Assembly (NCBI GenBank): GCA_964640155.1
Contig: CAZXEQ010000003.1
Coordinates: 314,189 to 346,188, forward strand
Reading direction: 5' to 3'
DNA from: an uncultured bacterium
GTDB taxonomy: Bacteria; Auribacterota; JACPWU01
Length of the DNA stretch: 32,000 bases
The notes below the pieces were generated by a model. It saw only the letters and a list, made by a program, of their open reading frames with translations, had not been told where the DNA came from and did not search any database. Both the position numbers and the translations under genes were made by a program. Below, one piece after another: positions 1-32,000 of this stretch. How positions within the stretch are numbered: the stretch's first letter is position 1; every line of letters begins with the position of its first letter.

Positions 1-1
1 G

Positions 2-907
2 AATCGAAAGCTTTTAGAAAGCTTAATTAAATGTGGTGCTTTTGATTCTTTTAAAGTGAAAAGAAGCCAATTAATGGCCGTTTTAGATCAAGCTTTAGAG
101 TCTTCATCAAGAGTAAAACAAGATCAAATGCGAGGACAAGCCTCCCTTTTTGATGTGTTAGGGACAGAACATGCGAATCAACATCGGAGCATTATTTTAC
201 CGGACATTGCAGAATGGGATGAAGAAAAAATCCTTTCATTTGAAAAAGAACTTTTGGGTTTTTATGTAACAGGACATCCTTTGAACCGTCATCAAGAAAT
301 TTTAAAGTTTTATACAGCAGATAGTACAGAAACCCTTTTGGAGCATAAAGATGGAGATGAAGTTGTTTTGGGGGGAGTTTTAGGAAAAGTTCAGATTAAA
401 ATGACTAAAAAAGGTGATAAAATGGCCATTCTGACTTTCGAAGACTTAGAAGGTATGGTGGAGGCAGTTATTTACCCTAAGATTTTTGAGAAAATATCTG
501 GAAAAGTTAAAGAAGATTTTATTTGTTTTCTTGAAGGAAGACTTGAACTCAAAGAAGATATGGCTAAAATTATTGTAAATGATGTCGTTTCTTTGGAAGA
601 TGCTCCTAAAAAATATTCTAAATCGATTCACATTGATATACCCGAAAAGGCTCAAGCTCAAAAGTTGGATCAGCTTTGTCAGGAGCTTCTTCAAGAGAAA
701 GGAGAATGTCCCGTTTTCTTGAATTTTTCTTTTCCAGATAGAGGCAAAGTGGTGATGTCAACAGCTCCAAAATTTAAAATACATCCGTCTGCTAAAGTTA
801 TTCATCGGTTAAAAGAAATTTTTGGAAATGAAGCAGTTGTTTTAAAAAAAGTAGTTATTCAGCATTCAACACCCCCTAAGCGTTGGGGGAACTTTCAGAA
901 CAATTGA
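2..907 (+). CDS. dnaE: DNA polymerase III alpha subunit, C-terminal fragment (5' end lies upstream of the window)
   Basis: The frame is open from the window edge (NRKLLESLIKCGAFDSF...) to TGA at 905-907. It contains the Pol III alpha C-terminal block EKELLGFYVTGHPL. An OB-fold-like block follows: KKGDKMAILTFEDLEGMVEAVIYPKIFE. The GTG at 56 in the ORF track is internal. Confidence 0.88.
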   Translation, partial: NRKLLESLIKCGAFDSFKVKRSQLMAVLDQALESSSRVKQDQMRGQASLFDVLGTEHANQHRSIILPDIAEWDEEKILSFEKELLGFYVTGHPLNRHQEILKFYTADSTETLLEHKDGDEVVLGGVLGKVQIKMTKKGDKMAILTFEDLEGMVEAVIYPKIFEKISGKVKEDFICFLEGRLELKEDMAKIIVNDVVSLEDAPKKYSKSIHIDIPEKAQAQKLDQLCQELLQEKGECPVFLNFSFPDRGKVVMSTAPKFKIHPSAKVIHRLKEIFGNEAVVLKKVVIQHSTPPKRWGNFQNN

Positions 908-940
908 AGTTCCATGGACAACGGGTCTATGGGAGGCTTC

Positions 941-971
941 CTTGCCGCAATACTGGGCAAGATATTATTTT
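941..971 (+). terminator. Weak candidate intrinsic terminator after dnaE (6-bp stem CTTGCC/GGCAAG, 9-nt loop, then ATATTATTTT)
   Basis: The stem pairs 941-946 with 956-961 and a T-rich tract follows at 962-971. The stem is short, so the call is tentative. It overlaps a 22-codon small ORF (914-982). Confidence 0.3.
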
Positions 972-1001
972 GCAGGCGTTAGCGCGCCAATCCCCGAAGA
1001 G

Positions 1002-1028
1002 TAATCCACAGAGTTATTCTGTGGATTA
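1002..1028 (+). promoter_or_regulatory. Perfect 11-bp stem / 5-nt loop hairpin in the purB 5' leader (TAATCCACAGA-GTTAT-TCTGTGGATTA)
   Basis: The inverted repeat was read directly: 1002-1012 pairs with 1018-1028. No U-run follows, so it is not a canonical terminator. It lies 33 nt upstream of the purB ATG. Confidence 0.4.
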
Positions 1029-1060
1029 TCTCGTAGCGGAACTAAACTTTTAAGGACACT

Positions 1061-2353
1061 ATGATTGAACGATATTCTACATCTGAGATGAAGGCGCATT
1101 GGAGTGAAGAAAAAAAATTAGGCCTCTGGTTAGAAATTGAAGTTTTGGCTGTTGAGGCATTGGTTAAGCTGGGGGAGGTTCCGCAGGCGGATTTTCAAAA
1201 GATTAAAAAAGGCGCACAATTTCAACTTAAGCGTGTTGCGGATATCGAGAAAAGCGTAGACCATGATGTTATTGCTTTCCTTACAAATGTTTCTGAAAAT
1301 ATTGGCCCTTCCGGCCGTTTCATGCATTTTGGAATGACATCATCCGATGTTTTAGATACGTCTCTTGCTGTTTTGATGGGGGGAGCAATCGATATTTTGA
1401 TGGAGGATTTTCTTCAGCTTATTGAAGTGGTGAAAGCCCAAGCGGTAGAGCATAAACATACAGTGATGATTGGGCGGTCTCATGGAGTACATGCAGAGCC
1501 AACAACATTTGGGTTAAAGATGGCGCTTTTTCTTGATGAGCTTTATCGCAATATGGACCGACTTGTGGCTGCAAAAAAAATTATAAGTTATGGGAAAGTT
1601 TCGGGTGCAGTAGGGACTTATGCAAATATTGATCCTCGTGTAGAAGAATATGTCTGTAAAAAATTAAAATTAACTCCAGCACCTGTAAGCAGTCAAATTA
1701 TTCAAAGAGATCGCCATGCTCAGTATATGAATGCTTTAGCTTTGGTTGGATGCTCTCTGGAAAAATTTGCCTTAGAAATACGTAATCTTCAAAGAACGGA
1801 AATTCAGGAAGTGGAAGAGCCTTTTGGTAAAGATCAGAAAGGTTCGTCTGCAATGCCTCATAAGCGTAATCCCATTACTTGTGAGCGGGTGTGTGGTCTT
1901 GCGAGAATTTTGAGAGGCTATGCTTTGGCTACAATGGAGAACGTGGCCTTATGGCATGAAAGAGATATTACACATTCATCAGTTGAACGAGTGGTGATTC
2001 CTGATGCCACCACCTTACTTCATTATATGATTCGCTTGATGATTCGTACTTTTAGGGGACTTGTTGTTTATCCTGAAAACATGAAGCGCAATCTTGAAAT
2101 GACAGGCGGCGTCATTTTTTCTCAGAGGCTCCTTTTAGAATTAATTCGAAAAGGTCTTTCGAGGGAAGAAGCTTATCGTATTGTTCAGCGTAAGGCTCAT
2201 CAGGCTTGGGATAAAAAACAATATTTCAAAGATGTTTTATTAGAGGATAAAGATTTCTTAAAGATCATGAGTACAAAAGAAATTGAGACTTGTTTTAATT
2301 TAAAATATCATCTTAAAAATGTTGATAATACTTTTAAGCGAATGGGACTATAG
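1061..2353 (+). CDS. purB: Adenylosuccinate lyase
   Basis: 430 aa. The N-terminus MIERYSTSEM..HW is typical of PurB. The fumarate-lyase superfamily signature GSSAMPHKRNP is present. An AAGGA Shine-Dalgarno sits at 1052-1056. Confidence 0.93.
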   Translation: MIERYSTSEMKAHWSEEKKLGLWLEIEVLAVEALVKLGEVPQADFQKIKKGAQFQLKRVADIEKSVDHDVIAFLTNVSENIGPSGRFMHFGMTSSDVLDTSLAVLMGGAIDILMEDFLQLIEVVKAQAVEHKHTVMIGRSHGVHAEPTTFGLKMALFLDELYRNMDRLVAAKKIISYGKVSGAVGTYANIDPRVEEYVCKKLKLTPAPVSSQIIQRDRHAQYMNALALVGCSLEKFALEIRNLQRTEIQEVEEPFGKDQKGSSAMPHKRNPITCERVCGLARILRGYALATMENVALWHERDITHSSVERVVIPDATTLLHYMIRLMIRTFRGLVVYPENMKRNLEMTGGVIFSQRLLLELIRKGLSREEAYRIVQRKAHQAWDKKQYFKDVLLEDKDFLKIMSTKEIETCFNLKYHLKNVDNTFKRMGL

Positions 2354-2431
2354 GTGGTTAGTGTATGGGGATAGGGATTTTTAAAACAAACACAACCTGT
2401 TAATTTTCTATAAAGAGAAGGCTTTCAGTTG

Positions 2432-3802
2432 TTATTTGCCATTTGCTGATTCTTTCTTGAAAGACTTAATTAAGTCAACCGCTTGGTTCATGCTCATGTT
2501 AAAGTCTGAGTGTGGGGCTAGATAGTGTAGGATTAAATTAAAATGGTTTTGTAGACAATAGCTTCGCATCTGATAAACCTGATTTTTAAAGCTAAAATTT
2601 GAATTAATCTCCACGCTTTGCATATTTCCAATGACTGATGTTTTTGCATTTACCTGCTTTATTTGGCTCCCCAGAGCAGAAAGCATACTTCTTATTTCTT
2701 TTTCTAAATCATTGGCAAGTTGAGCGTTTGCTGAAGCCGAAATAGAATTTTCTCCGTTTCTTTGCTGAACAATCACCAGGGGGAAACTTTCTTTCCAAAC
2801 AGGTCCTTTAAAGAGAACAATTCCTTGCAGAATTCTTCCAAAATGTTCTTGGGGTAACTTAAAAGATTCTTCCTTTCCCCATCCCGCAGGAATTTTTATT
2901 GAAAAATGATATTGCGTGTTGAGATAACGGTTTGGCGTACTAGACAGAGGCCTCAAGGGTTCAGATACAGGTTTGACCAAAGTGGTCTTAATAGGAGCTG
3001 TTGTAACTGGCGGGGGAGGAGTAGTAACTTGTTTTTGAGGAAGAGAAGTTTCTGGAGGTGAGGATAAAGGTGGAGTGATACTGGGAGGGGGTGTTTTTTG
3101 AGGGATGGATGCAATTTCTAGTTTTCTTCCTTGCCAACCATCCTTGAACTGATTTTTATCTGTTTGAGGCCAAACTTGTGAGAGCGGAAAGGTTATGTTT
3201 GCATAAGACTTTCCATTGTTATAGACAAGAAACATTTTTTCATTGGGATCTACAATGAAGTATTTTACACAAATGCCACCTTCAGCTTTTTCGCCAGGTA
3301 AAAGATCTCCTTGCCAAGAGTTGACTTCTTTATTTTGACTTCGATCAAGTGCTACTTCGCATTTGCCAATATAGGATTTGATATAAAACAGGCTTCTTCG
3401 AACTGGCAAAGGTTCGGCTGTATTGTTTTGTATGGCGTATCGGATATAAAGAAGGCCAATTTTCCCCGTCACTCCTTCAAGGGATTGAAGAGTTATAGAT
3501 GTATTTTCAGGAGCTGGATCAGCTAGAAATTTTTCTGCAAAAGGAATTTGATTGATATGATCCTGAAGGGTTTGCGTAAGATGAGTAGGAGCAGATTTAA
3601 GAAGTTTCTCATAAGTTATTTTTGCGTCGCCAAAGTGATTGAATTCAAAACTTTGATTAGCTTTTAATAGGGTTTGGTCAAGAAGAAAAGGTTTGAGATG
3701 GAAAAAATAGATATAAGCACCGATACCGGCAAGTACAAGCAAAACAGACAAACCAACAAGCGTAAGACCCGACTCACGATGTGAAATTTTATGATTTCGC
3801 AT
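2432..3802 (-). CDS. Hypothetical membrane-anchored protein: N-terminal TM helix, two globular regions joined by a proline-rich linker
   Basis: 456-aa ORF. Hydrophobic anchor LTLVGLSVLLVLAGIGAYIYFF. Linker PQKTPPPSITPPLSSPPETSLPQKQVTTPPPPVTTAP. The C-terminal part begins YHFSIKIPAGWGKEE, which is DcrB/PsbP-like by eye only. I recognised no family signature with confidence. Confidence 0.6.
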   Translation of the reverse strand: MRNHKISHRESGLTLVGLSVLLVLAGIGAYIYFFHLKPFLLDQTLLKANQSFEFNHFGDAKITYEKLLKSAPTHLTQTLQDHINQIPFAEKFLADPAPENTSITLQSLEGVTGKIGLLYIRYAIQNNTAEPLPVRRSLFYIKSYIGKCEVALDRSQNKEVNSWQGDLLPGEKAEGGICVKYFIVDPNEKMFLVYNNGKSYANITFPLSQVWPQTDKNQFKDGWQGRKLEIASIPQKTPPPSITPPLSSPPETSLPQKQVTTPPPPVTTAPIKTTLVKPVSEPLRPLSSTPNRYLNTQYHFSIKIPAGWGKEESFKLPQEHFGRILQGIVLFKGPVWKESFPLVIVQQRNGENSISASANAQLANDLEKEIRSMLSALGSQIKQVNAKTSVIGNMQSVEINSNFSFKNQVYQMRSYCLQNHFNLILHYLAPHSDFNMSMNQAVDLIKSFKKESANGK

Positions 3803-3870
3803 AGATTCCCTTAATCAGGACAACAGCGTAATTATACAATAAATTTTCTTAATAAGAAGTATTTTAAAGA

Positions 3871-4012
3871 AATTATAAATTACTTTTTAAAGATCGTTGA
3901 TGAGGCTTACGGCCAAGGAGCCCCAGTCTTTACTGGGGCGAGTAAGCCGAATCATCGAGCGAAGTTTCCACGGTGGGGAAACTAAGCGTATCTAAAAAAG
4001 TAATTTATAATT
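3871..4012. repeat. 142-bp element: perfect 18-bp AT-rich terminal inverted repeats flanking a 106-nt GC-rich, highly self-complementary core
   Basis: Left arm 3871-3888 AATTATAAATTACTTTTT is the exact reverse complement of right arm 3995-4012. Core stems: 3899-3910 pairs with 3942-3956 (5+7 bp with a GAA bulge), CCCCAG 3921-3926 pairs with CTGGGG 3933-3938, and there is a hairpin at 3964-3982. The right arm overlaps the rdgB stop codon by 2 nt. Confidence 0.55.
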
Positions 4013-4616
4013 ATATTTTGTTATTAATAATTTTTTCTAAAATAGGTTCTAGCTTTTGTAGGGCGTGAAAACGGTGACTCACTTGATTTTTTTGATCTGG
4101 GGGGGTGTTTCCAAAGGTTTTCTGAAAAGGGGGATAATAAAAAAGAGGATCGTAGCCAAAACCTTCTTTACCATCAGGTTGAAGAACAATATATCCTTCA
4201 CAAGTTCCTTGAGTTGTTTGGATGAAAGAATCAGGAGTTGCAATGGCCATGACACATTGATAGCGGGCTGTACGCTTTTCAAAGGGTGTATTTTTGAGCT
4301 GTTCTAGAAGTTTTATATTGTTTTCTTCATCTGTCGCTTTTTCTCCTGCAAATCGAGCAGAATAAATACCAGGAGCTCCATGCAGAGCATCAACTTCTAT
4401 GCCGGAATCATCCGCTAAACTTATTTTCCGTGACCATTGAGCAATTTGTACAGCTTTCTTGAGTGCATTTTTTTTAAAAGTTTTTCCATCTTCAATTACA
4501 TGAGGAGGATTTTTAAAATCTGCAAGAGAAAGAAATTGAATGGGAAGATGTTGAAATATTTTTCTAATTTCTCTGATCTTATGAGAGTTATGTGTTGCTA
4601 AAAGAATTTCATACAT
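4011..4616 (-). CDS. rdgB: Non-canonical purine NTP pyrophosphatase (RdgB/HAM1 family)
   Basis: Motifs LATHNSHKIREI, ADDSGIEVDALHGAPGIYSARF, GFGYDPLF and SHR. I chose the ATG at 4616 (MYEILLATHN). The longer ORF reaching 4673 would overlap rph and adds a non-conserved basic extension. Confidence 0.88.
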   Translation of the reverse strand: MYEILLATHNSHKIREIRKIFQHLPIQFLSLADFKNPPHVIEDGKTFKKNALKKAVQIAQWSRKISLADDSGIEVDALHGAPGIYSARFAGEKATDEENNIKLLEQLKNTPFEKRTARYQCVMAIATPDSFIQTTQGTCEGYIVLQPDGKEGFGYDPLFYYPPFQKTFGNTPPDQKNQVSHRFHALQKLEPILEKIINNKI

Positions 4617-4626
4617 GTTAAAAAAG

Positions 4627-5346
4627 TTAGGCTTTGGCAAATTTTTTCTGAAGTTGAAAAATCTTTTTCCCACCTAATTTTGCGAGTTGAAGCATTTGAT
4701 GCATTTGTGATTCTGTGAATGGTTCGTGTTCAGCTGTGCCTTGTATTTCAATAAAGCGTCCTTGATTGGTCAGGACAATATTCATATCGACTTCTGCTTT
4801 TGAATCTTCTTCATAGCAAAGATCTAGAAGAGGAGTATTTTGGAAAATTCCTACACTGATGGCTGCCACTTGTTCCTTGACTGGAATTTTTTCAATCTTT
4901 TTTTCTGTTTTAAGTTTTTCTAAAGCCATCATGAGCGCAATAAAACTACCATTAATAGAGGCTGTACGAGTTCCTCCATCAGCTTGAATTACATCACAAT
5001 CCACCCAAAGTGTTCTTTCGCCAAGAGCTTTCATATCGACGACACTACGTAAAGCTCGACCAATAAGACGTTGAATTTCTTGGGTACGCCCTCCCACTTT
5101 TCCAGAAGTAGACTCACGCTGTTTCCTGTCCGAAGATGCATAGGGGAGCATGGAGTATTCCGCTGTGATCCAACCTTGATTTTTTCCTTTAAGCCATCGA
5201 GGAACATCTTCTTGAGCAGAAACTGCACAAATGACGCGTGTATTGCCTGTTTCGATTAAAACAGATCCAGATGCACAAGGAATATAGTTTGGAGTAATTT
5301 TAATAGGTCTTAATTCATTCACTTTTCTTCCATCAAGGCGTTTCAT
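4627..5346 (-). CDS. rph: Ribonuclease PH
   Basis: 239 aa. Motifs RPIKITPNYIPCASGSVLIETGNTRVICAVS, GGRTQEIQRLIGRALR and CDVIQADGGTRTASINGSFIAL. It shows the classic rph-rdgB adjacency. Confidence 0.93.
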   Translation of the reverse strand: MKRLDGRKVNELRPIKITPNYIPCASGSVLIETGNTRVICAVSAQEDVPRWLKGKNQGWITAEYSMLPYASSDRKQRESTSGKVGGRTQEIQRLIGRALRSVVDMKALGERTLWVDCDVIQADGGTRTASINGSFIALMMALEKLKTEKKIEKIPVKEQVAAISVGIFQNTPLLDLCYEEDSKAEVDMNIVLTNQGRFIEIQGTAEHEPFTESQMHQMLQLAKLGGKKIFQLQKKFAKA

Positions 5347-5365
5347 TTTATTTTCCTTTTAAGTG

Positions 5366-5887
5366 TTAAAATTTTGGCAAACTTTGAATAAGATTTTTAA
5401 TGAATGGAAATTCAGAAAAAATACGGTATTCAAGAATTTTAAAAACTAAATGAATGTTTTTGGGAGTATCTTTGCCAAGAAAAATTTGAGAGAGCTCGTG
5501 TCCTGCATCTTTAATTAAAGCTCCTAGACTTTCAGATGACAATTTGCTTTCAAGATAATCATGCAGTTCTTTAAGCTCGTTTTCTTTTAGCCATATTGCA
5601 CGACATTCATGACAAACATGGATTTTAATTTTTGATTGAGGATAGCTAATACAGTGAAAGGGTTGAGCGCATGAAGGACAATTTTCATTGCCTTGAAGGA
5701 TTTCATATTTGTCGCGATGTTTCCATAACTCAAGATTGATTAGGGCAAGAGCGGGATCTTTTTTTGTTTCAATTTCTTCTAATTCTTCTTGAAAAATGAA
5801 CATTCCCTGACAGGAAGGGCATGTTTGAATTTCTAATGTACCGTGTTTTTTACTTTCAAAATCATTATTACATGCTGGGCATTTCAT
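5366..5887 (-). CDS. Double zinc-ribbon protein (two zf-TFIIB-like CxxC..CxxC modules)
   Basis: 173 aa. First module: CPACNN...CPSCQGMFIFQEELEEI. Second module: CPSCAQPF...CHECRAIWLKENELKEL. A strong GGAGGT Shine-Dalgarno lies just upstream. Confidence 0.7.
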   Translation of the reverse strand: MKCPACNNDFESKKHGTLEIQTCPSCQGMFIFQEELEEIETKKDPALALINLELWKHRDKYEILQGNENCPSCAQPFHCISYPQSKIKIHVCHECRAIWLKENELKELHDYLESKLSSESLGALIKDAGHELSQIFLGKDTPKNIHLVFKILEYRIFSEFPFIKNLIQSLPKF

Positions 5888-5891
5888 TTTT

Positions 5892-5897
5892 ACCTCC
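5892..5897 (-). promoter_or_regulatory. Shine-Dalgarno GGAGGT for the zinc-ribbon gene
   Basis: The reverse complement of 5888-5897 is GGAGGTAAAA, immediately before the ATG at 5887-5885. Confidence 0.55.
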
Positions 5898-5947
5898 GCA
5901 ATGTGGCGTATGTTCTATGCTAAATCATGAATTTATTTACAACTATA

Positions 5948-7039
5948 TTATACCATCTTGTTCAAAATTTCGATTCCCTTCAATATTGTTTCATCACTAG
6001 CTGCAAAAGAAATACGAAAATGAGTTTTCTTTTCTGAAAAAACACTTCCAGGAATAATTAAAAGATTCTTCTCAATTGCTTTCTGAACAAATTGATCACC
6101 ATCATCATGGGGGGCTTTAGGAAAAATATAAAAAGCTCCGCTTGGTTTTTGAACTTCAAATTTTTCTTTGAGTCCTTCATAAATAAGATTGCGTTTCTTT
6201 TGATAATTTTGAATATAGCTGGACATATTATAATCCAAGGCTTTTAAAGCGGTTTTTTGAGCAAAAGAAGGGGCGCAAACAAAAGAAAATTGTTGAAGCT
6301 TAGTCATGGCTTGAATAATTTCTTTGGGACCAGCTGCAAAACCTAAACGCCAGCCTGTCATAGCATAAGTTTTTGAAAATCCATCTAAAACCAAAGTTTG
6401 TGATGAGTATTTGCCAATACTTGTAAAAGCATTGTCATAAGAAAAATTAGAATAAATTTCATCTGAGAGAAGCGTGATGTGATGCTGTTTCGCTAAATCA
6501 GCAATTTTTTTAAGTTCGCTTGCAGGAATACTAATTCCCGTTGGATTTGCGGGACTGTTCAGTAAAATAAGTTTTGTTTTCTTTGTTATTTTTTTTTCAA
6601 TAGAAGAAGCTTTCAAAACAAAATCAGGATAAGTATCCACATAAATAGGAGTTGCTCCCATGAGACGGCTGAGATGTTTGTACATGACAAAGTAAGGATC
6701 AGGGATAATCACTTCATCTCCTGGATCAAGCAAAGCCATGAAAGCTAAAAAAATCCCTCCAGATACTCCAGAGGTAATTAAAATATCTTCTGCTTCAACA
6801 TTTCTTTCTTGTTTAAGTTTGAAAAGGATTTTTTCTCTGAGCTCTTGAATTCCTTGGGTCAGAGTATATTGATTAAAACCAGATTTAATAGCAGAAATGG
6901 CTTCATCTTTTAAAAGCTCAGGGATATCAAAATCAGGCAGGCCAATGCTCAAATTGACAGGGTTTTTCATGTGTTTTGCCAGATCAAACACTTTACGAAT
7001 ACCTGATGAATCAATATGCATCATGCGTTGAGCGATCAT
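5948..7039 (-). CDS. PLP-dependent aminotransferase, class I/II (aspartate-aminotransferase-like)
   Basis: 363 aa. Motifs NSPANPTG and the PLP-lysine block FSKTYAMTGWRLGF. The N-terminus SSGIRKVFDLA is typical of the family. The start codon overlaps the murI stop (ATGA at 7036-7039). Confidence 0.87.
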   Translation of the reverse strand: MIAQRMMHIDSSGIRKVFDLAKHMKNPVNLSIGLPDFDIPELLKDEAISAIKSGFNQYTLTQGIQELREKILFKLKQERNVEAEDILITSGVSGGIFLAFMALLDPGDEVIIPDPYFVMYKHLSRLMGATPIYVDTYPDFVLKASSIEKKITKKTKLILLNSPANPTGISIPASELKKIADLAKQHHITLLSDEIYSNFSYDNAFTSIGKYSSQTLVLDGFSKTYAMTGWRLGFAAGPKEIIQAMTKLQQFSFVCAPSFAQKTALKALDYNMSSYIQNYQKKRNLIYEGLKEKFEVQKPSGAFYIFPKAPHDDGDQFVQKAIEKNLLIIPGSVFSEKKTHFRISFAASDETILKGIEILNKMV

Positions 7040-7857
7040 GCAATCACTTTTTCTAAGGTTTCTAGATTTGCTTTCTCTACTTGGGAAATAGTTTGACCTA
7101 AAAATTTTTCGCCTCTTTGTTGAAAATGTTCAGGTTCATCTGTGACATAAAATTGATATTGAACTTTAGAAGAAGGTGACGAATTTTTTTGAGGGGAAGC
7201 TTCTTTTAGAAGTTTTACACAGGCTTGTGCTGTGGATTGAGCTGAATTAATGAGAATAACTTCTGGCCCCATTACTTTCTGAATGATGTCAGCAAGCAAT
7301 GGATAATGGGTGCATCCTAAAATCAGGGTGTCAATATGATGTTCTTTTAATCCAGAAAGATAAGTCTGGGCTATAGAAAATGTTTCTGGATGATGGATCC
7401 AGTTTTCTTCAACTAAGGGGACAAAGAGAGGGCAGGCTTTGGAAAAGATATGCGCTGTGGGATGAAGATGAGAAAACAACTTTTCATAGGCCTGACTTTC
7501 AATCGTAGCACGTGTTCCTATTACACCAATTCTAAAACTTTTAGTCGAAGTGAGTGCTTTTTGAACAGCAGGTTCAATGACTCCCAAAATAGGAACATGA
7601 AAATTTTTTCTGAGTTGGGGAAGGGCGAGGGCGCTAACGGTATTGCAGGCAGCAACAATAAGTTGAACATTTCGTGATAATAAAAATTGAACATCTTCTA
7701 ATGCAAATCTTTCAATAGTATTTTTAGACTTAGTTCCATATGGAACGCGGGCCGTGTCTCCCAGATAAATAATATTTCGATTCGGAAGAAGTTTTTGAAT
7801 TTCAGCTAGAACTGTAAGTCCGCCAATTCCAGAATCAAAAACACCGATAGATTGCAT
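7036..7857 (-). CDS. murI: Glutamate racemase
   Basis: 273 aa. Motif GVFDSGIGGLTVL plus both catalytic-cysteine blocks, VAACNTVSA and LGCTHYPLL. Confidence 0.92.
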   Translation of the reverse strand: MQSIGVFDSGIGGLTVLAEIQKLLPNRNIIYLGDTARVPYGTKSKNTIERFALEDVQFLLSRNVQLIVAACNTVSALALPQLRKNFHVPILGVIEPAVQKALTSTKSFRIGVIGTRATIESQAYEKLFSHLHPTAHIFSKACPLFVPLVEENWIHHPETFSIAQTYLSGLKEHHIDTLILGCTHYPLLADIIQKVMGPEVILINSAQSTAQACVKLLKEASPQKNSSPSSKVQYQFYVTDEPEHFQQRGEKFLGQTISQVEKANLETLEKVIA

Positions 7858-7953
7858 GAATGAATCCTCGCTTTTTTGACAAGCAATTTATCATAAGTAA
7901 GTAGGGATCTGGAAGATTAGTTTTGATAGGAGTCTAAAGTTTCTGAATATTTC

Positions 7954-8937
7954 TTAGTTTCTGGCTTTATAATTTACAATTCCATCAGCAATGGCTTGGG
8001 CTAGGGTATTTCGATAATTCTTTTGGGCAAGATTTCTTTCTTCGTTTACATGAGTAATGAATCCGACTTCAATGAGTATGGCCGGAGTAGGGGCATTTCT
8101 AAGCACAAAAAATCGAGCACCTTTAACACCTCGAGAACGTGCTTTTACTTGCGCAATCATTTTTGACTGAATTGATTTTGCAAGTTGAAAACTCTTGGTT
8201 TTATTTCTTAAATTAGCGTTGGTGTAACAAAAAAACTCTATGCCATTGACGTTTCTATTTCGAGCTGCGTTTGTATGAATGCTCACAAAAATATCAGGTT
8301 TATATTTGCGGGATACTCCTACGCGTCCCCATAGACTAATAAAATTGTCTGCATTGCGCGTCATCAAAACTCGCATTCCTTGGGTTTGGAGTTTTTCTTT
8401 TACTTTTCGTGCCACATCTAAATTAATATCTTTTTCATGAATTCCTCGTCTTCCTTTGGCACCCACATCATGGCCCCCGTGACCGGGATCTAGAAGAACT
8501 GTAAAAGTAGCTTTAGACGATATATTTATAACGGGTTTTTGAACTTGCTGAGGGATGGAAATAGGAGCATTGACAGAGATTTTAGAGAATGTTTGAGTCC
8601 CAAATTGCAAAGGAATGAGCAATCTTCCATTCACTAATCTTGCTTCTGAAGGCATCTGTCCTACTTTTCCATTCATTGAATAATAGGGGGAGCCTGCACG
8701 AAAAGAAAACTTGGTTTGATTTCCTTGTAAATGAACCATTTTTGTTTTCGGGTTCCAAACTTCTTGCATACCATAAGCTTTAGCAAAAGAAGTTAGAGAA
8801 ACAAAAGTCATGTTCTGAAAGGTAAAGGCACGGCTTTCAATCATGCCTTTTGACCCTTGGATGGTAACAGCCGTGATATTCGCCGGATAGATAGCAGTTA
8901 ATGATATAAGGACGATATAGAAGACTTTTCTAAACAT
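7954..8937 (-). CDS. N-acetylmuramoyl-L-alanine amidase (Amidase_3) with signal peptide and copper-amine-oxidase-N-like domain
   Basis: 327 aa. Signal-like N-terminus MFRKVFYIVLISLTAIYPA. Amidase_3 blocks LLDPGHGGHDVGA, FVSIHTNA and LIEVGFITH. The N-terminal segment FVSLTSFAKAYGMQEVWNPKTKMVHL resembles the Cu_amine_oxidN1 stalk domain. Confidence 0.87.
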   Translation of the reverse strand: MFRKVFYIVLISLTAIYPANITAVTIQGSKGMIESRAFTFQNMTFVSLTSFAKAYGMQEVWNPKTKMVHLQGNQTKFSFRAGSPYYSMNGKVGQMPSEARLVNGRLLIPLQFGTQTFSKISVNAPISIPQQVQKPVINISSKATFTVLLDPGHGGHDVGAKGRRGIHEKDINLDVARKVKEKLQTQGMRVLMTRNADNFISLWGRVGVSRKYKPDIFVSIHTNAARNRNVNGIEFFCYTNANLRNKTKSFQLAKSIQSKMIAQVKARSRGVKGARFFVLRNAPTPAILIEVGFITHVNEERNLAQKNYRNTLAQAIADGIVNYKARN

Positions 8938-9131
8938 AACAAGATCATTATACCATAGGTCTTTAATGGGAAAATAGGATTTTTGAGTTAATTAAAATAC
9001 AAATTCCTACAATTCGAAATGATAAGTTAAAAAATAATAAAAACGTCCATAATTGAACATTTATAGTATTTATTATTTATTTTTTAATAGTTTCTATAAC
9101 AATTATTTATAAAAATTAATTCACATTTTTT

Positions 9132-9159
9132 TTGATTTTTTGAAAATATAGGCTATATT
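9132..9159 (+). promoter_or_regulatory. Candidate sigma70-type promoter for the giant gene (TTGATT-N16-TATATT)
   Basis: -35 at 9132-9137 and -10 at 9154-9159. It sits in a 290-nt very AT-rich intergenic region where such matches also arise by chance. Confidence 0.3.
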
Positions 9160-9227
9160 ACATCATTAGTGTTTATAAAGAATTCTTAATGATGTTGATT
9201 CTTTTTCCCAAAATTTAGTTCATTCTT

Positions 9228-12200
9228 GTGGTAAATACAAATTTGATGAAAAAACTTATTACACTATTACTTTGTGTTTCCTTATTAGATATACAGGGTT
9301 TAACCCTGGGATATACAGAAACTCAAAATCCTTCGCAATCCACTGAGCTTAATTCGACTCTTTTATCATCCTGGTTTGAAATTACTTCTCAAAGCAAAAC
9401 TTTTTCATGGAGTAACCCTGGGATCATTCTCATTCGTGATTTACACGCAGATGGCGAAGCTCAGCTTAAAATTGCTAAAGGTCTGGAAGCGATGACCCGA
9501 CAAACTGGTAGTACCCTCGTTCTTGAAGAGGGTGCAGTGGGTAAAATTGACACAGGTTTTCTAGGAACGTTTCCAAATCAATCGATTCGTGAGGAAATTA
9601 CCAAAGAATATGTAAAGAGCGGCTGGGTAAGAGGGCCAGAGTTTTTATCGATTGCACGTTTTGGAGAGTTGGATTTGGAATTGAGAGGAGTTGAAGATCA
9701 GAATTTATATCAAGAGAATTTTGCCCAATATCGAGAGGTGATGAAACACAAAGAAGAGATTGAGACGGGGTGTATATTGCTTAAGAAAGAGCTTATCAAA
9801 GCAAAGAAGAAATTCTGCTCGGTTGAGTTTAGAAAGTTTGAGGAAAAAAGAGAACAGTTCCAAGATAATCAGATAGCATTTGATGAATATGTAAAATTTC
9901 TGCTTCATTATTCTTTTAGCCCTTTCCAACACCCACATCTTTCTCTTTTTAGTGATTTAATGAAAAAGAAAAGCCATATCAATGAAGTGAGTGCAGAAAA
10001 AGAGAAAAATCGATTGGTTGAAGAATTGAGCCAAAAACTTGATAAAGACTCTTTGGGTTCCTTTATTCGCGCCAGCCTTGAGTATCGCTTTGGCCGTATG
10101 AGCGCTCAAGAATTTAATCAGTATTTAAGTTGGCAAGCCGAGAAAATAGGTAAAAATATTAAAAATTATCCTGAGCTTTATAAATTGATTGAGTGGATTA
10201 AGATTCAGGGTGAAGTGGATGGGGTTAAATTATTAGAAGAAATTAAAAGTCTTGAAGAAGTAAATATCAATAAATTAGCTAAAACCACTCAAGAAAAAAA
10301 ATTGAAGGATTTAACCAGACAAATTCAAGCGATTCAAAGTTTTTTAAGTCTTGAGTTAAGCAGGCAAGATTGGGAGAAATATTTAAAGAATACAAAGGGG
10401 TATGATGCGTTAAAAATTTCTCAAGAGCTAGGTAGCATTCTTGGAGAAAAGCCTATTTTAGGCCTTGAGAAAATAAATGGAATTCTTGTTAAAGCTAGAA
10501 AGTTTTATGAGTTAGCAAGAGCAAGAGATCAGATTATTGCTCAAAACTCAATTCGTTCAATGAAGGAAGTTTCTCGTCAGAGACCTGCCCGAACAACCAT
10601 TCTTGTTGTTGGAGGTTTTCATGCAACAGGAGTTCAGGAAATTCTAAATGCTCAAGGAGTTAACTATATTGAGCTGACACCCAAAATGAATCATATACCT
10701 AATGCCAGTCTTTATTTGACACGCATGATGGATCCTCGTTTTAAAATTGGAACCATACCTCTTCCTTGTCTTTTTCAAGAAGTTGTTCAAGCTCTTGCCG
10801 TTACAGTCAGTCAAGATGCTCAGAAAAAAATAGGCATTTTATATATTAATGCTTTGAAAGGGCGCTTACTCTTAGAATTAAAAGGCGATACAGCTGGTGT
10901 TCAGAAAAGACTTTTAGAGGCTTTAGGTCTTTGGGAAAAACAAAGAGGCGAATTATCTGACGGCGATAAGAAAATTTTTAAAATTTTAGAAGAGGAAATC
11001 AAAAATCCATCATCTACAGAATCTGCAGCTTCAGATATTTCTAAGGATGAAATTAGAAGATGGATGGAGGGAAAAGAATACACGGAACTTCATGCCAATG
11101 TTTTAATCAAAATTCTCGAGACTTTTTATTCTGAGAGAAAAGATCTCATTGAATATGCGAAAGATCTTTATCAAAAGAAGTGGGGTAGGCATAAAGTGCG
11201 ACGCCAAATTTTTATTCATCAAGATGGGATGGCCATGGCTCCCGTCTTGACAGCTCTAAACAAAATGGAAGTATTTAAACTTTTTGAGGATGGTCGTTCA
11301 GTGAGTATGGGAGAAATCATTCGAACGACAAAAGGAAGTCCAGGTTATCTTCATGTCGCAATGCGCCTTTTTGTTTCTCAGGGCTGGATGACAAGAAAAG
11401 GTGAGGAGGGTACGGATAATCTGACCTATACCTTGACAGAGGACGGAACTTATATTTTGTCACTTCTGGATTATTATGGGCCTGTGGCTGAGTTTATTGA
11501 TCAAGCGGTTGGAATAGATGATTATTTGTTCGGGAAATCACGTGCCCCTCCTGCAGATGGACAAAAAAAATCTTATGCGCAGCTGATAGAACTCTCTAAA
11601 AATCAATGGAATTTGCCTCCCGAAACAGATTCTCGAAAGAAAATGCTTCGCGAACGTGTGATTCAACAGTTAAACGGAATGCTTTTAGGTCCCACCATGG
11701 TTGCTTTAGGAATGCGTGGCGTTTTTGATCAATTTAATCCAGAAACACATTCAGTCACAATAAATCAAATTCAAGGGAATGCGAAACATCTTAAAGAGGC
11801 TTTTACTCTTTTAGAACAACAAGGATGGTTAACTCGAAACGGAGATGTTTTCACGCTTACTCATGATGGACGATCGGCTGCAGTTTTAGCATCAGCTTAT
11901 GGTGTGACTACTTCTTATCTACCTCTTTTCTCAAAATTGAAAGAACTTTTAAAAGGTCAAAGTAGAGAAGCGCTTTTTCCTCGTGATAAAAATAACAATG
12001 AAACCCATGTCAATCGACCCATGAATGTTTGGGCAAGCGGAGGCGCACATATCGCCTATTTTAAAGAAGCTGATAAAATGATCATTGAAATTTTTAATCG
12101 CCCTCTTGAAGAACAGCCTCGTGGTATTGCAGATATGGGATGTGGGGATGGAGCTTTCCTAATTCACTTGCATGAAATTGTGATGAGGACCAAACGAGGA

Positions 12201-15200
12201 GAGAAGATAAAAGAAACTCTTACGAAAATCTTAGAATTAGAAAGAGAACCTGCTCTTATTAAAGATGGAGGGGCAAAACATCAAGAATATTTATTGGCAA
12301 AAGCAGAGTATGAAAAATATAAATTAGTTATTGTGGGTGCGGATTTTAATAAGGAGCCCAGAATAATTACTCAAGGGAATTTGGAAAAAGCTGGCATTAA
12401 AGATGCAAAAATTATTTTTGGCAATATTAATGATCCTAAGAAATATGCAGAAGATTTGAGGGCATTGGGACTTGATCCTAAAAGTTTGTTACATGTTAGA
12501 TCCATGCTTGATCATAATCGACCCTATGTAACTCCTAAAAATACAGATCATATTCGCGCGGATCGTAAAGCTGATTCGGGTTCTTATGTGAACGACGGGC
12601 AGGTTATTCCCAATAACCAGTTACAGCAAAATTTAGTAGAACATTTAGAGGGCTGGCAAGAACATTGCGTTGGAGATGCAGGGCTGCTTGTGATTGAGCT
12701 TCATACCATTCCTCCGGAATTGGCTGCGACAAAAATTGGAGATACGCTTGCTACGCCTTATGATGCACATCATGGATTTTCTGATCAGTATATTGCTGAA
12801 ATTCCCACTTTTGTAGGAGCGGCAACAGAGGCTGGTCTTGAACTTGTTGAACAGAAGGCCTTTCCAACCACAACTCCTGAAGCTGCAACAGTCAGTATTA
12901 ATTATTTTAGAGCGAGTGCAAAAAAGAAGGTTCAAGTTTCTTGGGCAAGATCGTTTGGTAAAGTCTATGCAGTTCATGATGGTCCTGATGGGATTTATCA
13001 AGCTTTAAGATCTGAAATTACAAAGAAAGATCCACAATTTAATTTTGATTTATTAGAGAAGGCGTATCGATTTGGTGCTGAAAAATATAGGGACATTCGA
13101 CATGATGGAAGACCCTACATTGTTCATCCACTTGAAATAGCTCTTTACTTGGTTCGTGTTCTTGGGATTGTGGATCAAGATGCCATTTTAGCTGCGATCT
13201 TGCATGATTTAGTTGAAGATGAAAATGTGCTTCTCAATGAAATCAAAGAAATGTTTGGTGAAAATGTTAGAGCGCTTGTAGACGATCTTTCAGAAGATTC
13301 TTCATATCTTGAAGAGCAAGATAAAGTTTATAAAGCTCAAAATGGTCAAGAGTTAACAGGGAAATTGGCCATGAAAATAGAACATATTGAGCGAGTCGAT
13401 AAAAAATCCGGGAAATTATGCATTATCATTAAAATTGTGAATCGTTTGCATAATCTTTTGAGTAATGAATATCCTGTACGCAAAGCTAATTACGGAATGA
13501 ATCTTTTGGAAATTCAAAGATGGAGAGTTTTCTTAGATCATCATGTTTCTGATATACCACCTCCTTTGATGGAAGATATTCGTTATTTCTTGGGAAGAAA
13601 TAAAAAATCTCCAGATCTGACGCCTGAGGGAGCAGAGATTACAGTAACACATGACGAGCGAAATGCGCCTTTGGGGAAAAGAATTAAAGACAGTGAAGTA
13701 ACGGAGCTCTCTATTGATGAGGATGGAAGTCTCAAAGCTGCTTTAGTGATTCATGACTCAAATAAGTCTGAAAGTGAAAGGATAAGAGACTCTCGTAAGT
13801 GGAAAGTCGAAGACGTAAAAAAAGCCGGGACAAAACTTCTTTCAGCAAGAAATAAGCTTATGCAAACTCTTGAAGCACGTTTAGCGAATCCTGAAAGCAG
13901 CTTAGCTAAAACTTACCAATATTTGATTGCAGCAGGAAAAATCGAAAACCAAGAGGCATTTAAAAATCTTTTGCTTGAAAAAGCTAAGCAAATGTCTCTT
14001 TTGGTTGTTGGGGATGAACAAGATTTGTTAAGTGCAGTCATTCATCAAGATGGACCTTATATGCATTGTCGTAGGGGTGTATCAGGCCGACCTCCAGCTC
14101 TATGGATGGGGTATATCACTTTAAAGAGAATGTCTGAAGAAATGTTAACAAGAGCTCTTTTAGATGAAGCTTTGCATGTTGCTTTCCCGGAAGAAGAACA
14201 TCGAGATAAAAAAGGAAACGGGACTTTATTACATGATCAAGAATTGTACGAACATTGTGATCAAATTTTAAGATTTGCAAATATTGATTATATTTATCAG
14301 AAAATGTATCAAGCGCAGCAGGGTATTATCGGGAATCTCGAGATTTTGAGAATGGATATAGATACAATTTCAGAAGAAGATATATTAGCTTTAAAGAAGA
14401 TTGCCGATGAACATCCTTCCGATAGAATTTCTTTAGATAGCAGAGAAGAAATAGAACGATGCATAGGAATTTCTAGAAGATTTTTTGATGAGGCAAGAAG
14501 AATTGTTCAAAAATTGCCTTCTTATTTAGAAGATGATGTTCAGGAAATAGCTGAGGAAATCAGAGATGCTATCAGAATTTCTTCTGAGGAGATGAATAAA
14601 AATCTTGATCTTGCTTATCGTCAATGGTTAGAACATCGATTTTTTGAAAATCCTGGAGAATCTCAACCTATTACACCCCCCGCTGCATTTTGCCAGTTTG
14701 ATGCTGCTCCCAATTCTCTTGATGCAATCATGACAGAGATTCGTAAGGCTTATGGGAAAAACCGATTTGATGAGGTTCTCAGGCTTGGGTCAAGTTTAGC
14801 AGATGCCATTCAAAAGGGACTTGCTATTCCTGATGATGTTCATGTGATGATTGGTAAGGGTTTCTTGGATAGGGCAAGAAGAATGAAAACTCAAGGTAAA
14901 ATAGAAAATGCTATTCGAGATTTTGATAGGGCCATAGAAAGTTTTGTAACGATGCGCGATAAAGGAGCGGTTAAGGTAGGGGAAGCTTCTGTGGAAAAAC
15001 CAGTGCTCATTGAAGAAGTAAGTAGAGAAATTGTTGTTTATGCAGAAGGTTATGTTGAAAAGGAAAAAGAAAATAGCAGAGAAATTCCTTTAGAAGTTCA
15101 TTTTGCATTGGGTCGCGCTTATTTATGGTCTGCTATATGTGAAAAATCCGAAGGCAATATTGCAAAGGCCATGCAGCACTGTGCTCGTGCAATGGATTTT

Positions 15201-18200
15201 TTGACACATTATGCAGCAGCCACTCAAACACCCGTAGTAAGGGGCGCAGCATTGTTAGGGGCACGAAAAGCTCCCACTCAAGGATTTAATGATAATGCAA
15301 TGCTTTATTTATCTCAAGCGATGATAGAAAATGGAATAATTCAAATGTTTGCAGGATCTTATGATGCTGCACGTCAAATTTTTCAGCAGACACTGACGTC
15401 AAATACAAGGTTAGGCGAGAAAAAAGCAGAATTACAAAAATTTGTGCAGATATGTAAAGATTTTATTTCCGTTGATAAAGAAATAGTTCAGTTTTCAGGA
15501 AGCAAGGATGCTGATGCAAGCTCTCTTTTGGGTAAATTAGCAGATTTAGAATCTAGAACTCGTAATAATGAAGATTTGCCATGTGCAGCAGCACAAATTT
15601 TTCTTTATCGATGGATGATTTATTGGAAATTGAAAGATGCTTCTCAAGCCGAGACAAATTTTCAAAAAGCTTTGGAGTCTCGTGATGATCGCTTTTTAAT
15701 TGCATTTAGGAGTTTAATCAATGCAATGAGTAAGGCAAAAGTCCTTTGGAATAGAGATTTTTTACAAGCAATTGCTGCAAAGAAAGGACAGCCCTTTTTA
15801 AGACGCTTCTTAAGAGAAATAGTGAAGGATTATTATAGAAGTTTGGATTTGAAAGAATTTCGTGAAGCTGTCATGGAAGTGCTAGGTTTTAAAAGTTTTC
15901 GTGAATATGTTGAATGGCTACTCCAAGAAGAACAAGAAAGAGCTGTAGTAGGGGTTGCGCCAAAAAAAGCAGACGTAGGCTCTCCTATTAATCATCCAGG
16001 ACTTGTTGCCCCTTTAATAGAAGCTATACAGGTCTTGCCTAGCGATGATGAGAGAAAAGTATTGGCAGCTAGGCCGGATATTTCTGCTACTCCTGTCCTT
16101 CAAGCAGCTTTAAGAGGGGAGATTCGTCCGATAGCAGATGTTATTAGAATTTCTTTGGAATTAAGGGATGAGTTGGAAAAAATTCAAAAGATTGATGTAG
16201 AAGTAGGTGATCAAATTGAAATAAGGCAAAAGTGCATTGACATTGCGAAGAAATTTAAAGATGTATGGCTTTTCACGGAAAGTGACTTGGTAAGTGCTTT
16301 TTGGGATAAGTTCTTTACGGTTTTTTCTGGAGAAATGAATCCTGATATAGAGGAAGCACTTAAAATAGGACTTGCCTGGATAGAGAGACATTCTCATAAG
16401 TCTCATGAGCATCAACGTAGCTATATGTATTATCAATGTGGGCAAATCTATTATATGACGAATCTTCGTGCTGAAGCTACGGCATGCTTTCAGAAAGTAA
16501 TTGAGCAAAGCTCGTCCGCTGAGTTAAAAATAAGGTCTTATTTTTCCCTAGGTTCATTGCTTTACTTAGAAGTTCGAGATTTAGAGGATGGGGCTGAAAA
16601 GACTTCAAAATTAAAGCAAGCCAAGGACCTTGTTGCTCGCACATTAACGCAGGAAGCACTCAAGATTGGCGCGATAGATGCTTCTGTTGGTCATATGATG
16701 CTTTCTTATATTTGTGCTGAGCTTTGTGAGTATAAGGAGGCTTATGAGCATTTGATGAATGCAAAAACCTATCCTGGAAATTTTCTTTATGCTAAGCGTA
16801 AGTTTCTAAAAAGTTTTGGAGAAAGGTTTGAGAGTTTGACTTCCGGAGAAGATTTAAAAGTTTATAAAGATTTTTTAGTTTTTGCATGCAAACAAGAAAA
16901 TCAGGAATTAAGAGATCAGCTTATTCGATTCAGAAGCGTTAAAAATCGAGCGTGGGTGAGAGCCGTGATGGAAGTTTTGAGTAATAAGGGGATTGCATTA
17001 AAGCAAAGAGAAGCAGCTATTGCCTTTTTGCGAGGGATGGATTTAGAGACGGAAAGTGCTGGTTTGATTGGAATTCTTCGAGAGCAAGCGGGTTTTGCGC
17101 TGAAACAACAGCCTCATTTTTTGTGGGAGGGATTGGAGCTTTTAAGAACTTGTCCGACGCCTGAAGCAAAAGCATTTATTCAAGAAATTCTCGACAATGG
17201 CAATTATGCGAAGGCTGCAGGATATCGCGTGGAAAAAATAAATACGATTGCTAAAGCAAGAGATCAATATGAGAGTTTGCCGGATGTTTTTGAGGTGTCT
17301 GATGAGCGAGCCAAAACATCAAAATATTGTTTAACTCGAAAAGAGTGGAGTCAAATGCTTCTAGATTATTGGCCTTCTGATTCAGAGTGGGATGAATATG
17401 TTTTGGAAAGAGAGAGCTCTAAACTTTCTGATAAGTTTGAGCGTCTTAGCGTTCATGAAATACGTAAACAAATTGAAAAAGCTCGTGAAGAAGGTCTTGC
17501 TTATGATGCAATCATTGGACAATTAGAAGCATTAAATGTTTCAAGAATTAATGTGAATGAAGAGCTTAAGAATTCTCAAATTCGACTTGCAAGAGCTCAG
17601 AAACTCATGGATGAGGGGAATTTTTCAGAAGCAGCTGTAATGCTCTATGAAATTTTAACAGGTCGTTCAAGAGTTCGAGTCGTAGGACTGGAAATGATCA
17701 TTGCTCATGAGAGGAATGGAGAAGACAAAGACGTTTTTGTTGTTGTATTAAAAGCTTGGGAATTACTTGAAAGAGCAAACTATTTTATGGAGACAAGGCC
17801 TGGGGATTCTATGCCAACTCTTGAATATGCAAAAGCATTAATTGAAAAATGGAAAGATAAAGATGAAGAACTTCGAACAAAAGATCCTGTTGATATTATG
17901 GAGGTTGTTAGGGCTTTGTATTTCTTGGAGAGACCACAAGATGCGCTAAGAGTTTTGGAATTAATTCCACCCGTTTTTTTTGATAACTATGGCTATTTTG
18001 CTCTTTGGCGCCTGAGATTAATGTTTAAGACTGACGATGATCGTTTTTTGGGTGAATATGAACGCGTGAAAGAAATGACAGATCCAAAGGCAAAAAATCT
18101 ATTAGGTAAATTTTGTAGAGAAAGAGGGTTGTTTAGCGAGAGCATGGAGGCTTTTCAGGATGCATATACCGGTGCAGATTTTAAACTGACAAATACAAAT

Positions 18201-21200
18201 GAAACCAGACCGGGGGCCTTTATAGATGCTGTCCAGGCAGCACAAGTTCCTATTCGTGAAGTTTTTGAGGATGCATTTCTTTCATGTTTTGACATGATGC
18301 TAGGATCAAGCTTACGAAATAAGGGGGCAGATTTTGTTCGTGTTCACCTTCATGAGAATGCATTTGCCGATATGATTTTAATGTCAGCAGAAATGCTTTA
18401 TGAAGCGGGCTGTTATTTGGAAGCCTTAAACTTATTAAATCAGCGCTTAAATCAAATAAAAGAAAAAAAACATCTTATTGAATATCATCAATGTCGAGGA
18501 AAAATTCTTGCTGCTTTGAATCGCGATGATGAAGCTTTAAAAGCGTATGAAGAAGCAGTTAAAATTGATGCGAGTAAATTTGAACATTGGAGAGATTTGA
18601 TAGGAATTTATTATGAGAAGAAAGATCGTTCAAATACTATCCGTTGTATTAAGAGGGCGATGAGTGTAGGTGCGTCTGCTGAGACAAGTTATTGTGTGGA
18701 AGATATATTAAAACGTGTGTTGGGTGGTGAAGATGATTCCAAGCTCTGGTTAGCGGATCTTTTGAGCGATCATTCAATTGCAAGTCCAGTAGAAGGCATT
18801 GTTTTTGGTGGTGAAGGTGAAGAAAGAAATGTTCAATTTACGGCTCTTGAAGCGCAAGTAGAAAAAGTTTTTGGTGCAAAAATAAATTTTGTTTTTTCTG
18901 AAAATGATATTAAAACAAAAAACATCAGTGATGAAATCTTTAATAAGATAAAGACCGCTACAAAAACCAAGAGTCCTTATCTTGAAGAAGTTTTAGGTGA
19001 AGGAATGTTTAATGCAATGGTGCAAGAAGCCATGCGAGCAGATTGCCTAGGAGAAATTTTAAATCTTTTATTTTCTGAAGCAGCTTCAAATATTACTGTT
19101 TCAAAAGGGAAAGGAGTGGCAAAGGCAGGTCGTAGGAATGAAACCCTCAAAGTTGATGGACCCATCATAAATGCAAAATTAATTAACATGGGAGTTCAAG
19201 TGATTCAGAGACTTAAAATTCAAGGCGATACATCTCTTCTAGAGAAAATTGCTAAAGGCCCCTGGGTTGCTGAGACGCCAGAATTTCAGAAAGCACTTAA
19301 AGGTGAAGTTGTTAGAGTTTCTACTGCAGCACTCACACCCGATGCTCAAGGCCCACCTTCTCCAGGAAAAGATCCTGATGCTACCGCAAGCGAAGTTTCT
19401 GGAGATGAAGATGCTGCCATCCTAGCTGCTTTGAAAGAATGTATCCAAGCTTATAGTTCTAATCAGACGCTGTTAGCTTTTCAAAAAGCCCTTGAACTTG
19501 CTCCCCGGTTTAAAAATTTATCAAATAATCCTACGAAAAATCCAAAAGACTTAGAGACCTTTGCAGGAGAAGCAGCAGTGTTGATTGATATTCTGTCTAA
19601 GTATGGAGATATTCGTTTTGATGCCTCTTTGGAGGAAGGATTAAAGGCTGTTTTGGATTGGACTGTGCGTGCAGGTCCTGCTTTTAAAATTCTTCGAGTT
19701 CTTGCGGTACATTATCGTGGAAAACTTTATTTGAAGGCACAACAGTTTGCAAAAAGTCGTGCGTTTTTTGCAACTGCTTTGGCTTTGGATCCATCTGAAG
19801 TAAAGAATGTTTTGCCTGACATTGCTGAGGCGTACTTTCAGGAGATGCGAATGTCTAGTGACGTAAATCAAAGGAGAAAACTTGCCCAAGAAGCAATCCC
19901 TGTTATTGAAAATGATTCTTCATGCAACTCTCTTATTGCTTTGGGTTGGTTTTATGCTGAGGTTGGGAGTTATGACAAAGTTTTTGGTGTCATAAAGAAG
20001 TTGAATGCTCAAAGGGCAGTTTTGGCCAAAGGAGGCAAGGACCAGGAAAAAGTTGATGTCGATTTGATTTTTAGAAGCATGATGGCGCGATGTTTTGAAA
20101 CTTTGCGTGAAAAAGATATTGAAACGCAGGTGAGATTTATTCAAGTTCTCATAAGTAATCAGTTAGAGTCTGCCTTCGCAGAAACTTTAGAAAGAGGTAA
20201 GGAGCAAGGGCCTTTATGGACACAGGCTTTGATTATTGTGTTAAATCAGGAGATGTCTAGTACTGAAAAAGATCGATTAATTCAACTTTTAAAGGGAGCT
20301 GACTTTCGAGGAGCTGAAGAGCAGTGGCTAGAGATTTTGAGGCAAAAAGCAGATTTATCTGATGCTAAGAAAAAAGAAGCTTTTTTTAAATTTGCTATCC
20401 CTGTTTCGGCGCGTTGTTTTTCTCTTGAAGTAAGAGACTTTTTACAAACATTAAAGCCAGGGTTTTCTTCATCAAAAGATACTACGTTGGCTCAAGCCAT
20501 CGATCAGGCTGTTGCATCAATTGAAGGAAATCAGGCTATTGAAACAAAAATCTCTGAAGGAACCAGTTATTTAACCCTCAAAGAATGGCAAGCTTCTTTA
20601 AGAAGAGAATTGCCTTTGGCTGGAGAATGGGATGAATGGATGTTAGAAGTTGAAACTGCTAAATTTCTTGAAGAATTCCCCTGGATGAAGGCAAGAAAAA
20701 TTCGAGATGAACTGGTGAAAGCGCGTCAGTCAAAATTAGATATTGAAGCTGTGCGGTTCAATCTTAAAACTTTAGAAGAAGAGATACAAAGACAGTTTTT
20801 CAAGGATAAAAATTTAAGTCAACTCGAGTCCATTGAGCAGGAAATTCATAAATTGGTTGAGAATGGTCAATGGGATGAGGCTTTTGGCTATATTACTCTA
20901 GCCAGAGAAGGAAATGCAAAAAAGGGATTCCCGGGATATTATCAACTTTGGAGAAATGCATCAGGGGAGGAAAAGGATAAATATCTCAAGAAACTTCAGG
21001 AGATCAGAGATTTTGCAGAACATTGGTTCTTTTTATGGAGATTCGAAAGTGACTTGAAAGAAGCAGCAAAGGGTCAAAAAGGCTCGGCAATCGATATTGC
21101 TTATGAAAGAATGGTAAAGCCGTATATAGATACTCCCTCCAAATTAGCTTTGAAAGCTCCTGTCGATTTAGGAGAGATTGCAACCTGTTTTTATGTTGTA

Positions 21201-24200
21201 GGGGCAAAGCGAAAAGACACTGCTTTGCAGGATAAGGCCAGGGAAATTCTTGAATCCATCAATTTACAAGAAGTTTTAAAGACAGATTCTGTCAATATTC
21301 ATCGAGTAGTTTCGGCGTTTAAAAATATATTGGGGTATGAGAGGGCTAAAGCCGTTCTAGATATGATTGATCTGGCGATCATTAAGAAAGACCAGAGATT
21401 AAGAGGTCTTTATCTTTTGGTGTTTAGTCGTTTAAATGCTGAGGATGCTTTTGTAGTAGAAGCTGATTCTTTTGAACGAGATTTTCCAGATCATGCGCCT
21501 CATTATCTAGGATTAACCTATGAAGCACGTGAAAATCAGGAAAAAAGTCTCGCTTACTATGATCGAGCTTTTCAAGAAGCCCAAATTCATGGTTGGAGTG
21601 AAAAATATCTTAGAGAACACAGCCTCTGGTTGCGACCCGCTGGGATGGCGAGTGTAGAATATAGAATTAGAAGGCTTCGAGGGCTTGTAACTGATAGCGA
21701 ATATCATTGGGTGGAATTGATTGATGTGCTCTCATCAAGTGGTCGCTATTTGGAAAGTATGAGACTTGCAAAAGAAAAAATGAGAAGTGTTTCACCAAAA
21801 AATCAAATAGAGCTTCAATGTCATATTGGAGCTTGCTATGAAAACATGGAACGAAGAGAAGAAGCTTTTACTGCTTATGAAGCTGCGCGACTAAAATCTA
21901 CTGCGAATGTTGAGACATGGGATAGAATCCAAGTTTTTTGTGTGAGCAGTTTTCTTGTAAGACATCCAAAAGCAGGTGAATGGATAAAACATTTTTATAA
22001 TGAAGCTATTAAAACAAGAAATACAGGGATTATAGATTCCTTTAAAAATTATTTTAGAAAACATGGTCATCCCCTCGATGTAAATGCTTCAGGAGATATT
22101 ACGATCAGGTTTTTAGCGCTTGAAAAAATAGTGAAAGAAGCATGTGATTTGGAAATCACTATTCAGATGCCCTTAAATATAGCGTGTTCCTCTGTGGTAG
22201 ATCGAGAAATTGGCAAAATCGTAATCCCTCATTTAAAAGAAAAGTTTCCAAATCTTGTGGGGTTTATAGGAGATGAAATTATTTCTGGTCCTCACTTTGA
22301 TTTGGAGGGTAAATCTCCGGATTTTCTTCTAGGGCTTGAAGAAAAATTATCTAAGAAAGAGACAAATATTGCCGATGCTATTGAAGCAGGGACTTCCATT
22401 ATAAGTTCTGGTTTAGTGAAAGATGTTAAAGCATTGGTGAATTCACTTTGGACAAGGGTTCAGGCAGGAGATGCTCAAGCAAAGATTTGGTTAGGGGCTT
22501 TGGCTCAAGTTGAGGGAGTAACTGGAGATTTTGGGGATATTAGTATTGAACTTGAAGATGGAAATAAAATAATACGATTCAAGAAAATGGAAGAAGATCT
22601 CCAGAGAGATCATGGAGTACATGTTGATTTGGTAGTGAGAGTTTCTGAGTTTAAGGATTATGACCCGAGAGCCGTTTTAGATGAAATTGAAGGAAGAATG
22701 AGTGCGGATATTGAGGCAAGATTAGAAAGCTCTTCAAATGTGACTCGAGCATTATTTGAGAAATGGAAAAGTGCTCTTGTTTCAGGTTCATTAAAAGATG
22801 CTGGGGTTTTAATCAGGCCACTTTGGAAAAGAGTGAAGGCGGCAGATGCTCAAGCCAGACAATGGCTAGCAGATCTCGTGGGGCTTGAACAAGGCAGAGG
22901 AGATTTTGGAGAAATAAGGATTGAGCTAGGCGCTAAAGGGAATGAGCTTTGTTTAAATCAAGTCGGAGCTGACTTGATTGAAGAAAAGCTTTTGAGAGAT
23001 GACTCAAGAGATGAAATGCTTGCAGGGCTTCAAAATGCGTTAACATTTGGACTGGTGTCGAATCCTGCAATTTTAATTAATTCTCTGTGGGCGAAGGTCG
23101 TGAGTGGGAACCCTCAGGCTGCGTTAGCGCTTGGAAGAGTTGTTGAGACTGTTGCGGATGTAGACGGTGAATATGGCACGTTGAGGATTGAGACACGTGA
23201 GGGTGGTGTTAAAGTGTTACATCGTCGGGATTTCGAAGATCAATTTGAACAGGCTTTTGGTGAGAGAATGCCTTTTGTTCTTACTCCTGCCGAATTGAAA
23301 GAATCTGGTTTGAAAGATGTGCGTGCTGAAATAACTGCCTATGTTCAGCGTAAACTTTTAGAAAAAAGTGACGGTGAGACGCGAACAAAAGTACTTTCAG
23401 GCTTAAAAACTTTTTTTGATTTAGGGTTAGTTTCTACAGAAACTTTAATTGAATCTTTTTGGACTGGCGCAGTCAGTGGGGATGCTCAAGCAAGAGAAAG
23501 TTTATGTGATGTGGCTCAAATGGATGGAGTTGTAGGACCATTTGGGAAGTTAAACATTCAAGCAAGAGATGATGGTAGGAAAACTTTTCGATTTATCGAA
23601 ATTGAGGAGAATTTTGAGTCAACTTTTTCATCAAAGAGCAATCTTTCGGTTTCAATAGAAGAATTTAAAAAAACAGGTTTTGATACAGTTGAGGAAAGAA
23701 TAGCGGGATGTGTTTTAGAAATATTCAAAACTGCCGGGCAAAAGGATAAAGATGTTATTGCTGGGATTGATCTTGCGTTAGAAGCGGGGTTGATTAGAAA
23801 TGCTGGTGCAATAATGCGCACTCTTTTAGTAGAAGTTAAAATGGGGAATGATCGAGCTAGAAAATGGTTATGCGATGTGGCAAGACTTGAGCGAGCTAAA
23901 GGAGATTTTGGAGAAATAAGTATCGAATCGGATACCCGAGGAAAAGTTTTACGTTTTAAGGAAATGCAAAGACTTTTTAGAAATGCATTTGAAGAAGGAA
24001 TATCATTTGTTGAACCTATTGATCAATTTGAAAAAGAAGGTTTGGCATTAATACAAAAGAGAATTGTAGGTTTTGTAGAAAAGAAAATGGCTCAAAGTGA
24101 TGAAATGCGAGGGAAAATGCTCAAAGGATTTGAAGCTGCAGTTGCTTCTGGTTTAGTAAGCGATGCGGGAATTTTAGTGAGATCTCTTTATGAAAGAGTG

Positions 24201-27200
24201 CTTAAAGGTGAAAGTGAAGGGAGAGTTTTTCTGACAGAACTTGCGGCTCGTGAAAAAGTTTTAGGTGATTTTGGTGATATTGCAATTGAAAAAGTGGATG
24301 AACAAATTGTGATACGTTTTCGGATGACATTGGGTGAATCTACAGAGTTTACTGCTTCTCCAGAAGAGTTTGGTCAATTGAACTTGCCGAAAGCTAAAGA
24401 AGCCATTACCCAAAGTTTTGAATCAGATTTAATGAACGAAGACAGGGGAGTTCGAGAGGCTGCGATAACTCGTTTTAAACAAACACCCATTTTTTCACTA
24501 TTAGCGGAAAATCTCGTAAGATCTATTTGGGGGAAAGTGCTGCAAGGAAATGCGAGCGCAAGGCGAGCTTTATGCGTTTTAGCAAGAGATGCTGGTGTCA
24601 GAGGAGATTTTGAGGTTATTGAAATTTTAGATTCTCCTGCTTTAGGTGTAAAATTACGATTAAAAGATATGGAGAGTAAATTTAATGAGATTGTTGGAAA
24701 ATCAGTTACTTTTATGATGGATGTTGTTGAGTTTGAAGGAACTGGTTTGTCTCGCATTCAAGCGCAGATTATTTCAGGACTTGAAAGGGGATTGTTATCC
24801 GATGATGAGCCAATTCGAGCAGCAGCTTTTGCTGGATTCAAGAAAGCTTTAGAATTTGGGCTTGTAACCGATGCAAGTATTTTGGCTAAACCTCTGTGGG
24901 AAAAGGCTGCAAAGGGCGATGCTTCGGCAAGAAACGATTTGTGTGATTTCATTGCAGCGGGCCATTTAAAAGGAAACTTTGAAGGGTTTAGTGTTGTAGA
25001 AGATGGGAGAGCAGTAAGGCTAAGTGCAGCAGAAAAAGAATTAGGAGAGGCATTTCAAGGAATTAATCTTACGATTTCAATCGAAGAATTTAGAGCTTCA
25101 GGTTTAGCTGGAATACAATCAAAAATAATTCAGTATGTCATCGAAAAATTGGAAAGTGTTGATGAAGCTGAGCAAGATAAAGGTATTGTTGCGCTTCAAA
25201 AAGCTTTACAGACACATATATTGCCTGATGCACGAGCTATCGTGAGTCAGCTTTGGAAAAAAGTCGAAGCAGAAAATGTGCAGGCCAGAACAGCTTTGGT
25301 CAAACTTCTTTTAAATGTTGAAGGAGATTTTGAAGAAGTTGGGATTGAAACTGTTGGAGAGAAAAAAGTTTTGCACTTGAAGGAAGAGGAGAGAAAGTAT
25401 CAGGAAATATTTGGGGAAAAAATAAATATACTTGTTCCTGTTTCCAGATTTTTAAGTATTGGTTTAGATTCGACTGCTCAATCAATCATCCAATATACTG
25501 AGACGCGTTTATCTGTTGCGGATGAAAATGCTCGTACACGGATATTTGCTAAATTTAAAAATGCTATAGATCAGGGTTTGATTAAGAATGCGAATGATCT
25601 GGTTGGTGCTCTTTTAGATAGAGTCATTAGTGGTAAAGAAGAAGATAAATGGGCTAGAGTTGCTTTAAGCAGATTCTTATCTCTTAATTGGGCTGAAACT
25701 GAGTTTGATGGAATTGTTATTGAAAAGAGATCAAAAGGTAAAGGAAGTGATGAAGAAAAAGTAATTCATTTTTTAAGGATTGAAAATGAATCAAAGAAAA
25801 ATTTTTCTTTAGGTAAAAAGGATATTCTTTCCATTACTTTAGTGGAGCTAGAAACACAAGGGAGTGAAGGAATTCTTAATAAAATAATGGGTTTTATTAA
25901 GAGTGAACGAAAATATCTTCTTGAGATTTTAGATGAAGTAAAGTTAAGAGAATTATTGCGTGAAGGATTAGAAAATAGAGATATGGAAGATCTGGTTGTA
26001 GACTTATCTTATTTTGCAGCAAAGAAATTAAGAGAAACAAGGATTACATATCTTCCTTTAAATTCTATTCGTGAATTATTGAAGGATCAAAAATGCGAGA
26101 GAAAAGATCTTACACAAGTTTTAGAAATGTTGCAGTCTTTGAGGCGCTTGGCTGGCGGAGGAAGTGTAAGTTTTAAAAAAGTAGAGGAAGAAACGCAAGA
26201 TGTATTAGTTATTACTCTTCCTGCTTCAGTTCCAAGAGAAACAATGAAGCAATATTTAGACAGAGAAGATGTAAAGGGCCGTTTAGATCCTGTCATCTTA
26301 GGTTATGCAAATGAATGTGAATCTAAGAAGGCGCCTATTTATAGAGTTATTTTAAGTGATGGTTCTCTAGTAGATAGTGGGATTGTGGATCGTGGAACTT
26401 TAAAAAGTAAACAGATTTTAAAACGACTTCCTCAGAGAGGATATGCAAGTTTGGAGAAAATAGAAGGAGAGAAGGGAGGTGTATTAGTATTTAATCTTTC
26501 AGATCTGATTTCAAAAGAAACTATAAAGCAATATTTTGAAGAACAAAGGGTAAAAAGTTATTTAAAATTTATTATTGAGAGATATGTGGATGAATATGGG
26601 TTTGAGAAAGCGCCTTCTTATCAAGTCCTTTTAAGTGATGGTTCTCAAATAGATGATGAGGGTGTTAAAGAAGAAATAGAAGTTATCATTAAAGCTATTA
26701 TTAATGAAAGAAAAAGGATGGCTGAGGAAGCTGCGGCTTCTAAAAATGGTGAAACAGCAATTGATGGTAATGGATTGAATGGTGGCGCTGGAACCAATGG
26801 TGCTAATGGCGCAAATGATGGTATTACTCATGTAGAAGCGGGGAGTGTTGGTGTAGAAGTGGTTATTGGAACTGAGACTGGAGCATCTGAAACAGAAACG
26901 GGTGATGGACGAGGATTTTCTAGTTTACAAAAAGAAATCTATAATAGACCTGTAAGAGAAGGGTTAAAGAGTGGGGGGTGGGTCGGAGCAACTTTTGATA
27001 GAGAGAAAGTCACGACTGTATCTCGGATTGCCAATGATTCTGGAGGGGAAGACTTTAATTCTACTCAAACTTTAAATGCTAATGATCAGAAAACGTTAAC
27101 TCAAGTTATTGAATCTTTATCTGAAGAAGACAGGGCTCATCTTCAAGGATTAGAAGAGTTAGGGGGCAAAGTCACGGTTGTTTTTATTGATGGGCTGGAT

Positions 27201-28988
27201 GAAGCAGTAAAGGCAGAACTTCGTGAAAAAGGGAAAACAGTTCCTTCTGATTGTTATGGAAGTCATTATGGTTTATCACGTCCACAAATTTATCTAGATA
27301 GAAATTTATTAAAAGATCCTATTCAACTGCGAATACATCTGCATCATGAGTTAGCCGAGCGTGAAGCTGTGATTCGTGCTCTTGTCTCACCAGGGTATCC
27401 CGATTGGCGTAAGAATCGAACAGATCCTAATGTTGTTAAAATTATTCACACAATGACCCATCAAAAACACAATGAACTTCTTCTCGAAGAGAGAAGAATG
27501 CCTTCGTCACCAGCGTATGGAAAAGAAAATGCTGAGGTGGAAGCTTTACTTCATCAGCTTGACCATTCAAAAAATATTTTTTGGATGTATCTTAAGAATG
27601 ATGCCAAAGCTCGCCAAATTATGAGAGAGAGGCTTTATAAGTTACTAATTCAGGGACATTTGCGTGAAAGGATTAAGTCCAGACTTTCTAGTCAAGGTTT
27701 GCAATCTATTACAGTGACAATGGGCGGAGCATCTTTATGGCGTTCAGAAAAGGATACGACTTTAGATGTAGATATATCAATTCTTACCGATGGCGATGTG
27801 AAGGATCAGGGAATATGGAGATCGGATGATTTTCTAGATATTGACTTTTCAATTTTAGGGCGTGAGGCAATTCGTCGTAAAACAGAAACAAGATTTTTAG
27901 GGCTTTTGGAGTTAACAAGCCTCACCATTATTGGCGATGCAGGATCTAGGGATTATTCTGTCGAAGACTTAGCTGAAGTGGCTGAACTTTTCATGAGAAA
28001 AGGGGACAGTGCATCTTCTCTTGGTGACACAGAAAAACAGGGCAAGAAATATTTGATGGCGTACGTACTTCTACATCATTTCTTGAGTGAAAAAGTGCGT
28101 CGAAAAGTTTCGGATTGGATTTTTGATGGGATACCATTTGAGACTTATTTCCTGAAATATTTTAAAGGTGAAATCAGTCATTTGCCATGGGGATTGGAAG
28201 TAAGTGATAGAGAAGATCGTTTCTCGGAGGTTTCTGGCATTTTATATAGAGAGCTCTCAATTTTGAGAACGAATGCTATTTTTTCTCAGCTGAGAGATAT
28301 TCTTAAGTCTGACGGGACGGAATTTATAGAAGCATTAGATAAAAAATTGGTAGATATTCTTAATCATGATTATGCTCATTTAGATGAGCGTACGAGAGAT
28401 CGTTTGATAAGTGGGGTTCTGAAAAAAATTTATGAATCGAAACATCCACTTGTAATCTCTCAAGAATTTGAACGGCTTCTCAGAAAAGAAGGTTTCTCTG
28501 AATTTGGAATTGCAGGTCTTGAAGCCTTGGCTGGAACGAAATTTTTTATACAAATAATGCATCAGGTTGGAGAAGGACGCGGATGGTATGAAGATAGTCA
28601 AATGCATAGGCAGTTTATAGAAATATATATGCGATCCCTGCTAAAGGCACAAGGTGTAGATATGCCATCTGGAAGTGCAAATAAATTGATTGCTTATGCT
28701 CTGGCGAAGTTAACAAATGATTCAGCTTCCTCATTGCCCAACGAATCTTTTGATGCATTTTTGAGAAGAAAAGGATTAGAATTTCTTTCGGATCCTTGTA
28801 CAACGTCAGATCAAAGATCTCAGAGGCTTCGCCAGCTTGCCGAACGTATTGCTGTTTTATGCCCAGATGCTGAAACACCTATGATCTCAAAATTGGTTCA
28901 AAGCGAATTAGCCCGTATGTTGCCCCCAGCTCGGGTTTCAAGTATTTCGAGGACTCCTCGAGAAGCCGCATTTGCTCAAGCGGCTTAA
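9228..28988 (+). CDS. Giant multidomain protein, 6,586 aa (signal peptide; methyltransferase, HD and nucleotidyltransferase modules; helical super-repeats; tandem modules)
   Basis: This is a single open frame of 19,761 nt in AT-rich DNA. The longest antisense ORF inside it is 127 aa. The likely true start is the ATG at 9246 (MKKLITLLLCVSLL...), and the GTG at 9228 is the longest-ORF start. The stop is TAA at 28986-28988. Confidence 0.9.
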   Translation: MVNTNLMKKLITLLLCVSLLDIQGLTLGYTETQNPSQSTELNSTLLSSWFEITSQSKTFSWSNPGIILIRDLHADGEAQLKIAKGLEAMTRQTGSTLVLEEGAVGKIDTGFLGTFPNQSIREEITKEYVKSGWVRGPEFLSIARFGELDLELRGVEDQNLYQENFAQYREVMKHKEEIETGCILLKKELIKAKKKFCSVEFRKFEEKREQFQDNQIAFDEYVKFLLHYSFSPFQHPHLSLFSDLMKKKSHINEVSAEKEKNRLVEELSQKLDKDSLGSFIRASLEYRFGRMSAQEFNQYLSWQAEKIGKNIKNYPELYKLIEWIKIQGEVDGVKLLEEIKSLEEVNINKLAKTTQEKKLKDLTRQIQAIQSFLSLELSRQDWEKYLKNTKGYDALKISQELGSILGEKPILGLEKINGILVKARKFYELARARDQIIAQNSIRSMKEVSRQRPARTTILVVGGFHATGVQEILNAQGVNYIELTPKMNHIPNASLYLTRMMDPRFKIGTIPLPCLFQEVVQALAVTVSQDAQKKIGILYINALKGRLLLELKGDTAGVQKRLLEALGLWEKQRGELSDGDKKIFKILEEEIKNPSSTESAASDISKDEIRRWMEGKEYTELHANVLIKILETFYSERKDLIEYAKDLYQKKWGRHKVRRQIFIHQDGMAMAPVLTALNKMEVFKLFEDGRSVSMGEIIRTTKGSPGYLHVAMRLFVSQGWMTRKGEEGTDNLTYTLTEDGTYILSLLDYYGPVAEFIDQAVGIDDYLFGKSRAPPADGQKKSYAQLIELSKNQWNLPPETDSRKKMLRERVIQQLNGMLLGPTMVALGMRGVFDQFNPETHSVTINQIQGNAKHLKEAFTLLEQQGWLTRNGDVFTLTHDGRSAAVLASAYGVTTSYLPLFSKLKELLKGQSREALFPRDKNNNETHVNRPMNVWASGGAHIAYFKEADKMIIEIFNRPLEEQPRGIADMGCGDGAFLIHLHEIVMRTKRGEKIKETLTKILELEREPALIKDGGAKHQEYLLAKAEYEKYKLVIVGADFNKEPRIITQGNLEKAGIKDAKIIFGNINDPKKYAEDLRALGLDPKSLLHVRSMLDHNRPYVTPKNTDHIRADRKADSGSYVNDGQVIPNNQLQQNLVEHLEGWQEHCVGDAGLLVIELHTIPPELAATKIGDTLATPYDAHHGFSDQYIAEIPTFVGAATEAGLELVEQKAFPTTTPEAATVSINYFRASAKKKVQVSWARSFGKVYAVHDGPDGIYQALRSEITKKDPQFNFDLLEKAYRFGAEKYRDIRHDGRPYIVHPLEIALYLVRVLGIVDQDAILAAILHDLVEDENVLLNEIKEMFGENVRALVDDLSEDSSYLEEQDKVYKAQNGQELTGKLAMKIEHIERVDKKSGKLCIIIKIVNRLHNLLSNEYPVRKANYGMNLLEIQRWRVFLDHHVSDIPPPLMEDIRYFLGRNKKSPDLTPEGAEITVTHDERNAPLGKRIKDSEVTELSIDEDGSLKAALVIHDSNKSESERIRDSRKWKVEDVKKAGTKLLSARNKLMQTLEARLANPESSLAKTYQYLIAAGKIENQEAFKNLLLEKAKQMSLLVVGDEQDLLSAVIHQDGPYMHCRRGVSGRPPALWMGYITLKRMSEEMLTRALLDEALHVAFPEEEHRDKKGNGTLLHDQELYEHCDQILRFANIDYIYQKMYQAQQGIIGNLEILRMDIDTISEEDILALKKIADEHPSDRISLDSREEIERCIGISRRFFDEARRIVQKLPSYLEDDVQEIAEEIRDAIRISSEEMNKNLDLAYRQWLEHRFFENPGESQPITPPAAFCQFDAAPNSLDAIMTEIRKAYGKNRFDEVLRLGSSLADAIQKGLAIPDDVHVMIGKGFLDRARRMKTQGKIENAIRDFDRAIESFVTMRDKGAVKVGEASVEKPVLIEEVSREIVVYAEGYVEKEKENSREIPLEVHFALGRAYLWSAICEKSEGNIAKAMQHCARAMDFLTHYAAATQTPVVRGAALLGARKAPTQGFNDNAMLYLSQAMIENGIIQMFAGSYDAARQIFQQTLTSNTRLGEKKAELQKFVQICKDFISVDKEIVQFSGSKDADASSLLGKLADLESRTRNNEDLPCAAAQIFLYRWMIYWKLKDASQAETNFQKALESRDDRFLIAFRSLINAMSKAKVLWNRDFLQAIAAKKGQPFLRRFLREIVKDYYRSLDLKEFREAVMEVLGFKSFREYVEWLLQEEQERAVVGVAPKKADVGSPINHPGLVAPLIEAIQVLPSDDERKVLAARPDISATPVLQAALRGEIRPIADVIRISLELRDELEKIQKIDVEVGDQIEIRQKCIDIAKKFKDVWLFTESDLVSAFWDKFFTVFSGEMNPDIEEALKIGLAWIERHSHKSHEHQRSYMYYQCGQIYYMTNLRAEATACFQKVIEQSSSAELKIRSYFSLGSLLYLEVRDLEDGAEKTSKLKQAKDLVARTLTQEALKIGAIDASVGHMMLSYICAELCEYKEAYEHLMNAKTYPGNFLYAKRKFLKSFGERFESLTSGEDLKVYKDFLVFACKQENQELRDQLIRFRSVKNRAWVRAVMEVLSNKGIALKQREAAIAFLRGMDLETESAGLIGILREQAGFALKQQPHFLWEGLELLRTCPTPEAKAFIQEILDNGNYAKAAGYRVEKINTIAKARDQYESLPDVFEVSDERAKTSKYCLTRKEWSQMLLDYWPSDSEWDEYVLERESSKLSDKFERLSVHEIRKQIEKAREEGLAYDAIIGQLEALNVSRINVNEELKNSQIRLARAQKLMDEGNFSEAAVMLYEILTGRSRVRVVGLEMIIAHERNGEDKDVFVVVLKAWELLERANYFMETRPGDSMPTLEYAKALIEKWKDKDEELRTKDPVDIMEVVRALYFLERPQDALRVLELIPPVFFDNYGYFALWRLRLMFKTDDDRFLGEYERVKEMTDPKAKNLLGKFCRERGLFSESMEAFQDAYTGADFKLTNTNETRPGAFIDAVQAAQVPIREVFEDAFLSCFDMMLGSSLRNKGADFVRVHLHENAFADMILMSAEMLYEAGCYLEALNLLNQRLNQIKEKKHLIEYHQCRGKILAALNRDDEALKAYEEAVKIDASKFEHWRDLIGIYYEKKDRSNTIRCIKRAMSVGASAETSYCVEDILKRVLGGEDDSKLWLADLLSDHSIASPVEGIVFGGEGEERNVQFTALEAQVEKVFGAKINFVFSENDIKTKNISDEIFNKIKTATKTKSPYLEEVLGEGMFNAMVQEAMRADCLGEILNLLFSEAASNITVSKGKGVAKAGRRNETLKVDGPIINAKLINMGVQVIQRLKIQGDTSLLEKIAKGPWVAETPEFQKALKGEVVRVSTAALTPDAQGPPSPGKDPDATASEVSGDEDAAILAALKECIQAYSSNQTLLAFQKALELAPRFKNLSNNPTKNPKDLETFAGEAAVLIDILSKYGDIRFDASLEEGLKAVLDWTVRAGPAFKILRVLAVHYRGKLYLKAQQFAKSRAFFATALALDPSEVKNVLPDIAEAYFQEMRMSSDVNQRRKLAQEAIPVIENDSSCNSLIALGWFYAEVGSYDKVFGVIKKLNAQRAVLAKGGKDQEKVDVDLIFRSMMARCFETLREKDIETQVRFIQVLISNQLESAFAETLERGKEQGPLWTQALIIVLNQEMSSTEKDRLIQLLKGADFRGAEEQWLEILRQKADLSDAKKKEAFFKFAIPVSARCFSLEVRDFLQTLKPGFSSSKDTTLAQAIDQAVASIEGNQAIETKISEGTSYLTLKEWQASLRRELPLAGEWDEWMLEVETAKFLEEFPWMKARKIRDELVKARQSKLDIEAVRFNLKTLEEEIQRQFFKDKNLSQLESIEQEIHKLVENGQWDEAFGYITLAREGNAKKGFPGYYQLWRNASGEEKDKYLKKLQEIRDFAEHWFFLWRFESDLKEAAKGQKGSAIDIAYERMVKPYIDTPSKLALKAPVDLGEIATCFYVVGAKRKDTALQDKAREILESINLQEVLKTDSVNIHRVVSAFKNILGYERAKAVLDMIDLAIIKKDQRLRGLYLLVFSRLNAEDAFVVEADSFERDFPDHAPHYLGLTYEARENQEKSLAYYDRAFQEAQIHGWSEKYLREHSLWLRPAGMASVEYRIRRLRGLVTDSEYHWVELIDVLSSSGRYLESMRLAKEKMRSVSPKNQIELQCHIGACYENMERREEAFTAYEAARLKSTANVETWDRIQVFCVSSFLVRHPKAGEWIKHFYNEAIKTRNTGIIDSFKNYFRKHGHPLDVNASGDITIRFLALEKIVKEACDLEITIQMPLNIACSSVVDREIGKIVIPHLKEKFPNLVGFIGDEIISGPHFDLEGKSPDFLLGLEEKLSKKETNIADAIEAGTSIISSGLVKDVKALVNSLWTRVQAGDAQAKIWLGALAQVEGVTGDFGDISIELEDGNKIIRFKKMEEDLQRDHGVHVDLVVRVSEFKDYDPRAVLDEIEGRMSADIEARLESSSNVTRALFEKWKSALVSGSLKDAGVLIRPLWKRVKAADAQARQWLADLVGLEQGRGDFGEIRIELGAKGNELCLNQVGADLIEEKLLRDDSRDEMLAGLQNALTFGLVSNPAILINSLWAKVVSGNPQAALALGRVVETVADVDGEYGTLRIETREGGVKVLHRRDFEDQFEQAFGERMPFVLTPAELKESGLKDVRAEITAYVQRKLLEKSDGETRTKVLSGLKTFFDLGLVSTETLIESFWTGAVSGDAQARESLCDVAQMDGVVGPFGKLNIQARDDGRKTFRFIEIEENFESTFSSKSNLSVSIEEFKKTGFDTVEERIAGCVLEIFKTAGQKDKDVIAGIDLALEAGLIRNAGAIMRTLLVEVKMGNDRARKWLCDVARLERAKGDFGEISIESDTRGKVLRFKEMQRLFRNAFEEGISFVEPIDQFEKEGLALIQKRIVGFVEKKMAQSDEMRGKMLKGFEAAVASGLVSDAGILVRSLYERVLKGESEGRVFLTELAAREKVLGDFGDIAIEKVDEQIVIRFRMTLGESTEFTASPEEFGQLNLPKAKEAITQSFESDLMNEDRGVREAAITRFKQTPIFSLLAENLVRSIWGKVLQGNASARRALCVLARDAGVRGDFEVIEILDSPALGVKLRLKDMESKFNEIVGKSVTFMMDVVEFEGTGLSRIQAQIISGLERGLLSDDEPIRAAAFAGFKKALEFGLVTDASILAKPLWEKAAKGDASARNDLCDFIAAGHLKGNFEGFSVVEDGRAVRLSAAEKELGEAFQGINLTISIEEFRASGLAGIQSKIIQYVIEKLESVDEAEQDKGIVALQKALQTHILPDARAIVSQLWKKVEAENVQARTALVKLLLNVEGDFEEVGIETVGEKKVLHLKEEERKYQEIFGEKINILVPVSRFLSIGLDSTAQSIIQYTETRLSVADENARTRIFAKFKNAIDQGLIKNANDLVGALLDRVISGKEEDKWARVALSRFLSLNWAETEFDGIVIEKRSKGKGSDEEKVIHFLRIENESKKNFSLGKKDILSITLVELETQGSEGILNKIMGFIKSERKYLLEILDEVKLRELLREGLENRDMEDLVVDLSYFAAKKLRETRITYLPLNSIRELLKDQKCERKDLTQVLEMLQSLRRLAGGGSVSFKKVEEETQDVLVITLPASVPRETMKQYLDREDVKGRLDPVILGYANECESKKAPIYRVILSDGSLVDSGIVDRGTLKSKQILKRLPQRGYASLEKIEGEKGGVLVFNLSDLISKETIKQYFEEQRVKSYLKFIIERYVDEYGFEKAPSYQVLLSDGSQIDDEGVKEEIEVIIKAIINERKRMAEEAAASKNGETAIDGNGLNGGAGTNGANGANDGITHVEAGSVGVEVVIGTETGASETETGDGRGFSSLQKEIYNRPVREGLKSGGWVGATFDREKVTTVSRIANDSGGEDFNSTQTLNANDQKTLTQVIESLSEEDRAHLQGLEELGGKVTVVFIDGLDEAVKAELREKGKTVPSDCYGSHYGLSRPQIYLDRNLLKDPIQLRIHLHHELAEREAVIRALVSPGYPDWRKNRTDPNVVKIIHTMTHQKHNELLLEERRMPSSPAYGKENAEVEALLHQLDHSKNIFWMYLKNDAKARQIMRERLYKLLIQGHLRERIKSRLSSQGLQSITVTMGGASLWRSEKDTTLDVDISILTDGDVKDQGIWRSDDFLDIDFSILGREAIRRKTETRFLGLLELTSLTIIGDAGSRDYSVEDLAEVAELFMRKGDSASSLGDTEKQGKKYLMAYVLLHHFLSEKVRRKVSDWIFDGIPFETYFLKYFKGEISHLPWGLEVSDREDRFSEVSGILYRELSILRTNAIFSQLRDILKSDGTEFIEALDKKLVDILNHDYAHLDERTRDRLISGVLKKIYESKHPLVISQEFERLLRKEGFSEFGIAGLEALAGTKFFIQIMHQVGEGRGWYEDSQMHRQFIEIYMRSLLKAQGVDMPSGSANKLIAYALAKLTNDSASSLPNESFDAFLRRKGLEFLSDPCTTSDQRSQRLRQLAERIAVLCPDAETPMISKLVQSELARMLPPARVSSISRTPREAAFAQAA
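9246..9311 (+). other. N-terminal signal peptide or signal anchor of the giant protein
   Basis: MKKLITLLLCVSLLDIQGLTLG has a basic n-region, a hydrophobic core and a small-residue c-region. LLLC is not a canonical lipobox. Confidence 0.6.
9415..10640 (+). other. Possible Tiki/TraB/ChaN-superfamily-like domain with a long helical insert
   Basis: IILIRDLHADGEAQLKIAKGLEAM...TLVLEEGA (9421-9540) resembles the N-lobe. ARARDQIIAQNSI plus TILVVGGFHATGVQEILNAQG (10515-10660) resembles the R(D/E)xxM... and VGxxH blocks of that superfamily. This is a by-eye match only. Confidence 0.3.
11208..12915 (+). other. Two winged-helix-like modules followed by a class I SAM-dependent methyltransferase domain
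   Basis: WH-like 1: MAPVLTALNKMEVFKLFEDGRSVSMGEIIRTTKGSPGYLHVAMRLFVSQGWMTRKG. WH-like 2: GPTMVALGMRGVFDQF...NAKHLKEAFTLLEQQGWLTRNG. MTase motif I is GIADMGCGDGAFL (12126-12164), with VIVGADFN, IIFGNINDP and LLHVRSMLDHN following. Confidence 0.65.
13044..13475 (+). other. RelA/SpoT-type HD domain ((p)ppGpp-hydrolase / Mesh1-like)
   Basis: LLEKAYRFGAEKYRDIRHDGRPYIVHPLEIALYLVRVLGIVDQDAILAAILHDLVEDE...MFGENVRALVDDLSE...IIIKIVNRLHNL aligns block for block with the SpoT N-terminal hydrolase domain (HP...HDxxED...DRxHN). The H-D codons are at 13203-13208. Confidence 0.8.
16088..18960 (+). repeat. Protein-level super-repeat, copy A (about 1,080 aa, TPR-like helical)
   Basis: Ordered anchors are shared with copy B. 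TPVLQAALRGEIRPI matches TPEFQKALKGEVVRV. LTRKEWSQML..SEWDEYVLERE matches LTLKEWQASL..GEWDEWMLEVE. GNFSEAAVMLYEIL matches GQWDEAFGYITLA. YLEALNLL...EALKAYEEA...FEHWRDL matches YLESMRLA...EAFTAYEAA...VETWDRI. NVQFTALEAQVEKVFGAKINFVF matches ITIRFLALEKIVKEACDLEITIQ. Confidence 0.75.
19275..22260 (+). repeat. Protein-level super-repeat, copy B
   Basis: The same anchors as copy A occur at in-frame offsets of 3186, 3240 and 3273 nt (1062, 1080 and 1091 aa). The nucleotide sequences have diverged. Confidence 0.75.
22426..25940 (+). repeat. Ten tandem copies of a roughly 120-aa module of unrecognised family
   Basis: Signature: (L/F/I)(W/L/Y)xxVxxG(D/N)xQAxxWLxxLA...GDFGxIxIE...hxhxhxEF...G, ending in a GL(V/I)xxAxx helix. 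The first signature residue falls at 22446, 22821, 23085, 23457, 23823, 24186, 24525, 24894, 25251 and 25611. The spacings are 125, 88, 124, 122, 121, 113, 123, 119 and 120 aa. Confidence 0.8.
26140..26660 (+). repeat. Two copies of a roughly 93-aa module
   Basis: GGSVSFKKVEEETQDVLVITLPASVPRETMKQYLDREDVKGRL...KKAPIYRVILSDGSLVD matches YASLEKIEGEKGGVLVFNLSDLISKETIKQYFEEQRVKSYL...EKAPSYQVLLSDGSQID. An identical 18-nt run TTTTAAGTGATGGTTCTC occurs at 26350-26367 and 26629-26646. Confidence 0.8.
26731..26912 (+). repeat. Gly/Asn/Ala/Thr/Glu-rich low-complexity linker
   Basis: AAASKNGETAIDGNGLNGGAGTNGANGANDG...GTETGASETETGDGRG, with reiterated AATGGTG-like DNA units. Confidence 0.7.
27660..27860 (+). 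other. Pol-beta-superfamily nucleotidyltransferase motif
   Basis: A helix then strand gives ITVTMGGASLWRSEKDTTLDVDISIL (G-G-x-S at 27723-27734, D-x-D at 27765-27773). This fits hG[GS]x9-13Dh[DE]h. A third acidic strand, FLDIDFSIL (27837-27845), follows. Confidence 0.5.
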
Positions 28989-29095
28989 TTTTGTGAAAAC
29001 GCTGTCTTCTAAATGTAACCCGTGTATTTCCTACTCTCTGTCAGACGAATTTGTAGAGAAAATTAAATGTGCAAAGAGCAGGGAATAAAAAGTAT

Positions 29096-32000
29096 ATGAA
29101 GAAATATTTTTGCAAATTCATAACCATTCTTTTATCTCTTTTTCTCTTTTTTGATTTTACGACAAGAGAAGCACAACTTTTTGCTTCAGATTCTTCAGAT
29201 CGATTGAAAGCAGGAGAGATTTTAAAAGAGTCGATTGACTTTAAAATTTCTGACTTTCAAAAGGCACCTCCAGTAGCTATTCAAGGTATTCTCACGTCTT
29301 TTCTAAAGTATTTCTTTTTGCAATCTTATGAATATTCTATTTCCTTGCTCACGCACCGGCATATCTCGTTTCAAGGGATTCCTGTGCCTTCACTTTTTGA
29401 TGAGATGATGGAGACTTTATGGGAATTAATGAGAGAGCAGGAGTGGAAAGGTTTAGCTCGAAGATATATGAGAGAGCTCCGCTTGCGGTTAGTTGAGGAA
29501 CATCAAGGGGATGTTAAAAAGGTGCAAAAGGAGCTTTTGAGAAATATAGATATTTGGGAGGGGAATAAATTAAAACTCTCTCAGAAGAAAAAGGGCTTTG
29601 CTGTTCTTTTTGAAAGTATAGATGATGAAGAGGAAGAGAATTCAGGGCTCTCACAAAAAGAAAAGGATTTCTTTGCGCTTCTAAGGCAAGAGGCCTTAGG
29701 ACAAAAAGGGCCAGCAGCTCAGTTACTTCCAGAGCAACTAGAGAAAGTGATACATAGAAGTATGGCTCATGCGAAGACCGTTATGAAAATATTTGAAAGA
29801 TTTCTACAAAATCAAGTTGCACAGGTGAGGCCCATTTATGAAAGAGCAAAAGTAACTCATGACGAAGAAATAAAAGCTGGAGAGTTAATATTTGAGATTT
29901 TAGATTTTAGGCCTGATTTTAAGAGAGATCCTCCCGATTTTTCAGGTCAGAAATTTGCCGAAGAACTTTTTGAGAAAAAGATTAAAAATTTTGGAGGCCG
30001 TAAATATTTATTTGATCAGATTTTGTTTGAGCTGCGTAATTTAGATGATATGGATTCTAGGGCGTCATTAGTATTGATGCATGTTTTGGCCTGTTTTTTT
30101 AAAGAGGATTATTTATCGAAACAAGGGGGAGTGACTTTATCCAGGGAACAATTTGAAAGACTTTGGAGGATTTATCGTTCAATCGACTATGATTGTGCGG
30201 GAGTCGCCATGGGTTGCATTGCGCAAGTGATTTATGATCCAAGAATTAAAGTTGTAGGATTTACTCAAGATCAAATCCATTCACGGGCAAAAAAAGATTT
30301 TGAAATATTTTTAAAACGATTCATACACAATCCCAATCCGCGCACTTACAATCTATCTATTTATTGGTCACAGTATTTTTTGACTCAGGATTCTGAGTGG
30401 CTTGATGAAGTGATTGAAAAGATGAATTCTTTTGGTCGTCGGTCAGAAAAATTTAATCTAATTTTACGGGGATTATTGTCTAAGGTTTGTCAGGATGGAA
30501 AATTACGGGAAAATATTAATGAGTTTGCGAATAAATTTATTCAACCTTTAGATATTGCTGTATCCACCAATACTCCTGAAGATGCATGGAAAGCTATTTG
30601 GGGCACCACCGATCAACCCCATCTTGAAAATGCGAAAAAATTTCTAGAAACAGTTACTTCTTTAAGAGAGCTTTATCCTTATCAATTGACTTCGTCTGAT
30701 GCTACACCTCCACTTCAATTTGCTATTAAAAATGGTATTTATTTCCCAATTGGAGGAGGGCTTTATGTGACCCCGATAACTCAATCTTTTAGGCGACATA
30801 CTGTTTTTAAATTAACCAATAGTGGACAGGTTACTTTTGCTTTTGAAGTATTGATTCCTGGTGAAAATACTGATCGACGTCTGATTGCAACTGAACAAAG
30901 GTGGAAGGTTTCATCGGAGTTGCTCGAAAGCTTTCCTCTGCATAATTATTGTCCTACTCCTCTCGCAATGATGGATTTGCCAAAGGGTTCATACTCTCTT
31001 TATGGCCAGGAAATTGAATTTAGTTCTAAAACTCCTTTGTCGGTCATGGGATTTCAATATGGAGAACAAGAAGATGGGAAGCGCCTAGACTTTATAACAA
31101 GACCCATATTGGATGAAATTGCTAAAGAATCAGGTTGGGATTCAGATGCTTTGTCTTTTGAAGTTGCCAAACAAGTAACCGAACTTACCGCAGCAACTCA
31201 TGCTCTGGGGTATGTGGGGCATAATGGTAAATCTTCTGATCATCATACTGGAAACTTTAGATTGATTTTGACAGGAGATAGAGCTAGGCCCATCAAAATA
31301 AAGTTGGTTGGGGATTTTGAGGCTTTCACCAAAGTTAGTTATGAAGATCAGATTAATAAAATGGGGAATGATGTTAATAATATTGTTCCCAGACTTAGCC
31401 TAATTTTGGATATGGATGCAGAAAAACTTAAAAAGATGTTTGAAGAAGCTAGAGATTTACCCCATATACGTGAAGTTTCTGATAGAAAAAGAAAAGAATC
31501 GCTCAAAAATGATTTTCGAGCTCTTCTAGTAATAAATCCAGATAACAAGGATCATTTAGAAGAATTATTAGCTTCTGTAAATGTCCGTGATTGTGAGCAA
31601 TCTGTTCGAGAACAAAATAATGTAATAACTCTTGGTTTTTTCTTTGAGGATGAATTTTTAGATAAGCATGGAGGTCTTGTTTTATCTCAAGCCCAGTATG
31701 ATCGGTTATGGAAGATTTATAATGAAGCGGCAGTAGCTCCAGAATATGCGGCGATGATATTGGGATATATCTCTAAAGTTTTAAATGATGATAGGATCTC
31801 AATTGAAGGTCAGCCTGATAAGAAACAAGTTCGAAAAACATCTGCACAAAAGATAGTTTCTGCTTTAGAGATTACATCTCCTACAGATAATCCTAAACAG
31901 GCTTGGAAAGCTATTTTTGGAACAACTGATCAGCCTCATGTTCAAAACACTCAAAAGTTTATAGAAATGGCGACACTCTTAAGAAAAATTTTCCCTTATG
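29096..32000 (+). CDS. Large secreted protein, 3'-truncated by the window end (at least 968 aa), with a roughly 500-aa internal repeat unit containing a kinase-like core
   Basis: The ATG at 29096 is preceded by AGGGA. I translated it by eye with no stop codon through 32000. The ORF track reports no closed + strand ORF in this 2.9 kb. The N-terminus MKKYFCKFITILLSLFLFFDF is signal-like. Confidence 0.85.
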   Translation, partial: MKKYFCKFITILLSLFLFFDFTTREAQLFASDSSDRLKAGEILKESIDFKISDFQKAPPVAIQGILTSFLKYFFLQSYEYSISLLTHRHISFQGIPVPSLFDEMMETLWELMREQEWKGLARRYMRELRLRLVEEHQGDVKKVQKELLRNIDIWEGNKLKLSQKKKGFAVLFESIDDEEEENSGLSQKEKDFFALLRQEALGQKGPAAQLLPEQLEKVIHRSMAHAKTVMKIFERFLQNQVAQVRPIYERAKVTHDEEIKAGELIFEILDFRPDFKRDPPDFSGQKFAEELFEKKIKNFGGRKYLFDQILFELRNLDDMDSRASLVLMHVLACFFKEDYLSKQGGVTLSREQFERLWRIYRSIDYDCAGVAMGCIAQVIYDPRIKVVGFTQDQIHSRAKKDFEIFLKRFIHNPNPRTYNLSIYWSQYFLTQDSEWLDEVIEKMNSFGRRSEKFNLILRGLLSKVCQDGKLRENINEFANKFIQPLDIAVSTNTPEDAWKAIWGTTDQPHLENAKKFLETVTSLRELYPYQLTSSDATPPLQFAIKNGIYFPIGGGLYVTPITQSFRRHTVFKLTNSGQVTFAFEVLIPGENTDRRLIATEQRWKVSSELLESFPLHNYCPTPLAMMDLPKGSYSLYGQEIEFSSKTPLSVMGFQYGEQEDGKRLDFITRPILDEIAKESGWDSDALSFEVAKQVTELTAATHALGYVGHNGKSSDHHTGNFRLILTGDRARPIKIKLVGDFEAFTKVSYEDQINKMGNDVNNIVPRLSLILDMDAEKLKKMFEEARDLPHIREVSDRKRKESLKNDFRALLVINPDNKDHLEELLASVNVRDCEQSVREQNNVITLGFFFEDEFLDKHGGLVLSQAQYDRLWKIYNEAAVAPEYAAMILGYISKVLNDDRISIEGQPDKKQVRKTSAQKIVSALEITSPTDNPKQAWKAIFGTTDQPHVQNTQKFIEMATLLRKIFPY
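30091..30690 (+). repeat. Internal repeat of the downstream protein, copy 1
   Basis: FFKEDYLSKQGGVTLSREQFERLWRIYRS...AMGCIAQVIYDPRIKV and TNTPEDAWKAIWGTTDQPHLENAKKFLETVTSLRELYPY. Confidence 0.75.
30740..31330 (+). other. Protein-kinase-like fold core (motif-level call)
   Basis: A Gly-rich loop PIGGGLYV (GGG at 30752-30760) is followed 19 aa later by TVFKL (Lys at 30809-30811). A catalytic-loop-like HALGYVGHNGKSSDHHTGNFRL follows (D at 31238-31240, N at 31253-31255). Then comes a DFG-like IKLVGDFEAF (D at 31313-31315). Confidence 0.4.
31631..32000 (+). repeat. Internal repeat of the downstream protein, copy 2 (cut by the window end)
   Basis: FFFEDEFLDKHGGLVLSQAQYDRLWKIYNE...AMILGYISKVLNDDRISI and TDNPKQAWKAIFGTTDQPHVQNTQKFIEMATLLRKIFPY. 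DNA similarity to copy 1 is still visible around GC(A/T)TGGAAAGCTATTT. Confidence 0.75.

Follow-up and report, generated by a model that had tools for sequence, protein, structure and literature searches.

A giant, signal-peptide-bearing protein of a relative of Candidatus Auribacterota is one of a very large, database-unannotated family with a shared head and tail

We found that a 19.7-kb gene of an uncultured bacterium encodes a member of a very large family of giant proteins, which combine a signal peptide, a ~470-aa head directly behind it, a hypervariable and mostly Pfam-dark body of ~1 to >10 kaa and a tail of ~25 aa. The general kind, namely giants with a signal peptide or TM helices and a multi-enzyme or TPR make-up, is known from Omnitrophota (West-Roberts et al. 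2023, bioRxiv 10.1101/2023.11.21.568195; Nielsen & Lui 2026, bioRxiv 10.64898/2026.06.07.730766); what is new here is the family itself, which shares its head and tail and is without annotation in the databases. The gene is intact, is under purifying selection and belongs to a bacterium related to Candidatus Auribacterota. We favor, with a probability of roughly 45%, the reading that its product is a Sec-exported modular scaffold or effector, a function that we infer from the sequence.

The window analyzed here is a stretch of 32,000 nucleotides, in which the ORF listing gives a mechanical ORF of 6,586 aa from a GTG start (9228..28988, forward strand). It is uninterrupted, as originally predicted, and the longest opposite-strand ORF within it is indeed 127 aa (24374..24757), with 316-658 stops in each of the other five frames over the same stretch. 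Given the ORF's own base composition, the probability of meeting no stop in 6,586 codons is ~1e-229, and the GC content at codon positions 1/2/3 stays at ~0.52/0.35/0.26 in every 2-kb block, a uniformity by which the ORF looks coding throughout. The ATG at 9246, codon 7 of the mechanical ORF, is most likely the real start: a public protein (P0015, 6,580 aa), encoded on an NCBI contig of 357 kb, is identical to the ORF from this ATG, and an orthologue (L001) keeps MKKLI... and not the codons upstream of it. This orthologue, the one genome match found, lies in a Candidatus Auribacterota MAG, where the amidase neighbor is syntenic at 80% identity; it is 78-81% identical at the amino-acid level, with a dN/dS of 0.18 over the first 1,154 codons. 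A metagenome-type assembly might yield a chimera or a non-functional long ORF, an explanation to which we give next to no weight in light of the chance probability, the uniform codon-position GC, the dN/dS against an independent MAG and the identical protein on the 357-kb contig. It is further opposed by the placement of head and tail at the two termini, which fits the family plan, and by the lack of DNA repeats >75 nt at 71% identity within the ORF, which also makes repeat collapse unlikely. The features of the window are as follows, with the evidence in brackets.

9246..28988, forward strand: giant gene with an ATG start, 6,580 aa plus stop (as publicly called)
9246..9299, forward strand: predicted Sec-type signal peptide MKKLITLLLCVSLLDIQG (sequence inspection, hydropathy)
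9375..10787, forward strand: family-defining head, aa 50-520 (alignment A1, AF2 model, profile search)
10755..11048, forward strand: post-head segment, aa 510-607, common to ORF2 (BLASTP)
11199..11957, forward strand: two winged-helix modules, AprA_N at aa 658-722 and WH_AprA at aa 816-910 (Pfam)
11970..12941, forward strand: AprA-type class I SAM methyltransferase, Methyltransf_36 (Pfam E 8.6e-81)
13047..13463, forward strand: Rel/SpoT/Mesh1-type HD domain, alarmone hydrolase-like (Pfam, NCBIfam, PDB, PHROGs)
14061..14201, forward strand: short conserved module, aa 1612-1658, HCRRGV...LLDEALHV (match to family member P0121)
14865..15683, forward strand: TPR-containing helical region, aa ~1880-2152 (Pfam TPR_1, TPR_2, TPR_8)
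16227..18611, forward strand: super-repeat copy A, aa 2334-3128, helical (alignment to copy B)
18621..18974, forward strand: solo ~120-aa module after super-repeat copy A, aa 3132-3249 (BLASTP, HMM)
19482..21938, forward strand: super-repeat copy B, aa 3419-4237 (alignment to copy A)
22356..25910, forward strand: ten tandem ~120-aa alpha/beta modules, aa 4377-5561 (self-comparison, HMM)
26133..26654, forward strand: 2 x 93-aa repeat, aa 5636-5716 and 5729-5809 (43% identity, E 4e-15)
26745..26918, forward strand: Gly/Asn/Thr/Glu-rich low-complexity linker, aa ~5840-5897 (sequence)
27615..27932, forward strand: candidate minimal pol-beta nucleotidyltransferase motif region (regex match)
28896..28985, forward strand: C-terminal tail ...LPPARVSSISRTPREAAFAQAA-COOH (tail position weight matrix, family ends)
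29096..32000, forward strand: ORF2, at least 968 aa, cut by the window end (ORF listing, BLASTP)

The head defines the family. A profile built from its alignment (A1) recovers 10,091 cluster representatives at E<=1e-3, which puts the family at no fewer than that number of representatives, and 7,151 at E<=1e-30; the giant protein is its best match (E 2e-149, aa 45-513). In the top 150 matches, which reach 7,832 aa, the head always lies at aa ~50-530, and a 10,237-aa tandem paralogue likewise begins with it. The best-scoring members are mostly 1-8 kaa long and largely Pfam-dark, and some carry Omnitrophota names. Their bodies share almost nothing with one another, the cargo including sigma70_r4, PEP-utilising, cNMP-binding, FHA, VWA and methyltransferase domains. 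The architecture had been thought to match no described family; Pfam, NCBIfam, PADLOC and PHROGs indeed hold no model for the head or for the whole architecture, but the protein is no singleton and its general kind is known.

In the AF2 model (pLDDT 88.4, pTM 0.79), a helical insertion of ~300 aa divides the small alpha/beta core of the head. Its near-invariant residues (GTG = 1) are D71, H73, Q79, E101-G102, R433-D434, G462-G463-x-H465 and P485, all present in the giant protein; of 154 heads compared, at least 147 keep the D, H, Q, E, R-D and GG-x-H. We predict the head to be a divergent member of the TraB/PrgY/Tiki (Ere/ChaN-clan) fold of metal-dependent hydrolases, a relationship of moderate strength. 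In an hhalign profile comparison with five aligned PrgY sequences, the head reaches Prob 75.8% (E 2.3e-5, 137 columns) over the RD...GxxH half, and the N-terminal xxxH...E motif aligns colinearly. Of the motifs, the second one reads G-G-F-H and aligns to TraB/PrgY, as do the R-D pair and E101; the first (Q/R-D-A/L-H, here I-Q-D-A-H) keeps the His and not the Gly of G-x-x-H. EreB and EreC have a His-to-Glu spacing of 28 residues, equal to that from H73 to E101. The head resembles TraB/PrgY/GumN/Tiki proteins (PF01963, in the clan of ChaN and the erythromycin esterases) in its N-terminal position and in the colinear x-x-x-H...E and R-D...G-x-x-H motifs, and differs from them in having I-Q-D-A-H instead of G-T-x-H, in the helical insertion and in the kilo-residue bodies that follow. 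A Foldseek search with the head model is weak, with no match at E<=1e-3; the few non-coiled-coil matches include Ere (EreC), ChaN, HopBA1 and 3B55. The originally suggested Tiki/TraB/ChaN-like N-terminus is moderately supported. Against it, PF01963 matches none of 14 heads, which have no Pfam match at all, no PDB-sequence match exists for the head and E. coli YbaP alone gives no match in profile comparison.

Tiki is a metalloprotease, and the resemblance of the head to TraB/PrgY/Tiki, together with its hydrolase-like set of invariant residues, raises the possibility of a self-processed secreted polyprotein, in which a head peptidase would cut the giant or trim its tail, freeing the methyltransferase, the HD domain and the scaffold. 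Low-complexity linkers in the body, such as that at aa 5840-5897, would suit such a scheme, and a like role has been proposed for the N-terminal C39 and S8 peptidases of Omnitrophota giants (bioRxiv 10.1101/2023.11.21.568195). We regard it as unlikely: no cleavage-site motif recurs between the modules, the family bodies have no linker in common, and peptidase activity among TraB-type domains is proven for Tiki alone.

The prediction of a signal peptide holds by inspection: MKKLITLLLCVSLLDIQG combines an n-region containing KK with a hydrophobic core of 11 residues and has I-Q-G at -3 to -1, and the signal peptide is kept in orthologue L001. By hydropathy, aa 9-29 form the only strongly hydrophobic N-terminal segment of the giant protein, and a second peak at aa 1297-1315 falls within the soluble HD domain. 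Among 132 family members of at least 1,000 aa, 121 have a hydrophobic N-terminal segment, often followed by an AxA site, and 73 have no other hydrophobic segment. Cleavage of the signal peptide and Sec export of the giant protein are predicted, and export is consistent with the AxA-type signal peptides seen across the family. The N-terminal segment could instead be an uncleaved anchor, tethering to the membrane a scaffold whose bulk would organize SAM- and (p)ppGpp-dependent chemistry in the cytoplasm. The chemistry of the methyltransferase and HD modules depends on cytoplasmic metabolites, sigma70_r4, PEP-utilising and cNMP-binding domains are found in other members, and giants with TM helices only are so read in the 2026 Omnitrophota preprint (bioRxiv 10.64898/2026.06.07.730766). 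We nevertheless consider this rather unlikely, since the KK n-region and hydrophobic core predict an N-in/C-out topology that would place everything behind the segment outside, cleavage sites of the AxA type recur across the family, and many members have no further TM segment to return the chain to the cytoplasm.

At the other end of the family plan is the ~25-aa tail, which ends in [S/A][A/L/V]-COOH, with V/I at -5 and R/K/Q at -7; 103 of the 132 members of at least 1,000 aa end in [SAGT][ALVIM]. The giant protein, ending ...AFAQAA, fits at -1 and -2 and has F at -5 and A at -7; the tail matrix places its final 8 residues among the best 0.5% of its own windows and its final 30 residues among the best 2.3%, a modest match only. 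The tail of the giant protein is covered by no orthologue. The family peptide is conserved and uncleaved-looking, is partly amphipathic and has small residues at its end, and might thus be read as the secretion signal of a type I-secreted giant adhesin or RTX-like protein, a class that the size of the protein would suit. By analogy with LapA-type retention modules, the conserved N-terminal domain could be a retention plug. Such a protein is very improbable here: neither RTX GGxGxD repeats nor adhesin domains, be they Ig, cadherin or other, occur, T1SS substrates do not typically have a Sec signal peptide, and no ABC, MFP or TolC genes lie near the gene at six loci. The earlier observation that Ig, cadherin, RTX, PKS and NRPS signatures are missing stands in the Pfam/NCBIfam scans and the motif search.

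The tail type tracks the phylogeny of the head (66 of 100 vs. 25 expected), which may simply reflect common descent. A distinctly doubtful alternative is that the two form a matched pair: the head, exported first, would be a hydrolase that recognizes, docks or cleaves the tail, exported last, within a polymorphic effector or scaffold system of ultra-small bacteria. If so, the pair would let Sec-exported giants verify that they are complete, mature, or assemble head to tail, and the family of >10,000 members would be a previously unrecognized polymorphic effector or scaffold system, with which possibly epibiotic Omnitrophota, Elusimicrobiota and Auribacterota would display or deliver cytoplasm-type enzymes to partner cells.

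Two enzyme modules of the body are clear. The predicted pair of winged-helix modules (AprA_N, Pfam E 1.7e-27; WH_AprA, Pfam E 4.8e-23) and the SAM methyltransferase behind it are well backed, with PF23526, PF23589 and PF23525 at 95.9, 82 and 271.5 bits vs. gathering cut-offs of 27. The winged-helix modules are an internal duplication (aa 640-772 are similar to aa 786-913), the SAM motif DMGCGDG is present, and an alignment to AprA MT1 (PDB 6B39, E 4.7e-67) spans both the winged-helix and the catalytic parts. The likeness extends to the order winged-helix, winged-helix, class I methyltransferase over ~400 residues with a conserved SAM motif I; unlike MT1, the module here has no pseudo-GNAT, ACP or PKS context and sits within a signal-peptide protein. 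MT1, from the apratoxin PKS loading module, is the closest solved relative of the methyltransferase, which would suggest a natural-product megasynthase. We hold it to be barely credible: whole-protein Pfam/NCBIfam scans find no KS, AT, ACP, GNAT, C, A or TE domain, which effectively refutes it, the loading-module context (GNAT, ACP, KS) is absent from the giant protein and the flanking genes alike, and those genes are housekeeping ones.

The SpoT-type HD domain was likewise correctly recognized, with matches to Pfam HD_4 (E 6e-11, 42.8 bits vs. a cut-off of 27.2), NCBIfam spoT_relA (E 9e-18), a PHROGs phosphohydrolase (E 1e-12) and PDB 8ACU (E 3e-14). Its motifs PYIVHP and LHDLVED are intact and align to Rel and Mesh1, whereas the fourth metal ligand is changed from D to N (VNRLHN vs. 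ADRLHN), by which the domain may be weakened or inactive. Compared with Mesh1 (PDB 3NR1/5VXA) and Rel (PDB 8ACU), it is of the same HD_4 type with aligned His, His-Asp and Glu-Asp motifs; unlike them, it has Asn as the last metal-binding residue, is accompanied by no synthetase, TGS or ACT domain and is predicted to be extracytoplasmic. The description of the cargo as nucleotide-modifying would hold for this HD domain only, with its altered ligand.

The third proposed enzyme, a pol-beta nucleotidyltransferase, stays a candidate at motif level: the region has no Pfam or PDB-sequence match at E<=10 and no plasmid tblastn match. What is left is a suggestive motif, MGGASLWRSEKDTTLDVDI at aa 6165 followed by FLDIDF, the one match to hG[GS]x9-13Dh[DE]h, vs. 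0.077 expected per shuffled protein. Both proposed zincin-like segments are unsupported, as neither HExxH nor HxxEH occurs anywhere in the 6,586 aa and no peptidase HMM matches. The first of them, which has no HExxH and no Pfam match, is the module at aa 1612-1658, the only body segment common to another family member (P0121, aa 762-808, E 7e-6).

The remainder of the body is dominated by repeats. Of the predicted TPR-like scaffold with a 2 x 1,080-aa super-repeat, a few significant TPR matches and the two copies are confirmed, each copy being ~800 aa long. TPR_1, TPR_2 and TPR_8 match at aa ~1880-2152 (E 2e-6 to 3e-5), and further TPRs lie in copy A (aa 3085-3114, TPR_2 E 1.7e-7) and copy B (aa ~3493-3523); the copies share 191 identities over 733 columns (26%, z ~40 vs. 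shuffles). The ten tandem 120-aa modules are found as foreseen, copy 2 being truncated to 80 aa, and the solo copy makes eleven in all (aa 3160-3269 vs. 5462-5581, BLASTP E 1.4e-5; the HMM match of the solo copy is to a model that includes it). AF2 models one unit (pLDDT 91.9, pTM 0.82) as H-H-H-beta hairpin-H-beta-H-H, helix-rich like the head; Foldseek against PDB gives no fold match for it (best E 2.7, TM <=0.29), and neither ORF2 nor any of 153 other family members contains the module. The 2 x 93-aa module and the Gly/Asn linker, here a Gly/Asn/Thr-rich stretch, are both present as described. No detectable homologues of the C-terminal third of the protein were found.

Taken as a Sec-exported modular scaffold or effector, the giant protein would work outside the producer's cytoplasm; head and tail would be family-wide "handling" parts for maturation, anchoring or turnover, and the body would be lineage-specific cargo. 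SAM and (p)ppGpp are metabolites of the cytoplasm, which is why the enzyme modules would be active within a partner or prey cell or else be used for ligand binding. The periplasm offers no obvious substrates for SAM- and alarmone-dependent modules, which counts against this reading.

Published Omnitrophota giants share with the present one a very long single ORF in uncultivated small-celled bacteria, a signal peptide and/or TM helices in most, Pfam-dark sequence in many, multi-enzyme types in which methyltransferase and HD domains occur along with TPR/HEAT scaffolding, and internal repeats seen in the protein and not as DNA-level tandems. They differ in reaching at least 10-30 kaa and in having many TM helices, SecA-DEAD, C39 or dockerin domains and T2SS/pilZ neighbors, whereas the giant here has 6.6 kaa, a signal peptide only, an Auribacterota-like genome and housekeeping neighbors. 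It lacks Archaeovorin-, dockerin- and SecA-DEAD-type traits, having one N-terminal hydrophobic segment and none of those domains; a head like TraB/Tiki or a conserved tail at the C-terminus comes up in neither of the two papers on Omnitrophota giants. By analogy, the family might also be likened to polymorphic or multi-effector toxins (MARTX), with conserved terminal handling modules, variable cargo and tandem paralogues. Unlike with such toxins, the analysis revealed neither a trafficking domain of a known type nor an immunity gene, a processing domain of the cysteine-protease kind or secretion genes dedicated to the protein, and the cargo of the giant-protein family is mostly uncharacterized.

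In the neighborhood, no secretion or delivery machinery occurs in the window or at five related loci, and this absence of adjoining secretion genes at six loci is a point against an exported effector; the delivery to another cell that was proposed earlier stays conjectural. Downstream of the giant gene, ORF2 encodes another large protein, whose N-terminus resembles a signal peptide, and is possibly co-transcribed with that gene; its aa 95-191 are 35% identical to the post-head segment of the giant protein (BLASTP E 9e-10).

Giant proteins in small-celled bacteria that have not been cultivated are an acknowledged puzzle, and the usual view so far has been of oddities with unique sequences and, for the most part, no relation to one another. 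The present locus shows that one such giant, encoded by a 6,586-codon ORF of an Auribacterota contig, belongs to a very large family that is bound only by a hydrolase-like N-terminal domain (the head) and a short conserved C-terminal motif (the tail), neither of which is annotated in protein-family databases. It is this family-level finding, more than the giant's own domain list, that makes the locus of interest.

The gene itself is real. It is a single ORF on the forward strand (window positions 9228..28988, 6,586 codons from GTG), uninterrupted and with the same coordinates as originally predicted, and the longest opposite-strand ORF inside it is indeed of 127 aa (24374..24757). The remaining five frames across this stretch contain 316-658 stops, the probability of 6,586 stop-free codons is ~1e-229 when the ORF's own base composition is used, and the GC content at codon positions 1, 2 and 3 is ~0.52, 0.35 and 0.26 in each 2-kb block; thus, the full length looks coding in one frame. 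Moreover, there is no DNA repeat of >75 nt at 71% identity within the ORF, which makes a mis-assembly by repeat collapse unlikely and, together with the stop-free frame and the uniform GC, speaks against an assembly artefact, a reading that is rejected.

The start is probably the ATG at 9246, from which the ORF matches P0015, a 6,580-aa protein in the public record on a 357,497-bp NCBI contig, at every residue. Among species-representative genomes, the only relative is the orthologue L001, which lies on a short contig (5.6 kb) from a Candidatus Auribacterota MAG and keeps the same MKKLI... start, with unconserved codons 5' of it. A single-protein scan recovered it at 78% identity over query residues 1-1,106, and the gene 5' of it is an orthologous amidase (80% identity). 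The two giants can be aligned over 1,154 codons, where their identity is 81% and their dN/dS ratio 0.18 (dN 0.11, dS 0.63); this indicates purifying selection on at least the N-terminal sixth of the protein. The window itself probably derives from a related Auribacterota organism. No relatives came from two scans of metagenomes, one queried with the C-terminal 697 aa and the other with aa 1240-2330. The flanking genes are ordinary chromosomal ones (adenylosuccinate lyase, Ham1, RNase PH, an aminotransferase, a racemase and Amidase_3). Amid the housekeeping genes is also a 456-aa ORF (window 2432-3802, reverse strand) with no Pfam match at E<=0.01; an apparent synteny with the locus of a further protein, P0001, involving a Zn-ribbon gene and a 456-aa gene, did not stand up.

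A word-indexed search with giant aa 7-1750 recovered 14 large proteins (1,440-3,008 aa) with Elusimicrobiota or Omnitrophica names, which share with the giant only aa ~62-500, at ~25% identity. No Pfam model is matched by any of these 14 heads, and NCBIfam has no model for the head of the giant. In the head alignment, the residues D71, H73, Q79, E101, G154, R433, G462, G463, H465 and P485 are invariant, and an exhaustive HMMER search of 1.84 billion cluster representatives with the derived profile yielded 10,091 matches at E<=1e-3, including 7,151 at E<=1e-30, establishing the existence of the family. Among the best 150 of the 10,091 matches, the head always lies at aa ~50-530 of proteins that reach 7,832 aa (median ~2,500).

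Across 132 members of at least 1,000 aa, drawn from the best-scoring matches, 121 have a strongly hydrophobic stretch at the N-terminus, as a rule with an AxA-like site behind it, and 73 are devoid of any further hydrophobic segment. At the opposite end, 103 of the 132 terminate in [SAGT][ALVIM]-COOH as part of a ~25-residue tail with sub-types such as ...QAVGAAA, ...RRKVMWSV and ...AYKAAxQALRSL, whose most informative positions are -1 (A/L/V), -2 (S/A), -5 (V/I/A), -7 (R/K/Q) and -21 (P). The C-terminus of the giant, ...REAAFAQAA, is a modest match to this tail: among the protein's own windows it ranks in the top 0.5% of 8-mers and the top 2.3% of 30-mers. The bodies between head and tail have almost nothing in common: eight of ten members scanned are Pfam-dark throughout, and occasional members display methyltransferase, sigma70_r4, PEP-utilising, cNMP-binding, FHA or VWA domains. 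Family paralogues also occur in tandem. Behind the head-family protein P0007 lies a 10,237-aa gene with a head at its N-terminus (E 2e-114; locus L012, 8488-16304), and in front of the head-family protein P0008 lies a 3,468-aa gene whose product carries the family tail at its end, ...KAVKDILSAA (locus L004, 1-5203). Word-indexed searches with giant aa 4301-6586 and aa 5890-6586 found no homologues, which is weak evidence that the C-terminal part is an orphan, as this index never returned proteins >3,008 aa or the giant itself, although many longer family members exist in the underlying collection. The head profile is a search key with which thousands of hypervariable cargo bodies can be catalogued.

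The head is modeled by AlphaFold with confidence (pLDDT 88.4, pTM 0.79) as a small alpha/beta core with a helical interruption of ~300 residues. Foldseek found no significant match for it in the PDB because coiled-coil noise from this insertion dominates; the few globular matches (EreC, ChaN, HopBA1 and 3B55; E 0.7-3.8) all belong to the erythromycin-esterase/ChaN/Tiki group. In profile-profile comparisons, the head aligned with PrgY of pCF10, which is annotated as a TraB/GumN family protein, with a Prob of 65.8%, rising to 75.8% (E 2.3e-5 over 137 columns) when four Enterococcus homologues were included. In this alignment, the R-D and G-G-F-H motifs of the head sit on E-R-D and G-x-A-H of PrgY, and I-Q-D-A-H...E-G of the head is colinear with V-G-T-A-H...L-E of PrgY, the latter correspondence not being significant alone. 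E. coli YbaP alone gave no alignment with the head, and a PDB profile search returned only noise (MotY). Of 154 heads, 147 or more keep each of the D, H, Q, E, R-D and GG-x-H residues, a conservation that points to a catalytic or metal-binding site. Judged by the PrgY alignment and the globular Foldseek matches, the head may well be a divergent hydrolase domain of the TraB/PrgY/Tiki type.

The body of the giant carries the following recognisable domains:

aa 658-722, forward strand: AprA_N (Pfam)
aa 816-910, forward strand: WH_AprA (Pfam)
directly after the winged helices, forward strand: Methyltransf_36 (Pfam, E 8.6e-81)
aa ~1274-1412, forward strand: HD domain (HD_4 and spoT_relA models)

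The nearest solved protein to the methyltransferase region is AprA MT1 (PDB 6B39, E 4.7e-67), with an alignment that runs through the two helical domains into the catalytic one and takes in the SAM motif DMGCGDG. This bears out the two winged-helix modules and the SAM methyltransferase that had been predicted, the two winged-helix modules being an internal duplication. The SpoT-type HD domain likewise stood, with matches to Rel, SpoT and Mesh1 structures (E 3e-14) and intact His, His-Asp and Glu-Asp motifs. In place of the conserved metal-binding ADRLHN it has VNRLHN (window 13440-13463, aa 1405-1412), an Asp to Asn replacement that may lower the catalytic activity of this alarmone-hydrolase-like module or fit it to another role. 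TPR models match a handful of places in the giant.

Other parts of the original prediction fared differently. The two segments described as zincin-like find no support, as neither HExxH nor HxxEH occurs anywhere in the giant and no peptidase HMM matches it. The first of them (aa 1612-1658, window 14061-14201) is instead a small conserved module with the pattern HC[RA]RGV...W[ML]G...LL[DE]E[AG]LH, common to the head-family protein P0121 (aa 762-808), and is the only body segment that the giant shares with another family member. The pol-beta nucleotidyltransferase motif is present once (aa 6165; 0.077 matches expected per shuffled protein), but its region lacks a PDB sequence match and a tblastn match against plasmids, and Pfam at E<=10 across seven body segments gave nothing for it or for the zincin, repeat and 2 x 93-aa regions. 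Whole-protein scans for the RTX motif and for adhesin, PKS, NRPS, defence-system and phage families found none, in keeping with the lack of RTX, adhesin and PKS/NRPS signatures noted at first; readings of the giant as a PKS/NRPS megasynthase, an RTX adhesin, a defence-system protein or a prophage gene are rejected. In PADLOC and PHROGs searches, the HD domain was the sole match. Taken as a whole, the observation stands and the initial interpretation is supported in part: it holds for the gene, the methyltransferase and the HD domain, and is unsupported for the zincins.

The repeats are real. The two copies of the super-repeat (aa 2334-3128 and 3419-4237) share 191 identities over 733 columns (z ~40 versus shuffles), and each is followed by a ~120-aa module, which occurs once behind the first (aa 3132-3249) and ten times in tandem behind the second (aa 4377-5561), where copy 2 is truncated. 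The copies of the 2 x 93-aa repeat are 43% identical. From an alignment of the eleven ~120-aa copies as single units, AlphaFold predicts with confidence (pLDDT 91.9, pTM 0.82) an order of three helices, a beta hairpin, a helix, a strand and two helices. Among solved structures, Foldseek gave no relative of this fold (best E 2.7, TM <=0.29). The module was found neither in 153 other family members nor in the second large ORF downstream of the giant (ORF2), and offers a specific lead in combining a confident predicted structure with no solved relative.

With its signal peptide, the family-wide AxA sites and no re-entry TM segment, the giant is predicted to be exported by Sec. One rival reading, a T1SS-type substrate, has to be weighed against the lack of an RTX motif and against the neighbours of family genes, which, tandem paralogues aside, are housekeeping genes with no recurring secretion system. 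Another is a cytoplasmic membrane-tethered scaffold, which would have the hydrophobic N-terminal segment as its tether and would place the enzymes beside their ligands: SAM and (p)ppGpp, needed by the cargo modules, are cytoplasmic. For a Sec-exported giant, the body would be lineage-specific cargo, with helical scaffolds and repeat modules displaying the methyltransferase and the alarmone-hydrolase-like domain, and the most coherent, though speculative, reading is that these enzymes would act in or on another cell, as first proposed, or would serve as ligand binders. SAM- and alarmone-dependent modules in proteins predicted to be exported are a puzzle, and if they act in another cell they would constitute a new effector class. 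The head and tail, being under family-wide selection, probably handle the giant chain rather than serve its specific activity, and could function in its maturation, anchoring, turnover or assembly. A self-processed polyprotein, the third rival reading, would likewise draw on the hydrolase-like head. Mutating the tail peptide or the invariant positions of the head would offer a concrete handle on the export, maturation and turnover of kilo-residue proteins.

Signal peptides or TM helices, TPR/HEAT scaffolds and multi-enzyme content, methyltransferase and HD domains included, have been described for giants of Omnitrophota in two preprints, and the present giant is alike in its signal peptide, multi-enzyme content and TPR scaffolds; neither mentions TraB, Tiki, a shared head or a C-terminal tail (bioRxiv 10.1101/2023.11.21.568195; 10.64898/2026.06.07.730766). 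West-Roberts et al. found the N-terminal regions of giants to be mostly without identifiable domains, the exceptions being C39 or S8 peptidases that might process them (bioRxiv 10.1101/2023.11.21.568195). Hence, the claim of an undescribed architecture needs dividing: giants as a general kind are already known, but the sources searched appear not to describe the head-and-tail family, this architecture or the 120-aa module.

ORF2 (window 29096-32000, forward strand; at least 968 aa) runs past the window end and has a signal-peptide-like N-terminus, MKKYFCKFITILLSLFLFF. It has no Pfam match and no head domain; its aa 95-191 resemble the post-head aa 510-607 of the giant (35% identity, E 9e-10), and it has an internal repeat (aa 330-530 versus 845-968). 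The 107-nt gap between the giant's stop and ORF2 has no terminator-like site, and the two may therefore be co-transcribed. The GC skew of the giant's coding strand is 0.11-0.41, strongly G over C and strongest at 22000-27000, and the cumulative skew climbs monotonically over nearly all of the 32-kb window.

Follow-up and report, generated by a model that had tools for sequence, protein, structure and literature searches.

The window, as we call the whole stretch of 32,000 nucleotides from an uncultured bacterium that was analysed here, harbors a giant ORF and, downstream of it, a second long ORF with an N-terminal hydrophobic segment of its own (Table 1). A stretch of the second ORF is paralogous to residues 510-607 of the giant ORF (35% identity, E 8e-10). 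The possibility that the giant ORF is spurious was rejected, since a reading frame of 19.8 kb stays open in DNA with 37% GC. Its true start is likely the ATG at nt 9246, in which case the protein has 6,580 aa. The top match of an exhaustive search, P0001 (6,580 aa), is identical to the protein of the giant ORF and is the sole sequence on record for it. Rfam and tandem-repeat scans of the window DNA were both empty, and promoter and terminator scans near the ends of the giant ORF yielded nothing above shuffled sequences. Neither secretion-system genes nor T2SS or pilZ neighbours of the giant gene were found in the window.

The giant protein is a mosaic. A putative Sec-type signal or anchor at the N-terminus is followed by an uncharacterised N-terminal region, an AprA-type methyltransferase, the HD domain, a TPR-like helical scaffold recognized by TPR matches, tandem repeats and an uncharacterised C-terminus. 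Besides the ten adjacent repeat copies, jackhmmer disclosed an eleventh at residues 3131-3237. The C-terminal region gave no match in Pfam, NCBIfam, PADLOC or PDB sequence searches, and a single-sequence AF2 model of residues 6100-6586 reached a pLDDT of 43.

Table 1. Features of the window
Feature	Position (nt)	Residues of the ORF	Strand	Basis
Giant ORF (19.8 kb)	9228-28988	6,586 aa from GTG start	+	
N-terminal hydrophobic segment KKLITLLLCVSLLDIQG	9252-9314	9-29	+	Kyte-Doolittle scan
AprA-related methyltransferase module (AprA_N, winged helix, Methyltransf_36)	11169-12935	648-1236	+	Pfam, PDB
Complete RSH-type (HD_4, Mesh1/SAH-like) hydrolase-fold domain	12984-13604	about 1253-1460	+	Pfam, PDB phmmer, AF2, Foldseek
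HD1 Arg, kept	13098-13100	R1291	+	column counts
HD2 His, kept	13125-13127	H1300	+	column counts
HD3 His-Asp and HD4 Glu-Asp, all kept	13203-13220	H1326, D1327; E1330, D1331	+	Rel alignment, column counts
HD5 and HD6: Asn (AAT) for the invariant Asp, other residues kept	13440-13454	N1405; R1406, H1408, N1409	+	DNA read, Rel alignment
Tandem repeat, ten copies of ~115 aa each	22335-25892	4370-5555	+	jackhmmer of one unit against the giant ORF
Second long ORF, leaving the window at its end	29093-32000	at least 969 aa	+	ORF call

The peptide in which a reading of the sequence alone had recognized a RelA/SpoT-type HD domain is encoded in frame at nt 13044-13475 and corresponds to residues 1273-1416 of the giant ORF. 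Scoring against HD_4 (PF13328), the profile named in that reading, gave 42.8-48.5 bits (E between 6e-11 and 1e-12), where the gathering score is 27.2, and a phmmer search of the PDB with the HD region retrieved Rel of B. subtilis (E 7e-14) and human Mesh1 (E 5e-13). On the level of sequence, the matches to HD_4, Rel and Mesh1 are far beyond chance. The Pfam alignment spans only positions 2-84 of the 156 profile positions; the whole domain is nevertheless present, since the alignments with Rel and the AF2 model analysed by Foldseek extend over its full length. The model showed a pLDDT of 85.6, and its best 50 PDB matches in Foldseek were exclusively Mesh1, SpoT, Rel, RelA or SAH structures (target TM about 0.73-0.75; E down to 1e-6). 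Complexes of Mesh1 with NADPH and with PAPS were among the top structural matches, and the viral matches were SAH-like proteins of phages or giant viruses. Sequence and predicted structure identify the segment as a genuine RSH (RelA/SpoT homologue) hydrolase domain that is completely folded and of the Mesh1/small-alarmone-hydrolase type.

As had been proposed, neither a RelA/SpoT synthetase nor a TGS or ACT domain accompanies the hydrolase domain: none was detected by Pfam or NCBIfam across all 6,586 aa, and the match of TIGR00691 to the giant ORF is limited to model positions 11-121 of 687. A long RSH (Rel, RelA or SpoT) was rejected, as SYNTH, TGS and ACT/RRM were not found after the HD domain. 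The protein does not have the stand-alone form of about 150-250 aa either, its HD domain being internal to the 6,586-aa ORF.

To assess the active site we used the motifs HD1 to HD6 as defined in PMC9293644, according to which the Asp of HD5 is the fourth Mn2+ ligand. The sequence-only reading had assigned every conserved block to this domain and had considered it catalytically competent. The first statement applies to HD1-HD4 and HD6, including the HD and ED dyads. Three of the four metal ligands (H1300, H1326 and D1327 of HD2 and HD3), the pair E1330/D1331 of HD4 responsible for nucleophile activation, and the base-binding residues R1291 (HD1) and N1409 (HD6) are present. Altogether 13 of 14 key residues are kept, among them Glu and Asp of the catalytic pair and the Arg, Tyr and Asn that bind the base. 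The exception is HD5, in which the metal-binding Asp is replaced by Asn: the sequence 'KIVNRLHN' of the giant ORF aligns to 'KLADRLHN' of Rel, so the 'NRLHN' cited as evidence for an intact site is 'DRLHN' in Rel and the metal ligands are not all kept. In 90 of 91 aligned representatives this column holds Asp, Asn occurring solely in the window protein. A scan of metagenome contigs with the clade alignment described below contributed 77 further homologues, used solely for this count, all of which possess Asp. Thus, the substitution is unique among 168 aligned homologues, the 167 others all having the carboxylate. It weakens the assumption of a competent enzyme, loss of a metal-binding Asp being an outcome that the sequence-only reading itself had named as refuting it. 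The pattern of the metagenome scan, [LI][FL]HD[LV]xEDT, was too generic and only matched ordinary Rel/SpoT loci. Since one of four metal-binding residues is lost, hydrolase activity of this copy is in doubt; it is still possible, because Asn can ligate a metal. A literature search for mutational data on the HD5 Asp gave nothing usable.

The relatives of the domain were identified by an exhaustive search of 1.84 billion representative proteins. The domain falls into a clade of nine members, which a tree rooted at its midpoint sets apart from 75 ordinary Rel, SpoT and SAH sequences. The exhaustive search was needed because the word index misses this divergent clade: in the word-indexed homologue search the HD region returned nothing and the clade alignment four proteins. 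The clade is characterized by the signatures RDDGRxY, GRLAxKxEHxxRV and ExxxWxxFL and by a beta-hairpin insert. Within the representative proteins searched, it is distinct and rare. Two members are stand-alone proteins of 270 aa, one of which (P0002) is surrounded mostly by unannotated genes; the others are giant or fragmentary, with lengths of 1,286-5,321 aa among the relatives. Two members are named Omnitrophota, and MDD5438873.1 is one of the clade relatives. In five members a SMODS-associated NUDIX domain lies directly upstream of the HD domain, and the relatives carry Sa_NUDIX, Pkinase, A_deaminase or class-I MT domains. An orthologue of the exact giant protein was found neither by word-indexed searches nor by a scan of genome contigs with the methyltransferase and HD region. 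The closest MAG, one of Ca. Auribacterota whose purB is 98% identical, does not contain the giant gene on the respective 6-kb contig, and a 75%-identical locus of a 'Chlamydiae' MAG is not syntenic. Exact look-ups of the purB and murI proteins returned no record.

A methyltransferase beside the HD domain, which had been noted before, does exist: the AprA-type module, assigned to the metal-dependent methyltransferases, lies directly upstream. AprA_N, WH_AprA and Methyltransf_36 all scored above threshold (Pfam E 9e-81, 2e-27 and 5e-23), the module matched PDB entry 6b39 (AprA MT1) with E 3e-63, and it shares 42-44% identity with free-standing proteins about 550 aa long. None of 120 methyltransferase relatives carries HD_4, and the nearest relative also lacks it; the adjacency of the two modules is therefore not conserved.

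The position of the HD domain behind an N-terminal signal-like segment was supported by hydropathy. With the exception of a helix buried in the core of the HD domain, residues 9-29 form the sole TM-like segment of the giant ORF. A Lys-Lys pair stands before it, the residues after it are acidic or neutral, and by eye the n-region (KK), an h-region of 11 residues and the sequence IQG fit a signal peptide. We regard it as a putative Sec signal peptide or N-in signal anchor. Since a lone N-terminal segment of this kind orients N-in, C-out, the bulk of the protein would be located outside, and by hydropathy alone the giant protein is predicted to be exported. Among the relatives, P0008 shows a clear N-terminal hydrophobic segment, while the N-termini of P0009 and P0013 are similar by eye, yet under the hydropathy threshold; AxA-like cleavage motifs occur in P0008 and P0009. 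Neither a delivery machinery nor a release protease was identified.

With moderate confidence we favor the following interpretation: the domain is a genuine RSH hydrolase module of a putatively exported mosaic giant, the clade as such would consist of hydrolases of alarmone-like nucleotides, and the copy in the window is probably attenuated or repurposed. The clade most likely had hydrolysis of the 3'-(pyro)phosphate of alarmone-like nucleotides as its ancestral function. Its members would remove this group in a Mn2+-dependent reaction from a (p)ppGpp/(p)ppApp-like or related 2'/3'-phosphorylated nucleotide, and the domain would be an enzymatic payload carried by an exported giant, with its site of action on the cell surface or within a cell that is contacted. 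The copy studied here most likely would be an attenuated enzyme, an enzyme with changed metal dependence, or a module that binds nucleotides, and not a hydrolase of full competence. An action on nucleotides of a target cell, as suggested by the sequence-only reading, is plausible in view of the SMODS-associated NUDIX, kinase and deaminase domains adjoining the clade relatives; the other substrate considered there is likewise plausible, given the structural matches to Mesh1 bound to NADPH and PAPS. Some points weaken the favored interpretation. The substitution of the metal ligand speaks against full activity, Asn1405 was seen in one sequence without an orthologue, the two enzyme modules are not generally adjacent and no secretion genes are nearby, and enzymes that depend on SAM or on nucleotides lack an obvious extracellular substrate.

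Alternatively, the exchange of Asp for Asn may have ended catalysis altogether, leaving a nucleotide-binding, sensor or structural module or a recently inactivated remnant. In favor of this, no other homologue has lost the metal ligand. The RSH family is known to include inactive HD domains, the pseudo-hydrolase of RelA being an example, and the domain combinations of these giants are shuffled rather than conserved. However, RelA has undergone decay at several residues, whereas only a single change occurred here. Because all remaining motifs are kept and the fold is confident, any inactivation would be recent, or binding is under selection. We consider a pseudoenzyme or decaying module possible, but not probable.

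Conversely, the domain may be a fully active effector that is delivered into prey or host cells and hydrolyses their alarmones or other pyrophosphorylated nucleotides, with the carbonyl oxygen of Asn1405 ligating the metal; the stringent response or an alarmone-based abortive defence of the target would thereby be suppressed. The 13 intact key residues, the confident fold and the signal-like N-terminus are in line with such a role. In other phosphoesterases Asn naturally serves as a metal ligand, phage SAHs neutralise alarmone toxins, and exported RSH synthetases have been described. On the other hand, the invariable Asp of the 167 other homologues points to strong selection for a carboxylate in active enzymes, and the means of delivery and release mentioned above were not identified. 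Full activity of this kind thus appears rather unlikely.

The N-terminal segment might alternatively serve as an anchor only, so that the methyltransferase and the HD domain act on metabolites of the producer, including its own (p)ppGpp pool. Such a membrane-tethered cytoplasmic regulator would meet the need of SAM-dependent and nucleotide-dependent enzymes for cytoplasmic substrates, and many Omnitrophota giants with methyltransferase and HD-domain content have been read as inner-membrane proteins facing the cytoplasm (10.64898/2026.06.07.730766). The single segment at the extreme N-terminus with its flanking charges, indicative of N-in, C-out, and the AxA-like motifs of P0008 and P0009 make this arrangement doubtful. 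A sequencing or assembly artefact, by which an ordinary clade member with GAT (Asp) appears mutated, is very improbable: one G-to-A change at nt 13440 would suffice and the protein is known from one sequence, but the base composition is uniform, the 19.8-kb reading frame is unbroken, and we put the prior probability of an error at a particular base far below that of a real lineage-specific substitution.

The known roles of RSH hydrolases are cytoplasmic control of the stringent response, antitoxin function and counter-defence by phages. A separate clade of such hydrolases inside signal-bearing giants would extend alarmone chemistry to the interaction between cells and complement the exported alarmone synthetases found in 2025. 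More speculatively, and with little confidence, one may envisage a previously unrecognised clade, typically located behind a SMODS-associated NUDIX domain, as a payload of Sec-exported giants in Omnitrophota and Auribacterota with a putatively epibiotic or predatory lifestyle. It would erase alarm or defence signals of contacted cells, for instance (p)ppGpp, (p)ppApp or messengers of the CBASS type, and would represent the hydrolase counterpart of the exported synthetases; the Asn variant would trap a nucleotide or work as an enzyme with a shifted metal preference. The bacteria in which such giants occur are uncultured and possibly host-dependent, and the HD domain offers an expressible module of 200 aa for probing the role of these enigmatic proteins. 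Together with an N1405D revertant, the natural Asp-to-Asn variant allows a test of active enzyme versus pseudoenzyme for embedded domains.

Compared to known systems, Rel and SpoT gave the best sequence matches of the hydrolase domain, with B. subtilis Rel at the top, but the giant protein lacks SYNTH, TGS and ACT, its context is not ribosome-associated and it bears a signal-like N-terminal segment. With the small alarmone hydrolases and Mesh1 (3nr1, 5vxa, 7qod, 6yvc) the domain has the fold, the motifs HD1-HD4 and HD6 and the absence of synthetase and regulatory domains in common. These are proteins of ~180-200 aa, whereas the domain described here is embedded at about residue 1,270 of a 6,586-aa protein, branches separately, has an N-terminal helix, a beta-hairpin insert and a C-terminal helix that are specific to its clade, and contains Asn instead of the HD5 Asp. 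PbcSpo and PaSpo, SAHs associated with phages or toxin-antitoxin systems, are likewise hydrolases of the RSH family that stand alone and serve in conflict to erase alarmones made by toxSAS (PNAS 2020, PMC7229694), and the HD model structurally matches phage proteins. They are, however, small and cytoplasmic and act in the encoding or infected cell, outside any giant-protein or signal-peptide context. In the exported alarmone synthetases, a catalytic domain of the RSH superfamily follows a Sec signal peptide (mBio 2025, PMC12691689), a setting that points to alarmone chemistry beyond the cytoplasm of the producer. Those are small proteins with SYNTH domains, and in the passages of that paper retrieved by a term search no exported hydrolase is mentioned, while the window contains a hydrolase domain in a giant protein. 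Giant multi-enzyme proteins, mostly with signal or TM segments, are established in Omnitrophota (bioRxiv 10.1101/2023.11.21.568195; 10.64898/2026.06.07.730766), and many of those with methyltransferase and HD-domain content have been interpreted as tethered to the inner membrane on its cytoplasmic side (10.64898/2026.06.07.730766); the main texts of both papers make no mention of an RSH-type hydrolase or ppGpp. The window protein differs from these giants by its host, which judging from purB appears to be Ca. Auribacterota, and by the lack of T2SS or pilZ neighbours in the window, and with 6.6 kaa stays below those of 10 kaa and more. It shares with the 'Archaeovorins' the very long ORF, the N-terminal signal or TM segment and the mixture of methyltransferase, hydrolase and TPR or repeat modules, and Omnitrophota giants with NUDIX domains are the nearest relatives of its HD domain.

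The sequence-only reading had assigned a peptide within the giant ORF to the RelA/SpoT-homologue (RSH) hydrolases. The peptide proved to be the translation of the respective stretch (see Table), and the segment is an RSH hydrolase domain. Scoring against PF13328 (HD_4) gave 42.8 bits for the full protein and 48.5 bits for a 267-aa excerpt (gathering score 27.2). Pfam aligned only the first half of the profile, while alignments with Rel continued across the 'KLADRLHN' block; among PDB sequences, phmmer retrieved B. subtilis Rel (7e-14), human Mesh1 (5e-13) and T. thermophilus Rel (7e-13). An AlphaFold2 model of aa 1240-1480, calculated with a 10-sequence clade alignment, reached a mean pLDDT of 85.6 and a pTM of 0.84. 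The top 50 Foldseek matches in the PDB were RSH hydrolases only (Mesh1, SpoT, Rel, RelA, RelH/small alarmone hydrolase (SAH) and a (p)ppApp hydrolase; best E 1.4e-6, target-normalised TM 0.73-0.75), and the matches among viral models were SAH-like proteins of phage and giant viruses.

Six RSH hydrolase motifs were defined in a structural study (JBC 2022, PMC9293644). HD1 Arg and HD6 Asn serve in base binding, HD4 Glu-Asp drives the nucleophilic attack, and Mn2+ is held by HD2 His, HD3 His-Asp and HD5 Asp, i.e., H34, H58, D59 and D122 of RelHCg (PMC9293644). The window protein keeps R1291 (HD1), H1300 (HD2), H1326-D1327 (HD3), E1330-D1331 (HD4) and N1409 (HD6), but its HD5 is V-N1405-R versus A-D-R in Rel ('KIVNRLHN' vs 'KLADRLHN'). 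Among the 150 best representatives aligned by phmmer, this column is covered in 91, of which 90 carry Asp, the lone Asn being that of the window protein; a further set of homologues, drawn from metagenome loci (L081-L160), has Asp in 77 of 77. Since this Asn is alone among the aligned homologues, the claim of a domain with every conserved block that looks catalytically competent fails on one metal ligand. HD1-HD4 and HD6, including the HD and ED dyads, were as described; one of four metal ligands is altered, and the loss of a metal-binding Asp had been set beforehand as refuting competence. Asn, too, can coordinate divalent metals, using its carbonyl oxygen, and for this reason we regard activity of the domain as doubtful rather than excluded. 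As the carboxylate of the fourth ligand is lost, the window copy is probably attenuated, metal-shifted or binding-only. That it is a pseudoenzyme, with HD5 changed and the other five motifs kept, is a tentative alternative.

An exhaustive phmmer search with aa 1240-1480 against 1.84 billion representatives (E up to 1e-3) yielded 11,285 matches, of which a handful were close (P0022, P0044 and those in the Table). When 84 well-covered HD regions were placed in a neighbour-joining tree, the window protein fell inside a nine-member clade split by the midpoint root from 75 ordinary Rel/SpoT/SAH sequences. The clade is marked by an N-terminal helix, 'RDDGRxY', a beta-hairpin insert, 'GRLAxKxEHxxRV' and a C-terminal 'ExxxWxxFL' helix. 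Directly before HD, five of the nine members (P0004, P0005, P0008, P0009, P0013) carry a SMODS-associated NUDIX domain (PF18167), a partner missing from the window protein. Additional domains are a protein kinase (P0009), an adenosine-deaminase-like stretch (P0013) and a class-I methyltransferase (P0008). The NUDIX-HD order in five members suggests that the two form a conserved two-enzyme nucleotide-degrading cassette in giant proteins, among which two bear the name Omnitrophota. The best supported explanation is a genuine Mesh1/SAH-like module of a rare clade whose members are carried by mosaic, putatively exported giant proteins. Ancestrally, the clade would have hydrolysed the 3'-(pyro)phosphate of alarmone-like nucleotides in a metal-dependent reaction; the Mesh1 complexes among the top structural matches suggest NADPH or PAPS as possible other substrates. 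Of greater interest than the flagged copy, the only member whose active site is damaged, is the clade itself with its NUDIX pairing in putatively exported giants.

Features of the window and close relatives of the HD domain
Feature	Residues	Window position	Strand	Remarks
Giant ORF	6,586 codons	9228-28988	+	from GTG; single unbroken frame
TM-like segment	aa 9-29			KKLITLLLCVSLLDIQG
N-terminal ~600 aa	aa 30-647	9315-11168
AprA-related methyltransferase module	aa 648-1236	11169-12935	+	AprA_N, WH_AprA, Methyltransf_36 (E 9e-81)
HD domain segment	aa 1273-1416	13044-13475
HD5 Asn codon	N1405	13440-13442		AAT
~115-aa repeat, eleventh copy	aa 3131-3237	18618-18938	+
~115-aa repeat, ten tandem copies	aa 4370-5555	22335-25892	+
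Pol-beta-like motif	aa 6166-6182	27723-27773		GGASLWRSEKDTTLDVD
Second long ORF	at least 969 aa	29093-32000	+	runs off window
P0002, P0003				close HD relatives; 270 aa each
P0004				close HD relative; 461 aa
P0005				1,286 aa, partial; NCBI name Candidatus Omnitrophota
P0008, NUDIX-HD	aa 3734-4049			close HD relative; 5,321 aa
P0009, NUDIX-HD	aa 1917-2246			close HD relative; 3,137 aa
P0013, NUDIX-HD	aa 2328-2638			2,944 aa; NCBI name Candidatus Omnitrophota

A Kyte-Doolittle scan of the giant ORF disclosed one TM-like segment at the N-terminus; the sole other match, in the HD domain, is its buried core helix. The segment is compatible with a Sec signal peptide as well as with an N-in anchor, either of which would leave the bulk of the protein outside. 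Of the proposed position behind a signal peptide, a signal-like N-terminal segment stood. Of the giant relatives, P0008 bears a clear hydrophobic segment at its N-terminus; the N-termini of P0009 and P0013 are similar by eye, yet under the hydropathy threshold. With one metal ligand altered, a fully active delivered effector is an unlikely reading, and a cytoplasmic tethered regulator, for which the hydrophobic N-terminus would only be an anchor, a distinctly less probable one. Overall, the original observation was confirmed for the RSH domain and not for the HD5 ligand, and its interpretation was partly supported.

As had been stated, no RelA_SpoT synthetase, TGS or ACT domain was detected in the giant ORF by Pfam and NCBIfam, and the methyltransferase beside HD is a complete AprA-related module directly upstream. 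It matched PDB 6b39 (AprA MT1) with E 3e-63, being a full-length homologue of this metal-dependent PKS C-methyltransferase embedded without ACP or PKS domains. It is 42-44% identical to widespread ~550-aa stand-alone proteins of cyanobacteria, Acidobacteriota and others; a large uncharacterised family of such 'AprA-related methyltransferases' also matches it. None of its best 120 relatives contained HD_4, and the closest, a 1,192-aa fragment from a 'Chlamydiota' MAG, lacks an HD domain after the methyltransferase. By this comparison, the adjacency is not a conserved pair. The N-terminal ~600 aa gave no family match; their motifs 'IRDLHADGEAQ' and 'VVGGFHATGV' may be reminiscent of TIKI/ChaN/erythromycin-esterase-like domains. 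Downstream of HD lie a TPR-like scaffold and eleven copies of a ~115-aa repeat (consensus around 'GLVxDAxxLVxxLWxRVxxGDAQARxWLxxL...GDFGxIxIE'), which had no database match and whose DNA was too diverged for TRF. The C-terminal region had no database match either, and modelling aa 6100-6586 with AF2 from the single sequence gave no usable structure (pLDDT 43). A motif there resembles G[GS]-x9-13-DxD of Pol-beta nucleotidyltransferases; its region had no match in Pfam, NCBIfam or the PDB.

An ATG six codons after the GTG gives a 6,580-aa version, and the best match of the exhaustive search was an identical protein, a singleton cluster encoded on a 357-kb contig in NCBI. The N1405 codon is a single transition away from GAT; with the frame unbroken, a sequencing error is a very improbable source of the Asn. 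The GC content of the window is even (0.34-0.39). GC skew along the coding strand of the giant ORF is strongly positive (0.2-0.4, window 16000-28000), well above that of the flanking housekeeping genes (dnaE 3' end, purB, rph, rdgB, aminotransferase, murI, amidase). The second long ORF, without a Pfam match, has its own N-terminal hydrophobic segment, internally duplicated blocks, and by eye a kinase-like 'DHHTGNF...VGDFE' motif; over its aa 96-192 it shares 35% identity with aa 510-607 of the giant ORF.

In the RSH classification, SAHs fall into 11 subfamilies; toxSAS toxins are neutralised by SAHs of phage (PMC7229694). A 2025 study described alarmone synthetases that carry Sec signal peptides and are exported; the passages retrieved from it contain no exported hydrolase (PMC12691689). 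Giant multi-enzyme proteins containing methyltransferases and NUDIX hydrolases are established in Omnitrophota; most bear signals or TM segments, and action on prey cells was proposed (10.1101/2023.11.21.568195; 10.64898/2026.06.07.730766). The main text of neither preprint mentions ppGpp; 'HD domain' has no match in that of 2023 (10.1101/2023.11.21.568195), and 'HD-domain regulators' are listed, generically only, in that of 2026 (10.64898/2026.06.07.730766). Unlike these giants, the window protein has a host that, judged by purB (98% identical to a Candidatus Auribacterota MAG; next best 75%, a groundwater 'Chlamydiae' MAG), appears to be Auribacterota-like, within the PVC-related radiation, and not Omnitrophota itself.

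Follow-up and report, generated by a model that had tools for sequence, protein, structure and literature searches.

ORF2, a gene that begins near the end of the window (the whole stretch of 32,000 nucleotides analysed here), is real, codes for 4,267 residues and evolves under purifying selection, and its product contains four copies of a core domain that, according to structural modelling, has a protein-kinase-like fold. Multi-enzyme giant proteins have already been described in Omnitrophota, and ORF2 can be seen as a relative of them on a smaller scale. We lean towards a picture in which ORF2 is an exported mosaic with four active kinase-like units, probably co-transcribed with the giant gene upstream and delivered in an Archaeovorin-like manner: The gene would share a transcript with the gene for the 6,586-residue protein, the bulk of the protein would be exported via a Sec-type leader and then be either tethered or released, and the four units, each combining an alpha-solenoid-like and a protein-kinase-like part, would act as ATP-dependent transferases with differing specificities. 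By analogy with the Archaeovorin-type giants, ORF2 may supply the cell surface, or another cell, with a set of modifying enzymes.

The two genes and the gap between them are located as follows:

9228 to 28988, forward strand: giant gene, 6,586 aa with the stop at 28988, probable operon partner of ORF2.
28989 to 29095, forward strand: gap of 107 nt from the stop of the giant gene to the ATG of ORF2.
29096 to 32000, forward strand: first 968 codons of ORF2; the complete gene has 12,804 nt and would end at the window-equivalent position 41899.

The frame opened by the ATG at 29096 stays open to base 31999; an in-frame stop lies 13 codons 5' of this ATG, and translation could alternatively begin with a GTG at 29069. 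The window translation thus agrees with the original prediction in the spacing, the start codon and the number of open codons. The prediction that the gene runs past the window and is much longer was confirmed by extension downstream: The Logan contig SRR8893623_166047 (locus L002), which is identical to the window between 19096 and 32000 (0 mismatches in 12,905 nt), gave both the end of the gene and the number of its units, and residues 1-968 of the complete protein equal the window translation. An ordinary-sized protein with a stop just past the window is ruled out by this ORF. An NCBI source likewise lists the protein, the longest contig recorded for it having 357,497 bp. A Ca. Auribacterota MAG (L005) encodes an orthologue with 73% identity to ORF2 over aa 1002-2831 and a dN/dS of 0.20 across 1,796 codons; this orthologue lacks a block of about 745 aa that is present in ORF2. 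Repeats may be collapsed or joined when metagenomes are assembled, and ORF2 does have internal repeats; however, we consider it extremely improbable that the long ORF arose as a chimera or another artefact of assembly or that it is a pseudogene in decay: Logan and NCBI independently supply the identical sequence, the repeats are too diverged at the protein level (37-52% identity) for mis-assembly, the ORF is cut by the window edge rather than by a contig end, the dN/dS value of the orthologue indicates purifying selection, and the confidence of the AF2 model is very high for the core.

The internal repeat that had been seen to restart in ORF2 is real. In a self-comparison, residues 846-968 align to residues 331-388 (38% identity, E 2e-12) and to residues 452-529 (37% identity, E 2e-18), with about 65 additional residues between both aligned blocks in the first copy. 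The period is about 515 aa within the window and varies among the units (about 545, 450 and 550 aa). The further units expected beyond the window were indeed found, and the full-length protein has four in all, three of them in tandem at aa ~302-1845 and the fourth at the C-terminus (3861-4267). The description of ORF2 as repeat-built holds for these units, but the protein is no pure array, as about 2,000 non-repeat residues intervene. In each unit, an all-alpha domain (about 200 aa) precedes the core (about 300 aa), and the four cores (aa 490-810, 930-1282, 1513-1830 and 3932-4222) share 37-52% of their residues with each other. Within the window, the units are represented by these segments:

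29948 to 30595, forward strand: all-alpha domain of unit 1 (aa 285-500), containing the FFKEDYLSKQGG..LWRIY motif.
30563 to 31525, forward strand: protein-kinase-like core of unit 1 (aa 490-810), starting with the AWKAIWGTTDQPH motif.
31505 to 32000, forward strand: start of unit 2, with a shortened alpha domain (aa 804-929).

The core of unit 2 starts at aa 930, and its initial 39 residues are inside the window before the edge is reached. The all-alpha domain, for which AF2 predicts 13 helices in unit 1 (pLDDT 84.6) and which has only weak ARM/HEAT-like matches (E about 0.08), was also seen in 13 further proteins or locus ORFs, and in all of them it is placed directly N-terminal of the core. 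Between units three and four, there is a GT2-like stretch that remains sub-threshold (E 0.0085-0.013), and about 1,400 residues of ORF2 have no match. In the Pfam search, the 4,267-aa protein had no match at all.

The AF2 model of the core (pLDDT 96.7, pTM 0.93) is bilobal, the N-lobe being rich in beta strands and the C-lobe helical, to which an N-terminal helical cap and an extra strand bearing an SFRR motif are added. A Foldseek search of the PDB with this model yielded 15 matches at E<=1e-3 with PRPK/Bud32 on top (best match 7szd_A, E 5.6e-5, TM-scores 0.40/0.51; also 8k20_B and 3en9_A), followed by a pre-40S ribosome chain (6g18_v from a late particle, sixth in the ranking), CaMKII, PknB, PknG and Wee1; the top matches listed are all kinases with a probability of about 1.0. 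SelO (6eac_C) ranks 17th, just above the E 1e-3 cut-off. Kinases were again found among viral models (BFVD), with two unrelated exceptions among the matches listed. The TM-scores of the core with kinases are modest (0.3-0.5), and the sequence identities are 10-16%. Sequence-based searches do not see this relationship: Pfam kinase families gave no match to ORF2 at E<=1 or to the protein P0007 at E<=0.1, none of the Pfam models (Pkinase, RIO1 and others) matched any of 32 aligned cores at E<=0.01, and the core had no match among NCBIfam models and PDB sequences. What had been anticipated as enzyme-like cores can thus be specified for ORF2 as a protein-kinase-like fold in which the catalytic Asp, Asn and Asp are kept. 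The candidate active site of unit 1 comprises three elements:

30785 to 30796, forward strand: SFRR motif (aa 564-567), a candidate phosphate-binding dyad, nearly invariant in the family.
31238 to 31255, forward strand: catalytic-loop motif D715-H-H-T-G-N720 (D-x4-N), with D in 107 and N in 120 of 120 family members.
31313 to 31321, forward strand: D740-F-E, a DFG-like metal-binding motif, with D in 119 of 120 family members.

The catalytic-loop Asp and Asn as well as the DFG-like Asp are present in all four copies of ORF2. In an alignment of the core with PKA by hhalign, which has a low probability of 3% (E 0.014), D715, N720 and D740 fall on D166, N171 and D184, and VMGFQY falls on the hinge strand. 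The retention of these three residues suggests that the cores of ORF2 are probably not dead scaffolds but work as ATP-dependent transferases, each of them active, and since the cores are just 37-52% identical, their sequences suggest four differing specificities on a single polypeptide. In protein kinases, a beta-3 Lys paired with an alpha-C Glu anchors the phosphates of ATP. The position of the strand lysine, the candidate for this residue (the Lys of E-x-K-I-P-G, core position 97), is occupied by Lys in 82 of the 120 family members and by Leu or Met in all four ORF2 copies. Because this lysine is not conserved, canonical ATP anchoring is not assured, and the SFRR motif (S in 114, F in 116, the first R in 112 with Lys in 7 more, and the second R in 117 of 120 members) may take its place. 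It is conceivable, even if we rather doubt it, that the cores are not protein kinases at all and either perform another chemistry of this fold, such as AMPylation (SelO), glutamylation (SidJ) or the phosphorylation of small molecules or glycans, or serve as pseudokinase scaffolds. The loss of the strand lysine from every ORF2 copy is in line with this idea, as are the SFRR dyad and the invariant or nearly invariant R524, E584 and R663, which have no counterpart in canonical kinases, the presence of SelO among the structural matches, and the failure of Pkinase or any other Pfam model to fit any of the 32 members. However, a dead scaffold would hardly have kept all three catalytic residues, and the nearest structures, PRPK/Bud32 and then 6g18_v, are by their established activity small atypical kinases or ATPases. 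Moreover, this alternative concerns the reaction and not the fold, and it overlaps with the reading that we prefer, which requires an ATP-dependent transferase only.

With Bud32/PRPK (p53-related protein kinase, a KEOPS subunit), which provides its best structural matches, and with other minimal atypical kinases, the core shares a compact bilobal fold in which no long activation segment is obvious, the D-x4-N catalytic loop and the DF(G)-like Asp. In contrast to Bud32/PRPK, the core has no sequence match to Pfam, NCBIfam or PDB entries, and it has the N-terminal helical cap, the SFRR strand and an unconserved strand lysine; moreover, Bud32/PRPK is a stand-alone housekeeping enzyme, whereas the core is a module in giant proteins that are predicted to be exported. 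SelO is an AMPylase and SidJ a glutamylase, and HopBF1, NleH/OspG and LegK are kinase-fold enzymes or secreted effector kinases of bacteria. As in SelO and the effector kinases, a kinase fold is combined with a non-canonical active site in ORF2, and a kinase fold on a predicted exported protein would fit an effector whose site of action provides ATP. However, no sequence similarity to these proteins was detected and the window contains no secretion-system genes; the resemblance is one of logic only.

The N-terminus of ORF2, MKKYFCKFITILLSLFLFFDF, had been described as signal-like, and it does have the features of a predicted Sec-type leader:

29096 to 29185, forward strand: leader (aa 1-30), probable Sec signal peptide or signal anchor.

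A basic n-region (MKKYFCK) is followed by the hydrophobic run FITILLSLFLFF and then by D...QLFA|S, where the candidate cleavage site, with Ala at -1 but Leu at -3, departs from the canonical A-x-A with its small residues at both positions. Apart from the leader, the full protein has no clear hydrophobic segment; a marginal stretch at aa 1218-1236 (score 1.69 at a threshold of 1.6) adjoins the second core. Among the 69 long carriers of the domain, 28 have an N-terminal hydrophobic leader, in a subset of them with an h-region followed by D-I-A-W/F-A, and 17 have neither such a leader nor TM-like segments. Because ORF2 has a probable Sec-type leader and no other clear membrane segment, we infer that its bulk is exported and either remains tethered by the uncleaved leader or is released. 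The opposite arrangement, in which the N-terminal segment is an inner-membrane tether or is unused and the enzyme modules form a membrane-anchored regulatory or metabolic scaffold inside the producing cell, seems unlikely to us, although several points speak for it: The kinase-like cores as well as the methyltransferase and the SpoT-like HD domain of the giant need ATP, SAM and nucleotides, and the cytoplasmic location of the cofactors of a kinase, a SAM methyltransferase and an HD hydrolase argues against an action in the periplasm or the medium. The 17 carriers without leader or TM-like segments point in the same direction, and a preprint on Omnitrophota favours the interpretation of many multi-enzyme long proteins as membrane-anchored with a cytoplasmic bulk (10.64898/2026.06.07.730766). 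Yet, the leaders of related carriers end with A-W/F-A, a signal-peptidase-like site, and apart from the marginal candidate there is no second hydrophobic segment that would return the chain to the cytoplasm. According to the positive-inside rule, a single N-terminal segment after basic residues adopts an N-in, C-out topology, and the Lys-Lys of MKKYFCK thus predicts that the bulk of ORF2 is outside.

The sequence around the gap makes it plausible that ORF2 is co-transcribed with the giant gene: The two genes are on the same strand and separated by a short distance, and consensus scans found no terminator- or promoter-like site between them. The absence of a hairpin followed by a U-run from the gap, as stated in the original prediction, was corroborated, since RNA folding of the gap is no better than that of shuffled sequences (z = -1.1) and the scan from 28500 to 29500 gave neither a terminator-like nor a sigma-70-like site; the scans cover sigma-70-type promoters and simple intrinsic terminators only, and promoters of the PVC group may differ from these. 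A weak AGGGA Shine-Dalgarno-like site is present in the gap, 11 nt 5' of the ATG. A promoter-like site was found upstream of the giant gene, and three segments of the window define modules that occur in both proteins:

9132 to 9159, forward strand: promoter-like site of the giant gene, TTGATT-16-TATATT, including TATAGGCTATATT.
10755 to 11048, forward strand: giant aa 510-607, corresponding to ORF2 aa 95-191 with E-values of about 1e-9 to 6e-11.
26898 to 27503, forward strand: giant aa 5891-6092, module X (E 9e-29).
29378 to 29668, forward strand: ORF2 aa 95-191, the module in common with giant aa 510-607 (35% identity).

TATAGGCTATATT occurs once in the window, and a near-identical -10 element is located 5' of a third gene downstream of ORF2, in both L002 and L005; the giant gene and the third gene, which is a paralogue of the giant's N-terminus, thus each have a promoter-like site with a common -10 element. 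The ATG at 9246 of the giant gene gives the leader MKKLITLLLCVSLLD, and its product contains AprA_N, WH_AprA and AprA-MT2-like methyltransferase domains (two matched stretches each in Pfam) as well as a SpoT-like HD domain and TPRs. Module X, with the motifs GRGFS, FIDGLDxAV, DCYGSHYGLxRxQIYLD and LHHExQER, is present twice in ORF2 past the window (aa 1844-2035 and 3576-3771).

The proposal that the two genes form one functional locus is weakly supported by these data. The common strand, the 107-nt gap, the two shared modules, the paralogy between the third gene and the giant, and the order of ORF2, a small ORF and ORF3, which is kept in the Auribacterota MAG, speak for it; in that MAG, the sequence breaks off on the upstream side, and the paralogue of the giant's N-terminus follows downstream. 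A co-occurrence in other genomes was not observed, since none of five distant domain carriers has an AprA-like giant adjacent to it and all five are single genes among housekeeping genes, although the contig of one of them (P0010, L003) ends 43 nt 5' of the gene so that its upstream side is unseen. ORF2 might be transcribed alone, its place behind the giant being a local accident of paralogue accumulation with no functional pairing. We hold this to be a serious possibility, if not a probable one: It would fit the five singletons and a promoter outside the sigma-70 consensus, and the cluster does not form a single long operon, since the third large gene clearly comes with a promoter-like site of its own. 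Lone transcription is contradicted by the short gap free of a terminator-like hairpin or promoter-like site, the fact that both flanking large genes do have such a promoter-like site with their common -10 motif, the two modules shared by the giant and ORF2, and the gene order conserved in L005. Co-transcription is thus the reading that we retain as plausible.

The core domain is found mostly in genomes of Omnitrophota, and the genome closest to ORF2 is an Auribacterota MAG. The relatives of both ORF2 and the giant are multi-enzyme giants with methyltransferase, NUDIX, Lysine_decarbox/LOG, PPDK, PGM, HAD and TPR domains, and the domain set listed for the Archaeovorins matches that of these relatives (bioRxiv 10.1101/2023.11.21.568195). 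As in the Archaeovorin-type giants described by West-Roberts et al. in that study, many unrelated enzyme domains and helical-repeat scaffolding are combined on one polypeptide behind an N-terminal leader, and the internal domain repetition of ORF2 is common in the multi-enzyme class of long proteins to which the Archaeovorins belong (10.64898/2026.06.07.730766). This mosaic pattern, which in the Archaeovorins comprises GT, methyltransferase, NUDIX, peptidase and other domains, is clear in the giant and in the family relatives, whereas ORF2 itself has the four kinase-like cores and the sub-threshold GT2-like stretch. There are also differences: The proteins of the window, with 4.3 and 6.6 kaa, are about tenfold smaller, one category of giants being cited with at least 30,000 aa (10.1101/2023.11.21.568195); Archaeovorins reach tens of thousands of residues and have numerous transmembrane regions and SecA-like or C39 modules, whereas ORF2 has no internal transmembrane clusters and neither a SecA-like nor a C39 peptidase domain was detected in it with Pfam; and their host is Omnitrophota, whereas that of ORF2 is probably Auribacterota, in the PVC group. 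The passages on kinases in the two studies (10.1101/2023.11.21.568195 and 10.64898/2026.06.07.730766) do not describe the unannotated kinase-like family that is repeated in ORF2.

A further comparison is offered by the multi-domain conflict proteins, polyvalent or polymorphic, that are encoded by phages, conjugative elements and bacteria and were reportedly described by Iyer, Burroughs, Aravind and colleagues. ORF2 resembles them in being a mosaic of shuffled enzyme modules, in having a neighbouring paralogue, the giant, with modules in common, and in the block of about 745 aa that is absent from the orthologue. However, ORF2 has no mobile-element context, as the flanking genes are housekeeping genes, no toxin/immunity pair is visible at the locus, and the gene is under purifying selection with synteny kept in the relative.

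These aspects can be combined into one scenario, even if it is unlikely that every part of it is correct. The core domain would then represent a branch of the kinase fold that had gone unrecognised and that serves bacteria of the PVC group, Omnitrophota and Elusimicrobiota as an exported effector module. In this branch, the classical ATP-anchoring lysine would be dispensable, the SFRR arginine dyad would replace it, and the chemistry could then be non-canonical, e. g. nucleotidylation or the phosphorylation of a non-protein target. The protein would be a secreted kinase array with four diverged specificities and a family-specific leader (a hydrophobic run and D-I-A-W/F-A), made together with the methyltransferase/HD giant from a single promoter.

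Multi-enzyme giants from uncultivated bacteria of the PVC group and Omnitrophota have hardly been characterised, and what they do has been argued from the few domains that are recognised by Pfam. A large unannotated part of such giants now has a fold and a candidate active site: A kinase-fold domain of about 300 residues, which forms at least 140 clusters at 50% identity, was missed by every curated library tried. Because of the tractable size of ORF2 with its four diverged copies, and because in silico folding gives confident models of single units (about 520 aa), this protein is a practical entry point for the biochemistry of this class of proteins, i. e. the use of ATP or other NTPs, the substrate, and the role of the arginine dyad versus the lysine. 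Auribacterota have so far been regarded as free-living fermenters (PMC9324843); multi-enzyme giant proteins occur in this phylum as well.

The gene ORF2, which starts immediately downstream of the giant ORF, extends far beyond the edge of the window. The original prediction had placed the ATG of ORF2 107 nt behind the stop codon of the giant gene, with no hairpin plus U-run in between, and had read an open frame of 968 codons up to the window edge. Our ORF scan gave the same spacing and the same translation; an in-frame stop is located 13 codons upstream of the ATG, and GTG 29069 is a possible alternative start. A consensus scan of positions 28500-29500 revealed neither intrinsic-terminator-like nor sigma-70-like sites, and the RNA of the 107-nt gap did not fold better than shuffled sequences (z = -1.1). 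An Rfam scan and a tRNA scan of the window were both empty.

Features in the window
9132-9159, plus strand: promoter-like site of the giant gene, weaker, with the -10 region TATAGGCTATATT at 9147-9159
9228-28988, plus strand: giant ORF, 6,586 codons
11187-13463: AprA_N, winged-helix and AprA-MT2-like methyltransferase, then a SpoT/RelA-type HD domain (giant aa ~654-1412)
26898-27503, plus strand: module X in the giant (aa 5891-6092), sequence match to the ORF2 copies
29096 (ATG) to the window edge, plus strand: visible part of ORF2, 968 codons open, N-terminus MKKYFCKFITILLSLFLFFDF

With the 968-aa fragment, a word-indexed protein search (saturating at 8,000 candidates) returned no match, and only two were obtained when a profile of the core domain was used likewise. 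When the fragment was scanned against GTDB genomes and JGI metagenomes, nothing was matched either. GTDB does not list the source genome as a representative; the contig of the sole close relative begins at aa ~1002. The kinase-like family described below was recovered only when 1.84 billion representatives were scanned exhaustively with HMMER, which yielded 140 proteins at E<=1e-3. The top match, P0007, is the full-length ORF2 protein of 4,267 aa: its residues 1-968 are identical to the window translation. An NCBI source also has a record of this protein, whose longest recorded contig has 357,497 bp. The Logan contig SRR8893623_166047 (L002) agrees with window positions 19096-32000 without a single mismatch in 12,905 nt and carries the complete ORF2 gene of 12,804 nt, 9.9 kb of which lie beyond the window. 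The gene is thus 4.4 times as long as its visible part; a much longer gene had been anticipated, and the stop codon just beyond the window edge that would have spoken against it is absent.

An orthologue is present in a locus (L005) of a Ca. Auribacterota MAG (PVC group), with identities of 73% in aa 1002-2831 and 66% in aa 3577-4267. Since the comparison of the two genes gives a dN/dS of 0.20 (dS 0.82, 1,796 codons), we can conclude that ORF2 is a real and constrained gene. Judged from this one locus, the window probably stems from a related genome of the Auribacterota. The orthologue is devoid of about 745 residues (aa 2832-3576 of P0007), and this missing block provides evidence for the gain or loss of a module in the otherwise constrained gene.

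The layout of the ORF2 protein was derived from self-comparison and an iterated profile. Residues 846-968 align both with aa 331-388 (38% identity, E 2e-12) and with aa 452-529 (37% identity, E 2e-18); in the first copy, some 65 additional residues separate the two matching blocks. The proposed internal repeat is therefore real, and the further units that had been expected do exist: three are arranged in tandem, and a fourth forms the C-terminus.

Layout of the ORF2 protein
aa 1-30: leader
aa 31-~300: N-terminal region; aa 95-191 similar to giant aa 510-607 (35%)
aa ~302-845, 845-1294 and 1294-1845: three tandem units
aa 1844-2035 and 3576-3771: two copies of module X
aa ~2050-3500: central stretch, no relatives among 150 proteins compared
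aa 3861-4267: fourth unit, C-terminus

Pfam found no domain in the entire protein at E<=0.1, and when segments were run separately, only sub-threshold GT2 matches at aa ~2385-2650 (E 0.0085-0.013) were obtained. A GT-A domain that was suspected by eye in this segment (DADTIV) is not claimed, as these weak matches are all that backs it. Similarly, a different kinase-like domain at aa ~2040-2300 (WLDPMPAKNVLV...RFIDFAPS; 'DPMPAKN...IDF') is a tentative reading by eye that found no support: it had no Pfam match, and hhalign showed no relation to the core family (E 0.43).

Each unit consists of two parts, and the conserved element is the C-terminal core of about 300 aa (aa 490-810 in unit 1). Of the 140 HMMER matches, almost all cover aa ~510-750 of ORF2; most of these proteins have one core, four have two, and ORF2 alone has four. 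No Pfam match was obtained with ORF2, P0007, or any of 32 aligned cores, none was found for the core in NCBIfam, and searches against PDB sequences, both with the single sequence and with a profile, remained at chance level (e. g. 2omk, E 0.047). An AlphaFold2 model of the core built on the 32-sequence alignment has a pLDDT of 96.7 and a pTM of 0.93. With this model, the top Foldseek matches in the PDB were exclusively protein kinases, led by PRPK/Bud32 (E 5.6e-5, TM 0.40/0.51); a chain of the late pre-40S ribosome (6g18_v), CaMKII, PknB, PknG, Wee1, and SelO were also matched, and the matches in a viral model library were mostly kinases. Among 120 family domains, N720 is invariant, and D740 and R663 (119/120 each), R524 (118/120), E584 (113/120), D715 (107/120), and the nearly invariant SFRR motif (aa 564-567) are highly conserved. 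In a profile-to-sequence alignment of low probability (E 0.014) to the PKA sequence, D715, N720, and D740 correspond to D166, N171, and D184 of PKA, and VMGFQY corresponds to the hinge strand. The original prediction of enzyme-like cores holds up: a kinase fold is predicted, and the equivalents of D715, N720, and D740 are retained in all four ORF2 copies. The lysine of the 'E-x-K-I-P-G' strand is present in 82 of the 120 members and is Leu or Met in all four ORF2 copies. A 'migrated lysine', i. e. a WNK-like swap involving core positions 83 and 97, was considered and rejected in this form: there was no clean covariation (class counts 10, 13, 28, and 69). Based on the model, the repeated module is predicted to be a kinase-fold family with an unusual active-site make-up that is missed by curated libraries. 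A search of the upstream giant for this core gave no match, although --max and a cutoff of E<=10 were used.

On its N-terminal side, the unit has an alpha domain (aa 285-500) that contains the FFKEDYLSKQGG..LWRIY motif and directly precedes the core in each of the 13 other proteins or locus ORFs carrying it. Its model has 13 helices (pLDDT 84.6), and the structural matches were weak and ARM/HEAT-like only (E >= 0.08). We tentatively call this domain alpha-solenoid-like and give no finer label.

ORF2 and the giant share module X, a block of about 200 aa that is also found in the proteins P0022, P0035, and P0039. The two ORF2 copies are 70% identical to each other, far more alike than the kinase-like units are among themselves, and 37% identical to the copy in the giant (E 9e-29). 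The module has the conserved motifs GRGFS, FIDGLDxAV, DCYGSHYGLxRxQIYLD, and LHHExQER, and no Pfam matches. Elsewhere in the giant, Pfam matches two stretches each for AprA_N, the winged helix, and the AprA-MT2-like methyltransferase (total E for the latter 6e-81); the combination of these domains with an HD domain suggests a possible role in nucleotide or small-molecule modification. The giant also contains a long run of diverged repeats at aa 4370-5560 (window 22335-25907; 25-33% identical, period roughly 120 aa), and the strongest GC skew of the window (0.33-0.41) coincides with this run.

Downstream of ORF2, both L002 (22853-23059, 68 aa, MRMNRKSIKYYDWEETRSEQVSP...) and L005 (~7560-7760) have a conserved small ORF that is followed by a third large gene, ORF3. 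In L005, ORF3 (at least 950 aa) is similar to aa 8-507 of the giant (26%, E 4e-41), and the first 54 residues of ORF3 in L002 share 46% identity with their L005 counterpart (E 6e-10). ORF3 is preceded by a sigma-70-like promoter with an extended -10 region (11/12 matches; L002 23175-23203), which is kept in L005 (~7920-7950). The -10 element in this promoter, TATATGCTATATT, nearly equals the palindromic -10-like element of the giant, which occurs once in the window with 0.09 occurrences expected. No comparable promoter-like element was found upstream of ORF2. Judged from consensus matches alone, the simplest reading would be that the giant and ORF2 form one transcription unit and that ORF3 is separate. 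The idea of the original prediction that the two adjacent genes form one functional locus is supported in part only. Five out of five more distant core carriers are single genes among housekeeping genes, which speaks against a functional pair that is conserved.

The three neighbouring proteins have leaders of one pattern: the start is basic, and Asp follows the hydrophobic run.

Leaders of the three neighbours
window 9246-9320: giant
window 29096-29185: ORF2
L002 ~23230-23424: ORF3

In ORF2, the N-terminal segment is the sole clear hydrophobic one; a marginal stretch at aa 1218-1236 (score 1.69, threshold 1.6) adjoins the second core. An N-terminal hydrophobic leader is present in 28 of the 69 long core carriers. 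Moreover, a D/N-I-A-W/F/Y-A motif that looks like a signal-peptidase site was found in 15 of 118 apparent full-length N-termini (mean 2.4 and maximum 8 in shuffles), mostly directly behind the hydrophobic run of about 14 aa (e. g. AFLLQDIAWANPD); its carriers include P0009, P0013, P0019, P0023, P0054, P0061, P0136, and others. The shared leader may serve this family as a signal of its own for export or sorting, and the hydrophobic leaders together with this motif make export of ORF2 plausible. The cofactors that the enzyme modules require speak for action within another cell, or else against any export.

The named members of the core family are hypothetical or misnamed giants from Chlamydiota, Omnitrophota, and Elusimicrobiota MAGs. 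A GTDB scan for the core with a tighter 8-sequence alignment identified ten loci: seven in Omnitrophota and one each in Auribacterota, Planctomycetales, and Elusimicrobia. The partner domains of the core include LOG/SLOG, several methyltransferases, NUDIX, M23 peptidase, and alpha/beta-hydrolase domains as well as a canonical Pkinase with HATPase_c. The relatives of the N-terminus of the giant are multi-enzyme giants, too, with PGM, amino-acid kinase, PPDK, and Pkinase domains. In the metagenomic locus L001 (3586-17020), two such giants follow each other on the same strand: the first (2,088 aa) has an NTP_transferase domain, and the second (2,339 aa) has PGM-like domains and is related to the N-terminus of the window giant. 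A radical-SAM/B12 gene and a PIN/RHH pair are located upstream of them. The domain repertoire of the relatives of ORF2 and the giant is that described for the Archaeovorin-type giants of Omnitrophota (bioRxiv 10.1101/2023.11.21.568195), and it equally matches that of the 'multi-enzyme' class of long proteins (10.64898/2026.06.07.730766). ORF2 is a moderately sized member of these known multi-enzyme giant proteins, with the predicted kinase-fold family as its repeated module.
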